From the NCBI GenBank assembly GCA_964019335.1, contig OZ025729.1, forward strand, positions 62,001-126,000: a stretch of 64,000 nucleotides of DNA, read 5' to 3'. The notes beneath the pieces are model-generated. The model was not told where the DNA came from, did not search any database, and worked only from the letters and a program-made list of their open reading frames with translations. This document shows, one piece after another, positions 1 to 64,000 of this stretch; position 1 is the first letter of the stretch; each line of letters begins with the position of its first letter. The DNA is from Diplonema japonicum. Lineage: Eukaryota > Protista > Euglenozoa: Diplonemea. Both the position numbers and the translations under genes were made by a program.

Positions 1-478
1 ATTTTCTGTGGAGTCCTAGCTTTCTCTTTCTGACCGTTTCTCTCACTCTTCCCATCCCTCCCCCCATCTTTGTGTAACCAAAATATGCGAGAAAAAAAAG
101 AAAAAAAAAAAAAAACTCGTATTGACGTGAGCAGTTTTCTCGTTCCGGCTGATCTGGGCTACCCATGCGAATCTTGCTCTTCGCATTAGGCCATTATTAT
201 TATTATTATTTTTTTTTTTTTTTTAGGATAAAAGTTTTGTTAGGATTTTTTAAGGATATTGTAATGCCCACGTCCCCAGCGTGCTTCGGGTTTATTCTTT
301 GTACTCCAGTGCACAAAAAAACTTCGGGAGTGGATTTTTTTTTTTTTTTTTTTTTTTTTTTGAAAGGCAATCCTGAGAAATAGCCTTAAAACTTGTATGG
401 TTGGGTATAAAAAAAAAAAAAAAAGAAGAAGCATGTTGCACCCTCTTGGGGGGAGCAGAAAGCCACCTATCCTTGGGG

Positions 479-511
<33 letters not shown>

Positions 512-770
512 AAAGGTGCCGTATTTGGACTTAATATGAAACGGAAAAAGTTTTTCGCCGTTTACACCCGCCTGGTGCCGCAGAGACAAACGGAAAAAAA
601 AAAAAAAAATAATAAACAAACAAGAAATCATCCCCTAGTTTCCTGGAAGAAAGTTCCAAAATCAATCAGTTTTTTGAAATCGAAAAAAGTCATAATTTAT
701 CCGTTTTTCAAACCATTTCTTTTTTGACGTTTTTTTTTCCCAACTACGGTAACCCTAACAAAAAAGAAAG

Positions 771-811
<41 letters not shown>

Positions 812-1251
812 TACTTACTGCCAACAAGTATCGGGTTTATCATCACCTCTCGAGGGACGGTACAGTCGATCCTTGGCGGCTGGTAGGTGGTTTAAGTTCA
901 TGACACTCTGGAATTACTTCACCATCTGAGGCATATTATTTACCCGAACCCCCCCCCCCCCCCCCCGAAGTAATTTCAGAAGAATGAAATAATAATAAAA
1001 ACACACACACACACTTTTTTTCTCTCCCCCCCCTTTTTATTTATTTTTCTTTCTTGTTTCACTATTTTGTTTTCTTGCCGACTACCACTCCAAAGTCAGC
1101 GAGATGCTGTTTTTATTTATTTCACCACCCCTTTATGCACTCCCCCCATCAAATCGTCGTGTATTGCCCCCCCCCCCCCCCCCCCCCCCCCTCTGTTTTT
1201 TCTTCTTTTTGTTGTGCTCCGTCTCACCCATCTACAATTTTGAAGTTTTGG

Positions 1252-1292
<41 letters not shown>

Positions 1293-1293
1293 C

Positions 1294-2226
1294 ATGCACC
1301 CTGTGGTCACTCTATCCACCACCCCTGAGGACAGTACAGTCTACACGGCACTACGGGAACAGTGCCAAGCGGCTTACAAGGTAAGAGTTGAGAGACAGAA
1401 AAAAGGCAGTTCACCGACATTTTGGGTCCCGAGCCGCGACACAGGGAACGAAGAGTGCACCCTCGACAAATGGGCAAGACTCGTGTACAAAGAGATGATA
1501 GGAGAGAAGGAAGGGGGCGCCGAATGGTGGGTTCTAGATCTGGACGGAGACGGCTGTGTGAAATGGCACTGGGACGGCGATTGGGAGTCGCTAGCACTGG
1601 GCCGCACACCTCCTGTTGCTACTGTAACTTATCTAACAACAGGTGGGTGTTGCACATCAGTGGTCAAGGCGAATCAGATGAAGGAAACAGATAGAAGTGA
1701 GAGCTTTTGGCTCTCCCCGCCAGTGGTCTCGAGACGGTTAGTCTTTGATGGTGCGGACCTGCACGGGTCGTTCCCTTCTGTGGGGTTCCCCCCGCACGCT
1801 TCTTGCCGGGTAACATTTCTCGTGAATTGTTGGGTAGGCCACCGCCCACACACGACGTGGTCCTTCCCGCCCGCTGCCATCCCATCTCTCCCGGTGTTCC
1901 CCTTCCCGTTGTCGTTGCTCCCTACATACCCTACCATCCTTCCTACTCGCAGCATCCACCCCACAGCGCTGCCGTTTATACAGCGGCATACTAAGTTCGG
2001 TGGGGAGTGGGCCCGGCACGAGCGGCATTTCGCCAATGCGGAGAGGGGCCGCATTCTCTCGATTGGGATGAAGAAAACTGAAGACGGCGGGGAAGACAGC
2101 AGACCGGAAAACATCGAAAGAACATTGAAAAAAGCCGGGTTGATAGAAGTCCCGGCAACGGTCGTCATCGCAAGCGTCAAGACGCTACTAAAAAAGCGAA
2201 AGAGGCTACGAAAACTACGAGGCTGA
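1294..2226 (+). CDS. 2OG-Fe(II) oxygenase-like protein
   Basis: The motif order GAEWWV...HWDGD...ATVTYLT...LVFDGADLHG...RVTFLVNCW gives an HxD...H facial triad plus a distal Arg. ATG 1294 is chosen because the upstream part of ORF 1054 is translated homopolymer. Confidence 0.65.
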   Translation: MHPVVTLSTTPEDSTVYTALREQCQAAYKVRVERQKKGSSPTFWVPSRDTGNEECTLDKWARLVYKEMIGEKEGGAEWWVLDLDGDGCVKWHWDGDWESLALGRTPPVATVTYLTTGGCCTSVVKANQMKETDRSESFWLSPPVVSRRLVFDGADLHGSFPSVGFPPHASCRVTFLVNCWVGHRPHTTWSFPPAAIPSLPVFPFPLSLLPTYPTILPTRSIHPTALPFIQRHTKFGGEWARHERHFANAERGRILSIGMKKTEDGGEDSRPENIERTLKKAGLIEVPATVVIASVKTLLKKRKRLRKLRG

Positions 2227-2332
2227 AAAAAAAAATTCTCCTCCCCCCCCCCCCCCCCCATTACAAAGAAAAACAATACAAAAAAAGGCGGGAGGGGGAG
2301 GAGGAGGGGAAAAGGGAGGAAAAAAAAAAAAA

Positions 2333-4345
2333 ATGCCCCGGGGATCTAGCAGCCCCGGCACCGGGAACAGCTCAACATGCGGCCTTGGGTTAAATTCACG
2401 CAAAATGCTAGTAGTGGTCGTGTTGTACCTGGCGGTGACGGGGGTGTGGATGCAATATCAATGGGGAAGGAAGGGAAAGGAGACAGAGCTGAAAAGCGAA
2501 CGGCAACTGAGAGACCTCACCGACTCGGTGAACAAGCTTGAGAAACAAGTCCACAAACGAGACGACACTCAGCAGGAACTCGCGCTGCTGATCAAGGAAC
2601 TGGTAAAGATAACTACTGGAAGCCATGATCCGCCTTCAGCCACCTCACAAGAACACCCCATCCCCACACCGAAGAAACCCCTCCCCGCTGTACTCCCACA
2701 GTTCGACAAGGACACCGCACGCAGACCAACATGCCACGTCACAGTAAAAGGCGAACCCTGCAGGTTCCCATTCGTGTACAAAGGAAGCATCAGAACATCA
2801 TGTGTAGAGGGTTGGTGTCCGACAGAGATGGACCTCCACACAGGGGAACCAGTGACAACTGGGAAATGTATTGAAAACATCGAAGATTGCCCCACTGAAG
2901 GGTCGTCCGTCGATGTCCCCGGGTCGTGCGACAAAACCGGGTCATCAGGATGCGACTGTAAGTACAGCAACGGCAAGACACTCCGCATCCCTTGTGGGAC
3001 GGCAACAAGAATTTCATGCACGGATCTGTGCAAGGCAGTCGGCAAACGGTTCACAGAAGGGACGTCTTGGGAGGCAAGACATGAACCGACTATTCAAGAA
3101 TGCCAAAGACTCATATCATCATGGGGCGACCACAAGGGTGTTGAGATCGGATCCGTCCTATCATACCACCCGCCAAGCTACAAGGAACAGCAACACCATG
3201 GTTCCGGGATAGTCATCGCTTCTGGTGGGGAGAGAACCCCATCCGCCGTGTCGAACGCGTTGTTCATCAAAACCGTTTTGAAATCAAGGCTTCCGATTCA
3301 GATCTGGTCGGACTCTGATGAGAAGGAGCCCAGGGGGTTGATGAGGTTGATCGCTGCCGCGCATGACATCACGTTCCACAGGTTCCCCGAAGAGTGCGGG
3401 TACTCAAGGTTCGACTGGAACAACAGGTGGCAAAAGGACAGCAAGAACATCCTCCCAGACCACGCTGGTCGGGTCGTCTTGAAACCACTAGCATTACTCT
3501 TCTCCTCCTTCGAGACAGTTGTGTCCTTTGATGACGATGCCATACCCGCTATCGATCCCATCGACCACCTTACCTACCTGAGCCCGAAAGACCCTGCTAC
3601 CGCCAAACCCTCTGCGATATTCTGGAGGGACATCTGGTCGTTGTGGAAAGACGCGCATATATGGACAAAAATCGGTGTGGATTTCCCTGGTGGGAGGCAG
3701 CGGCACTTCCCATCGCAAGATTCCGGATCAATGATCATCAACAAGGGGCAGGGCAAGGCGTGGGACGCTCTATGCGTCGCGAACTATTTAAACTACCACC
3801 ACAAGGTGTTCTACCCCGCCATCTACAATGGTGGTTACCGGACGGAGAAGAACGGGTTTGAATCCATCGGTGCAGGCGACAAGGACACCTTCCAAGTCGC
3901 GTGGATAATCTTAAAGGAGCCACATCAACTAATGGGTCCTGTGTCATTTGTCGCTCGTGAAGGTGAAGCATGTGGAGGTGCCTTGGGGCAACCTGACCCT
4001 GATGGCACCATTGTCATCCTCCACTTAAACGGGCATAAAATGCGGTATAAGGATTGGGCTTCTGGTCAATGGAAGAAATGGGGGCCTTCTGCAATAGGTC
4101 TGGAGGAGGTTCTTTCGCTTAGAAGACCTGAGGTTCTGGCCAATAGGTACGACGGAAGGGCGCGCACGCAGGTTACGTGGAAAACCCCCGCCCATGGGCA
4201 CAGTTATTGTCTGAAGTGGCACAAACAGGACATTACGAAGCTTTCGGCCCATATTCCGTGGGACATTCAGACCGCCCTTACAGAGCACACCGAGAAAATC
4301 TTCGGCTCCCCTTATGTGACAGAATATATGACGATGGAAAATTAA
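2333..4345 (+). CDS. Type II membrane alpha-mannosyltransferase (GT71, MNN2/MNN5-like) with stem coiled-coil and fibronectin type II domain
   Basis: N-terminal hydrophobic anchor MLVVVVLYLAVTGVW (alternative start 2405). GT71 motifs GIVIASGG, LPIQIW, KPLALLFSSFETVVSFDDD (DxD), AIFWRD, QDSGSMIINK, GDKDTFQVAW. FN2-like CHVTVKGEPCRFPFVYKG...C...WCPT...GKC at about 2732-2870. Confidence 0.8.
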   Translation: MPRGSSSPGTGNSSTCGLGLNSRKMLVVVVLYLAVTGVWMQYQWGRKGKETELKSERQLRDLTDSVNKLEKQVHKRDDTQQELALLIKELVKITTGSHDPPSATSQEHPIPTPKKPLPAVLPQFDKDTARRPTCHVTVKGEPCRFPFVYKGSIRTSCVEGWCPTEMDLHTGEPVTTGKCIENIEDCPTEGSSVDVPGSCDKTGSSGCDCKYSNGKTLRIPCGTATRISCTDLCKAVGKRFTEGTSWEARHEPTIQECQRLISSWGDHKGVEIGSVLSYHPPSYKEQQHHGSGIVIASGGERTPSAVSNALFIKTVLKSRLPIQIWSDSDEKEPRGLMRLIAAAHDITFHRFPEECGYSRFDWNNRWQKDSKNILPDHAGRVVLKPLALLFSSFETVVSFDDDAIPAIDPIDHLTYLSPKDPATAKPSAIFWRDIWSLWKDAHIWTKIGVDFPGGRQRHFPSQDSGSMIINKGQGKAWDALCVANYLNYHHKVFYPAIYNGGYRTEKNGFESIGAGDKDTFQVAWIILKEPHQLMGPVSFVAREGEACGGALGQPDPDGTIVILHLNGHKMRYKDWASGQWKKWGPSAIGLEEVLSLRRPEVLANRYDGRARTQVTWKTPAHGHSYCLKWHKQDITKLSAHIPWDIQTALTEHTEKIFGSPYVTEYMTMEN

Positions 4346-4890
4346 TTATTTGTTATTCGTTTTATTTATTTATTTTTTTCTTCTTCCCCCCCCCCCCCCC
4401 CTTTCCTAAATCTTTTATTTGGTAAAAGAAGTAGAATCTTGGCTTTCTTTTTCTTTTTTAGGGGCGGTCCTGTCACGTACTGCAGGTTCTCTTCAAAGAC
4501 ATTTTTTTTTTCTTTTTTTTTTCTTTTTTTTAAGTGTTTTTGGAAAGGGGAGGGGCAGGGGGGGGGGGGGGGGGTACAAAGGTGTATATGCTTAGTTAAA
4601 CCCCCCCCCCCCCTTCTTTATTTTGATTTTTTTCTTGTTATAAACCCAATAACCTCTGCATTCTTCTTTTTTTTTTCTTACTTCGATTACCTTTTTTTCG
4701 TGGTCGTATTGGGGGGGGGGGGAGAAAAGTGGGGGACCGTTCCAAAGAGTCGGCTGCACAAGTAGAAGCTGGGGATGACAAAAAAAAAAGAAAGAAAAAA
4801 AAAAAAAAAAAAAAAAAAACCTCTCGTTTCTTGCACTGCATCTTCTTCACGCGTTCTGCCCCTCAGGCAGTTAAAAATTACTACAGATGG

Positions 4891-4936
<46 letters not shown>

Positions 4937-5454
4937 CGTTAAACCCCCTCCGTTACAGCTAGGTGGCCTGCCTTTTTGTTTTGTTTTCGCTTCTTTTGGC
5001 CAACCCCCTTTTTTTTATTTCCGATTCATTTGCACACTCCCACATGCACTTCCGCTACTTTCTCACTTCCTTTATGTTGTGGACACTCCTTGGAAGCTGT
5101 TTATGAGATTCTGCGAAAGGTATTTATAAACTCCTTTCTTTTTTTTTCTTTTTTTTTTTTTTTTTTTTTACAACGAGAAGGGATGGGGGTTCTTTTTTTT
5201 TTTCTTTTTTCCTTACCCTCTCTTTTTTTTTTTTTTTTTTTTCCTTCCCGAATTTTCTCGGAACGACAACAAAAAAAAAATGAAAAAAAAAAAAGATCTT
5301 CCCCCCACCCCCTCTGAAAAGAAAAAAAAATGAAAAATATATCCCCCCCTCCCATTCTGTGTTGTTTCCCCTCCTTTTTTTTTTTCCATCCCCATTTTTT
5401 TTTTCTTTCATATCTCCCGCGTGAAAAAAAAAGGGAAAAGAAAAAAAAAAAAAA

Positions 5455-6366
5455 ATGACCCTCAGCATCTTGCTTCCAAAGGACAACCTGCAATCAACAT
5501 GCCTGACCCCAAGGAGGCCACTCCTGACACCGAGAAAGGACACACAACGGGTGAGCAGTTTCACCCCAACCCTGTTATTCCGAAAGATGGAGACAACCCC
5601 AACACGAAAACCATATTTAAGAAAACGTTCAGGAAGCTGTGGTGGGCTACGGAAAGGGCATGCTACTGCACATAAAGGCTGGGACAAGGTAGGCACGACA
5701 GAGCAGCTTCGGGTGGTGAGCACGACCCCAGGCGGGGTGACTAGACGGATAATGACCGCGAGCGACGCCGACAAAATACTCGAAATTCGGGCAGTTTTCG
5801 AAGGGGAATGCAAACCAGCGAATTTTTCGAAATTTTCACACGCTTTTAAACTCCTTTCCTGCTTCGGGTACAGTCTATCGGGGCCGACCTTCAACACCGA
5901 CAAGCAGCGTAATTTGAGCGAAATTTACAGAACCGCCGAGGTAATCTGCTCCTCAACAGCTTCCATCCAATGCGTTGAAGCATTCCAAGTAGGTGTTCTT
6001 GTCACAAGGAACATCCCCGGAAAGTTCGTGAGATTCCCAATATCATTCGTGTCGTCCGCTTTGAAACGGCGCCACCGCCATCTTATTCTTGGCTGCTACG
6101 ACCCATCCAGTAAAAAATGGGGCGCGCTTGGAAAGTCCCGTTCCGAAAAGCTCGGTTCCTCCCCCCTGCGGTATCCTTCCCTTGCGTCCCTTCTCAACGC
6201 ATATGAATCGGCCTACCACCATGAAGGCCATGTTTTGATCGAGACGCGTATCGGGCTTAGCATCACTGACTCTTTGACCTTTGACAGATGGATTTTGCCT
6301 AAGGCTTCGCTTTCTGAAATCCAAGCACGCCTCACAGGTACGTACGGAGGCCGTTCATTTCTGTAA
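5455..6366 (+). CDS. VASH: Vasohibin-like tubulin carboxypeptidase (detyrosinase)
   Basis: IQCVEA (catalytic Cys), RFPISF, HRHLILG (catalytic His), KWGALGKSR and SLASLLNAYESAY...HVL match the vasohibin pattern IKCLEA/RFPISF/RHIVLG/YGALGMSR. Confidence 0.85.
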   Translation: MTLSILLPKDNLQSTCLTPRRPLLTPRKDTQRVSSFTPTLLFRKMETTPTRKPYLRKRSGSCGGLRKGHATAHKGWDKVGTTEQLRVVSTTPGGVTRRIMTASDADKILEIRAVFEGECKPANFSKFSHAFKLLSCFGYSLSGPTFNTDKQRNLSEIYRTAEVICSSTASIQCVEAFQVGVLVTRNIPGKFVRFPISFVSSALKRRHRHLILGCYDPSSKKWGALGKSRSEKLGSSPLRYPSLASLLNAYESAYHHEGHVLIETRIGLSITDSLTFDRWILPKASLSEIQARLTGTYGGRSFL

Positions 6367-6681
6367 GATTGTAAAAATAGGTGTATGTTGTAAATTGTAA
6401 TCTGGTTTTTTTTCTTTTTTTTTTTTTTTTTTTCTTTTTCCATTCTCATATATAATATTCTCTTTTCCGTTTTCGTGAGAAATTTTATTCTGTGCCCTTT
6501 TTTCAAGAAAACCAAACCTAGCTATGTGAACACACACGGCATTCCTGACCGCAATATCTCCGCAATTTCTTTTTTTTTTTTATTCTGAACACTGGTTATC
6601 AATAGCGTGTAACAGAAAGAGTTACGAAGGAAGGGGGAGGGGGGGGGGGGGGGGGAGGTGGCGGAGAAAACAGTCACAACA

Positions 6682-9600
6682 ATGACACGAGATGGCAGTT
6701 TTGTTATGAAGACCACCGTCCTTCTCAGCAGTGTGCACCTCGTGGCATCGCTGCCCACAACGTACCAGGAGGCCCCTACAGAGGCAGACCACACAAACTG
6801 TTTTGATAACCAAGGGTGGTGCAAGTGCACTGCAGGCAAGATGATGACTGGTTTGTTCAAAAGTTCTTGCAATGATCTGTGGTGTCTTGAGAAGTACCAC
6901 TGTGCAAGGCCCGCCGGCAGCACAGGTGTCGGGAGCTGTGTCAGTGTCAGCGTGGATGCTCCTCTCAACAGTGGGAACAACAAAGCTGCCTGCCCGGCTG
7001 GCAAGATGCTCAACGGCATCTACAGAGCTGTTTGCAACGCCCTCTCTTGCATCGACCAGTTCGAGTGCTGTGAGTTCACCCACCCTGACGGTGTGTACAG
7101 CTATGGGGCCGACCAGACTACAAACTGGGTCACCTGCATGGACCCTTGGCACACATGGTGCGATGTCCCCACCAACACCTATATGTCTGGCTTTCACAGA
7201 GCTAGTAGCTCCAATGACCTTAGGGCCATCGACTACGGAGAATACAGGCAACTCACCTTCACTCCCAACCCCACACTCGCACCAGCAACACCAGCCCCCG
7301 CTACGCCGGCTCCTGCAACACCTGCACCTGCAACGCCGGCACCCGCAACACCTGCACCAGCAACACCTGCTCCTGCTACACCTGCACCAGTTACACCTGC
7401 CCCTGCTACACCTGCCCCTGCTACGCCGGCTCCTGCTACACCTGCACCAGCAACGCCGGCTCCTGCAACACCAGCCCCGGCTACACCTGCACCAGTTACA
7501 CCTGCCCCTGCTACAACATCTCCTGCGACACTTGCTCCTGATACACCTGCACCAGCAACGCCGGCTCCTGCAACACCAGTCCCGGCTACACCTGCCCCTG
7601 CTACGCCGGCTCCTGCGACACCTGCACCAGCAACTCCAGCACCGGCAACACCTGCTCCTGCTACAACTGCACCAGCAACGTCAGCTCCTGCAACACCAGC
7701 CCCTGCTACACCTGCCCCTGCTACACCTGCCCCTGCAACGCCGGCTCCTGCGACACCTGCACCAGCAACAGCAGCACCGGCAACACCTGCTCCTGCAACA
7801 CCTGCACCAGTTACACCTGCCCCTGCTACGCCGGCTCCTGCTACACCTGCACCAGCAACGCCGGCTCCTGCAACACCAGCCCCGGCTACACCTGCACCAG
7901 TTACACCTGCCCCTGCTACACCAGCTCCTGCGACACCTGCTCCTGCTACACCTGCACCAGCAACGCCGGCTCCTGCAACACCAGCCCCAGCTACACCTGC
8001 CCCTGCTACGCCGGCTCCTGCGACACCTGCACCAGCAACAGCAGCACCGGCAACACCAGCTCCTGCTACAACTGCACCAGCAACGTCAGCTCCTGCAACA
8101 CCATCCCCTGCTACATCAGCACCGGCAACACCGGCTCCTGCGACACCTGCACCAGCAACAGCGTCACCAGCAACCCAAGCACCTGATACACAGGCACCAA
8201 GCACCCCTGCCCCTGACACACAACCGCCAAGCACCTCAGTGCCGAGCACCTCAGCCCCTGCAACGGCGGCACCAGCAACACCGAGCCCTGACACCTTGGT
8301 TCCTGGGGACACAGGGGCACCAGCAACACCTGCACCCGACACGGCAACACCGACCACGGCACCCGACACCCAGGCGCCTCTCACGGTCGCACCTTCAACA
8401 CCGGCCCCCGATACACAAGCACCGTCGACTCCTGCTCCTGCAACGGTGGCCCCCGACACTCCAGCTCCTGCAACCTCTGCCCCGGCGACAACCGCACCAG
8501 CGACAACCACACCGGCTACCCTCACCCCGGGCACAACCGCGGCACCTCCGACGGGATCACCTCCGACCGCTGTTCCAACAACAGCACCTGACACGGCAGC
8601 TCCTGCGACCCCTGCCCCTGCAACCTTGGCACCCGACACCCTCTCACCTGTGACCCCCTCCCCCCTCACAACGGCACCTTCAACCCTTTCCCCGGCCACA
8701 ACACCACCTCTTACTCAGGCACCCTTGACCCCCTCTCCCCTCACATTAGCCCCGACCACAACCTCACCTGCAACCCAGGCACCTTCCACCTCTTCTCCTC
8801 CCACACTGACTCCTTCAACCTTCACCTTCGCCCCTCCTCCAACCGGAGTACCTCCGACCTTCGCCCCTCCTCCAACTTTCGCCCCGGCTCTTCCTGCGAC
8901 CTCTCCTCCCACCTTCGCCCCTCCTCTCACTTTGGCCCCACCCACCACTCCAGCACCCGACACCCTCGCTCCGGCTCCTCCAACACTCTCCCCACCCACC
9001 TCTGTCCCGACCACGACCACAGCTCCTTCAACTCCAGCACCGGACACGCAAGCACCCGGGACACTGGCACCCACCGGGACAGCAACGTTTTCCCCCGCCA
9101 CGAACCTCCCGGGACCACCAGCAGGGACCTCGGAACCCGAGACAGCTGTTCGGGAGACGGCGGCACCAACCACGGCACCCAGGACCCCTGCCCCCGAGTT
9201 CGACAAGAAGGAGACGATCTCGACGATAGGCGGGGTGACCGCTGGGGCGGCCTCTCTGGGGGCGGCGGGGAGTGCGGCGGCGGCGACGCGGCTGGTGCTG
9301 ATCGCGGATGCGTGTCCGAAGAACGGGGTGAAGCGAAAGTTCCCCTTCCCGCTGCACCCCACGGGGATCTCGGTGCAGGGGAGCGAGGCGGCTGGGGCTG
9401 TGATCGGGAACTTCTCCATCGTGATCGGCTTCACGCTTCTGATGGCGGTGGCCCTCCTCATCTTCCAGAAGGCGGGGAAGCTGTGCCTCCCGGCCCTGTT
9501 CGAGGGGCTGGACACTCAGGGGTGGCTCCGCTTTCCCTCTGTCTCCCTGTTCATCTTCCAGTGGCTGTACCAGGGGACCACCCTTGGATCGATGATCCTT

Positions 9601-10554
9601 CTCATATACCCCTCTGATGCTGGGGAGGTGATTTTGGGGGTCGTCTCCCTGATCCTGTGCGTGGGGGTCCCGCTCCTGGTCTTCCGGGTGGTGTCGCGGG
9701 ATGTGGGGAAGAAGGCAGTGTACAGCATCGACACGGTGAAGAAGGGGAGGCTGTACGTGGCGCTGTGCGGGCCTGGGGAGTGGGTGTCTGTGGGGTCGGA
9801 CGTGCACTGGGTGAACAGGTTCGCGTCTGTGATGAGGTCGTACACGCAGCGGGCGGCCTGGTTCACTGTGATCGAGTTCGCAGGGTCGTTCAGCTTGGCG
9901 GCCTTGGGGACCCTGAACACGGAGTCGTGGGTTGGGTGCGGACACGTGAAGGTTGCGATGTGCATGGTGTTTGCCACGATGGCGGGGCTGGAGGGGGCCC
10001 TGTGGCCGCATGCTCGGGCGAAGGACAACATCGCAGACTTCGTTCTTCTCGGGATGCAGGGGGCCGCCTTGCTCCTCATGGCGGGTGGCTTCTACAAGGA
10101 GAAGGACATCGGGGACGACCAGCTCCACGACATTGCAGGGCTGCTCTTCCTCGTCTCGGGGATCCTCCTCCTTGTGAAGGCTGTCACCGACCTCCTCACA
10201 GAGGCTTTTGTCGTCCTCACGGGGCGCCGCAGGAGGCTTCAGGCGGATGCATGGGCAAGCGAGCAGGACAAGCTGTCGTGGGGCACCTCGTCGTTGCTCC
10301 ATGTGCAGGACCCTGAGCTTGAGATGTCGATGCTCCCTGAGAAAGGGGATACCATGTCCATGACCCACCCTGCGACGGCTTCAGATGTGACTGCTTCTGT
10401 GACTGCACCAACAAGGACAACAGCAACGTCATTCTCCTTTCACACCAACGGGTCCATGAGGTCCACTGGGTCTGCTAGCTTACCGAACATGCGGAGGTAT
10501 CAGTCATCAGCCAGGAGAGAGCTGTTACTTGCGAAAGCTAACGTTGAAATATAG
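6682..10554 (+). CDS. Receptor family member R1: signal peptide, Cys-rich three-repeat head, long PAT(P)A mucin stalk, about 7-TM module, cytoplasmic tail
   Basis: Uninterrupted ORF; first ATG 6682 (alternative 6706). The head has three C..G..M.G..R/K..C..L.C repeats. Stalk about 7261-9195. Seven to eight hydrophobic segments follow PAPEFDKKE, with LHPTG..GAVIGN and GEWV..RF...Y...WF..IE motifs reminiscent of the kinetoplastid DGF-1 C-terminal module. Confidence 0.85.
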   Translation: MTRDGSFVMKTTVLLSSVHLVASLPTTYQEAPTEADHTNCFDNQGWCKCTAGKMMTGLFKSSCNDLWCLEKYHCARPAGSTGVGSCVSVSVDAPLNSGNNKAACPAGKMLNGIYRAVCNALSCIDQFECCEFTHPDGVYSYGADQTTNWVTCMDPWHTWCDVPTNTYMSGFHRASSSNDLRAIDYGEYRQLTFTPNPTLAPATPAPATPAPATPAPATPAPATPAPATPAPATPAPVTPAPATPAPATPAPATPAPATPAPATPAPATPAPVTPAPATTSPATLAPDTPAPATPAPATPVPATPAPATPAPATPAPATPAPATPAPATTAPATSAPATPAPATPAPATPAPATPAPATPAPATAAPATPAPATPAPVTPAPATPAPATPAPATPAPATPAPATPAPVTPAPATPAPATPAPATPAPATPAPATPAPATPAPATPAPATPAPATAAPATPAPATTAPATSAPATPSPATSAPATPAPATPAPATASPATQAPDTQAPSTPAPDTQPPSTSVPSTSAPATAAPATPSPDTLVPGDTGAPATPAPDTATPTTAPDTQAPLTVAPSTPAPDTQAPSTPAPATVAPDTPAPATSAPATTAPATTTPATLTPGTTAAPPTGSPPTAVPTTAPDTAAPATPAPATLAPDTLSPVTPSPLTTAPSTLSPATTPPLTQAPLTPSPLTLAPTTTSPATQAPSTSSPPTLTPSTFTFAPPPTGVPPTFAPPPTFAPALPATSPPTFAPPLTLAPPTTPAPDTLAPAPPTLSPPTSVPTTTTAPSTPAPDTQAPGTLAPTGTATFSPATNLPGPPAGTSEPETAVRETAAPTTAPRTPAPEFDKKETISTIGGVTAGAASLGAAGSAAAATRLVLIADACPKNGVKRKFPFPLHPTGISVQGSEAAGAVIGNFSIVIGFTLLMAVALLIFQKAGKLCLPALFEGLDTQGWLRFPSVSLFIFQWLYQGTTLGSMILLIYPSDAGEVILGVVSLILCVGVPLLVFRVVSRDVGKKAVYSIDTVKKGRLYVALCGPGEWVSVGSDVHWVNRFASVMRSYTQRAAWFTVIEFAGSFSLAALGTLNTESWVGCGHVKVAMCMVFATMAGLEGALWPHARAKDNIADFVLLGMQGAALLLMAGGFYKEKDIGDDQLHDIAGLLFLVSGILLLVKAVTDLLTEAFVVLTGRRRRLQADAWASEQDKLSWGTSSLLHVQDPELEMSMLPEKGDTMSMTHPATASDVTASVTAPTRTTATSFSFHTNGSMRSTGSASLPNMRRYQSSARRELLLAKANVEI
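7261..9195 (+). repeat. Coding 15-nt minisatellite (pentapeptide PATPA/PDTQA/PPTLA) forming the R1 mucin stalk
   Basis: Degenerate tandem units such as CCTGCAACACCAGCA/CCTGCTACACCTGCC. Equivalent arrays lie at about 18931-20643, 24157-25575, 30730-32500, 38680-38980, 52500-53263 and 58503-59266. Confidence 0.9.
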
Positions 10555-10792
10555 TGAATGGTTCGTTACTGATGACTTTTGAAGGACCTTTGTGCATACT
10601 AAAAACAAAACAAAAAAGTTTTTTTAAAGGAAGGAAGGGGGGGGGGGGGGATGAAGAAAAAAAAAGAAGAAAAAAAAACGCACACCAATTTTCTTTAAGG
10701 GGCGTTTCTTTGTTCGGGTGTAATATTTTCTTTGCCCTTTTGTTCAAAGTAAGATATACACGATTTCTATATTAAAAAAAAGGGTGTGTGTG

Positions 10793-10827
<35 letters not shown>

Positions 10828-11371
10828 TTTTTTTTAATTTTTCAATTTTTTTTATTCACTCTTTCTCCTCTTTCGATTCTCTGTCTTTCGCCTTTTTTTT
10901 TTGTTTCTTCTCTCAAAGCTGCGCATGTCTTTGAACCCCCCTATCTATCTGCCTACCTTAACTGTTTCAGGCTCCCCACACTCCCTCCCTCTTCTTTGTT
11001 TTAGCAATACTATATACGCTCCATATTCGCTAAGTGACCCACCCTATGTCCCAAAGGGGTTATAGGGGGCTATAGGGGAAAAAATGTCAAAAATGCCCAA
11101 AGGTTCATTGAATTTCTTTTTTTCAAAAAATCCATATGTCGAACATGAAAGAACGGTGAGTTCCAAGGAAGTTCCAAAAAGAATTTTCCAAAAAAAAAAT
11201 ATTATTGGGGGCCAACCAAAATGACCTTGGAAGTCGCCATTTTGAATTTTGGCCATTTTTGCCAAACTTTTGCAACTGGGCACTTTTCCCTTTGAAAAAC
11301 ATGGTTAACAGGGTTCGATCCCAGAAGCCAGCATCTTCCTGACCAGTAGTTCAGCCGAAAATATTTTCGAA

Positions 11372-11443
11372 GGCGTAGTAGTCTAGTTGGGGGGGCTTTG
11401 CCCTGTACCTAGGCGAAGCGGGTTCAATTCAAGCCCCACTCCA
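11372..11443 (+). pseudogene. tRNA-like (Pol III A/B-box) sequence
   Basis: A-box-like TAGTCTAGTTGG, B-box-like GGTTCAATTC, ends in CCA, followed by oligo-T. Cloverleaf pairing is poor. Confidence 0.45.
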
Positions 11444-12794
11444 GCGGATTTTTTTAGGCTCACCACAGGGGAGAAACGGCAGCCTGAACCGGTGTTTCCG
11501 CGAAAGCTTTTCGTAAGCTTGTGGGAGTCTAGTTGAAGAAAAGTGCAGTTTTGAGGGAAGGACAGCTCTTAACATTGTAAGATTGTTAGTTGTTAGTCAG
11601 TAAGCATAACAGTCCTGTCCTCTGCACTTCGGCCGTAATCACCAAATACAAATGGGTGGAGATGACGAGAAGGTCAAAGAGGGTTCCGTAGGGGAGTTTA
11701 TAGTTGAAGAGACAGATGCGCGTCTACGCCGTCCACCACAGGGCAACGTACAGTCCAGATGGCATAGTCATTTGAAAGTGACGTTGCCTTTGGGGCAGAA
11801 GTTATTTCTGCTTTGGAAGGTACTTATGTGGGAATTACACCGATCACCGGTCACGTTTGCGTTGGAAGATCCTTGACCTGCGTGCCCTGGTTTGATGACG
11901 GAGACTATGAAACAAGCAGTGACGACGACCGGAGAATACTTCCTACTCCTGAGAGCACACGGGCAACTCGAAGGGAAAGACCAAGCAAGCCCTTCCAGCC
12001 AGCAGAGAGCCTCAGACAACGAGGACTCCAGATGGACAGGATCGCGATAGCGGAGTACAGCCACAAGGAGCTCCACTACCGGGTCCACACAAAAGAGGGC
12101 GAGAAGTGAGATCTCAGAGCAGACGGAGTGGAAGTGCCATAAGCAGGCAAAAACAAAGGATGGCACCCCAGCCTCATCTTGTACAAGAAGCACAAGACCG
12201 AGGAAGCAGAGGAGGGCCACCCGAGGCACAACAGAGGACATGGACAACCTCCCCAACGCAGCAGCAACAACAGTAACAACAGCAACAGCATCAGCAGTAG
12301 CAGCAAAGACAGTAGCGACAACAGAATGTAAAGAAGAAGACATCAGTATCTCCTCCCCCTTCCTCCTCCTTCTCCCCTTCCTGCTGTTCTACTTCGGGTG
12401 GATCAAGCGTCTGAAGAAACAACAGATTTTTCTGGTGACCCCTACTCTTCAGTGTACTAACGGAAGGAAACGCTCATGCGCACCACCTGAGTGGTAGCTC
12501 AGGAAGCTGAAGTAGTACGACGGACCGAGGAAGACGACAGTCACCACAATAACTCGTACTAGACTTCGAAAACTGGGAAAGGGGTAGATAAGTAGAGATA
12601 AGTAGACAAGGACGTTCCAGAACAGGAACCTCCTTTAGCTCATCTCTTATTCTGTGTTTATTTCATCACAGTGTTGATGGGCTGAGGCACGTCGTGAGTG
12701 TGTATCGCAAGGATATCTGGTGTGAAAAGAAGGGAACCTACTCCACCCACTAAGCCGGATGCGTGAGTAAAGATGGGGGTCAGAGTTTTGAATT

Positions 12795-12874
12795 CCTGTG
12801 GTAGAGTGGTTACCGTGCTCACCTGTCAGGCCCCCTTGTTCTAAGAGTCGCGGGTTCGAATCCCGACGCAGTGG
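12795..12874 (+). pseudogene. tRNA-like (Pol III A/B-box) sequence
   Basis: A-box-like TGGTAGAGTGG, T-arm CGGGTTCGAATCCCG with perfect stem, immediately followed by TTTTTT. Confidence 0.55.
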
Positions 12875-13584
12875 TTTTTTCATCAGGGTTTGAACCCCAC
12901 TTGTGCCGTGTTTTTTCCACCAGAGCTGCTTCATTTTGTATAGTACAAAGTAAGGCAAATCACCAAAAAAAATTTTATTACAAAAAAAAAAAAAAATCCA
13001 TATGTTGAACATTGGGCCCCGGACGCAAATAAATCCGTTCTAACCCTAGAAAAAGCAATTAGAAATTTTTTTAGCTCTTCAAAATGCGGGTTCTGGTGGG
13101 TCACTTAGCGAATATGGAGCGATAATATAATATTATAGACGAAAAAAAAAAAAAAAAAAACTAGTTGATTGCAGCGCGAAGTGGTATCTAATAGGTAAAA
13201 TACCGCTCGTGCTCACGAACTAGTGAAGTACTACATAACTACATTGGTTCCCCTCCCCCCAAATACATGGGAACATATGGAAAAAAAAAAAAAAAAAAAA
13301 AAAAAAATGAGGAAAAAAAAGTGAAGGGTCTGGTTGAGCAATTCACCCCCTCCCCCTCTTTTTTTTCCCCCCACTTCTAATTTGTTATTCTATGGGGGGG
13401 GGAAGAGAATGGGATAGCTAACCCCCCCCCCCCCCCCCATGAGCACTTCTCCGCTCGTAGTGAATTATTCATTTCTTGTTGAGTGGAACCAAACTAAGAG
13501 AAAAAAAAAGAAGAAAAAAAATATCGGGGGGAAATAAATGAACTGGTAGCATTGTACAAGCGTGTGACCTCAGCGTGAAAAAAA

Positions 13585-13625
<41 letters not shown>

Positions 13626-14013
13626 AAAAGGAAATAACGCCAAAATTTGAGCCAGAATCCAGCAAGAGCTGTTGGGTTGAAGAGAAGAAAAAAAAGGGGG
13701 GGGGGGACAGGGGTCCGAAGGCCAAGATCTCTTTTTTTTTTTTGTACAACTTTGTGTCCTTACCAACTCGGTTGAGGGTTTTATACCTAAGGTACCGAGG
13801 AGGGTGAACGAGGGACCGAAGGCCACACCACAGCAGAAAGGTTCAATCAAGAGATAGATTGAGACTCTTCAGGCGTTCTGCCACATACCGCAGGTACCCT
13901 TAAATGTCTCTCTCTTTTTTTTTTTTTTTTTTTTTGTGTGTTGCACAGTTCTTGTAAAAACAAGGATAGAGTGGGTCCCCCTCAATTTTTTACTTCATTC
14001 AGCGCCACAGACA

Positions 14014-14055
<42 letters not shown>

Positions 14056-14583
14056 GGTGCTTGCAACATCATTTCAGGTACCTCCACTTCGAACCGAGCT
14101 GGCCATCCCCCCAAAAAAAAAATGAAAAACTGAAAGGTAAGTTTTTAGTGTAGAGATTGAAGTGAACATTGAGAGGAGTTTTTAATAATAATAAAAAAAA
14201 GAACATGACTTATAGTTTTAAAAAAAAAAGTATAGCTTAGTTAGTTCCCCCCTCCCCCCATCCACCGTCTTTTTTTGTTCCCCTTTGCCCTTAAGTGGGA
14301 AGGAAAAAAGGAAAGAAAAAAAAAAAAAAAAGAGTTAGCTAACGTTTTTTTTTTTTAAAGTTTTTTTATTCCCCTTTTTTTTTCTTTTTCCTCCCTCCCC
14401 CCCCATGCACCATATTCGAACAGCTACCAAGAAGTATCGCCAGTTTGCAGACTCTAGATAGGCACGACGCCCTTTTGTTCCAGCCTGTCTGAAAAAAAAA
14501 AAAAAGAAAATAACTGGAAATGCGTCTACAGCCACATGCTAGAGTAAAACTGAATGAACTTTTGGTCCCTCTTGAAGATAGAG

Positions 14584-14614
<31 letters not shown>

Positions 14615-15276
14615 TCCCATATTTTTTTTTCCCAGGGAGAGTGAGATCTCACACAACAAACCAACGTGTGAAAGAAATCTTGTAATTGTGTAAACGCGAA
14701 GAAGAATGAGAAGGGAAAAAAAAAAGAGAAAAAAAAAGAAGGGAGAAACCACCAAAGTATATTCACCAACCGTTGAAGGTCTCCAACAACATTTTTGAAA
14801 AGAAAAAAAAGGAGAAAAAAAAAAAAAGAAAGAAAAAGTGTAAAACTTCTCCTGTCACACAGAAGGATGACACTTAGGAAGATGAAAAAAAAAAAAAAGA
14901 GAAAAATAGCTATTTATTGCCAACACATCATGGGTCATTATCTAACTCGAGTTAATAAGGGCCGGAGTGGCCTCAGAAGGTTAAAAATAGTCAAAAGACC
15001 CCCTCCCCAAAAAGTTTTTTTCAAGGGGTTGGGTACATTCCTTTTTCCCCCACGACGAGGCCCATTTTTTTCCACTCTGAAACGCCATTATTTAACTCCA
15101 AATCTCATAATTTAGCTAGTTAAAATTATGGGCGAGCATTGTTAAATTAAAGAAGGGCCCCTAGTGAGTGAAGGGAAAATGACGAAAGAAAAGAAAAGGA
15201 AAAAAAGGGCTGAATTCATCGGGTGGGGGAAACCTTTAAAAAAGAAGGGGAATAAATCGCCGGCCCCCACTTATTG

Positions 15277-15311
<35 letters not shown>

Positions 15312-15682
15312 GCCAGACTGGCTAGGGTTCGAGTTAGCCATTTTTCGATATAGTTTTTGTATTCTGTGGCCGATCAGATTTGAAGAAAAGTAGCATCCCC
15401 CCTCCCCTTTTCTTTTCTTTTTTCTTTTTCTCCCTTTTTTTTTTCTTTTATAATTTTTTTTCTTCTCTGTTTTACAAAGGTTATAGAAGGTGCGCAGCTC
15501 TTCTTTTGCACAGAAGTACTGGAAACAAATGCTAGTATACTTTTCTGTCTGAAGTGGCAACAATCCCAAGCACCCCAATTTCAAAAAGAAAAAAATAAAA
15601 TTAACCCATAACACTCCGGGGGGGGGGGGGGGGGTCCCCTTTTTTCCTCCTTTTCATAATTAGAGGGGGAAAATGGCAGCAT

Positions 15683-15780
15683 TTAACCTGGAGGTGCATG
15701 ATGCAGCGCAGCATGAAATGCAGTTGAAAGATCAAAGATAAAGATCCAGGGGTCGGGGGGGGACGAAAAAGTACTTTGAG

Positions 15781-15816
<36 letters not shown>

Positions 15817-17484
15817 GATTTTTCAAAACAAATATTTGCGCCTTGGAGTGTTACGGGTTTAACCCATAACACTCCAAGGCGCAACTATTTGTCGTTTTGA
15901 AAAATCGTTTTTTTCTCTAAGTACTTTTTCGTCCCCACGACCCCTGGATCTCCAAGAACGACTATAGTGAGGAGTTATTTTCAACTGCATTTCATGCTGC
16001 GCTGCATCGCTTTACCTTGTAATCCACCCACCAAGTGGGTCCCAAATCCGAGTAGATAGGCTTAAAAACGCAAAATAACGGGTGTGCAGACTGTGTCCAA
16101 AAAACGCAAAGGTAAAGCCAAAACAGCTATGGACGAGGTCCAACCTTCATGGGTAAGGGAGTTGGTACCCATAGAGACCATAAAATAGGCCGGTGGGGGG
16201 AAAAAAAGCTGTCCCGTGGTACGCAGAAACCTGACGACGCAAAATGGTTATTCCTTCGGTTTTTTTGATAAGAAGTTCACAGACGTCATCCAAGAAGAGA
16301 CAAACAAGCATAAGGACGCTGGGATTGATAAGATTTCGACCCAGGACTCCATCGCTTTTTCAGATTGAGCATTGCGATGGGTTTACGGCGTGCCCAGAAT
16401 CAGCAGTCGTATTGGTCCACAGGACCCATGAAAATCCCCCTTTTCAATAACACGATGTCCAGGAGACGCTACCAGGAAATCAAAAGTAGCCTCCACTTCA
16501 CTCACACATAAGAGTCAAACGGTGATGTGTTGTGGAAGATACGAGGTTTCTGGGCAGAATTGGTGGCAAGTGGGCAAAAACGGCAGTGCCAGGAAAATAT
16601 TTAAGCATTGATGAGACACTCGTACCGTCACAGGGCAATTGGGGGGCTTCAGGTCTACTGTCCTCTCAAGCGTAAAAGATATGGCATAAAAATCTACTGC
16701 CTAAGCGAGCACGGGTTATCTTTCGCGTTTTCACATTCCACGCCACAAAATCGAGGGGCACGCACTTGAAGATTTCAGTGTTGTGGAAAAGGTGGTGCTG
16801 GGGTTAACGGAGCCTTTCCGGGGGGAATGACAACACAGTAGTTTGCAATAACTACTTTTCAACTGTGGGGCTGGCCGAAGCCCTGTGAAAAAACTGTGAG
16901 GCTTGCATTTCGTTGGGGTGTTGCGGACTCTTCTGGTGGGCCCTAGAAGTGACAATAGTTAACTGCCATGCACTTCAAATAAAATATTGTTCAGGATGCC
17001 AAAGAGATACAAAACCCTGGCTGCTTTTAAAGAGCGCTTTCGAGAGAGCCTAATTGATGGGTCCAGCGTTGCAAAAATACCACTCCCGGCACCCAACTAG
17101 TGGTGCACACCCCCGACACCCCAGATTACACCAAACGTGACCACCAGCCACTCAAAGGGGGCACCTCTGTCCAAATAAGTGCTTTTTTCGTACCACTATT
17201 CCATCACCCCAAAAAGGCCTCTTGACGATTTCGAGGCCGATGTTCCACCCGCAAATAGGCACTTCTCTCGGTCTGACATCTGAGGGGTCCTGATGCTGCC
17301 TTTTTTGCCCCAAGATGCTCAATCTACACCCCCCTATGCACAACCCATTTTGACATGGTCGTTTTTGAGCACCCTACGGCCATTCAACTCTTCATCCCCT
17401 TTGTATTTTTATTAATTTTTGAAGTTCTTTTTTTAATTTTCCTGGTCCAAAAAAAACCCCGTTTTACCTGCAAACGGGGGTTAA
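15683..17484 (+). mobile_element. Degenerate piggyBac element with transposase pseudogene and left-end foldback
   Basis: TTAA at 15683, 15859 (TTAA|CCC) and 17481 (GGG|TTAA). Frameshifted remnants NTMSRRRYQEIKSSLHF, KYLSIDETLVP and VYCPLKRKRYGIKIYCL match piggyBac (DDE_Tnp_1_7) motifs. Confidence 0.8.
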
Positions 17485-17492
17485 ATGCTGCC

Positions 17493-17540
<48 letters not shown>

Positions 17541-18357
17541 CACCTAAAACCTAACAGTACATATTGCCAATCATTGTCAGTACTAGTTAGTTTTTTTTTC
17601 TTCACGACCCCTCCCCCCCCCTTAGATTTAACGATCTTTACAGCTTTTAAAATAAAGAAAAGCAGCACAAAAAAGAGGGGGGGGGAGGAAAAAGAAAGAA
17701 AGAAAATTATATCCCGTTCCTTTCCCGTGATGTCTAAAAAAAACAAAGGAACGAAAATCTGCGTTTAAACAAAAAAAAAAAAGAAAAGAAGGAGAAAATC
17801 CGCTCGAAGTAGTTGTGTAAAGCTGCATTTCTTTTTTTTTTCCTTCCCTCTTATTCTATCCCCACATCTATTCCCTCTCATTATCCTCCCCTCCCCACCA
17901 TGTTCCCCCCCCCCCTTTTTTTTCTCTCTTCTTTTCTTGACAATTGGATAAAAGAAAGGGGAGAACGACTGTGTTACGGAAACGCCAAAAAAGTATTCTG
18001 AAAAAAAAAAAAAAAGACCTTTTTGGCTTTCAATGTTTTCTTTTTCTTTTTTTTTTCTCTCCTTCCCTCTGTCTTTCTACCCCATCCCCTTCTTACTCCT
18101 TTTCTTTTTACACCTTGTTTCCCTCCCCCTATTTTTTATATTGTATTAACAAGTAGTGACATGCAGGATTTACTCCAGGATTGATATTCCCCAGTCCCTG
18201 TCTCTGTCTCTGATCTGTGTCTGGATCAAGGGTCTCGACGTCCTCTAGTCAGACATCCTGTGACGTTCGGTGTCCTTCGTTGTCTGCCTCCATTCTATTT
18301 CCTCGATTTCTTTAATTATACTAGACAACAACACTGGTGGGGGGAGGGAGATGCGAA

Positions 18358-21300
18358 ATGGCGTCCATAAAGACCGCCGTTCTTCTCAGCAGTGTGCACC
18401 TCGTGGCATCGCTGCCCACAACGTACCAGGAGGCCCCTACAGAGGCAGACCACGCAAACTGTTTTGATAACCAAGGGTGGTGCAAGTGCACTGCAGGCAA
18501 GATGATGACTGGTTTGTTCAAAAGTTCTTGCAATGATCTGTGGTGTCTTGAGAAGTACCACTGTGCAAGGCCCGCCGGCAGCACAGGTGTCGGGAGCTGT
18601 GTCAGTGTCAGCGTGGATGCTCCTCTCAACAGTGGGAACAACAAAGCTGCCTGCCCGGCTGGCAAGATGCTCAACGGCATCTACAGAGCCGCCTGCAACT
18701 CCCTCTCTTGCATCGACCAGTTCGAGTGCTGTGAGTTCACCCACCCCACTGGCATATACATCTATGGGGTCGATGAGGCAGCCAACTGGGTCACCTGCAT
18801 GGACCCTTGGCACACATGGTGCGATGTCCCCACCAACACCTATATGTCTGGCTTTCACAGGTCCAGCACTTCAAACAATCTGCAGGCAGTTGACTGGGGG
18901 GCATATAGGCAGCTCATCTTTACCCTACCGACATCTGCACCGGCAACACCAGCCCCGACTACACCAGCACCAGCAACGCCAGCCCCTGCTACAGTTGCAC
19001 CCGCGACACCAGCCCCAAATACGCCAGTTCCTGACACACCCGTACCTTCTACACCTGCACCTGCCACACAAGCCCCCGACACACCAGCTCCTGACACATC
19101 TGCACCAGCAACATCAGCCCCTGCTACACCAGCTCCTGATACAATAGCCCCAGATACACAGGCACCACGCACGTCAGCACCCAGCACAATAGCCCCTGCC
19201 ACACCTGCACCCAATACACAGGCACCAAGTACTCTTGCCCCTAACACCCCAGCTCCTGCAACACTTGCACCTGCTACATCAGCCCCGGTAACTCCAGCTC
19301 CTGCAACACCTGCACCAGCAACGCCAGCCCCTGCTACACCAGCTCCTGCAACACCTTCACCCAATACACCAGCCCCTGCTACATCAGCCCCGGCAACAGT
19401 GTCACCAGCAACCCAAGCACCTGATACACAGGCACCAAGAACATCAGCACCCAGTACCTCAGCCCCTGCAACACCTGCACCCAATACACAGGCACCAAGT
19501 ACACCTGCCCCTGCAACGTCAGCCCCTGCCACACCTGCACCAGCTACACTATCCCCTGCAACAGACGCACCCGCAACACCAGCTCCTGCGACACCATCCC
19601 CTGCAACAGCGTCACCAGCAACCCAAGCACCTGATACACAGGCACCAAGCACCCCTGCCCCTGACACACAACCGCCAAGCACCTCAGTGCCGAGCACCTC
19701 AGCCCCTGCAACGGCGGCACCAGCAACACCGAGCCCTGACACCTTGGTTCCTGGGGACACAGGGGCACCAGCAACACCTGCACCCGACACGGCAACACCG
19801 ACCACGGCACCCGACACCCAGGCGCCTCTCACGGTCGCACCTTCAACACCGGCCCCCGATACACAAGCACCGTCGACTCCTGCTCCTGCAACGGTGGCCC
19901 CCGACACTCCAGCTCCTGCAACCTCTGCCCCGGCGACAACCGCACCAGCGACAACCACACCGGCTACCCTCACCCCGGGCACAACCGCGGCACCTCCGAC
20001 GGGATCACCTCCGACCGCTGTTCCAACAACAGCACCTGACACGGCAGCTCCTGCGACCCCTGCCCCTGCAACCTTGGCACCCGACACCCTCTCACCTGTG
20101 ACCCCCTCCCCCCTCACAACGGCACCTTCAACCCTTTCCCCGGCCACAACACCACCTCTTACTCAGGCACCCTTGACCCCCTCTCCCCTCACATTAGCCC
20201 CGACCACAACCTCACCTGCAACCCAGGCACCTTCCACCTCTTCTCCTCCCACACTGACTCCTTCAACCTTCACCTTCGCCCCTCCTCCAACCGGAGTACC
20301 TCCGACCTTCGCCCCTCCTCCAACTTTCGCCCCGGCTCTTCCTGCGACCTCTCCTCCCACCTTCGCCCCTCCTCTCACTTTGGCCCCACCCACCACTCCA
20401 GCACCCGACACCCTCGCTCCGGCTCCTCCAACACTCTCCCCACCCACCTCTGTCCCGACCACGACCACAGCTCCTTCAACTCCAGCACCGGACACGCAAG
20501 CACCCGGGACACTGGCACCCACCGGGACAGCAACGTTTTCCCCCGCCACGAACCTCCCGGGACCACCAGCAGGGACCTCGGAACCCGAGACAGCTGTTCG
20601 GGAGACGGCGGCACCAACCACGGCACCCAGGACCCCTGCCCCCGAGTTCGACAAGAAGGAGACGATCTCGACGATAGGCGGGGTGACCGCTGGGGCGGCC
20701 TCTCTGGGGGCGGCGGGGAGTGCGGCGGCGGCGACGCGGCTGGTGCTGATCGCGGATGCGTGTCCGAAGAACGGGGTGAAGCGAAAGTTCCCCTTCCCGC
20801 TGCACCCCACGGGGATCTCGGTGCAGGGGAGCGAGGCGGCTGGGGCTGTGATCGGGAACTTCTCCATCGTGATCGGCTTCACGCTTCTGATGGCGGTGGC
20901 CCTCCTCATCTTCCAGAAGGCGGGGAAGCTGTGCCTCCCGGCCCTGTTCGAGGGGCTGGACACTCAGGGGTGGCTCCGCTTTCCCTCTGTCTCCCTGTTC
21001 ATCTTCCAGTGGCTGTACCAGGGGACCACCCTTGGATCGATGATCCTTCTCATATACCCCTCTGATGCTGGGGAGGTGATTTTGGGGGTCGTCTCCCTGA
21101 TCCTGTGCGTGGGGGTCCCGCTCCTGGTCTTCCGGGTGGTGTCGCGGGATGTGGGGAAGAAGGCAGTGTACAGCATCGACACGGTGAAGAAGGGGAGGCT
21201 GTACGTGGCGCTGTGCGGGCCTGGGGAGTGGGTGTCTGTGGGGTCGGACGTGCACTGGGTGAACAGGTTCGCGTCTGTGATGAGGTCGTACACGCAGCGG

Positions 21301-22002
21301 GCGGCCTGGTTCACTGTGATCGAGTTCGCAGGGTCGTTCAGCTTGGCGGCCTTGGGGACCCTGAACACGGAGTCGTGGGTTGGGTGCGGACACGTGAAGG
21401 TTGCGATGTGCATGGTGTTTGCCACGATGGCGGGGCTGGAGGGGGCCCTGTGGCCGCATGCTCGGGCGAAGGACAACATCGCAGACTTCGTTCTTCTCGG
21501 GATGCAGGGGGCCGCCTTGCTCCTCATGGCGGGTGGCTTCTACAAGGAGAAGGACATCGGGGACGACCAGCTCCACGACATTGCAGGGCTGCTCTTCCTC
21601 GTCTCGGGGATCCTCCTCCTTGTGAAGGCTGTCACCGACCTCCTCACAGAGGCTTTTGTCGTCCTCACGGGGCGCCGCAGGAGGCTTCAGGCGGATGCAT
21701 GGGCAAGCGAGCAGGACAAGCTGTCGTGGGGCACCTCGTCGTTGCTCCATGTGCAGGACCCTGAGCTTGAGATGTCGATGCTCCCTGAGAAAGGGGATAC
21801 CATGTCCATGACCCACCCTGCGACGGCTTCAGATGTGACTGCTTCTGTGACTGCACCAACAAGGACAACAGCAACGTCATTCTCCTTTCACACCAACGGG
21901 TCCATGAGGTCCACTGGGTCTGCAGCCTTACCGAACTTAAGAAGGCATCAGTCGTTCGCAAGAAAAGAGGTGCTTCTTAAAAAAGCAAGTTTGCAGATTT
22001 AG
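18358..22002 (+). CDS. Receptor family member R2 (head / mucin stalk / about 7-TM / tail)
   Basis: Paralogue of R1; first in-frame ATG 18358. Appears identical to R1 from about 19603 to about 21923 (offset 11448), with a different head third repeat, proximal stalk and final about 25 codons. Confidence 0.85.
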   Translation: MASIKTAVLLSSVHLVASLPTTYQEAPTEADHANCFDNQGWCKCTAGKMMTGLFKSSCNDLWCLEKYHCARPAGSTGVGSCVSVSVDAPLNSGNNKAACPAGKMLNGIYRAACNSLSCIDQFECCEFTHPTGIYIYGVDEAANWVTCMDPWHTWCDVPTNTYMSGFHRSSTSNNLQAVDWGAYRQLIFTLPTSAPATPAPTTPAPATPAPATVAPATPAPNTPVPDTPVPSTPAPATQAPDTPAPDTSAPATSAPATPAPDTIAPDTQAPRTSAPSTIAPATPAPNTQAPSTLAPNTPAPATLAPATSAPVTPAPATPAPATPAPATPAPATPSPNTPAPATSAPATVSPATQAPDTQAPRTSAPSTSAPATPAPNTQAPSTPAPATSAPATPAPATLSPATDAPATPAPATPSPATASPATQAPDTQAPSTPAPDTQPPSTSVPSTSAPATAAPATPSPDTLVPGDTGAPATPAPDTATPTTAPDTQAPLTVAPSTPAPDTQAPSTPAPATVAPDTPAPATSAPATTAPATTTPATLTPGTTAAPPTGSPPTAVPTTAPDTAAPATPAPATLAPDTLSPVTPSPLTTAPSTLSPATTPPLTQAPLTPSPLTLAPTTTSPATQAPSTSSPPTLTPSTFTFAPPPTGVPPTFAPPPTFAPALPATSPPTFAPPLTLAPPTTPAPDTLAPAPPTLSPPTSVPTTTTAPSTPAPDTQAPGTLAPTGTATFSPATNLPGPPAGTSEPETAVRETAAPTTAPRTPAPEFDKKETISTIGGVTAGAASLGAAGSAAAATRLVLIADACPKNGVKRKFPFPLHPTGISVQGSEAAGAVIGNFSIVIGFTLLMAVALLIFQKAGKLCLPALFEGLDTQGWLRFPSVSLFIFQWLYQGTTLGSMILLIYPSDAGEVILGVVSLILCVGVPLLVFRVVSRDVGKKAVYSIDTVKKGRLYVALCGPGEWVSVGSDVHWVNRFASVMRSYTQRAAWFTVIEFAGSFSLAALGTLNTESWVGCGHVKVAMCMVFATMAGLEGALWPHARAKDNIADFVLLGMQGAALLLMAGGFYKEKDIGDDQLHDIAGLLFLVSGILLLVKAVTDLLTEAFVVLTGRRRRLQADAWASEQDKLSWGTSSLLHVQDPELEMSMLPEKGDTMSMTHPATASDVTASVTAPTRTTATSFSFHTNGSMRSTGSAALPNLRRHQSFARKEVLLKKASLQI

Positions 22003-22505
22003 TGCTGCAGCTGTTATCCTTATTCCTCTCTCTTATATATTTCTTACTGTTCTTCTTATCTAAGTTGTCTTCTTGCTCGCAGGCAGCTCGAGTTGCTGGT
22101 AATCGGTGACTTTCTATGCAGACTTTTAATGATTTTCATCATCGTGTTCCCGATCGCCGTACTGTGGTGAAGTCTCAGCAGGCCTTTGTCATAAGGAACG
22201 CTGTAGAAAGGGAGAAAAAAAAAAAAGAGGGGGAAGAGGAAATAGGTGGTCTTGCTAGCTCAGCAGTTGCGACAAGCAGTGACCATGTTTCGAACCCCCC
22301 CCCCTTTTTTTGTTGTTGCTGTTTTAAACTGAGCCTCCTCCCCTCCCCTTTAATTTAGGGGAGAGGAACCCAAAGATGCTTTGATGCAGTTGTCTATCTT
22401 TGTTTTATTGTCAAACCTACGATCGCTTTAAAAAAAAAGAAAAAAAAAATGGGGCTTTAATTGCAACACTAGGTGGCGTTAAGCGTGCAATGAAGCACGA
22501 ACTAC

Positions 22506-22740
22506 CTACTTGATTACAGGGGGCGCTCCTCGGCCGAGCAGTAGCTTCTTCTGCGTTCCGCGTCGTGTCCTTAATGCGTGCGGTGTGCTCAACCCTAGCC
22601 GGGGCGTCCCGGGTAACCAAGATTCTGTGCTCGTGCAGTTTGCTGCCTGTTCGTCACCCTGAGCATCTGCGTTACGTTCTTCCACTCGGGCGCTACCGGT
22701 GATGACCGACGAGGAGGTCAACAGCGAACAACACATCTGA
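22506..22740 (-). repeat. Interspersed repeat (SINE-like or LINE 3'-end fragment)
   Basis: 22506-22659 is the reverse complement of 61687-61836 at high identity. Confidence 0.7.
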
Positions 22741-23356
22741 TGTACTTCTTATATTTCCATGTTATCCCCACCACCTATAAAAAAAGAAAAGAAAAAAGAA
22801 AAGAAAAAAAAATAAAAAAAGAAGAAGAAGAGCAAACACCGGCGTGTTAAAGCTAGGCTTCCCCCTCCTTTTTTTATCTTCTTTTTTTTTTTCTTTTCCC
22901 TCTTTTTTCCCCCTCTCATTAAAGATTCCAAGCCTTTGGGAACTGCACATTCCTTGTGATCAAGAGACAAGTCTAGCCAAAAAACTCGCCAAGCGGTACA
23001 ATGCCTTTTAAGGAAGGAACGGAAGGTGCTGGCGTAAAGAGTAACACGGCAACCTACAAGCAACACTGTGCAGTTGGGTTATGACTAGTTCTTTAGATTT
23101 CTATGGTAGGCACTTTCCCCTCATGGGGAGGCGAACAGCCCCTCCCCCCTGGCACCAGTTTGCAGCATTTACCATAGAGCTGCCCTATATTATCTTTGTG
23201 GAAGAGGCTTCCAAACTTTTCTTTTTTTTTTCTTCTCCCTTCTTTTCTGTAAACCAAAAGAAATCTAATCACCCCCCCCCTTTTTTTTTCCTGGTTTTAT
23301 TTTATCTTCTTGGTTTACAGTGTTATTAACTCTCTCTTCTTCTTTTGCTTCTTATG

Positions 23357-23423
<67 letters not shown>

Positions 23424-23600
23424 ACAAATTGTTGTTGCCCGTTCCAAGATCCACGATCACGACGTGGATATTAAAAGGAAAAGGAACACTCGATCCATCG
23501 CATCTAACTCTTACTTCCCCCTCTCTTCTCCTCTCTTGCTTTTTTTTTCCTCCCCCCCCGCCCTCATTATTATCCTTATGCCCCTTAGGTTCTACGTACT

Positions 23601-26600
23601 ATGGTGCTCCTAGCAGTGCTCTTCCTCCTCCTCTGTGTGCATTCCGTGATGTCGTTCCCCACGAGTTACCAAGGTACCCCTACAACGGCTGACCACACGA
23701 GCTGCTTTGACAACCAAGGCTGGTGCAAGTGCTCAGCAGGCAAGATGATGACAGGGCTCAACAGAGGTAGTTGCAGCGAACTTTACTGCATTGAGAAATT
23801 CCACTGTGCCAAGCCCGCCGGTAGCACGGGCAAAGGGAACTGTGTGGAAGTCAATGTTGACAGTGCACTCAACAACCCAAACGGGAAAGGTGTCTGCCCG
23901 GCAGGCAAGCTACTCAACGGCATCTACAGAGCCTCCTGCGATAGCCTCGCGTGCATCGATAGGATCGAGTGCTGCACGTTCCAACGCTCTGGCGGCTACA
24001 ACTATGGTAACGACAAGAACGCCAACTGGGTCACCTGCTTCGACAACTCTGGGTGGTGCGATGTCCCTACCAACACGTACATGGCGGGGCTGCGCAGGGG
24101 GAGCGGCTCCACCATCAATGCACTCGATTATGCGATTTACAGAAAACTCTTCGTCCCCGACACACCTGCTCCTGATACACCAGCTCCTGCAACACCTTCT
24201 CCTAATACGCCATCTCCTGCAACACCAGCTCCTGCCACATCAGCCCCGGCAACAGTGTCACCAGCAACCCAAGCACCTGATACACAGGCACCAAGCACGT
24301 CAGCACCCAGTACCTCAGCCCCTGCGACAGACGCACCAAGTACTCCTGCTCCTTCTACATCAGCTCCTGCAACACCATCCCCTGCAACACCTGCACCGGC
24401 AACGTCAGCCCCTGCAACACCAGCTCCAGCTACACCTGCACCCAATACACCATCCCCTGCTACACCTGCACCAGCTACACTATCCCCTGCAACAGACGCA
24501 CCCGCAACACCAGCTCCTGCGACACCATCCCCTGCAACAGCGTCACCAGCAACCCAAGCACCTGATACACAGGCACCAAGCACCCCTGCCCCTGACACAC
24601 AACCGCCAAGCACCTCAGTGCCGAGCACCTCAGCCCCTGCAACGGCGGCACCAGCAACACCGAGCCCTGACACCTTGGTTCCTGGGGACACAGGGGCACC
24701 AGCAACACCTGCACCCGACACGGCAACACCGACCACGGCACCCGACACCCAGGCGCCTCTCACGGTCGCACCTTCAACACCGGCCCCCGATACACAAGCA
24801 CCGTCGACTCCTGCTCCTGCAACGGTGGCCCCCGACACTCCAGCTCCTGCAACCTCTGCCCCGGCGACAACCGCACCAGCGACAACCACACCGGCTACCC
24901 TCACCCCGGGCACAACCGCGGCACCTCCGACGGGATCACCTCCGACCGCTGTTCCAACAACAGCACCTGACACGGCAGCTCCTGCGACCCCTGCCCCTGC
25001 AACCTTGGCACCCGACACCCTCTCACCTGTGACCCCCTCCCCCCTCACAACGGCACCTTCAACCCTTTCCCCGGCCACAACACCACCTCTTACTCAGGCA
25101 CCCTTGACCCCCTCTCCCCTCACATTAGCCCCGACCACAACCTCACCTGCAACCCAGGCACCTTCCACCTCTTCTCCTCCCACACTGACTCCTTCAACCT
25201 TCACCTTCGCCCCTCCTCCAACCGGAGTACCTCCGACCTTCGCCCCTCCTCCAACTTTCGCCCCGGCTCTTCCTGCGACCTCTCCTCCCACCTTCGCCCC
25301 TCCTCTCACTTTGGCCCCACCCACCACTCCAGCACCCGACACCCTCGCCCCGGCTCCTCCAACACTCTCCCCACCCACCTCTGTCCCGACCACGACCACA
25401 GCTCCTTCAACTCCAGCACCGGACACGCAAGCACCCGGGACACTGGCACCCACCGGGACAGCAACGTTTTCCCCCGCCACGAACCTCCCGGGACCACCAG
25501 CAGGGACCTCGGAACCCGAGACAGCTGTTCGGGAGACGGCGGCACCAACCACGGCACCCAGGACCCCTGCCCCCGAGTTCGACAAGAAGGAGACGATCTC
25601 GACGATAGGCGGGGTGACCGCTGGGGCGGCCTCTCTGGGGGCGGCGGGGAGTGCGGCGGCGGCGACGCGGCTGGTGCTGATCGCGGATGCGTGTCCGAAG
25701 AACGGGGTGAAGCGAAAGTTCCCCTTCCCGCTGCACCCCACGGGGATCTCGGTGCAGGGGAGCGAGGCGGCTGGGGCTGTGATCGGGAACTTCTCCATCG
25801 TGATCGGCTTCACGCTTCTGATGGCGGTGGCCCTCCTCATCTTCCAGAAGGCGGGGAAGCTGTGCCTCCCGGCCCTGTTCGAGGGGCTGGACACTCAGGG
25901 GTGGCTCCGCTTTCCCTCTGTCTCCCTGTTCATCTTCCAGTGGCTGTACCAGGGGACCACCCTTGGATCGATGATCCTTCTCATATACCCCTCTGATGCT
26001 GGGGAGGTGATTTTGGGGGTCGTCTCCCTGATCCTGTGCGTGGGGGTCCCGCTCCTGGTCTTCCGGGTGGTGTCGCGGGATGTGGGGAAGAAGGCAGTGT
26101 ACAGCATCGACACGGTGAAGAAGGGGAGGCTGTACGTGGCGCTGTGCGGGCCTGGGGAGTGGGTGTCTGTGGGGTCGGACGTGCACTGGGTGAACAGGTT
26201 CGCGTCTGTGATGAGGTCGTACACGCAGCGGGCGGCCTGGTTCACTGTGATCGAGTTCGCAGGGTCGTTCAGCTTGGCGGCCTTGGGGACCCTGAACACG
26301 GAGTCGTGGGTTGGGTGCGGACACGTGAAGGTTGCGATGTGCATGGTGTTTGCCACGATGGCGGGGCTGGAGGGGGCCCTGTGGCCGCATGCTCGGGCGA
26401 AGGACAACATCGCAGACTTCGTTCTTCTCGGGATGCAGGGGGCCGCCTTGCTCCTCATGGCGGGTGGCTTCTACAAGGAGAAGGACATCGGGGACGACCA
26501 GCTCCACGACATCGCAGGGCTGCTCTTCCTCGTCTCGGGGGTCTTCCTCCTTGTGAAGGCTGTCACCGACCTCCTCACAGAGGCTTTTGTCGTCCTCACG

Positions 26601-26888
26601 GGGCGCCGCAGGAGGCTTCAGGCGGATGCATGGGTGAAGGCAATGGAGGCCAGCGGTGACTTCCGTGCAGGAAGAGAGCTTGAAACGTCAATGCTGGAAA
26701 AAGTCGAATCGCAGGCACCCTTGGCACCTTCTGCTGGGACAGGGACTGCAACAGGGACTCTGAGGTCTGCTTCTTTCTCGTATCTGACAAGTGTGTCCAC
26801 TGGGTCTGGGAGCTTGAGCAATATCAAAAGACATCAAAGCGCAGCAAGGAGGGAGCTTTTGATGAAGAGGAACACGGTTGAGATCTAA
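23601..26888 (+). CDS. Receptor family member R3 (most divergent head, shared stalk and TM module, unique tail)
   Basis: Clear signal peptide MVLLAVLFLLLCVHSVMS and the same Cys spacing in the head. Near-identical to R1/R2 from the distal stalk to QADAW (offset 16379 from R1). Confidence 0.87.
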   Translation: MVLLAVLFLLLCVHSVMSFPTSYQGTPTTADHTSCFDNQGWCKCSAGKMMTGLNRGSCSELYCIEKFHCAKPAGSTGKGNCVEVNVDSALNNPNGKGVCPAGKLLNGIYRASCDSLACIDRIECCTFQRSGGYNYGNDKNANWVTCFDNSGWCDVPTNTYMAGLRRGSGSTINALDYAIYRKLFVPDTPAPDTPAPATPSPNTPSPATPAPATSAPATVSPATQAPDTQAPSTSAPSTSAPATDAPSTPAPSTSAPATPSPATPAPATSAPATPAPATPAPNTPSPATPAPATLSPATDAPATPAPATPSPATASPATQAPDTQAPSTPAPDTQPPSTSVPSTSAPATAAPATPSPDTLVPGDTGAPATPAPDTATPTTAPDTQAPLTVAPSTPAPDTQAPSTPAPATVAPDTPAPATSAPATTAPATTTPATLTPGTTAAPPTGSPPTAVPTTAPDTAAPATPAPATLAPDTLSPVTPSPLTTAPSTLSPATTPPLTQAPLTPSPLTLAPTTTSPATQAPSTSSPPTLTPSTFTFAPPPTGVPPTFAPPPTFAPALPATSPPTFAPPLTLAPPTTPAPDTLAPAPPTLSPPTSVPTTTTAPSTPAPDTQAPGTLAPTGTATFSPATNLPGPPAGTSEPETAVRETAAPTTAPRTPAPEFDKKETISTIGGVTAGAASLGAAGSAAAATRLVLIADACPKNGVKRKFPFPLHPTGISVQGSEAAGAVIGNFSIVIGFTLLMAVALLIFQKAGKLCLPALFEGLDTQGWLRFPSVSLFIFQWLYQGTTLGSMILLIYPSDAGEVILGVVSLILCVGVPLLVFRVVSRDVGKKAVYSIDTVKKGRLYVALCGPGEWVSVGSDVHWVNRFASVMRSYTQRAAWFTVIEFAGSFSLAALGTLNTESWVGCGHVKVAMCMVFATMAGLEGALWPHARAKDNIADFVLLGMQGAALLLMAGGFYKEKDIGDDQLHDIAGLLFLVSGVFLLVKAVTDLLTEAFVVLTGRRRRLQADAWVKAMEASGDFRAGRELETSMLEKVESQAPLAPSAGTGTATGTLRSASFSYLTSVSTGSGSLSNIKRHQSAARRELLMKRNTVEI

Positions 26889-27458
26889 GCGGGCCCTTCC
26901 TAGCATTCATTAGCTTCCTCCGCATCTTCAATTCTCTTTCGACAAATATTACTTCACCCTTGGATGTGCATGTGACAATTACTTGTACTTTTTTTTTAAA
27001 TATTTTTTTTTTTATATACTTATCTTTACACCCCATGATAAAAAAGAATAAAACAAAGAAAAAGGGAACAATCTTCTTGCTTTTTTCTTCTTCTCTCCCC
27101 CCCCTCTTTTATTCTTTCGTCTCAGCTAACTTTCCCTTCTTTTTGTTTAAGATGGTGGAAAACCGTTCGGTGTCAATTTTTCTTTTTTAAAAAAGAAGAA
27201 AAAAAAAAGAAAAAAGGGAAAATATCTTTTGAACTACTTAACAAAATGGCCACTTATTCGGTGGGGGATGTCCCCCAAAAAGGTGGATATCATGTGCCTT
27301 TTCAACCTGATGCACAACGCCAATCCCTGAATATTCATCAAATTGCAATATTTTTAGAGTCACTTGCTCCTGGCACGACGAATAATGTTGGTTAAATGGT
27401 CTTATCTAGTATTTGTCAAGAATCTTACCTGAAACATGACAAAAACATATACTGTTAA

Positions 27459-27495
<37 letters not shown>

Positions 27496-27684
27496 CTATG
27501 GATTTATAACCCGGTTTTAAAAAAAGAAAAAAAAAAAAAAAAAAGAATGGAAAAACAAGAAAAGAACAGGGAAAAAAAGAAAAAAAAAAAGAAAAAAAAA
27601 AATGAATGCAGTGCTAGCTTGTTCATGGGGTGAATTTTTTCTTCTTTTTCTTCTTCCCTTTTTTTTTTTTGTCGTTTCCCTGGG

Positions 27685-27718
<34 letters not shown>

Positions 27719-27725
27719 CTATTTA

Positions 27726-28355
27726 TTAAATAAAAATCAGATTACCTGATTTTTACGAGGAATTCTTTTTTTTTTTCACGAGTAGTTGAATTTCACTCGC
27801 TTCGCTCGTGAAATTCAAAAAAACGAGTGAAAAAAAAAAAAATTCCTCGTATGATATTTTATTTAATTTGTAAAGTTAAATGAGGAAATTTCGGACACTG
27901 TGAGCCCTTTATGTTCACCTCTTCGAAATGTTCACACTGATGTCAAAAACTAAGCCTGATTGCCTGAGAAGACGATGTCAAATTGACAGAATTCTGTAGG
28001 TTTTGTGTAATTTGTGTCGGCACTTGATCATCGCTCTTCAGAAACTGCTGGTTTTGTGTGGGGGCTTGATCAGGTCTGACTTCCAGCCAAAACAGCAGGT
28101 TCCTTCATCAACAAGGTATTGTGCAAAAGAACGCCTGTATGCATGGCCAGTGTAATTTTCGGCATTTGCCAGCCTCAGGTGTGATGCTTGGTGGCCCGGA
28201 AACGTGGTAAAGTGTGTTTATGCCTCTTTTGCCTCGGATGCCTGACTGTTTTTTTGCCTCAGATACCTGACTGTGGTTTGGGTTGGTTGTATTTCGTCTC
28301 ATATTTTGCGAGGCGATTAATGTATGTGTCGAGCGACGTTTGTAAAAGCGTGGGG

Positions 28356-28402
<47 letters not shown>

Positions 28403-28785
28403 TAAAAGCGCAACATGCCGTAGCTCAGTGGTTATGTCGTCGCACTCGTCTCCTGGAGACGCCAGATCAAATCCTGGACCCTGAACTTTTTTCGATAAAA
28501 TCGGGGTCAAAAAAAACGGTCCCTCGGTGCTTGAACCTGGCCGAGGATCCTGACCACTGACCTACGGCGGTGTCAGCGGCCACCAGATGCAAAAAATGAA
28601 AACGAATGCCGAAAAAGCCCGAAAATTGCTCAGAGTAAAAATCAGATTTTACTTTATTTTTACGGCACTTTTTTTTTAAGCCAAATTACTTTATTCTTCA
28701 CTTTATTTTTACTCGTGAACGATAAAGTGATTTTCTGATTTTTATGGCTCTTTAGGAATTTCCTCATGTAACTTTACAGAATTAA
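27726..28785. mobile_element. Non-autonomous foldback/TIR element with TTAA-bounded ends and two convergent tRNA-like cassettes
   Basis: TTAATTTGTAAAGTTAAATGAGGAAATT (27863) pairs with AATTTCCTCATGTAACTTTACAGAATTAA (ends 28785). The adjoining 140 bp (27726-27866) is an imperfect palindrome around CTCGCTTCGCTC. Confidence 0.6.
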
Positions 28786-30159
28786 ATTAAAAAAAAAAAA
28801 AAAATAGCAGGAAATTGCAAAAAAAAAAAAAAAAAAGAAGAGAAAAAAAAAAAAAATGAAAAGAGAAGAAAAGAAAAAGAAGGGGTATCAAAGATACCCT
28901 GTAAGCCCTTGAACCATTTGTTTTGATTTAGTTTTTTTGTTGCATACAAAAGAGAGCGTTAAAAATGCTTCTGTCCTCTCTCTCAATCGTTCTAATTCAG
29001 ACCGTCCAAGCATTCTTCAGCACAGAAGGGAAGTTACATACGGCGGCGTAGAAAATCCTTTCCTTTTTTTTTTTTTTATCCAACCTCCCTTTACACCTTC
29101 TCGATTTGTGTGGTGGCACCGCAGTCGCAGAAAAAAAAAAGAAAAAAAAAAAAGAAAATGATAGGCGAGTTAGCAATAGTTACAAACCTTTTTTCTCCCT
29201 CTTTTTTTTCCTTCTCCCCCCTTCCCCCCCCTCTTTTTTTTTTAAACCTTTTTTTTTTTTTTTGAAGGAGGGAATTCTCTTTGTTACCAGCGCTCGTGCG
29301 CACAACACTTTCTTTCGGTTCCGATATCAAGAGTGGCGACTCTTTCCCCCCCCCCCCCCCCCCCTCTTCTTTTCTGTGTTTCTCCTATCTTCCTCTGCCG
29401 GCTCGTAGTAGAACCAATTTAGCAAGAAGTCTTCGCGGTTTAAGGGAAAAATTGCCTCCTAGTAGTACAAGGTTTTTCCCTCTTTTTTTTTTTTTCTCTT
29501 CTCACTCTTTCCAAGCTTGCTTCTTCTAGCAGCTTTTTATAGCTGTTTATTTCGTGAGTCGTTTTATTTCACTCACTTCGTCATTTGAGTCACTTGTTTT
29601 TTTTTTTCCCCACACAGGTCAGCTTTTCTTGGGTGATTTCCCTAAGGTAATATGGGGTGGCTATTTCGCAGTGTCATTTTAAGGGGGAAGTAAAGCACTT
29701 ATTCCCACTTTTAAGTCGAAATACCCCCACCCTAAAAAGTTTCTCAAGGGGGTTGGGTACATTTTTTCCCCACGACAAGACCCAATTTTTTCACACTAAA
29801 GCCCATAATTTAAATTATGAGGCCAGCGAAGTGAAGAAAATGACGAAGAGTGAAATAAAGAATGGAAATGGTCTGAAGAAAAAAAAAAAAAGAAAAAAAA
29901 AAGAAAATCTAGTTTTCCTTTTCTTCTGTTCATCGTGGGGATAAGCTTGTCTCTCTCTTTGCTTCCCCCCCCCCCCCCCCCCCCCTCCCCACGCACTTGT
30001 CCCACCATTATATTTTAAGTCTTATTACAGCACCTATTGCCGCCCCTTGGAGGTGGATAATTCGCAAAGTTTACCGCTATTTTTATTATATTTTTTTTCT
30101 TGTTTCTTTTTTATTCTTTCTCTCTTTTTAAAGCACTGCGCACTATCTAGGTTTAAAAC

Positions 30160-33100
30160 ATGCGGGAATGCTGCCACTACTTCATAATCCTCCTCAGCAG
30201 TGTGCACCTTGCGACTTCGCTGCCCACAACGTACCAGGAGGCCCCTGTAGTGGTGGACCACACGAACTGCTTCAACAGTGCAGGATGGTGTAAGTGCTCA
30301 GCAGGCAAGATGATGACTGGTATGCAGAAGAGTAGCTGCGAGGACCTTTACTGCTTGGAAGGGTACCACTGTGCAAGGCCCGCCGGCAGCACAGGTGTCG
30401 GGAGCTGTGTCAGTGTCAGCGTGGATGCTCCTCTCAACAGTGGGAACAACAAAGCTGCCTGCCCGGCTGGCAAGATGCTCAACGGCATCTACAGAGCCGC
30501 CTGCGAGGCCCTCTCTTGCATCGACCAGTTCGAGTGCTGTGAGTTCACCCACCCTGACGGTGTGTACAGCTATGGGGCCGACCAGACAGTGGACTGGATC
30601 ACCTGCTTCGACGGCACGCATGTGTGGTGCGACGTCCCCACCAGCACTTACATGGCAGGCTTTCACCGTCGCGACAGCTCCAATAACCTTAGGGCCATCG
30701 ACTACGGAGAATACAGGCAACTCACCTTCACTCCCAACCCCACACCTGCTCCTGCAACACCTGCACCAGCAACGCCGGCTCCTGCAACACCTGCTCCTGC
30801 TACAACAGCTCCAGCAACATCCGCACCAGCAACTCCAGCCCCAGCTACAACTGCTCCTGCAACGTCAGCACCCGCAACACCGGCCCCTGCAACTCCAGCT
30901 CCTGCAACACCGGCCCCTGCTACAACAGCACCTGCCACACCTGCACCAGCAACACCCGCACCAGCAACTCCAGCCCCAGCTACAACTGCTCCTGCAACAT
31001 CAGCCCCTGCTACAACAGCTCCTGCAACACCAGCCCCGGCTACAACTGCTCCTGCAACACCTGCACCAGCAACTCCAGCCCCTGCTACAACAGCTCCTGC
31101 AACACCTGCACCAGCAACTCCAGCCCCGGCTACAACTGCCCCTGCTACAACAGCTCCTGCAACACCAGCCCCGGCTACAACTGCTCCTGCAACACCTGCA
31201 CCAGCAACTCCAGCCCCGGCTACAACTGCCCCTGCTACAACAGCTCCTGCAACGTCAGCTCCTGCAACTCCAGCCCCTGCTACACCTGCCCCTGCAACAC
31301 CATCCCCTGCGACACCTGCTCCTGCTACACCAGCCCCTACAACACCAGCTCCAGCTACATCTGCACCAGCAACGTCAGCCCCCGCCACACCAGCCCCTGC
31401 AACACTATCCCCTGCAACAGACGCACCCGCAACACCAGCTCCTGCGACACCATCCCCTGCAACAGCGTCACCAGCAACCCAAGCACCTGATACACAGGCA
31501 CCAAGCACCCCTGCCCCTGACACACAACCGCCAAGCACCTCAGTGCCGAGCACCTCAGCCCCTGCAACGGCGGCACCAGCAACACCGAGCCCTGACACCT
31601 TGGTTCCTGGGGACACAGGGGCACCAGCAACACCTGCACCCGACACGGCAACACCGACCACGGCACCCGACACCCAGGCGCCTCTCACGGTCGCACCTTC
31701 AACACCGGCCCCCGATACACAAGCACCGTCGACTCCTGCTCCTGCAACGGTGGCCCCCGACACTCCAGCTCCTGCAACCTCTGCCCCGGCGACAACCGCA
31801 CCAGCGACAACCACACCGGCTACCCTCACCCCGGGCACAACCGCGGCACCTCCGACGGGATCACCTCCGACCGCTGTTCCAACAACAGCACCTGACACGG
31901 CAGCTCCTGCGACCCCTGCCCCTGCAACCTTGGCACCCGACACCCTCTCACCTGTGACCCCCTCCCCCCTCACAACGGCACCTTCAACCCTTTCCCCGGC
32001 CACAACACCACCTCTTACTCAGGCACCCTTGACCCCCTCTCCCCTCACATTAGCCCCGACCACAACCTCACCTGCAACCCAGGCACCTTCCACCTCTTCT
32101 CCTCCCACACTGACTCCTTCAACCTTCACCTTCGCCCCTCCTCCAACCGGAGTACCTCCGACCTTCGCCCCTCCTCCAACTTTCGCCCCGGCTCTTCCTG
32201 CGACCTCTCCTCCCACCTTCGCCCCTCCTCTCACTTTGGCCCCACCCACCACTCCAGCACCCGACACCCTCGCCCCGGCTCCTCCAACACTCTCCCCACC
32301 CACCTCTGTCCCGACCACGACCACAGCTCCTTCAACTCCAGCACCGGACACGCAAGCACCCGGGACACTGGCACCCACCGGGACAGCAACGTTTTCCCCC
32401 GCCACGAACCTCCCGGGACCACCAGCAGGGACCTCGGAACCCGAGACAGCTGTTCGGGAGACGGCGGCACCAACCACGGCACCCAGGACCCCTGCCCCCG
32501 AGTTCGACAAGAAGGAGACGATCTCGACGATAGGCGGGGTGACCGCTGGGGCGGCCTCTCTGGGGGCGGCGGGGAGTGCGGCGGCGGCGACGCGGCTGGT
32601 GCTGATCGCGGATGCGTGTCCGAAGAACGGGGTGAAGCGAAAGTTCCCCTTCCCGCTGCACCCCACGGGGATCTCGGTGCAGGGGAGCGAGGCGGCTGGG
32701 GCTGTGATCGGGAACTTCTCCATCGTGATCGGCTTCACGCTTCTGATGGCGGTGGCCCTCCTCATCTTCCAGAAGGCGGGGAAGCTGTGCCTCCCGGCCC
32801 TGTTCGAGGGGCTGGACACTCAGGGGTGGCTCCGCTTTCCCTCTGTCTCCCTGTTCATCTTCCAGTGGCTGTACCAGGGGACCACCCTTGGATCGATGAT
32901 CCTTCTCATATACCCCTCTGATGCTGGGGAGGTGATTTTGGGGGTCGTCTCCCTGATCCTGTGCGTGGGGGTCCCGCTCCTGGTCTTCCGGGTGGTGTCG
33001 CGGGATGTGGGGAAGAAGGCAGTGTACAGCATCGACACGGTGAAGAAGGGGAGGCTGTACGTGGCGCTGTGCGGGCCTGGGGAGTGGGTGTCTGTGGGGT

Positions 33101-33834
33101 CGGACGTGCACTGGGTGAACAGGTTCGCGTCTGTGATGAGGTCGTACACGCAGCGGGCGGCCTGGTTCACTGTGATCGAGTTCGCAGGGTCGTTCAGCTT
33201 GGCGGCCTTGGGGACCCTGAACACGGAGTCGTGGGTTGGGTGCGGACACGTGAAGGTTGCGATGTGCATGGTGTTTGCCACGATGGTTGGGCTGGAGGGG
33301 GCCCTGTGGCCGCATGCTCGGGCGAAGGACAACATCGCAGACTTCGTTCTTCTCGGGATGCAGGGGGCCGCCTTGCTCCTCATGGCGGGTGGCTTCTACA
33401 AGGAGAAGGACATCGGGGACGACCAGCTCCACGACATCGCAGGGCTGCTCTTCCTCGTCTCGGGGGTCTTCCTCCTTGTGAAGGCTGTCACCGACCTCCT
33501 CACAGAGGCTTTTGTCGTCCTCACGGGGCGCCGCAGGAGGCTTCAGGCGGATGCATGGGTGAAGGAACAAGAGAACTCACAATGTGGTTCTTTAGTACTA
33601 GCAGGGGACGCTGAACTCGAGCTCTCGATGCTTGGAGGGGAGAGGGAGAGAAGCTTCTCTCGGGGTACTTACATTTCCCCTGCAACTGGTCCAGCGAGTA
33701 ACACCGCCACGGGAACGAGTTTTTCATTTCCTACTACAAGTGCATCTACTGTGTCTTCTACTCACCTTAAGCAGCACCAGTCTGCTGCAAGAAGAGAATT
33801 GCTTTCAATTAAAAACAAGAAGGTTGAAGTCTAG
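30160..33834 (+). CDS. Receptor family member R4 (head / mucin stalk / about 7-TM / unique tail)
   Basis: The head is a patchwork of R1-identical and unique segments. Near-identical shared block to QADAW (offset 23304 from R1). The tail ends HQSAARRELLSIKNKKVEV. Confidence 0.85.
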   Translation: MRECCHYFIILLSSVHLATSLPTTYQEAPVVVDHTNCFNSAGWCKCSAGKMMTGMQKSSCEDLYCLEGYHCARPAGSTGVGSCVSVSVDAPLNSGNNKAACPAGKMLNGIYRAACEALSCIDQFECCEFTHPDGVYSYGADQTVDWITCFDGTHVWCDVPTSTYMAGFHRRDSSNNLRAIDYGEYRQLTFTPNPTPAPATPAPATPAPATPAPATTAPATSAPATPAPATTAPATSAPATPAPATPAPATPAPATTAPATPAPATPAPATPAPATTAPATSAPATTAPATPAPATTAPATPAPATPAPATTAPATPAPATPAPATTAPATTAPATPAPATTAPATPAPATPAPATTAPATTAPATSAPATPAPATPAPATPSPATPAPATPAPTTPAPATSAPATSAPATPAPATLSPATDAPATPAPATPSPATASPATQAPDTQAPSTPAPDTQPPSTSVPSTSAPATAAPATPSPDTLVPGDTGAPATPAPDTATPTTAPDTQAPLTVAPSTPAPDTQAPSTPAPATVAPDTPAPATSAPATTAPATTTPATLTPGTTAAPPTGSPPTAVPTTAPDTAAPATPAPATLAPDTLSPVTPSPLTTAPSTLSPATTPPLTQAPLTPSPLTLAPTTTSPATQAPSTSSPPTLTPSTFTFAPPPTGVPPTFAPPPTFAPALPATSPPTFAPPLTLAPPTTPAPDTLAPAPPTLSPPTSVPTTTTAPSTPAPDTQAPGTLAPTGTATFSPATNLPGPPAGTSEPETAVRETAAPTTAPRTPAPEFDKKETISTIGGVTAGAASLGAAGSAAAATRLVLIADACPKNGVKRKFPFPLHPTGISVQGSEAAGAVIGNFSIVIGFTLLMAVALLIFQKAGKLCLPALFEGLDTQGWLRFPSVSLFIFQWLYQGTTLGSMILLIYPSDAGEVILGVVSLILCVGVPLLVFRVVSRDVGKKAVYSIDTVKKGRLYVALCGPGEWVSVGSDVHWVNRFASVMRSYTQRAAWFTVIEFAGSFSLAALGTLNTESWVGCGHVKVAMCMVFATMVGLEGALWPHARAKDNIADFVLLGMQGAALLLMAGGFYKEKDIGDDQLHDIAGLLFLVSGVFLLVKAVTDLLTEAFVVLTGRRRRLQADAWVKEQENSQCGSLVLAGDAELELSMLGGERERSFSRGTYISPATGPASNTATGTSFSFPTTSASTVSSTHLKQHQSAARRELLSIKNKKVEV

Positions 33835-34779
33835 TTGTTTATTTCTTTGCGTTTGTTTCTCACTCATTATTCTTCACTCTTTTTTTTTTTGTTTTGTTTT
33901 TGTTTTTGTTTTTGTTTAGTCACCTCCGGAGTGGGGGGATGGACATTAAAAATGTTCTATTTGATATCGCGAAAAAAATAAAGTGAGTTCGATAGTAATG
34001 GTCGTTCTGCCTTCATGTCATAAGGCCTTCCCTCCACTCCTGCGAAAAGATGTAAGGTATAGACATACAAAGAGGAACAGGTAGAAGAAAAAAAGAGTAC
34101 GAAAGAAAAAAAGGAAACAAAGAAGCAAAGTATCCCTCTTAGCTGAAGGGTGTAGCCGTCCTCTGTTTTCTCTCTTGGTCATCGACTCCCTCTCCTCTCC
34201 CCCCTCCTCTTTTTTTTCATACACTAAAAAAAACTGTATCGTGGGTTACTGGGGTGAAGGTTGTGCTTTAATAAAGTACTTCATCCAAGTATTGTTGTGC
34301 CTATGTATGGGACAGCCCCTTCCCCACTTTTTTCTTTTTCTTTTTTTTGAAAGAACTTTTTTTTTTCCCCCCCACCCCCTTCCCCGGACTCTTCTCCTGA
34401 GGCATTTTCTATTTTTTTTTTTTCCCGTTCACGTGGTACTAAAGAAAAATAAGAAGAAAAAAAAAAGTAAACCCCGTTTCGTGATATTTTGTGTGGGTGG
34501 GTTGGGGGGGTGGGTGGGGCTTGGGAAATATGGGGGGAGGGAAAAAATAAAAATATGAAACAGCCTTTGAGGGGTTTTCTTTTTTTTCCATATTTTTAGT
34601 TCCCCCCCCTTCCCCTCCCCTCCCCTCCCCTCCACACTGAATGCTTGCGAACCATCGCCAACGTAAAAAAGACTCTAATCGTATACCCTGTTCTTTTTTT
34701 TTTTTTGGATCAGGGGAAAAGAAAAAAAAGTACCACGTTGAAATTCAAGGAAAAGAAAATAAGAGTAACTGGCCTCAAG

Positions 34780-34817
<38 letters not shown>

Positions 34818-34949
34818 ATCAAAAAGAAAAGAAGAAAAAAAATCGTCTTGGCATCCAACAAAGTAACCCTCTCAGCAGATCTGTAATTTCAGCGGCTAAA
34901 AGACGGGCCTCTGCAAAAATAAAGCCATCTCTGACGCAGTTGCAGCATT

Positions 34950-34998
<49 letters not shown>

Positions 34999-35710
34999 CC
35001 GCCTGCCTGTTCACATCCTTGTGCATCAATATATATTAATCAATATATGCCCCCCTCTTTTAAAAATCTTTTTACTTCCCGTAAAGTCTAAAGAGGGTGC
35101 AAACCCAACAATAGAGGACTACTTTCTCCTCGAGCCAAACCGCCCCCCCCCCCCCCCCCCTACCTTTATGCAAAGATGCCAACATAAAATGTTCTTGAAA
35201 GAAAAGTTCAACAAAGAAAAAAAAAAAAAAGATTCTCCAGCGGCTTCCAACCCCACCAATGTCTGTTTCAATCAATTCCACCTTTCGAGCCATAGGCATA
35301 TGTTTTTTTTTTTTTTAAATTCGTTAGACAGGCCGTTTTTTTTTTTTTTTTTCCTCTTTCTTTTTTTCTATTTTTCTTTTGATAACCCGGGAGGAAGGTC
35401 TGGGGGGCGGTTCTGTCCAGGGAGTAGGGGGCTCCTCACTGTGCATCATTGGCCGTTTTTTTGTGCAAGAACGAGTCTTTGACTTTGTATAAACAAAAGG
35501 AGAAGGGGTTTTTCAGGTTTTACCCGGCACAAACAACGACCAGTTCCTCTTTTTTGATGTCTAAAAGTCTTGGGTTCGATACCGACTCCTTTTTCTTTTT
35601 TGTTTTAACAAATATTATAGTCGAGGCTAAAAACTAGTTGAAGGCAGCGTAATGAGCTATTTTATTAGGTAACCGCCGCTCGTGCGCACAAACAAATGAA
35701 ATGCCAAGCT

Positions 35711-35760
<50 letters not shown>

Positions 35761-35763
35761 TTA

Positions 35764-37349
35764 CTGTAAAACGAATAATGTCGGACGGAAAAACTCCCGG
35801 ACACCAAAAAAAACCCGGACATTTTTCCGTCCGGGAGTTTTTCTGGGAAGAAGTTTTTTTACTTAAGGGGGGTAGCAGCTCCCACCACGTTTGCCTGGAA
35901 GGGCTTTATTCCTTGTGCAGGGCCAAAATGTTTACCCTGCGTGGCAGTTTGAATTTTTCTTCCCCTTTCAATGCACCAACAAACAGCACCCACGGGATCT
36001 TTAACTTCTCATAAACCCGTACTTCTTTCGTCAAATTAACCAGTTCGACTACACCCAAGGCACGTTGAGCAGCTGGCTTGTGAGGGGCCCAACTTTGGTG
36101 CTGACACCCCTGGCCAGCTCACCCCCGAGAGGTGGAGGAGATAAACTCCTTACACCGGGCCGAGAAGGCCAGTACAAACCCCCGAAAGCAGCTTGGCGGC
36201 CTCTGCCTCGGTCAGAAGACGGCAGCAACAGAGCCCCCAGTTTCTTCCAGACGGAAATACTATTCCACCCTACCACACCCTGGCCGCCGCGACGCCGTGA
36301 TAGCAGTGTATCGCCCAATACAGGATTTAGCATCCTTCGGGGGCTGAAAGGTTTTTGCTTGAGTCGATAGGTAAAACAGGCTTGGCGAGCCTATCCCAGC
36401 ACAACAAATATGCACCTATGCAGAAGGGCTGCTGCGCGCCAATCCAGCCCGAAAGACAGACCTGGTAGACTTTGGTGGGGCACTGTCCTTTTCCACTGGC
36501 TACAAAACTTTGCAGCAAGAAAGACAAAAGCCGCAAGCCACCTCCGGAAAGCCCGGAAACGAGAAAGACAACGAGAAGGCACGCTGTTTCACCATGGAAT
36601 ATAGGTCCATAATCGACACCCATAAAGTAAGGGAATTAGTCTGGAATACGGGGTTAAAAACTAAAACGAAAAGGGGTGCTAAGGTCGTAAAAGTCCGTGG
36701 CTGGCTGTTTCCTTGGCTGGATGAGTTGCATCCGCAACTTAAATACAAAGGCAAAGCGGAAACGCAACCGGCAGGGATTATCCGTGCCCAGGTCAAGCAC
36801 CTGCCCATCGAATGGAGCCTAACGGCATCGCCCAATCATTGGGCTAATTATGATACTCGGTATCTGGGTTACAGAACTGTTTCTTCCTTTTTTGCTATAA
36901 ATCATCGATTCCCATGGTTTTGCCGAACGGGCCGGTTCTGCTGCTTGTCGGCGACCACAACTCTATGCCTATGGGTTCGTAGAGTTGTTCGCAGGCGCAA
37001 ACGTGCACATTGCTTTTGTCCCCCTGGGCTCACCTACATGGTTCAACCGATGGATATTGGGTTGAACGCAGCTGTAAAGCATCTATTAAGAAAGGTAGTA
37101 GGCCACACGAAGGCTCGACAAGCTGATTGCCTCAGGGGCAGCAAGGGAGGACAAAGATGTAGAAAGGGAACCCTGGGGATTTCTTCGCGCGGTTGCCGTT
37201 TGCAGCCAGTATGTAGGTGGTTGTGGACCAGGCCCCCTGACGGCCTTACCTAAAAAAAATTCTCGGACGGAAAAACTCTCGGACGGAAGAATTCCCGGAC
37301 GCCAAAAAAACTCGGACATTTTTCCGTCCGAGAGTTTTTCGTTTTACAG
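35764..37349 (+). mobile_element. Tc1/mariner superfamily pogo-like DNA transposon, degenerate (copy A)
   Basis: TA|CTGTAAAACGAA ... TTCGTTTTACAG|TA, with multiple CGGACGGAAAAA subterminal repeats. Remnant PPGLTYMVQPMDIGLNAAVK matches the pogo DDE_1 QPLD motif. Confidence 0.88.
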
Positions 37350-38071
37350 TATTTCAAAAAAATGATTTTATAGCAAAATGCAACTTGTGCCCTTCGCAGC
37401 TTTCTAAAAACCTTTTTTTGCTCGTGCGAACAGCAAAGACATATAGTTCTATACAGGGAAAATTTCCTGTGAAGATGGTGCGCCTTCAAGCTGTTGCTAG
37501 CACTGGTTGCCGTCATGCTGGCTTTGGACCCCCCCGTGTATGCATACAAGGGCTGTTTTATCGACAAAAGTAATACAAATGCTGGCAGCGTGATTTTTTA
37601 GACCAACCTTTTTTTTTTTTTTTTTTTTTTTTTTGTAATCAAGTAGACAGTGCTTGTGCAGAGCGTCACCGACACTGGCCTCCTTTATCTCACATTTTTT
37701 CCTCCTCCCCCCGCCAAAAGCCCCCCCCCCAAAAAAAAACGGAACGGGGACAGAGTGATTAGTTTCTTTCTCTTTTTCTTTCTACCGAAGGGTTGGGGGT
37801 TTTTTTTTTCTTTTTCCTTTTCTCCGTTGGCGAGATTTAGTTGCCATCGCCGGCAGTGCAGCCGAACAGAGATGATCTCCATTCGTCCAGATACGTATTG
37901 CTGTAGAGACACTGACGTCCCGTTATTTGCCCTCTTTAGTATTCCCTCCCTCCCTCCCACCTCTCTGTTCTCTTACATTTTCACGAGGCTGCTATAGCGG
38001 TCGAAAAAAAAAAAAAGAAAGAGCAGAAGAAGTTTCCTTTTTTAAAGCACACCCAGGTTGAGGGAGCGGGG

Positions 38072-39293
38072 ATGCGGCACGGAGCACATGGTTATGTCTC
38101 ACAAGCTGCCGTCCTTCTCAGCAGTGTGCACCTCGTGGCATCGCTGCCCACAACGTACCAGGAGGCCCCTGTAGCGGTTGACCAATTTAGCTGTCTTGAT
38201 AACCAAGGGTGGTGCAGGTGTACTACGGGGAAGATGCTGACAGGGTTGTACAAAAATGGCTGCGACGCACTCTATTGCCTTGATCAGTACCACTGTGCAA
38301 GGCCCGCCGATAGCACAGGTGTCGGCGACTGTGTCACCATCAGTGTTGATGCAGCCCTCACCAACAACAATACAGGGACAAGTGGAACAGCTATCTGCCC
38401 AGCAAGCAAGATGCTCAACGGCATCTACAGAGCCGCCTGCGACGACCTCTCTTGCATCGACCAGTTCGAGTGCTGTGAGTTCACCCACCCTGACGGCACC
38501 TATGAGTACGGCGCTGAAGTGTCTGCTGACTGGGACACCTGCTTCGGTTCGTCTACAGGGTGGTGTGATGTCCCCACCGACACCTACATGGTAGGCATAA
38601 GTCGAGGTGCTACCCCCAACGACCTGACGGCCATCGACCTCGGGTGGTACAGGGAGCTGGTCTTTATCCCTAACAAAACAGATGCGCCAGACACCCCTGC
38701 ACCTGACACGCCGGCACCACCTACACTTGCACCTCCTACGCTTGCGCCTCCTACTGGTGCCCCACCCACTTCTTCACCTCTCTCACAGGCGCCTCCTACT
38801 CCTGCGCCGCCTTCTCCTGCACCTGACACCCCTGCACCTCCCACTTCTGCACCTCCAACAGCGGCATCTTCCACGCAGGCGCCTGTCTCACCTGTCCCTG
38901 TTACGATGGGACCCACTACACCATCGCCACCAACGCCGGCGCCTCTCACCCCTGTTCCAGACACACTTGCACCCGTGACACCAGTGGAGCTCCTTGTTCG
39001 GAGGGGAAAGAGCGAGCTGTCGTCAGAAGGGATACAAGAAGGAGAGGGGGAGAGGGTGGAGTGGGAGCTTCTTGGGGGCATGCTGCGGTGCGCCGGGTGC
39101 CTCGTGGAGGTGGAGGTTCGGTGGAGGGAAGGACAGGCGAGGTGCGGGGACGGGTCGGCACAGCAGTGCAAGGGAGGGGCCTGCATCGTGGTGGAAACGG
39201 ACAGGAGCCCCTCACAAAACAACGATGGCCTTGCTGGGACTGTGATGCGTACCTGCATGGCTGTAAAAGGGCAGCTTGAGACATATGAGAATG

Positions 39294-39338
<45 letters not shown>

Positions 39339-40961
39339 GCAGCATCAGCGACCTCAACAACAAGATCACTCTGTCGATAGCAGACGAGGGGTTTCGAGCG
39401 TACTCCCCGATGAGCGAGAAGCTGAAGGTTCATGTGTCTCGGGAGGTGTTCGGGGAGGAGGCGTGGGAAGAACTGTGCTCGGACCCCATGAGGAGGATTG
39501 GGGAGGGACTTGTTTGTTGGTGCAGTGGTGGTGGTGGGAACAATGATAACGGAAACGGCGAGAAGGCAACGACACCCCCTGTAGTCTTCGCAGACGGGGG
39601 CTGTGTGGCTGAGTACATGATACAGGCACAGGTTCCTGAGTTACCGAACAAGGATCAGCTGGAGGCAGTGTCCACAATAGGTGTGGGTTCGATCCTTGTG
39701 ACGTCAGCGCTGGCTCCTGTGTCTGTGGGGGCTGGGGGCGGTGTGATGCGTGTGTCCCTCCTCACGAAGGGGATGCTGTGTCCCAGCGACGGTCCGACGA
39801 AGCTCGACAGACTCGTGAACCCCTTCCAGCTCCGCATTGGGGACGACCCGAGGGTACGGGAGGTGAACGGGGCTGTTGTCGGGGGGATCCTCCTCCAGTT
39901 CGCCTTCTTCCTGCTGGGGGCCCTGTGTGTCCTGTACGTGTATGTGAAGATCAAAGCCGAAGAAGAAGAAGGAGAAGAAGGGAACGGAACAACAGGAGAA
40001 GGCGGTTCCAGGAGGTTGGAGCGGGATGGGCTGACGATGACCTACCTGGCGGCAAGGGGACGCTTCGGGTGGCTTCTCATCCCCGCTGTGTTCATGTATG
40101 GGGGAGCGGTGATGAGCTGCAGTGCGGCCCTCCTCTACAGCTCTACCTTGTTCAAGGTTTTGGGTGGGGTGGACCTCGCCCTTTTCGGGGTGGGGCTTCC
40201 TGTCTTCGCCTTCCGTGTGTCTCTGCGTGTGAAGGGCCACGCCCATGTGGAGCCATTCATCAACAACAACTTCAACAACGAAGACGAGAAGCAGCAGAAA
40301 CAACAACAACAACAACAACAACAACAGCAACAAGGGAGGCTTCGGTGGCTGTTGTGGGGTTCGTCTGAGTGGGTTGTGCACAACGGTTTCCTGGACGAGT
40401 CGTGGCAGGAGCTCCACCGGCTTGTGTACGACGGCTACAAGGAGTATGCGAGGAGCTTCCTCGGACAGGAGCTCTTGTTCACGTGCTTGCTGGGGATGGT
40501 GGAGGCGTACGAGCCGTCGACCCCGCACCAGTGCCGTGTGAAGGGGGTGCTGGTCTGTGTGTTGTTTGGGCTGTTCCTGCTGTTGCTCTTGGTGTTCCGT
40601 CCGTACCTCGCCCCCTACGAGAACGCGGCCGAGGCAGGGATCGTGGCGCTGGAGCTCATAATGTCGTGCTTCATCCTGGTGGCCCTTGGGGAGGAGCGGC
40701 CGACAGAGCACTGGTCGGCGCTGTGGGCTGGGAACCTTGCGATCGCAGTTATAAACCTCATCGTGTTGAAGTTCCTTGTGGACCTGGCGATCTTCCTGTA
40801 CGACGAGAGGGAGGTGTGGGCCTACAAGGGGGGCAAGGGGCTCTTCCTTGTCCACCTTCTCTGCTGCGGGAACAGGATGCTCCACGACGACGGGGAATGG
40901 GCTGCGGGGGTGACCCCTGACCTCCACCATGGCAGGAAGAAGGAAAGGGGGAGGATGGATG

Positions 40962-40993
<32 letters not shown>

Positions 40994-41308
40994 GACGGGG
41001 GCCTTCTTCTCGAGATGAAGCAGAATGAGCAGCCTGGCAAAGCATGCTTCAGTGAAGCAGCAGGGGACCTGACAACGCCTTTCACACAGCTGGGCGACCT
41101 GGATGGATTCCTTCCTGTGAGCAACCCCTTACACCACTGGGAGGGGCAGGATGATGGGAATGGGAATGGGAGTGAGAGTGAGGTAGACATCCCCCCTTCC
41201 CCCATGAGCGACTACTCAAGGTACCGCCCACCTTACCAGCCACACTTTGGGATGGCTTGGAAGGGTGTCGTGATGAGAGAAAAAGAAAAGTCTCAGCAGT
41301 TTACTTGA
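38072..41308 (+). CDS. Receptor family member R5: chimeric, with R6/R7-type head, short stalk, extra Cys-rich ectodomain and a divergent multi-TM module
   Basis: The 5' leader and head are closely similar to 51908/57908. After about 38980 the DNA is unrelated, but the protein keeps module motifs (C...NPFQLRIG..GAVVGG, SEWV, Y.GY, RPY). CAA-encoded poly-N/poly-Q tracts are present. Confidence 0.85.
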
Positions 41309-41464
41309 TTGAAATAGAAAAAAAGAATATAAACCTTCCTTCCCCCCATTCCCCCTCCACATGATGCGAATCGATCTTCCGTTTCCTCAATTGTTCAAAA
41401 GAAACTTGGAAACGCGTTAACCTGCCAACATAGCCCTAGGCATGCCTGCGTGAAGAAGAATATA

Positions 41465-43070
41465 CTGTAAAACGAAAAACTCCCGGACGGAAAAATATCC
41501 GAGTTTTTTTGGCGTCCGGGAGTTTTTCCGTCCGGGAATTTTTTTTAGGTAAGGCCGTCAGGGGGCCTGGTCCACTACCACCTACATACTGGCCTGGGCT
41601 GCAAACGGCAACCGCGCGAAGAAATCCCCAGGGTTCCCTTTCTGCATCTTTGTCCTCCCTTGCTGCCCCTGAGGCAATCAGCTTGTCGAGCCTTCGTGTG
41701 GCCTACTACCTTTCTTAATAGATGCTTTACAGCTGCGTTCAACCCAATATCCATCGGTTGAACCATGTAGGTGAGCCCAGGGGGACAAAAGCAATGTGCA
41801 CGTTTGCGCCTGCGAACAACTCTACGAACCCATAGGCATAGGTCGTGTGAGAGTTGTGGTCGCCGACAAGCAGCAGAACCGGCCCGTTCGGCAAAACCAT
41901 GGGAATCGATGATTTATAGCAAAAAAGGAAGAAACAGTTCTGTAACCCAGATACCGAGTATCATAATTAGCCCAATGATTGGGCGATGCCGTTAGGCTCC
42001 ATTCGATGGGCAGGTGCTTGACCTGGGCACGGATAATCCCTGCCGGTTGCGTTTCCGCTTTGCCTTTGTATTTAAGTTGCGGATGCAACTCATCCAGCCA
42101 AGGAAACAGCCAGCCACGGACTTTTACGACCTTAGCACCCCTTTTCGTTTTAGTTTTTAACTCCGTATTCCAGACCAATTCCCTTACTTTATGGGTGTCG
42201 ATTATGGACCTATATTCCATGGTGAAACAGCGTGCCTTCTCGTTGTCTTTCTCGTTTCCGGGCTTTCCGGAGGTGGCTCGCGGCTTTTGTCTTTCTTGCT
42301 GCAAAGTTTTGTCAGCCTAGCCAGTGGAAAAGGACAGTGCCCCACCAAAGTCTACCAGGTCTGTCTTTCGGGCTGGATTGGCGCGCAGCAGCCCTTCTGC
42401 ATAGGTGCATATTTGTTGTGCTGGGATAGGCTCGCCAAGCCCGTTTTACCTATCGACTCAAGCAAAAACCTTTCAGCCCCCGAAGGATGCTAAATCCCGT
42501 ATTGGGCGATACACTGCTATCACGGCGTCGCGGCGGCCAGGGTGTGGTAGGGTGGAATAGCAACGTCCAGTATTTCCGTCTGGAAGAAACTGGGGGCTCT
42601 GTTGAACCTGTTGCTGCCGTCTTCTGACCGAGGCAGAGGCCGCCAAGCTGCTTTCGGGGGTCGTACTGGCCTTCTCGGCCCGGTGTAAGGAGTTTATCTC
42701 CTCCACCTCTCGGGTGAGCTGGCCGGGGGTGTCAGCACCAAAGTTGGGCCCCTCACAAGCCAGCTGCTCAACGTGCCTTGGGTAGTCGAACTGGTTAATT
42801 TGACGAAAGAAGTACGGGTTTATGAGAAGTTAAAGATCCCGTGGGTGCTGTTTGTTGGTGCATTGAAAGGGGAAGAAAAATTCAAACTGCCACGCAGGGT
42901 AAACATTTTGGCCCTGCACAAGGAATAAAGCCCTTCCAGGCAAACGTGGTGGGAGCTGCTACCCCCCCTTAAGTAAAAAGACTTCTTCCCAGAAAAACTC
43001 CTGGACGGAAAAATGTCCGGGTTTTTTTGGTGTCCGGGAGTTTTTCTGTCCGACATTATTCGTTTTACAG
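41465..43070 (-). mobile_element. pogo-like DNA transposon, degenerate (copy B, inverted relative to copy A)
   Basis: Full-length reverse-complement match to 35764-37349 with small indels. TA on both sides and the same QPMD remnant. Confidence 0.88.
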
Positions 43071-43165
43071 TAGCTATTTTTTTCCCTTGGGACAAACTGG
43101 AAAAATAGATTTTCCCTACCCCCCACCTATCCCCTTGTTCTGATAAGTAAAATAAACAGTCTCGA

Positions 43166-43530
43166 ATGAATAGTAGAACAGCTATTGACAACCTGGTGGA
43201 CAATAGGCTGGGGGGAGTTTTTTTTTCTAAAGGAAGGAGGGCCTTCCCAGCTGAGCCGAGCACAAGGGTGCACACACTACGATCCATCGGGAGGACAAAG
43301 GCGGTGATCGGATGGAACAGGAGGGCGATATTTGCATCACCGAAGACCAAGCATGACCTAGAGGCGTTGAAAGGACAATGGGCAAGAGAACGAAGAGAAA
43401 GAGCGGCCAGGCTGGGGAGAAGGCCGGCAAGACCACCAAAGGAGGAGAAACCGCTGCTGAAAGGGGATAGGTGCAGGTAGAAGATGAGAACAAGGGGGCG
43501 TCTCACAAAGACTTCCTTTAACTCATATAT
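43166..43530 (+). mobile_element. Possible 3' end of a truncated non-LTR retroelement
   Basis: A purine-rich coding-like stretch ends at TAG 43480, followed by GGGCG...CCTTTAACTCATATATTTTT. The same terminal motif occurs at 61851-61890, with related copies at about 43775 and about 51221. Confidence 0.3.
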
Positions 43531-44005
43531 TTTTTCTTCTTTTTCATATTTTCTTTTAGGCGATCCTGTCACATACTGCAGGCTCCCTTCAAAGACATCT
43601 TTTTTTTAAATTATGTTTCGCTTCTTAACCATTTGCTCTAAGAAACACGAACTTCTCTTTTAAAGCTCAGTCATTGCTCTTCGTGATTGCATAACCCTCT
43701 CCGTTTTCTTTTTTCCCTCCCCTCCCCCTCACGCGGGGTTTGCATGATCGACACTTTTTATTCTTTTTTTTTGAGAGGGCGTCTCACAAAGACCTCCTTT
43801 TAGCTCATATTTCTGTTTCCCCTTTTCCATCCCCCCGCTGGCCCAAGGGCAGCGATAGAAAGTGTAAAGTGTTATGTGAGTTGTCATCAATTGCTTCAGC
43901 GTTGCTGTGATTGACTGGCGCACTACGTTTTCATATATGACATGTGAGGTTTAGTGGTTAAAAGAGCTTAAATATTGCAAAACAGTAAATCCCTTTATAA
44001 GGTTT

Positions 44006-44135
44006 GATCCTGGGCACTTCTGGGCCGAAAACCATGGGGTTTGGGTGATTTGTGGGCTCTTTTGGGGTGGTTAGAGTCTTTTTAAGGTAAGCGAAAAAAC
44101 TGAAAAAACGGCAAAAAAACGACCCCTAATGACCC
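44006..44135 (+). repeat. Interspersed direct repeat (second copy 47396-47547), possibly a tRNA-headed SINE
   Basis: Shared GAT(C/T)CTGGGCACTTCTGGG...TTTGGGTGATTTGTGGGC...ACGACCCC..ATGACCC. The first copy is preceded by A-box-like GGTTTAGTGG and overlaps B-box-like GGTTTGATCC. Confidence 0.65.
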
Positions 44136-44300
44136 ATTCTCAAGCTCTTCTTTTCTTCGAATTCGTTTGCTCGTTTCCATGTTTCCTTCCATGTTATGCT
44201 TTTTTTTACATTCTCTCAACAGGGGGGGGGGGGGGGGGGTAGAAATCCATCACACAGTGGAGATTTACTAAAAAAAAGAACACACCGTAAAAAAAGAAGG

Positions 44301-45835
44301 ATGCAGGAAATGCAGAACCTTAAGAAGTACAGGAAAGGGGGTCAGGGGGCCAGGGGCCGGTTTACATGGCGGTGAGGGAGGTTCAGCCACCTCCCGCAAG
44401 AGCCTCACTACCTTCTCTTGAGAGGGGTCCCTCCCTCTCCAGGAGCAGGTCCCCTCCAGTGTACAAGGGCATCACGATGTGGAGCTCCCACTGCGTCACC
44501 CCAGGAACCAGCTGCCTTGTCGTCCCGAAATAATACACACGAGACCACATTCCTGTGCTTCAGCTGCAGCCTCCACCTCCTTCACGCCCCTCACGTAGTC
44601 CTTCGTCCACAACCTTCATCGCGAACTCCTGCAGGCGCTGGCCTACTTGCACGGAAAATTGGATCCACAGGGACGTGAAGCCTCAGAACATCATGGTGGA
44701 CGTCAGCAACAACTACAACACCCCTGAAGGGAAGACGAGGTTTGTTCTGGCTGACCCGGGACTGTCGAGGGCTGTTGCTGGTGCAAGTGGTAGCAGCAGC
44801 AGCAGCATGATGATCTATAGTTTTTCTGGAGCGACCGCCAACGGCGTTGTGGGAACCCCCGCCTTCATGGGACCCGACCCACGTACACCAACAAGGTGGA
44901 CATGTGGGCCCTCGGGGTGACCGTGTGCTTGCTGCCGTTCTGGAGGACAAGCAGCTGAGGGAGTGGTTCCTGAAGTACCTGAAGATGAACCGTGGCCTTG
45001 TGATGGGTGAGCTGGAAGGATGCCTCCGTGGTGAGGAGAGGAGGAGGCCCCTCCTTGTGGCTGTGGGGTCGGGTGTGGAGGAGGTTCGGGTGGCGGCAGA
45101 GAAAGCCTTCGCAAAGGACGGGCGGGACGAGTTCGCAAGGTGGAGGTCTTCAGCAGCGACTTCGATCTGTTCGTGGATGCCGACAGCGAGACTGTCTTCC
45201 AAGACAAGGGACGGGTGAAGGTCTTCTCTGAGCACACCCACAACAACAACAACGTCGACCGCTACCACCACGATCCGAACCAACATCAGCATCCCGTTGC
45301 AGCCTTGAAGGAAGCAAGCCAACTCACCTCAGAGGAAGAAGTGAAGAGGAAGGGCCTCGTTGTGGAGTGGGAAGAAGGCATGGAGGGGTTCTTGGGAATG
45401 ATGGGAAAGGTGCAGGTGGTGGTGAAGCACGACGAGCTTCGGTTGCTTGATAAGCTGGAGGAACGTCCACCGTTCTTGGTGCTTGACTTCACAGGAGCTT
45501 CCCTGGTTGATGTGGATGAGAGGTACCCCATTGTGATGGGCTTTGAACACGTGGTGCTGAAGGGCGTGTGGGGCAACATCGCTGATGACTTCCTGGCAAG
45601 TAGGACCCCTTGTCGGCTGAGGTCACTCTGCTTCTCTCTCGACTCATTGCCCACCGTGACAGGGCCAGGGTCTATCACCATCGGCGAATGCTCCTTGTTT
45701 AGGTGCACTTCCCTTCAGGCTGTCAATCTCGCACCGCTTTCCAACATCACCAGCTTACTTCTTGTCTTGGTGCAACTCCCTTCAGGCAATCAAAGCCAAC
45801 AAGAGCTTGCGTCTCCAAGGAGCTTAAAAAGTTAA
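44301..45835 (+). pseudogene. Ser/Thr protein kinase plus BspA-like leucine-rich repeat pseudogene
   Basis: Frameshifted motifs KGGQG..VY, LAYLH, WIHRDVKPQNIMV, LADPGLSR, VGTPAFMGP and KVDMWALGV, then LRR-like IADDFLAS...IGECSLFRCTSLQAVNLAPLSNITS. Confidence 0.8.
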
Positions 45836-46264
45836 GGCAATAAAGTAGTGAGTGTACTGTGATAAGTAGGAGGGCTCAGGAGGCAAGAGAAGAAGTACTG
45901 ATCAGTGTGTGGATGCTGACTAGACCTACAGCCATAGATGACGGCACCTCGTAGCGAGCTGAAGTCCGGGCACCAGGAACTGTTGCTTTTTCTAGTTGGT
46001 ATTTTTCATTCCCTTCAAGCATTTGACGTCCCTCTTGAGATATTTCCCCTCTAGACGGAGGAAAAACAGAAAGGCTGTTAAACGAAAGCACTGTATTAGC
46101 TTAACTTTTTCTTGCTCCCCTCCCCCCCCTCACCCGCTCCCCAAAAAAGACCATCTCATTCAGTTTCGAATAGAAGCAGTCCTGGTGCTCCCGTCCTCGC
46201 CTTGCTTAGTACTGCATTAGATTACGTTTTATTTATTATTTTTTTTTTTTTTTGAGTGTTGTAA

Positions 46265-47330
46265 TTAACCATCTACCAACGGACCATTTTTGCCCACCAG
46301 GGGTAAATTTCAAAACTTCAAAAAAAGCTATTCCAGCGCAACGCCGGGGCTATATGCCCCCGGAAATGCCTCCAGATGTCCCAATTCTAGAGAGAGGGTG
46401 CCCACAGCAGGGCCCACCCCCACAACATTGTCAAAAATATCGTTCCTGAAGTGCTCGAGAGGGGGTACAAAAAACAAGTCAAAAAAAATCGACTGTAAAA
46501 TTCTATAAAAAGCTATTTAAGGCCTTCTTGACGCGGTTCGTACGTGCCCCAGGGCTGGGGGACTTCTTTTTTGACCCCGAGAGGGGTTTCTGGGGGTATC
46601 CCCGGCAAGGTGGCAGTCTTTGAAGCACGGAGTCACGCAAAGTTGTACCAAACAGGCTGAACACTGAAATAGGGGTCTTTTCGACTTGAAATGCTTGTAC
46701 CGCACGTTGCACTACTTTTTCGGGGAAATGGTCCCAGAAGGTACTGTCACGGCGCATTGGGGTCTCAGAGCACTCGTTCTGTGTTTCGGGGCATGGTATT
46801 GGGGCAGCCTGCTCTGTAGTTGACTTTATCTGTTGTTTAGACTGCCTCCCTAGTAGCCCTTCGATGACTGCCTCTTTGAAAGGCGTCAATACACTGTCGT
46901 TCGTACTCAGGGTGTTGGGGGGCAAGGCTTCTTTCCAAACAAGCCAAGCATTCGCCAGAGATTTACCTAACAAGTACGAAAATACTTTTAGGGGCCACTT
47001 TTAAGTCATAAGGGTGCGTTTATGGCGTTTTGTCACAGCATCACCCAGGTCGGTTCCGCCCATTGCGGTGTTGTAAATATGCACTTGGTGGGGAACAAGA
47101 TGTCCTTTCCGGCTTTCATTCTCTTTTGGCGGACGGTCAAATTTGACTTCACTGGAACATCCAACGTCGATAGAAAGCACACAGGCTTGATGTCATGCCA
47201 CGTTGTGGTGCAAAGGATGCTCGCGTGCTGGTGGAACTGTGTCCCCACGGGATGCGCGTCCTTGGGCTTGCGGCCTCGCTTCTTTGGGGCATCCATGATC
47301 TCCGGGAGGCCTTCGCGATAGGTAGAGGCC
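46265..47330 (-). mobile_element. piggyBac transposase C-terminal half (pseudogene) with probable right end
   Basis: WHDIKPVCFLST, frameshifted YNTAMGGTDLGD, LANAWLVWK...FKEAVIEGL and the Cys-rich tail FQCSACLVQLCVTPCFKDCH. TTAA|CC at about 46266. Confidence 0.8.
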
Positions 47331-47739
47331 CCTATTTTATGTTCCCTAGGATTACATAGGGAAAGTACCAAACGGGGGCCCCAAAATTAGAACATGATTC
47401 TGGGCACTTCTGGGGCTGGAAACCATCGGGAAACGGGGGTTTGGGTGATTTGTGGGCACTTTTGGGGTGGTTACAGTTTTTTTAAGGGCCCAAAATGCCC
47501 TTGGCGAAGAGCCTGAAAAAGGGCAAATAACGACCCCCTTATGACCCCCCCTACCCCCCCTCTTTTGTTCTGTTCTGTATTCTTTCCGTCAATGGACTGA
47601 TACCGGCCGAGGAAGCATTATATTCGACTTTCTCTGTTTTTCATATGCAGTACTTTATCCTGCTTTTTTCTGTTTTTACATTCGAGCTTAATATCGACGA
47701 CTGCTTGACCTTTGGCTGATGGATTTAGCCTTGGGCGGC

Positions 47740-47772
<33 letters not shown>

Positions 47773-48338
47773 CTTTTTGCGACATTTAGCACAAGTGAGC
47801 GGTTCCCTCGTTCGATTTTACCTCAGGTTCGCCGGGCCGGAAGAAAGAAAAAAAAAGAAGGAGACTTTCTGAAAAGAACGGCAACCAATTTCTTTTTAAA
47901 ATCTTTTTGTTTCATATATCAAAAAAGCTCTCTCCTCTTTCGACAAGCGATTCACAGTCCCGAATATTTTTTTTTTATCTCCATTTTTAAGTGTGCTCCC
48001 CCCCCCCCCCCCCCCCCTGCCTGAATTGTTTTGTTTGTTTCATCTCGGTCCCCCCCCACATCTGACCCGGTCCCTACCTCTGACCAAGCCGCGGAAAGAA
48101 GAAAAAGAAAATAAAATAAAGAATTCTTCGTTGTCTTTTTGTTTTGTTTGCATCACATTTTGGCTTTGGCAAAAGAAAAAGGTTTTTTCTACCTTTTTTT
48201 TTACCTTAGAAAGTTTTTCTATAAAAAAAAAAAAAAAGCCACCCAATACCCTCTAAAATGACCAAAAAAAAAAAAAAAATCCGCCAGATCAGGGCACTTG
48301 TGAGCACTTGTTAATACTTTATTTTATTTGCATTTTTG

Positions 48339-48374
<36 letters not shown>

Positions 48375-48891
48375 TACCATTCCCTAATCTCGGGGAAAAT
48401 GATAGATATTCATCAGAAATGCCGCGTTCAAAAGGCGGAAATCGATTTTTTTTTTTGGTCAAAATAGCCCCAGGTGGCGCTGCACAGGCAAGAAGCTCAC
48501 TCCTGACTACAGGGCACAACAACTTGCCAGAACGCAGTCCACCCTTCCCACAGCCATGCATCCTTCAGCACAGAAGGGTAGCAACATCCGCTAGCGCGGT
48601 TAAGAAGTTTCGTATACCAGTCGGTTTGTGAAGCAACCAAAGTCATTCATCTTCTTGTTCTTCCTTTTTTTTGTGTCTTGAGCATCATAAGGTAGGCACG
48701 CCACCGCGGCGGGCCGTTGCTAACCACTTCGTTCCTATCATAGTGAATTTTTTTTTTTTTTTTTTTTTGCTTCCCCCTTTGCATCCCTCCCTCACCATCA
48801 CACCTTCAGGAAAATGTAACCTTTACGACAACACCGTCAGCGATGTGCCTGAGGTGTTATTCTTCTCTCTTCTTTTCCTCTTTGCATTAAG

Positions 48892-48980
48892 GGATGTGCT
48901 GCTTCCTTAGTCGAGAAGGGAGCTGAGGTTCACGTGCGGGACAACAGTGATGGCAACACCGCACTTCGCATCGCCGTTTT
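48892..48980 (+). pseudogene. Isolated ankyrin-repeat fragment
   Basis: Translates CAASLVEKGAEVHVRDNSDGNTALRIAV, matching the ankyrin consensus LLEKGADVNARDxxGNTALHxA. Preceded by a pyrimidine tract and AG. Confidence 0.6.
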
Positions 48981-48988
48981 GAAGAGAC

Positions 48989-51105
48989 CCAAAATCTGTC
49001 ATGCCTACTGTGCAATGTGGTTAAATCCCTTTCCCTACACTGGGCCGCGGACGAACAAGAGGCATTGTACCCTAGGGCCTCAAGACACGACGAGGAAGGA
49101 CAAAGTATGGCAAACATCCTTGTCGTGTCTTGAGGCACCAATCGAGCTTCATTGTATGTCCTTTTTTTCACTTTATCCTGTTTTCACGTACTTTGAACTC
49201 TCGAGAGGTGGCTTCATCGCTGACGAGTCCCTAGGCCTTTACAAAGCCTCTTGTTGGTTCCGCGGTCCGGTGAAAAGGGACGAAACCGCAGGGTGGAAAC
49301 CATCGAGTTGAATGCGAATGTACTTCACAGTTGACCCAATGGCAAGCTTGTCCTGCACAGGGCAGCATGCCTTGTCCTGTCGGCATGTCGTGGGTGTACT
49401 TCTTATGTCAGAGGTTTTCACGCGATTTGCTCGGTGGTGATGAGTGCCATCGAGAAAAGGGTGATAAAAAACGCCATTTTTTTTTTTTTAGTTTTGTCCA
49501 TTCCGAGGGGAACCGACCCAATACACGGTATGGAACAGCAAAGGTTGAAAGCTGAAAAGATGCTTATGCGAAGCAAACGCCCACCACCACCACCATGGGC
49601 CCCAAGCCGGGATTCACGCAACTAAAAATCCTAAAAGAACTCCAAGCACGACGGAAAGCACTACGCGAGTTGTCACGAACACAGCAAAGCCACTATTTAG
49701 AAAAAGGTCACGGCTCGCTGTCATGGGAGGGCTCCACCATCAGAAAAGGACCAGGATCCCATTTGACCTGGATCTTCGGCTGGTCGTGACGTGGGTCCCT
49801 TACTTGGATTGCCCCTCGGGGGTGGACGCAATCCTGTCAGCGATCGGGTTGCGTTACGGTCCTTTCGTGGACAAGCCGGAGAGTGACGCCAACGCGGGTG
49901 GCCACGAATCCATGAGGATCTGGCACCACCTACGAGTAGCTCGCGACGAGGAAGGCAAATGGTCTAAGGATCAGCTTCCGACGCTGCACAGTTACATGCT
50001 ACGGCTTGAAGCTCTGCTCGTGCTCACGAAGTGCGGCCAGAATTTCCACCACGTTGAGGAGGAGACCAACGTAAAACACAATGTACTTCAAACAGAAGCT
50101 GAAGCTGTGATAGACATGGCTAAGAGCAGTTGGTAAAGCAACCAAAAGGAACGATGGTACATGAGCATCGCCTTCGTATCAAGAGATACCGCAGAGGACA
50201 GATGTGCCGGAACGACGAACCCTCAAGGGAATAAAGGGGGCGTGGACGAATAAAGAACGAACATGATATGGAAGACAGCTAAGGCGTGGCAATACAGAAT
50301 AACTGAAAGCTGATGGCGCAGCTGAGGCACACGCACCAACGCCATTCATGCCCAGGGAAATCACAGAATCCGTGGCATTAAGATCGATAGGTGCACCCAA
50401 ACGATTAAAGAGATACACCGTAAGGCCGAAATTCGCATCCACCGACCCCTTCGTGCCTGGCACAGTCCACCCTTCCCGCAGCCATCCTTCAGCACAGAAG
50501 GGTAGCAACAACCGCTAGCGCGGTTAAGAAGTGCACTTATGAAATTGCAAGTTTCCGTGAACAATAGGAAAATATATTCGAGTTACCGTGGACAGAGGGT
50601 AGCAAACAGGGTACAGAGTTTGGTGGGAAATCCAAAATCTGTCATGCCTACTGTGCAATGTGGTTAAATCCCTTTCCCTACACTGGGCCGCGGACTAACA
50701 ACGGCATTGTACCGCAGGACACGACGAGGCCAATCGAGCTTCATTGCATGTCCTTTTTTTCACTTTATCCTGTTTTTTTCACCTAAAAAGGTGTACTTTG
50801 AACTCTCGAGAGGTGGCTTCATCGCTGACGAGTCCCTAGGCCTTTACAAAGCCTCTTGTTGGTTCCGCGGTCCGGTGGAGAGGGACGAAACCGCATTGCA
50901 ACGCATAATAGCCATCCTGGCAGCATGCCTTGTCGTGGGTGTACTTCTTATGTCAGAGGTTTTCACGCGATTTGCCCAGTGGTGATGAGTGCTATCGAGA
51001 AAAGGGCGATAAAAAACGCTATTTTCTTTTTTAAAGTTTTGTCCATTCCGAGGGGAACCGTGAAAAGATGCTTATGCGAAGCAAACGCCCACCCCCACCA
51101 CCACC
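48989..51105 (+). repeat. Pair of 470-600-bp diverged direct repeats (48989-49595 and 50632-51105)
   Basis: Both start CCAAAATCTGTCATGCCTACTGTGCAATGTGG and end ...GCGAAGCAAACGCCCACC, with reciprocal indels. Confidence 0.8.
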
Positions 51106-51490
51106 TCGCGGAAAAATCCGCCTGACTCCAAAGGGGTTTAAAGAAACCCGGGTTGCACGACCCTTCTCGTTTTTTTTCTCCCCCCCCCCACGCGAAGTTT
51201 GCATCGACTTTTTTTATTTAGGAGAGCGTCTCGCAACGACTTCCTTTTCGCTCACATTTCTGTTTCCCCTTTGCAGCGATAGAAAGTGTAAAGTGTTAAC
51301 CCGTAAGCACTGTTAGATTCGGTTTGACTTTCTCTTGGCAACAAATACTTGTCGTAAGTGAGCCGTTTGGCTCGTCACCTTGATTAATTCCTTCTTGCCA
51401 TTTCTTCTTCTTTTCTAGATGGTTTTGTTTACTCTGTTGTTTGCTTCTCTATGTATATATAAGAACGATCCCCCCCCCCCCCCCCCCCCC

Positions 51491-51673
51491 TAGGGCTATG
51501 CTGGCATGGAAACGCGTTTCCATGCATTTTTTGAAAAAAAGGGAAACGGAAACGGAAACGTTTCCTTATGTTTCCTTAAGAAGGAAGCCGTTTCCATAAG
51601 AATTTTGAAAAGTATGGAAACGGAAACGGGAACGGAAACGGAAACATTTCCACGTTTCCTGCCAGCAAAGCCG
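51491..51673. mobile_element. hAT-like MITE with GGAAAC subterminal repeats
   Basis: TAGGGCTATGCTGGCA ... TGCCAGCAAAGCC with many GGAAAC/GTTTCC units. A matching right end CCTGCCAACATAGCCCTA lies at about 41421-41438. Confidence 0.6.
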
Positions 51674-51907
51674 CCCCCCCCCCCCTCCCCTTCTTTTTTC
51701 AGTTTTCTTCTAGAATTGGCTAGTTTCAAACGAGGGAGGATTTGTTTTACCCCTAAAGATTGCTTTCTGCATACAGCACAACACAAACCCATTTGTGGGT
51801 CTTGCGGAGCACCTGCCTCTCTTCTTATTATCCCCTCTCTTTTTTTTCCCCCTTTCCTTTTGTTTTTCCACAAACTGTAAAGCACACCCAGGTTGAGGGA
51901 GCGGGGG

Positions 51908-54580
51908 ATGCGGCACGGAGCACATGGTTATGTCTCACAAGCTGCCGTCCTTCTCAGCAGTGTGCACCTCGTGGCATCGCTGCCCACAACGTACCAGGAG
52001 GCCCCTGTAGTGGTTGACCAATATGACTGTCTTGATAACCAAGGGTGGTGCAGGTGCACTACGGGGAAGATGCTGACAGGGTTGTACAAAAGTGGCTGCG
52101 CACAACTCTATTGCATTGACAACTACCGCTGTGCGAGGCCTGTCGGCAGCACAGGTGTCGGCGACTGTGTCACCATCAGTGTTGATACACCCCTCGGCAC
52201 GGGGACAAATGGAAAAGCCGTCTGCCCAGCAGGAAAGATGCTCAACGGCATCTACAGAGCCACCTGCGACGACCTCTCTTGCATTGACCAGTTCGAGTGC
52301 TGTGAGTTCACCCACCCTGACGGCACCTATGAGTACGGCGTTGAAGTGTCTGCTGACTGGGACACCTGCTTCGGTTCGTCTACAGGGTGGTGTGATGTCC
52401 CTACCGACACCTACATGGTAGGCATAAGTCGAGGTGCTACCCCCAACGACCTGACGGCCATTGACCTCGGGTGGTACAGGGAGCTGGTCTTTATCCCCAG
52501 AACAGATGCGCCAGACACCCCTGCACCTGACACGCCGGCACCACCTACACCTGCACCTCCTACGCTTGCGCCTCCTACTGGTGCCCCACCCACTTCTTCA
52601 CCTCCCACACAGGCACCTCCTACTCCTGCGCCTCCTACTCCTGCACCTCCCACTTCTGCGCCTCCTACTCAGGCACCTGACACCCCTGCACCTCCAACCC
52701 CTGCACCTCCCACTTCTGCGCCTCCGACAGCAGCACCTCCAACCCCTGCACCTCCCACTCAGGCGCCTCCGACAGCGGCACCTCCCACTCCTGCACCTCC
52801 CACTCAGGCACCTCCCACTCCCGCACCTCCCACTCCTGCACCTCCTACTCTTGCACCTCCCACTCCTGCGCCTCCTACTCTTGCACCTCCCACTCCTGCA
52901 CCTCCTACTCTTGCACCTCCGACTCCTGCGCCCCCTACTTCGGCACCGCCGACCCCCGCGCCCCCTACTCCCGCACCTCCAACACAGGCCCCTCCGACTC
53001 CTGCCCCACCAACATGGGCACCTCTCACACCTGCGCCACCGACACCCGCACCGGACACGCCTGCCCCTGCAACACCCGCGCCAAAGACACCAGCTCCAGG
53101 AACGCCTTCCCCGCCCACGCCTGCACCCGCGACACTTGCTCCCCTGACACCGGCACCCCCTACACCAGCACCCGCGACGACTGCACCGCCCACCTTCCCA
53201 CCTCCCACGGCAGCCCCCGACACGGCTGCGGCACCAACCACGGCACCCGGGACCCCTGCCCCCGAGTTCGACAAGAAGGAGACGATCTCGACGATAGGCG
53301 GGGTGACCGCTGGGGCGGCCTCTCTGGGGGCGGCGGGGAGTGCGGCGGCGGCGACGCGGCTGGTGCTGATCGCGGATGCGTGTCCGAAGAACGGGGTGAA
53401 GCGAAAGTTCCCCTTCCCGCTGCACCCTACGGGGATCTCGATACAGGGGAGCGAGGCGGCGGGGGCTGTGATCGGAAACTTCTCCATCGCGATCGGCTTC
53501 ACGCTCCTGATGAGGGTAGCTCTGGAAGTGTTCCGCAAGGGGGGCAAGCAGTGCTTTCCGGCAATGTTCGAGGGGCTGGACACTCAGGGGTGGCTCCGCT
53601 TCCCCTCTGTCTCCCTGTTCATCTTCCAGTGGCTGTACCAGGGGACCACCCTTGGATCGATGATCCTTCTCATGTACCCCGGGAACGCTCTGCAGTTCAT
53701 ACTGGGCCTCGCATCTCTGGCTGTGTGCGTGGTGGTCCCGCTCCTGGTCTTCCGGGTGGTCGTGAGGGACGTGGGGAGGAAGGCAGTGTACAGCATCGAC
53801 ACGGTGAAGAAGGGGAGGCTGTACGTGGCGCTGTGCGGGCCTGGGGAGTGGGTGTCTGTGGGGTCGGACGTGCACTGGGTGAACAGGTTCGCGTCTGTGA
53901 TGAGGTCGTACACGCAGCGGGCGGCCTGGTTCACTGTGATCGAGTTTGCAGGGTCGTTCAGCTTGGCGGCCTTGGGGACCCTGAACACGGAGTCGTGGGT
54001 TGGGTGCGGACACGTGAAGGTTGCGATGTGCATGGTGTTTGCCACGATGGCGGGGCTGGAGGGGGCCTTGTGGCCGCATGCTCGGGCGAAGGACAACATC
54101 GCAGACTTCATTCTTCTCGGGACGGAGGGGGCCGCCTTGCTCCTCATGGCGGGTGGCTTCTACAAGGAGAAGGACATCGGGGACGACCAGCTCCACGACA
54201 TCGCGGAGAGGCTCTTCCTCGTCTCGGGGGTCTTCCTCCTTGTGAAGGCTGTCACCGACCTCCTCACAGAGGCCTTCATTCTTGTCACTGGCCGCAGGGC
54301 TCGCTTGCAAGCTGATGCCTGGGGCATCGGCAGGGACAAGGAAGAGGCTCTGGTTGCATGCTCGGACCTCGGGGAAGACAGCGAGCTGGAAATGTCAGCG
54401 GTTCAGGACACACAGCAGCCCACCAGCTCCGCCTCCCCGCTGTCGACCAAGCCGCACACTGGGTCCACTCCTTATTCTCTGACCGCAATCTCAAATTCAA
54501 CTGGCAACACGGCCAGCTTCAACAGCCACCAAGCAGCCGCAAAGCGTGAGCTCGCTCTCATGAAAAGCGCAAAAATATAA
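51908..54580 (+). CDS. Receptor family member R6 (head / PPT(P)A stalk / about 7-TM / tail)
   Basis: First ATG 51908. Shorter Pro-richer stalk. The TM module is identical to R1-R4 in patches. The tail ends [17 protein letters not shown]. Confidence 0.87.
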
Positions 54581-54992
54581 GAACTATCTTTTCCCTTTTC
54601 TTTCTTTCTTTCGTCCGACACCTTCGTGCCCGACAACAGAGCACAGCAACCTGCTAGGTTGCAGCACGCCCTACCCGTCGTCACCAACACCCAAGCGGAA
54701 AGAGGTAGTTCACACGGCAGGGGGTTTAAGAAGCAACCAAACTTATTCTTCGTTTCTTTCTTTTTTTTCGTTTTGGTGGATTCTATTGTCAAGACGAAAG
54801 ATGAAATGTTTCGTTTCTTCCGCCCTTTTTTTTTCTTTTTTTTTTTAAAGTATTGATAAGATAAGGATAAAGTGTATAAGCTTCTCGCGTGTGGGCACCA
54901 GAAAGAAGGGAGGGCACAAACTGGCAACCCTTTTTGTGAAGTTCCCATCGGTGTGACGAGTTCGAGAAATTCTCAGGTTGTACCATTCCCGG

Positions 54993-55032
<40 letters not shown>

Positions 55033-55161
55033 AAGGGCCGATTTTTTGCACTTTAATTTAAGAAATTTAACAGTTGTAGGGAAAAAAAACGAAAAAAAAA
55101 GAAATAAAAGTGTGTATGAACTAATCCCCTTAAAAAAACGCTTAAAAGTGCAATGCAAAGG

Positions 55162-55192
<31 letters not shown>

Positions 55193-55340
55193 TACATGTT
55201 CCAGCCATATTGCGGATTTATTGCAAAAAAAACCAGTTTTTTCTTCTTTTTTTTTTCTCCCCCCCTTTTTTTTAAAAAAACGAGGCAGAATGGAATAAGA
55301 ACTGCTTACGGGAAAAAAAAAAAGAAGAAAAAAAAAGGGC

Positions 55341-55374
<34 letters not shown>

Positions 55375-55749
55375 CTTTATTGGTTGGATTTTGGACATTC
55401 TTGGCACAGTACATAGTAATCACAAAATCAGATTAAATTCCATCGTCCTTCTCAACGCCAATGCCCCCTTCTTCTTTTTCTTTTTTTTTTTGTAACAAGT
55501 AGACCGGGCTTGTAGCAGAGCGCTACCAAACACGGGCCTCCTTTATCTCTTCTGTATTTTCTTCTGTTTTCAAACTTGCATTCAGCCTTCCTTTAATTTC
55601 TGTGAGGTAGCTTTGAACCACCCCCCCCCCCCCCCCCTTCTTTTTAACTTTCAAACTAAACGGAATAGAAATAACGTACTTTTGAAAGTCTATTTTATTT
55701 TTTATTTTTTATTTTTATATTACAATGGGGCAGCAGGACCTTTGGCCGG

Positions 55750-55997
55750 GTCAAGGTGCGTAACGACACCTCCCCTTAAGCGAGTCATTTCAGGGAAGTC
55801 TGTGTCAGGGTGACGGGTGCCTCGGCCTCGGGAGAGACAAGAATTAGGCAAAAAAACCTTACCTTGACACAAATATACATCTCAAAAATAGGATAGCACG
55901 GGTCGCATTTGGCTTCGGCAAAAAGAAAAGGATGCACGCTACCGCGAGGAAACGGGGACCAGGCACACCGTCGAAGAGGTGGCGCCGTCACCTTGAC
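55750..55997. mobile_element. Possible MITE with imperfect TIRs
   Basis: GTCAAGGTG...CACCTC pairs with GAGGTG...CACCTTGAC, and inner GACGGGTGCCT pairs with AGGCACACCGTC. No TSD seen. Confidence 0.35.
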
Positions 55998-56214
55998 GTT
56001 GATGGATCGCTTTTTTTTTTTCTTTTTTTTTTTTTTTCTCTTTTTTCTCCAACGTCATACCTATTCTGTTTTTGAACTTGCTCCGCTTTCCCTTTTTCAT
56101 CTGTGGGAAAGCTTTTTTTTTCTTTTTTTTTTTTTTTTTTTGTTACAAATATTTATCTTTCAAAAAATGATTTTATAACTATATGCGCAAAAAACCTTCG
56201 CAGCTTTTTAAAAA

Positions 56215-56249
<35 letters not shown>

Positions 56250-56731
56250 AACGTGCGAACAACAAAGCAAAAAGTAAAATGCTGCCGAAGACTGCCACAG
56301 CGGCGAACAACAAGACATATAGTCATATAGTCAGAATTATTTTTCTCCCGAACCAAAAAGAAAAAAAAAAAAAAAAAAAAAAAATTCTGTTTGTTTCCGC
56401 TTTGCATTATGTTTGTTTCTTCCCTTTCTTTTTTCTTCTAGTCACATTCCCCCCCTCCCCCTACTATCTGAAGATGGAAAGATTTCTCTAGTCTCTGAGA
56501 GGTTTTTTAAAAAAAGAAAAGAATGGCATAGCGGATATACAGTTTGTTTCTTTGTATTGATGAGCTCAGAATATTGGTTAACCAGGTCCCCAGCTGGGGT
56601 TGAGCTGCATTAAGGACACGATGCCCCCTCCCTCCTGAGTGCAATAATGAAAAGGAATACAGTATGTCTCTCTTTTTTTTTCTCTTCTTTTTTTTTGATG
56701 AACAGAAATGTTGGTAATACCTTTTCCTTTT

Positions 56732-56781
<50 letters not shown>

Positions 56782-57907
56782 GAGGAGGATAATAAAAACA
56801 AAAAAAAAAAAAAAAAAAAAAAAACAAAAAACTTACTTACTTACTTACCCTCCAAAAATGAGCGGTACTTCAAAAGAAAAACTAGAGTGAATGGGTGGAA
56901 TATTTATGATTCATCATTTGCTGGTATTTACCAGGGGCAAGAAGAAAAAAGAAAAAAAAAGGGGTGCTTGTAACCCTTTCCGCACAAAGACAACCCATCG
57001 GTTCCTTTGTTCTCTTCTTCTTTCGCCAAATTTACACATTCTCTTCTTTTTTCTTTTTTTTTTTTTTTTTTTTTTTGCACAATCATCTTTGAAAAAAAAA
57101 AAAGAAAAAAAAAAAAACGGGATTTTTATCTTGACAAAAATAACTACGCCGAAATTATTAGGCAGTTTACACATTTGTTGGGTTCTGCTATTTTCTTTTT
57201 TTTTTCTCTTTTTTTTTCTCTTTTTTCTTTTCTGAAAAAGATCATTAATACCAGTGACACAGTAGCGAAACAATAAACAAAAAGGCAATAAAATCTCTTT
57301 TATTAGAGAAACTTTACTTTTAGTAAAGGCTGTGTTTTTGTTTTTTTGTTTTTTTGTTTTTTTTTTTTAGCGGGCCGTTGTTAACCACTTCGTTCCTATC
57401 ATAATGAATTTTCTTTCTTTTTTTTTGTTTTGTTTTTGTTTTGTTTTTATTTTCTGTTTTCATCGGCCATTTCTTCTTCTTTTCTAGACGGTTATATTTA
57501 CTCTGTTGTTTCGTCTCCTGCAGAATGTACATCGCCACCTGTTGTCTATGTATATCGTTATTACGAAACGAGCTCTATCTGCGGCCCAAAAGAACGATCC
57601 CCCACTTCCCCCCCCCTTCTTTTTTTTCAGTGTGTTTTTTTTTTCTTTCTTCTCGCAAACTCCGCAAACCTCGCGCGCCACCATCACCAGTAATAATTCC
57701 CTTGGCACGAAAGAAGAACGAGATTATTACTTTTTTGCGACATTTGTTTTTGTTCTTCTGGCCCTGTCTGTGGTATGAAAAAGCACAAACGAACGAATAC
57801 ATAGTAGTAAATGAGCAGCAGCGGCTGGCCAATCAAAAGTCAAAAGGGGGCGGGCCCTTTTTTTTCCCCACAAACTGTAAGGCACACCCAGGTTGAGGGA
57901 GCGGGGG

Positions 57908-60583
57908 ATGCGGCACGGAGCCCATGGTTATGTCTCACAAGCTGCCGTCCTTCTCAGCAGTGTGCACCTCGTGGCATCGCTGCCCACAACGTACCAGGAG
58001 GCCCCTGATGTGGCCGACCATTATGACTGTCTTGATAACCAAGGGTGGTGCAGGTGCACTACGGGGAAGATGCTGACAGGGTTGTACAAAGGCTACTGTG
58101 ACGATCTACATTGTCTGGAGCAGTACCACTGTGCGAGGCCTGTCGGCAGCACAGGTGTCGGGAGCTGTGTTGTCACCAGTGTTGATGCAGCCCTTAATGA
58201 CAACGGGACTGGTGGGAAAGCTGTCTGCCCAGCAGGAAAGATGCTCAACGGCATCTACAGAGCCACCTGCGACTCCCTCTCTTGCATTGACCAGTTCGAG
58301 TGCTGTGAGTTCACCCACCCTGACGGCACCTATGAGTACGGCGCTGAAGTGTCTGCTGACTGGGACACCTGCTTCGATTCGCAAGGCATATGGTGTGATG
58401 TCCCTACCGACACCTACATGGTAGGCATAAGTCGAGGTGCTACCCCCAACGACCTGACGGCCATTGACCTCGGGTGGTACAGGGAGCTGGTCTTTATCCC
58501 CAGAACAGATGCGCCAGACACCCCTGCACCTGACACGCCGGCACCACCTACACCTGCACCTCCTACGCTTGCGCCTCCTACTGGTGCCCCACCCACTTCT
58601 TCACCTCCCACACAGGCACCTCCTACTCCTGCGCCTCCTACTCCTGCACCTCCCACTTCTGCGCCTCCTACTCAGGCACCTGACACCCCTGCACCTCCAA
58701 CCCCTGCACCTCCCACTTCTGCGCCTCCGACAGCAGCACCTCCAACCCCTGCACCTCCCACTCAGGCGCCTCCGACAGCGGCACCTCCCACTCCTGCACC
58801 TCCCACTCAGGCACCTCCCACTCCCGCACCTCCCACTCCTGCACCTCCTACTCTTGCACCTCCCACTCCTGCGCCTCCTACTCTTGCACCTCCCACTCCT
58901 GCACCTCCTACTCTTGCACCTCCGACTCCTGCGCCCCCTACTTCGGCACCGCCGACCCCCGCGCCCCCTACTCCCGCACCTCCAACACAGGCCCCTCCGA
59001 CTCCTGCCCCACCAACATGGGCACCTCTCACACCTGCGCCACCGACACCCGCACCGGACACGCCTGCCCCTGCAACACCCGCGCCAAAGACACCAGCTCC
59101 AGGAACGCCTTCCCCGCCCACGCCTGCACCCGCGACACTTGCTCCCCTGACACCGGCACCCCCTACACCAGCACCCGCGACGACTGCACCGCCCACCTTC
59201 CCACCTCCCACGGCAGCCCCCGACACGGCTGCGGCACCAACCACGGCACCCGGGACCCCTGCCCCCGAGTTCGACAAGAAGGAGACGATCTCGACGATAG
59301 GCGGGGTGACCGCTGGGGCGGCCTCTCTGGGGGCGGCGGGGAGTGCGGCGGCGGCGACGCGGCTGGTGCTGATCGCGGATGCGTGTCCGAAGAACGGGGT
59401 GAAGCGAAAGTTCCCCTTCCCGCTGCACCCTACGGGGATCTCGATACAGGGGAGCGAGGCGGCGGGGGCTGTGATCGGAAACTTCTCCATCGCGATCGGC
59501 TTCACGCTCCTGATGAGGGTAGCTCTGGAAGTGTTCCGCAAGGGGGGCAAGCAGTGCTTTCCGGCAATGTTCGAGGGGCTGGACACTCAGGGGTGGCTCC
59601 GCTTCCCCTCTGTCTCCCTGTTCATCTTCCAGTGGCTGTACCAGGGGACCACCCTTGGATCGATGATCCTTCTCATGTACCCCGGGAACGCTCTGCAGTT
59701 CATACTGGGCCTCGCATCTCTGGCTGTGTGCGTGGTGGTCCCGCTCCTGGTCTTCCGGGTGGTCGTGAGGGACGTGGGGAGGAAGGCAGTGTACAGCATC
59801 GACACGGTGAAGAAGGGGAGGCTGTACGTGGCGCTGTGCGGGCCTGGGGAGTGGGTGTCTGTGGGGTCGGACGTGCACTGGGTGAACAGGTTCGCGTCTG
59901 TGATGAGGTCGTACACGCAGCGGGCGGCCTGGTTCACTGTGATCGAGTTTGCAGGGTCGTTCAGCTTGGCGGCCTTGGGGACCCTGAACACGGAGTCGTG
60001 GGTTGGGTGCGGACACGTGAAGGTTGCGATGTGCATGGTGTTTGCCACGATGGCGGGGCTGGAGGGGGCCTTGTGGCCGCATGCTCGGGCGAAGGACAAC
60101 ATCGCAGACTTCATTCTTCTCGGGACGGAGGGGGCCGCCTTGCTCCTCATGGCGGGTGGCTTCTACAAGGAGAAGGACATCGGGGACGACCAGCTCCACG
60201 ACATCGCGGAGAGGCTCTTCCTCGTCTCGGGGGTCTTCCTCCTTGTGAAGGCTGTCACCGACCTCCTCACAGAGGCCTTCATTCTTGTCACTGGCCGCAG
60301 GGCTCGCTTGCAAGCTGATGCCTGGGGCATCGGCAGGGACAAGGAAGAGGCTCTGGTTGCATGCTCGGACCTCGGGGAAGACAGCGAGCTGGAAATGTCA
60401 GCGGTTCAGGACACACAGCAGCCCACCAGCTCCGCCTCCCCGCTGTCGACCAAGCCGCACACTGGGTCCACTCCTTATTCTCTGACCGCAATCTCAAATT
60501 CAACTGGCAACACGGCCAGCTTCAACAGCCACCAAGCAGCCGCAAAGCGTGAGCTCGCTCTCATGAAAAGCGCAAAAATATAA
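57908..60583 (+). CDS. Receptor family member R7 (near twin of R6 with a different head)
   Basis: Appears identical to R6 from about 58391 to the stop codon plus 7 nt (offset 6003). Within the CDS, differences are confined to the head apart from one silent change in the leader. Confidence 0.87.
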
Positions 60584-61073
60584 GAACTATTTTTGCATAG
60601 GTTTCCTGCGTCCTTGTCCCAAGTGCCAAGAGATGTGCAGTCCTGTGTGTTCCTCAGTGCGTATTTTTAGAAGGAAAAAAAAAAAAAAAAAAAAAGGAAG
60701 CAAAAATAAAGACGTTTTGAACTTAAGAATGCGTTAGATGCCCTTCTTCTTTTTTTTTTTCTCCCCTCTCTTCTTCTTATCAATACTGAGGACAACCGCC
60801 GGACAAGAACGGCAACAACAGAAATCTCGTAACTTGCAGAATAAATGTCTGTTTTAAATGCTATCTTCGCAATTATGTATCTCCCCCCCCCTTTTTTTTT
60901 CTCTTATTCTAGAAATGGGAACTTTTCTTTTTATTATAATTTTTATACTAAACTGTGAAACACAACCAAGTCTGGAAGGAAATATCCCCCCTTCCCCCCA
61001 TAACACTGCGGTACCCAAAGAATAGGCTTTTTTTTTTGTTTTGCTTTCAACAGTTTTTTTTTAGATGTTGAAA

Positions 61074-61107
<34 letters not shown>

Positions 61108-61331
61108 AAAATTAGTAGTTTGAGGAGCGAAGTGTAATAAGGTAGGAGTGGGGGGGGGGTGAATTTTTTTCTTTAAAGATAAATTTGCTTTTCTCTTTTT
61201 TTTCATTGCACGCTTAACGCCACTTAGTGTTGCAATCAAAGCCATTTTTTTTTTTAAATTAAAATCACTATGACAAAAAAAAAAAAAAAAAAAGGCAAAT
61301 AATTATCAAAAAAGAAAAACTTTTTTTTTTT

Positions 61332-61590
61332 GGCGCTTCATTCGTCTGTGAGCACGGTTGTCCGATCGGACAGTGCCGTGATGCTACCACTGGATGGATT
61401 ATGGCTGAACGCCTCTAAGCCAGAACCCAGTCTAGAGAGATACGTGACTAGTCAGGATACAACGGATTTATCGGGCCACAACTAGCTTCGGCGAACGGCT
61501 ATTTCCAAATTCACATCCAGATCCAGTATCCCCAACCGGGACCGGCGGGCGTTCGAGGAGCCTTGTTGAGCACGAGCGGTATTTTTACCC
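61332..61590 (+). rRNA. Isolated LSU (28S-type) rRNA 3' fragment, probably a pseudogene
   Basis: CGGTTGTCCGATCGGACAGTGCCGTGATGCTACCA...GGATTATGGCTGAACGCCTCTAAGCCAGAA matches eukaryotic LSU domain VI just downstream of the sarcin-ricin loop. GAGGAGCCTTGTTG matches the terminal helix region. No other rDNA lies nearby. Confidence 0.8.
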
Positions 61591-61686
61591 AATAAGATCG
61601 ACCGCATCACGCTGCCAACTAGTATTTCCCCCTTTTTTTTTTCCCTCTATCCTGTTTTCTATTTTTTTTTCTTCTTCTTTTTTTTT

Positions 61687-61890
61687 GGGTGACGAACAGG
61701 CAGCAAACTGCACGAGCGCAGAATCTTGGTTACCCGGGACGTCCCGGCTGGGGTTGAGCTGAACACCGCACGCATTAAGGACACGACGCAGAAGAAGCTA
61801 CAACTCGGCCGCGGTGCGCCCCCTGTAATCAAGTAGACAGTTCTTGTGCAGGGCGCCGCCAACACCGGCCTCCTTTAACTCATATATTTT
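61687..61890 (+). repeat. Interspersed repeat (SINE-like or LINE 3' end)
   Basis: Copies at 22506-22659 (minus strand), 37635-37691, 55492-55549 and a degraded piece at about 56568-56622. Confidence 0.75.
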
Positions 61891-62172
61891 TTCTTCTTTT
61901 TCTCAGTATATCGATACTACCTTGTGTGTTGTGGGCGTTGTGTGTGTTGTGTATTTGAAACTAATGGACAACCCCTGCTCCTGCTCCCCCCCCCCCCCCC
62001 CCCCTCAATTGAGTTGCTCTTCCTTTGTTTTCGCTTTTTTGACCTCTTTCAAAAAAAGAAAAAAAAGGACTGCACAAAAGATTTTACAAAAAAAAAAAAA
62101 AAAAAAAAAACGTAAAGGGGGAAAAAAAAAAAAAAGAAAAAAAATACTTTCACCCTAGAAAAAAAATACTTC

Positions 62173-64000
62173 CACCCTATTTTTCAGCTGTACGGTGGGG
62201 ATCGAGGAGAGCCGCAGTACAACGCCTTTAGAACGAGGTACAGGGAGTACATCGTGTCGCAGAAGATGGAACTTCGACCACTTACAGGAGAGGATCTGAG
62301 GGCGGTGTTGGCCAAGAAGTCAACGAGAACGGCTCCAGGGGTGGATGGATGGAGGATGGCGGAACTGCGTGCCATGCCGGTAGTACTGCTGGATGCTTGG
62401 GCCGAGCTGTTCAACGCAGTCGAGACGACAGGGAAGTGGCCGAAAGCACTCCTGACAGCGCTGGTGACGTTGATCCCGAAGGGTGGCGAGAGGACTCCTC
62501 TGAACCATCGGCCGATCACAGTCACGAGCGCGGTCTATCGGCTGTGGGCATGTGCGAGGCTGCGTGACATCACGCTGTGGCAAGAGAAGTGGATCGACGA
62601 CTCTCAGCATGGTTTCAGACCGAAGAGAGGCACGGATAGCATTCTGATGGAGCTCAGTACACAGCTCGAAGAGGCGCTGTTGACAGGCACCCCTCTCAAC
62701 GGCATTGCGTTGGATTTTGTCAAGTGCTTCGACAGAGTCCCACAGCAGATAGCTTTTGGCCTGATGCAAGATCTCGGTTTGCACGAGCGGATACTGACCC
62801 CCTTGAAAGCTATGTATGCGAACCTGAAGCGGCGATTCCGTTTCCCGACAGGTGTTGGCTCAGAGTTCCGAGTGACGAATGGTATCCTGCAAGGGTGCCC
62901 CATCTCGGTAATCATGGTGAACGCCTTGGTGTCGGTGATGGTGAAGTGCGTGATGACGGAAGTACCAGGAGCTTGGTCACTTTCGTACGCGGATGACGTG
63001 TACCTCCTGGCGCGTTTAGCGGAGGTCCTGACAAGGGCGACCAACAAGGTGATCGAGTTCGGGGACCGGACAGAGATGCGCCTCAACGGAAAGAAGTCGC
63101 AGGGATTCTCGACGAAAAACGAGATCGGCCCTAGTTTAGTATGCACCGGTTCCTCGTTCAAGGTAGCTGGGGAGATCAAATCACTTGGCGTGAACCTGAG
63201 CATGGATGGGAATCACAGGCTGGACAAGCTGGACGCAGCGGAGGGACGCCTGACCCGTCTCGGAGCTTTGCCACTAGGGTTTGAGAACAAGTCGACGATG
63301 TTGACGAGCACTGTGCTACCGTCGTGTCTGTACGGAGCAACGTATGCGGCACCCTCGGACGACCAGCTGAAGAAGATGTGTACAGCGGCAGTGGTCTCCC
63401 TGTGGGGCCCCCAGTTCGGGATGAGAAACCCCGTGTCTGTACTGAGCGTTCTGCTGCCAGGGCATACGGCACATCCGCTGTCGAAGGTCATCTACGGAAC
63501 GATAAACAGCTTGGTCCGGGAGAGCCTGGCCTCTCCGCGTTTGCGGCAGCGTGTTGGTGAGATCATTGGTCTATACCAGGACCGTGATGACGATGAGGTG
63601 ATGGGTCCGATTGGAGTCCTGCGGAACAGATGGCTCCCCTTTCTGGGGAAGGGATGGTCCTTTGTGGCCGACCTGCACGGAGATACAGCGGTGGCTCACA
63701 AAGTGAGGCAAGCCATCAGACCGGCAGTTGCGAAGAGGCTGATCGAGAAGAGATCAACCTTCGTGGGGATGGAGGCAGGGGCGTGCCCGTCCACGAACTA
63801 TTGGTGGAAAAAGCTCCAGGCCCGGAGACCGTTGGTGTCCTTTAGGTTGCGGCGCATCATTAGTGGTGCAGTGTTCACGACTCACCCGAGGGTGTGGGGG
63901 AGAAAATTGGATGGCCCTGGTGTGGAAAACCCAGCATTAGCGTGTGACGTTTGCGACCACCGGTCCCAGACAACGACCAGCATGACGGAGCATGCACTGT
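62173..64000 (+). mobile_element. 5'-truncated non-LTR retrotransposon: reverse transcriptase ORF running off the window
   Basis: The frame from 62161 has no stop to the window end, so it is absent from the ORF track. Motifs APGVDGW, LIPKG...RPITV, QHGFRPKRGT, LDFVKCFDRV, GILQGCPIS, YADD (62986-62997), KSLGV and a terminal CxxC...H zinc-knuckle start. No endonuclease domain upstream. Confidence 0.92.

Follow-up and report, generated by a model that had tools for sequence, protein, structure and literature searches.

A tandem array of predicted multi-pass surface protein genes in Diplonema japonicum, with mosaic relatedness probably arising from ectopic gene conversion

In the present study, a window of 64,000 nucleotides (the whole stretch of Diplonema japonicum DNA analysed) was found to contain seven intact open reading frames on the + strand, R1 to R7, at the places given by an earlier sequence-only reading when first in-frame ATGs are used as starts. 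These genes share one common architecture and encode proteins of 890-1300 aa. The genes, their parts and the associated repeats and tracts are as follows.

6682-10554, + strand: R1 gene; head 6682-7254, stalk 7255-9195, transmembrane (TM) module 9196-10254, tail 10255-10554
18358-22002, + strand: R2 gene; head 18358-18915, stalk 18916-20643, TM module 20644-21702, tail 21703-22002
23601-26888, + strand: R3 gene; head 23601-24149, stalk 24150-25574, TM module 25575-26633, tail 26634-26888
30160-33834, + strand: R4 gene; head 30160-30723, stalk 30724-32499, TM module 32500-33558, tail 33559-33834
38072-41308, + strand: R5 chimeric gene; R6/R7-type 5' end, head and proximal stalk 38043-38845, body 38847-41282
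51908-54580, + strand: R6 gene; head 51908-52486, PPTxA stalk 52487-53263, TM module 53264-54322, tail 54323-54580
57908-60583, + strand: R7 gene; head 57908-58489, stalk 58490-59266, TM module 59267-60325, tail 60326-60583
7279-8185/8215, + strand: tandem array in the proximal stalk of R1, base period 15 nt, ATPAP units
18946-19667, 30742-31503, 52516-53068 and 58519-59071: arrays comparable to the R1 stalk array
8180-10254, + strand: homogenised tract in R1, distal stalk and TM module
19628-21702 (R2), 24559-26633 (R3) and 31484-33558 (R4): counterparts of the R1 tract, by offset from the gap-free alignment
35762-37355, + strand: left copy of a 1.6 kb dispersed repeat flanking R5, with ~32-nt terminal inverted repeats and very high read depth
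41458-43072, - strand: right, inverted copy of this repeat flanking R5, 95% identical to the left copy

The proteins are predicted to have a type-I layout, in which a signal peptide would be followed by a Cys-rich head, a Pro/Thr stalk encoded by 15-nt repeats, a seven-helix module and a tail. The stalk, which is presumably O-glycosylated, leads straight into the membrane module in R1-R4, R6 and R7. The structural model of the TM module (pLDDT 89.8) has seven long helices, basic residues are read from the sequence after TM3 and TM7, and the predicted orientation is N-terminus out and C-terminus in; the tail (85-100 aa, Ser/Thr-rich, with a conserved C-terminal motif) is predicted to be cytoplasmic. 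The two repeat copies around R5 are closer to each other than to the other genome copies listed (86-91%).

Several lines of evidence show that the modules of these genes differ in their relatedness. First, a 2.07-kb block comprising the distal stalk and the TM module shows 99.5-100% DNA identity among R1-R4, confirming the common block that had been noticed from the sequence alone. Its 5' edge lies at about R1 position 8180, the end of the 15-nt-period array, and its 3' edge at 10254, directly after QADAW; identity in the DNA alignment of R1-R4 falls abruptly at both positions, in agreement with the breakpoints previously suspected in the stalk repeats and after QADAW, and in the R1/R2 pair it persists to about R1 position 10477. 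Second, the remaining parts have diverged. DNA identity across pairs is 70-94% for the heads (the R3 head, the most divergent, is about 70% identical to all others) and 61-70% for the tails, except R1/R2 (92%) and the identical tails of R6 and R7, and no pair of R genes could be aligned over the 1-kb flanks on either side. Third, the TM blocks of R6 and R7 are 100% identical to each other and 92.3-92.6% identical to those of R1-R4. R7 equals R6 from the stalk through the stop codon, all differences being held in patches of the head, and the similarity of the two genes is confined to 51856-54592 versus 57856-60594, with unalignable flanks beyond.

A constrained TM block, with heads and tails free to drift, might produce a similar contrast through purifying selection alone, and many TM residues are indeed invariant across the family. 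However, the synonymous sites are identical too: the R1-R4 block has 0-2 synonymous differences in about 270 synonymous sites (dS of 0-0.007 for the TM block), against a head dS of about 1 (range 0.25-1.2) and saturated tails, and the repetitive, unconstrained distal stalk is equally identical. This explanation is already contradicted by the synonymous-site data and retains next to no probability. In addition, none of 2000 permutations matched the observed pattern in the PHI test, and the same result (0/2000) was obtained for the longest identical runs in 13 of the 15 pairs. Between the TM blocks of R1-R4 and R6/R7, synonymous and amino-acid differences cluster together in patches (0/5000 permutations). 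When R1-R4, R6 and R7 were considered alone, the head and TM topologies showed no significant incongruence, owing to the low resolution of the head tree; for these six genes the evidence lies in discordance of divergence, not of topology. Module-wise DNA identity, dS, the PHI test and the run-length permutations thus bear out the claim that the modules have separate relatedness, and the mosaic is best explained, on these sequence comparisons, by recombination between paralogues and not by selection on the protein.

The fifth gene combines parts of different ancestry. The segment 38043-38845 of R5 is of the R6/R7 type (92.4% identical to R6), whereas its body, which consists of a distal stalk, a Cys-rich middle region, a divergent TM module and a tail, is 88% identical (about 90% in DNA) to the bodies of two genes on contig C69, and its TM module shares only 26% identity with that of R1. 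The junction (38845/38847) lies within the stalk. The genes on C69 with the R5-like body carry a different head, which matches that of the gene next to them at 95% DNA identity, and a frameshifted relic of an R6/R7-type head lies upstream of a head-B gene on that contig. In both paralogous arrays, the divergent-bodied gene carries the head of its neighbours. When the TM tree is rooted with the R5-type bodies, both of its deep lineages contain head A as well as head B, an arrangement that the starred branches force. An exact transcript match was seen only for another head-A member (on C47).

Four copies with near-perfect identity over 2 kb can confuse assemblers, and collapsed or mis-joined repeats might create both the identical blocks and the chimera; the read check addressed the R5 junction. 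However, contigs assembled from short reads of three studies cover 38751-39006 without mismatch and at single-copy-like depth, which upholds the reading of R5 as an R6/R7-type head on a different TM module. The D. japonicum HiFi assembly has 102x coverage, reads of about 9 kb and a QV of 59.4 (PMC13598402), and these reads (~9 kb mean), the likely source of the sequence, exceed every identical tract and most whole genes. Moreover, each R1-R4 copy has a few private differences, unique flanks and its own head and tail in frame. An assembly artefact is accordingly very improbable.

The heads and tails had been described as four different heads and three clearly different tails in R1-R4. The divergence was confirmed, at 70-94% DNA identity for the heads and with saturated dS for the tails, but the difference in kind was not. 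The R1-R4 heads are a single homologous domain of 165 aa with 61-88% protein identity, and the tails of R1-R7 are of one homologous type with conserved ELEMSML, SFSF and HQSAARRELL..VEI motifs, so that the notion of interchangeable signalling tails is not supported. The head model (pLDDT 91.6) is all-beta and suggests a Cys-rich fold with three internal repeats that is beta-prism-like and possibly dermatopontin-like; the head is therefore probably a binding or lectin domain. A language-model search (Atlas features) returned DERM clusters at 0.92-0.93 with 200-208 shared features and a low recognition score. An hmmscan of 16 heads gave no DERM (PF14704) match at E<=10, and two PDB fold searches of the head returned weak matches (Z<=5) with no dermatopontin entries among them.

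A dedicated combinatorial locus, in which selection would favour new pairings of heads and tails as in contingency or antigenic-variation systems, had been proposed for this array. The modules do recombine, and the chimera R5 is intact. The heads are the most divergent coding part, R6 and R7 differ only in head patches with a dN/dS of 0.70, and genome-wide the same TM module stands behind at least six head types, with CUB, PAN and LVIVD heads on homologues elsewhere. However, the net effect in the array is the homogenisation of neighbours, not new combinations, and the odd-bodied genes carry the local head. The tails are all of one type, head dN/dS ranges from 0.18 to 0.70 (0.18-0.37 in most pairs) and never exceeds 1, variable positions of the head show no significant excess outside beta strands (p=0.13), and only two head changes beyond the minimum suffice on the 33-row TM tree. 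Diversification as the purpose of the locus is therefore unlikely, and ordinary ectopic conversion, by which neighbours are homogenised, fits what is seen. For tandem arrays in this genome, segmental gene conversion is a simpler reading of module-specific relatedness than a purpose-built system of diversification.

A profile of the TM module gave 93 matches in the genome (at least 85 matched loci) and 590 cluster representatives in public data, where all named matches are diplonemid, including DIPPA_33505, DIPPA_33516 and DIPPA_33523 of D. papillatum. The resemblance to the C-terminal module of DGF-1 that the TM motifs had suggested was substantiated through paralogues. Among 46 aligned TM-module members, one matched DGF-1_C (PF11040; E 2e-4). 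The locus C48:318243 scored 42.2 bits against DGF-1_C (cut-off 27.3) and E 3.4e-56 against the R1 TM profile, and loci on C10, C49 and C7 are likewise above the DGF-1_C cut-off. PF06011, the family of the fungal Flc/TrpR "TRP-like" proteins, was matched above its cut-off by C7:603221 (35.8 bits) and C16:431477 (30.7 bits; R1 profile E 4e-92). DIPPA_17572 of D. papillatum scored 26.1 bits and the R5 TM module E 0.35, with no match for R1-type modules; similarity above or near the cut-off, in paralogues of both R1-type and R5-type modules, covers the C-terminal helices (profile about 270-415). These similarities place the TM module, transitively through paralogues, in a DGF-1_C/PF06011 superfamily, and R1-R7 would therefore belong to a bodonin-like family. 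Since R1-R7 themselves have no direct PF11040 match and the link runs via paralogues, their DGF-1 membership is at the level of the superfamily.

The layout of head, mucin-like stalk, seven TM helices and cytoplasmic tail also recalls animal adhesion GPCRs, in which a 7TM module would link the binding of a ligand at the head with signalling through G proteins or similar partners, and GPCR chains are present among the weak fold matches of the confident TM model. The likeness is one of layout only. A Pfam search of R1, R3, R5 and R6 returned no family at E<=1, including GPS/GAIN, 7tm_1, 7tm_2 and 7tm_3, and the family has no class-B 7TM signature. The GPCR rows in Foldseek have TM-scores <=0.25 (best E overall 0.077), and those in VIA have Z of about 5.0-5.5, under the tool's own uninformative level for helical bundles, the best VIA match overall being Hrd1 (Z 7.0). 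With no fold match above background and sequence links that point to DGF-1_C and PF06011, the GPCR analogy of the sequence-only reading was not sustained, and such a receptor is improbable here.

Herein, we propose that R1-R7 are a tandem array of a large euglenozoan, bodonin-like family of multi-pass surface proteins, whose mosaics probably arose by ectopic gene conversion. First, conversion keeps the distal stalk and TM module of R1-R4, and almost all of R6/R7, identical. Second, it has left a patchwork of identical and diverged segments between the TM blocks of R1-R4 and R6/R7, and has placed the local head on R5, whose body is deeply divergent. Third, the tracts would begin a few tens of bases 5' of the ATG or within the stalk, and would end where homology fails, either within the low-complexity repeats of the stalk or where the fast-evolving tail starts. 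By analogy, the proteins might be adhesins or sensors of prey or substrate, and, in line with proposals for the related fungal proteins, the membrane module may conduct ions. Because tracts are bounded in the stalk repeats, the stalk could serve as a universal recombination joint at which heads and bodies are re-paired. A bolder extension, which we regard as rather doubtful, is that these repeats form a family-wide joint pairing any head (lectin-like, LVIVD propeller, CUB, PAN and others) with any DGF-1_C/Flc-type module, and that the modules are ligand- or force-gated and ion-conducting. If true, the adhesion-gated channels of diplonemids would form a large and evolvable repertoire, from which bodonin and DGF-1 descend and which fungal Flc proteins share distantly. 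The chimeras themselves offer a natural experiment in domain shuffling, in which a deeply divergent member carries its neighbours' head in two paralogous arrays, with the joint inside a low-complexity linker.

In trypanosomatid tandem arrays, concerted evolution proceeds by conversion of coding regions, the flanks diverge and the tracts end where homology is lost. The present array is similar in that whole or partial coding sequences are kept identical while flanks have diverged. However, the tracts here cover only some modules of each gene, and one tract crosses genes with bodies 26% identical via common stalk repeats. As for membrane modules, DGF-1 is a protein of about 3400 aa. In Trypanosoma cruzi its large extracellular region is followed by seven to nine TM helices at the C-terminus, and it has been proposed to be of modular origin, with the extracellular and membrane modules arising separately (bioRxiv 10.64898/2026.07.27.741050). 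Paralogues of the R1 TM module score over the PF11040 cut-off, whereas R1-R7 themselves score below it. DGF-1 has seven tandem beta-helix rib modules and a hat domain. The heads here are a Cys-rich domain of 165 aa with no such ribs; pectin-lyase and PbH1 gave no Pfam matches in R1, R3, R5 and R6 (E<=1), and no hat domain was identified in R1-R4, R6 and R7. The same recent survey found no hat-TM match in Diplonema papillatum (bioRxiv 10.64898/2026.07.27.741050); the present results place a bodonin/DGF-1-type membrane module in diplonemids, and the module would therefore predate kinetoplastids. The fungal Flc1/TrpR proteins (PF06011) likewise have an N-terminal domain that is extracellular or lumenal, followed by a multi-pass module and a tail in the cytosol, and their channel activity is termed putative (PMC9600462, PMC8618638). 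This relationship is distant and partial, with no TRP_N domain in the R family, and it offers ion flux as a functional lead that can be tested for the enigmatic DGF-1 family.

The closest likeness in architecture is to bodonin of Bodo saltans, described as an extracellular domain, about seven TM helices resembling DGF-1 and an intracellular domain (Jackson et al. 2016, PMC4728078). The R family agrees with this definition by architecture: both are multi-copy predicted surface glycoproteins with a variable Ser/Thr-rich extracellular domain, a seven-helix DGF-1-like module and an intracellular domain, and both have different kinds of head on one membrane module. A role in adhesion has been proposed for bodonin. 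The likeness is one of architecture; the host here is a diplonemid rather than a kinetoplastid, and each head in the array is a small beta domain, Cys-rich and with three repeats, borne on a stalk of Pro/Thr five-residue repeats. Array-local gene conversion and head swapping were not found in the passages of PMC4728078 on bodonin, and both, the head swap being documented in R5, are described here for a bodonin-like family.

Within the window, the array comprises seven plus-strand genes (R1-R7). Each encodes a protein that opens with a hydrophobic leader and then has a cysteine-rich domain of 165 aa (the head) and a Pro/Thr-rich stalk, the latter encoded by tandem repeats with a base period of 15 nt. 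The open reading frames, each taken from the first eukaryotic ATG start, are as follows.

6682-10554, plus strand, R1 open reading frame
18358-22002, plus strand, R2 open reading frame
23601-26888, plus strand, R3 open reading frame
30160-33834, plus strand, R4 open reading frame
38072-41308, plus strand, R5 open reading frame
51908-54580, plus strand, R6 open reading frame
57908-60583, plus strand, R7 open reading frame

In R1-R4, R6 and R7, the stalk leads into a 353-aa membrane (TM) block, running from EFDKK to QADAW, and a tail of 85-100 aa; in R5, a middle region rich in Cys and Asn precedes a far more divergent membrane block. In-frame poly-Asn and poly-Gln runs were observed in this middle region (39290-39335) and in a loop of the R5 membrane module (~40270-40330), as well as in the relatives of R5 on contig C69 of the same genome (e.g. 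locus L053), with lengths varying among copies. All seven tails end in a basic motif, HQSxARRELLxxKxx(V/L)(E/Q)(I/V)-COOH (e.g. 10465-10551, 26800-26885 and 54500-54577), and related endings are present in paralogues on contigs C69 and C47; this conserved ending might act as a signal for trafficking or for binding a partner. On its contig, C82, the window has additional family members to either side, namely a 381-aa open reading frame with this type of head ~7 kb past the window end (C82:133237-133725) and a minus-strand TM-module gene, 53% identical to the R1 module, ~45 kb before the window (C82:16063-17157), and therefore the array exceeds these seven genes. Upstream of the array, a putative mannosyltransferase gene (2333-4345; PF11051, E 2.8e-14, plus a weak match to fibronectin type II) and a vasohibin-like gene (5455-6366; PF14822, E 1e-22) were observed, and the proximity of a glycosyltransferase gene to an array encoding mucin-type stalks may be coincidental or not. 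Scanning the whole window for Rfam families and tRNA genes gave no matches.

Comparing these genes module by module has shown, at the level of sequence, that recombination among paralogues has left every module with a separate history and has placed a head on a foreign body. First, DNA identity, measured per module and in 60-nt sliding steps with the TM block as anchor, was 99.5-100% among R1-R4 from approximately R1 8180 to 10254 (2.07 kb), covering the distal stalk and TM block that a sequence-only reading had assigned in common to these four genes. Past R1 10254, the identity of R3 and R4 dropped to ~55% within one window, in agreement with the break which that reading had placed after QADAW, and the identity of R1 and R2 extended to ~10477 before diverging. 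R6 and R7 were identical from the stalk through the stop codon, and head DNA identity across the array was 70-94%. No pair was alignable in the 1-kb upstream and downstream flanks, including R6/R7, whose similarity was limited to 51856-54592 and 57856-60594. Second, Nei-Gojobori dS among R1-R4 ranged over 0.25-1.2 for the heads, against 0-0.007 for the TM block, and the tails were saturated; since these are synonymous-site estimates, the contrast between modules is independent of protein constraint. Third, on polymorphic sites, the observed values were reached in 0/2000 permutations in the PHI test and, for 13 of 15 pairs, in a GENECONV-style longest-run test. The module-specific relatedness proposed from the sequence is thus confirmed and statistically solid, and the interpretation attached to it was partly right and partly wrong. 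Between R1-R4 and R6/R7, the TM blocks were 92.3-92.6% identical, and synonymous and amino-acid differences shared the same patches (0/5000 permutations), as would be expected if converted tracts alternate with unconverted ones.

R1-R4 had been described as having four different heads and three different tails, and the tails as interchangeable. Instead, the heads are a single homologous domain (61-88% protein identity, 12-13 conserved cysteines), and the tails are likewise homologous, with the motifs ELEMSML, SFSF and HQSAARRELL..VEI in common. Head dN/dS was 0.18-0.37, and 0.60-0.70 among R5, R6 and R7; purifying selection thus predominates in the heads, and positive selection is not demonstrated. 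Variability of the head was not significantly concentrated outside its beta strands (p=0.13), and head and TM protein trees of the seven genes and four outgroups revealed no topological incongruence among R1-R4, R6 and R7, the head tree being too poorly resolved for this. All differences between R6 and R7 were confined to four short head patches (52008-52387 and 58008-58390; dN/dS 0.70), followed by 2.2 kb of identity. At the differing sites, R6 mostly agrees with R5, and the private patches of R7 mix shared and unique states, which rules out plain copies of R1, R2 or R4 states.

R5 is a real chimera. Its segment 38043-38845, beginning 29 nt upstream of the ATG, matches R6 at 92.4%, and 38847-41282 matches two genes on C69 at ~90% DNA identity, the encoded proteins being 88% identical to the R5 body; the head/body junction lies inside the stalk. 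This result upholds the earlier description of R5 as an R6/R7-type head on a different TM module. Mosaics of this kind might be mis-assemblies of collapsed repeats. At R5, however, 38751-39006 was covered with zero mismatches by contigs from short-read runs of three studies, at a depth equal to that of other R5-specific pieces, indicating that the junction is not an assembly product; these runs share one organism label and may all derive from one strain, in which case the evidence would bear on assembly correctness and not on variation within the population. For the identical tracts of R1-R4, collapse is unlikely on the basis of the published read length: the assembly of D. japonicum YPF1604 (62.30 Mb, 121 scaffolds and 11 mitochondrial contigs) was built with hifiasm from 102x HiFi data (7.93 Gb in 840,000 reads, QV 59.4), and the reads, of ~9.4 kb each, are longer than every identical tract in the array (PMC13598402).

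The R5-like genes on C69 bear a wholly different head, comprising approximately three copies of a ~110-aa repeat with no Pfam match. This head, designated B, is common to the neighbours of the R5-like gene at 84-95% DNA identity, and R5 shares head A, the head of R1-R7, with R6 and R7; in other words, the odd-bodied gene in each array bears the local head. At C69 ~54.3-54.9 kb (~1400-2000 of locus L048), a relic of an R6/R7-type head, with a frameshift and an internal deletion, precedes the start of a head-B gene by a few hundred bases; it retains the signal peptide, the first and last repeats and a short PPT stalk stub. The relic is present in both copies (L048 and L049) of a ~44-kb segmental duplication on C69 and looks like a fossil of head replacement. 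R5 is also flanked by inverted copies of a 1.6-kb dispersed element (35762-37355 and 41458-43072) with terminal inverted repeats of ~32 nt. At least 30 near-full-length copies of this element, 86-91% identical, were observed in the genome, and the two beside R5, at 95% identity, are closer to each other than either is to the remaining copies listed, which suggests either that the element was duplicated locally in inverted orientation or that it had a part in the arrival of the R5 body in the array.

Searches of the genome (62,535,345 bases, 132 sequences) revealed at least 85 loci matching the R1 TM block (93 profile matches, allowing for split loci), many clustered in tandem on contigs C69, C103, C7 and C37, and the window-type head in approximately 20 places. 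Among the readable loci, the TM module stands behind at least six head types, as follows.

Head A, the head of R1-R7
Head B, the head of the C69 genes
Head C, a propeller-like repeat resembling, by eye, the LVIVD head of homologue P0004
Two further types, small Cys-rich domains distinct from A
Another type, LamG-like by eye only

All six connect to the TM module via a Pro/Thr stalk, and homologues elsewhere carry CUB, PAN or LVIVD domains. On a quick TM tree rooted on R5-type bodies, head labels were mostly clustered (7 changes, compared with a possible minimum of 5), and both deep lineages include head A as well as head B, as forced by the starred branches. In public data, 590 cluster representatives matched the R1 TM profile (E<=0.001), and all named matches were diplonemid, namely DIPPA_33505, DIPPA_33516 and DIPPA_33523 of Diplonema papillatum, all on one contig, and a record prefixed "Rhum_", which we read as Rhynchopus humris. 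A Trinity open reading frame in EukProt (P0001) is 100% identical to a head-A member on C47; thus, at least that relative is transcribed.

The head model is confident (pLDDT 91.6) and all-beta, with three repeats. Its fold matches were weak, to three-fold beta-prism-like domains, namely those of Vip3A (Z 5.0), the PCSK9 C-terminal domain, MABP and jacalin-type lectins, and Foldseek and VIA searches of this model and of the TM model returned matches at background level only. An Atlas lead pointing to dermatopontin received no backing from an HMM scan of 16 heads, and a search of a 5.8-billion protein set found no head among proteins of 490-1560 aa. The AlphaFold2 model of the TM module, built on 46 sequences, is likewise confident (pLDDT 89.8, pTM 0.87). 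It comprises seven long helices, preceded by two short ones at the N-terminus, with a small beta insert following the third helix, and basic clusters after TM3 and TM7 are consistent with an N-out, C-in topology. No solved relative was identified for this model by Foldseek (best E 0.077, TM-score <=0.25) or by an exhaustive VIA search (best Z 7.0; ~5 for GPCR-like chains), and the suggested analogy with adhesion GPCRs therefore lacks structural support. The GPS/GAIN and 7tm Pfam families gave no match either, and the module is judged not to be GPCR-like. PDB sequence profiles of head and TM gave no matches, and Pfam scans of whole proteins, 16 heads and 46 TM modules found nothing above cut-off for R1-R7.

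DGF-1_C (PF11040) and the fungal "TRP" family PF06011 emerged from a language-model search, and this lead was checked by searching both models against the same genome. PF11040 exceeded its cut-off at C48:318243 (42.2 bits), C10:172038, C49:159390 and C7:776517, and PF06011 at loci that include C7:603221 (35.8 bits) and C16:431477 (30.7 bits). The majority of the loci over either cut-off are R1-module paralogues with strong E-values (C48, E 3.4e-56; C16, E 4e-92; C7:602879, E 6.5e-41), and PF06011 also reaches R5-type bodies. Therefore, by transitive homology, the TM module is placed in a superfamily with DGF-1_C and PF06011, although R1-R7 themselves fall below both models; the DGF-1-like motifs noted earlier in the TM block are consistent with this placement. 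Among PF06011 proteins, Flc1 and TrpR are described as putatively forming calcium channels or regulating calcium homeostasis (PMC9600462, PMC8618638), and this calcium link is the sole functional lead for the module.

Herein, we propose that the recombination most likely occurs by ordinary ectopic gene conversion or unequal exchange among neighbours. Tracts would start near the coding 5' end or within the stalk and end where homology fails, and the fast-evolving tail would halt them at QADAW. The 15-nt Pro/Thr repeats are common to otherwise unrelated family members and, for this reason, would offer a joint where heads and bodies can be paired anew. Homogenisation within the array is the dominant outcome, with new head/body pairs as an occasional by-product. 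The proposed combinatorial receptor locus holds insofar as the locus is modular and recombining, but no evidence of a dedicated combinatorial system was obtained. By analogy with their relatives, the proteins would act as surface adhesins or sensors, and the membrane module may conduct ions.

The layout of R1-R7 agrees with that published for bodonin of Bodo saltans, in which a variable extracellular domain is joined to ~7 TM helices similar to those of DGF-1 and these to an intracellular domain; the family numbers 394 canonical copies, and adhesion has been proposed as its role (PMC4728078). A 2026 preprint on DGF-1 described hat-TM modules in bodonids and no match in D. papillatum (10.64898/2026.07.27.741050); the present results extend the DGF-1/bodonin-type module to diplonemids. 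R1-R7 represent a diplonemid addition to the bodonin/DGF-1 kind already known, and the array provides a clear case of head exchange mediated by a linker.
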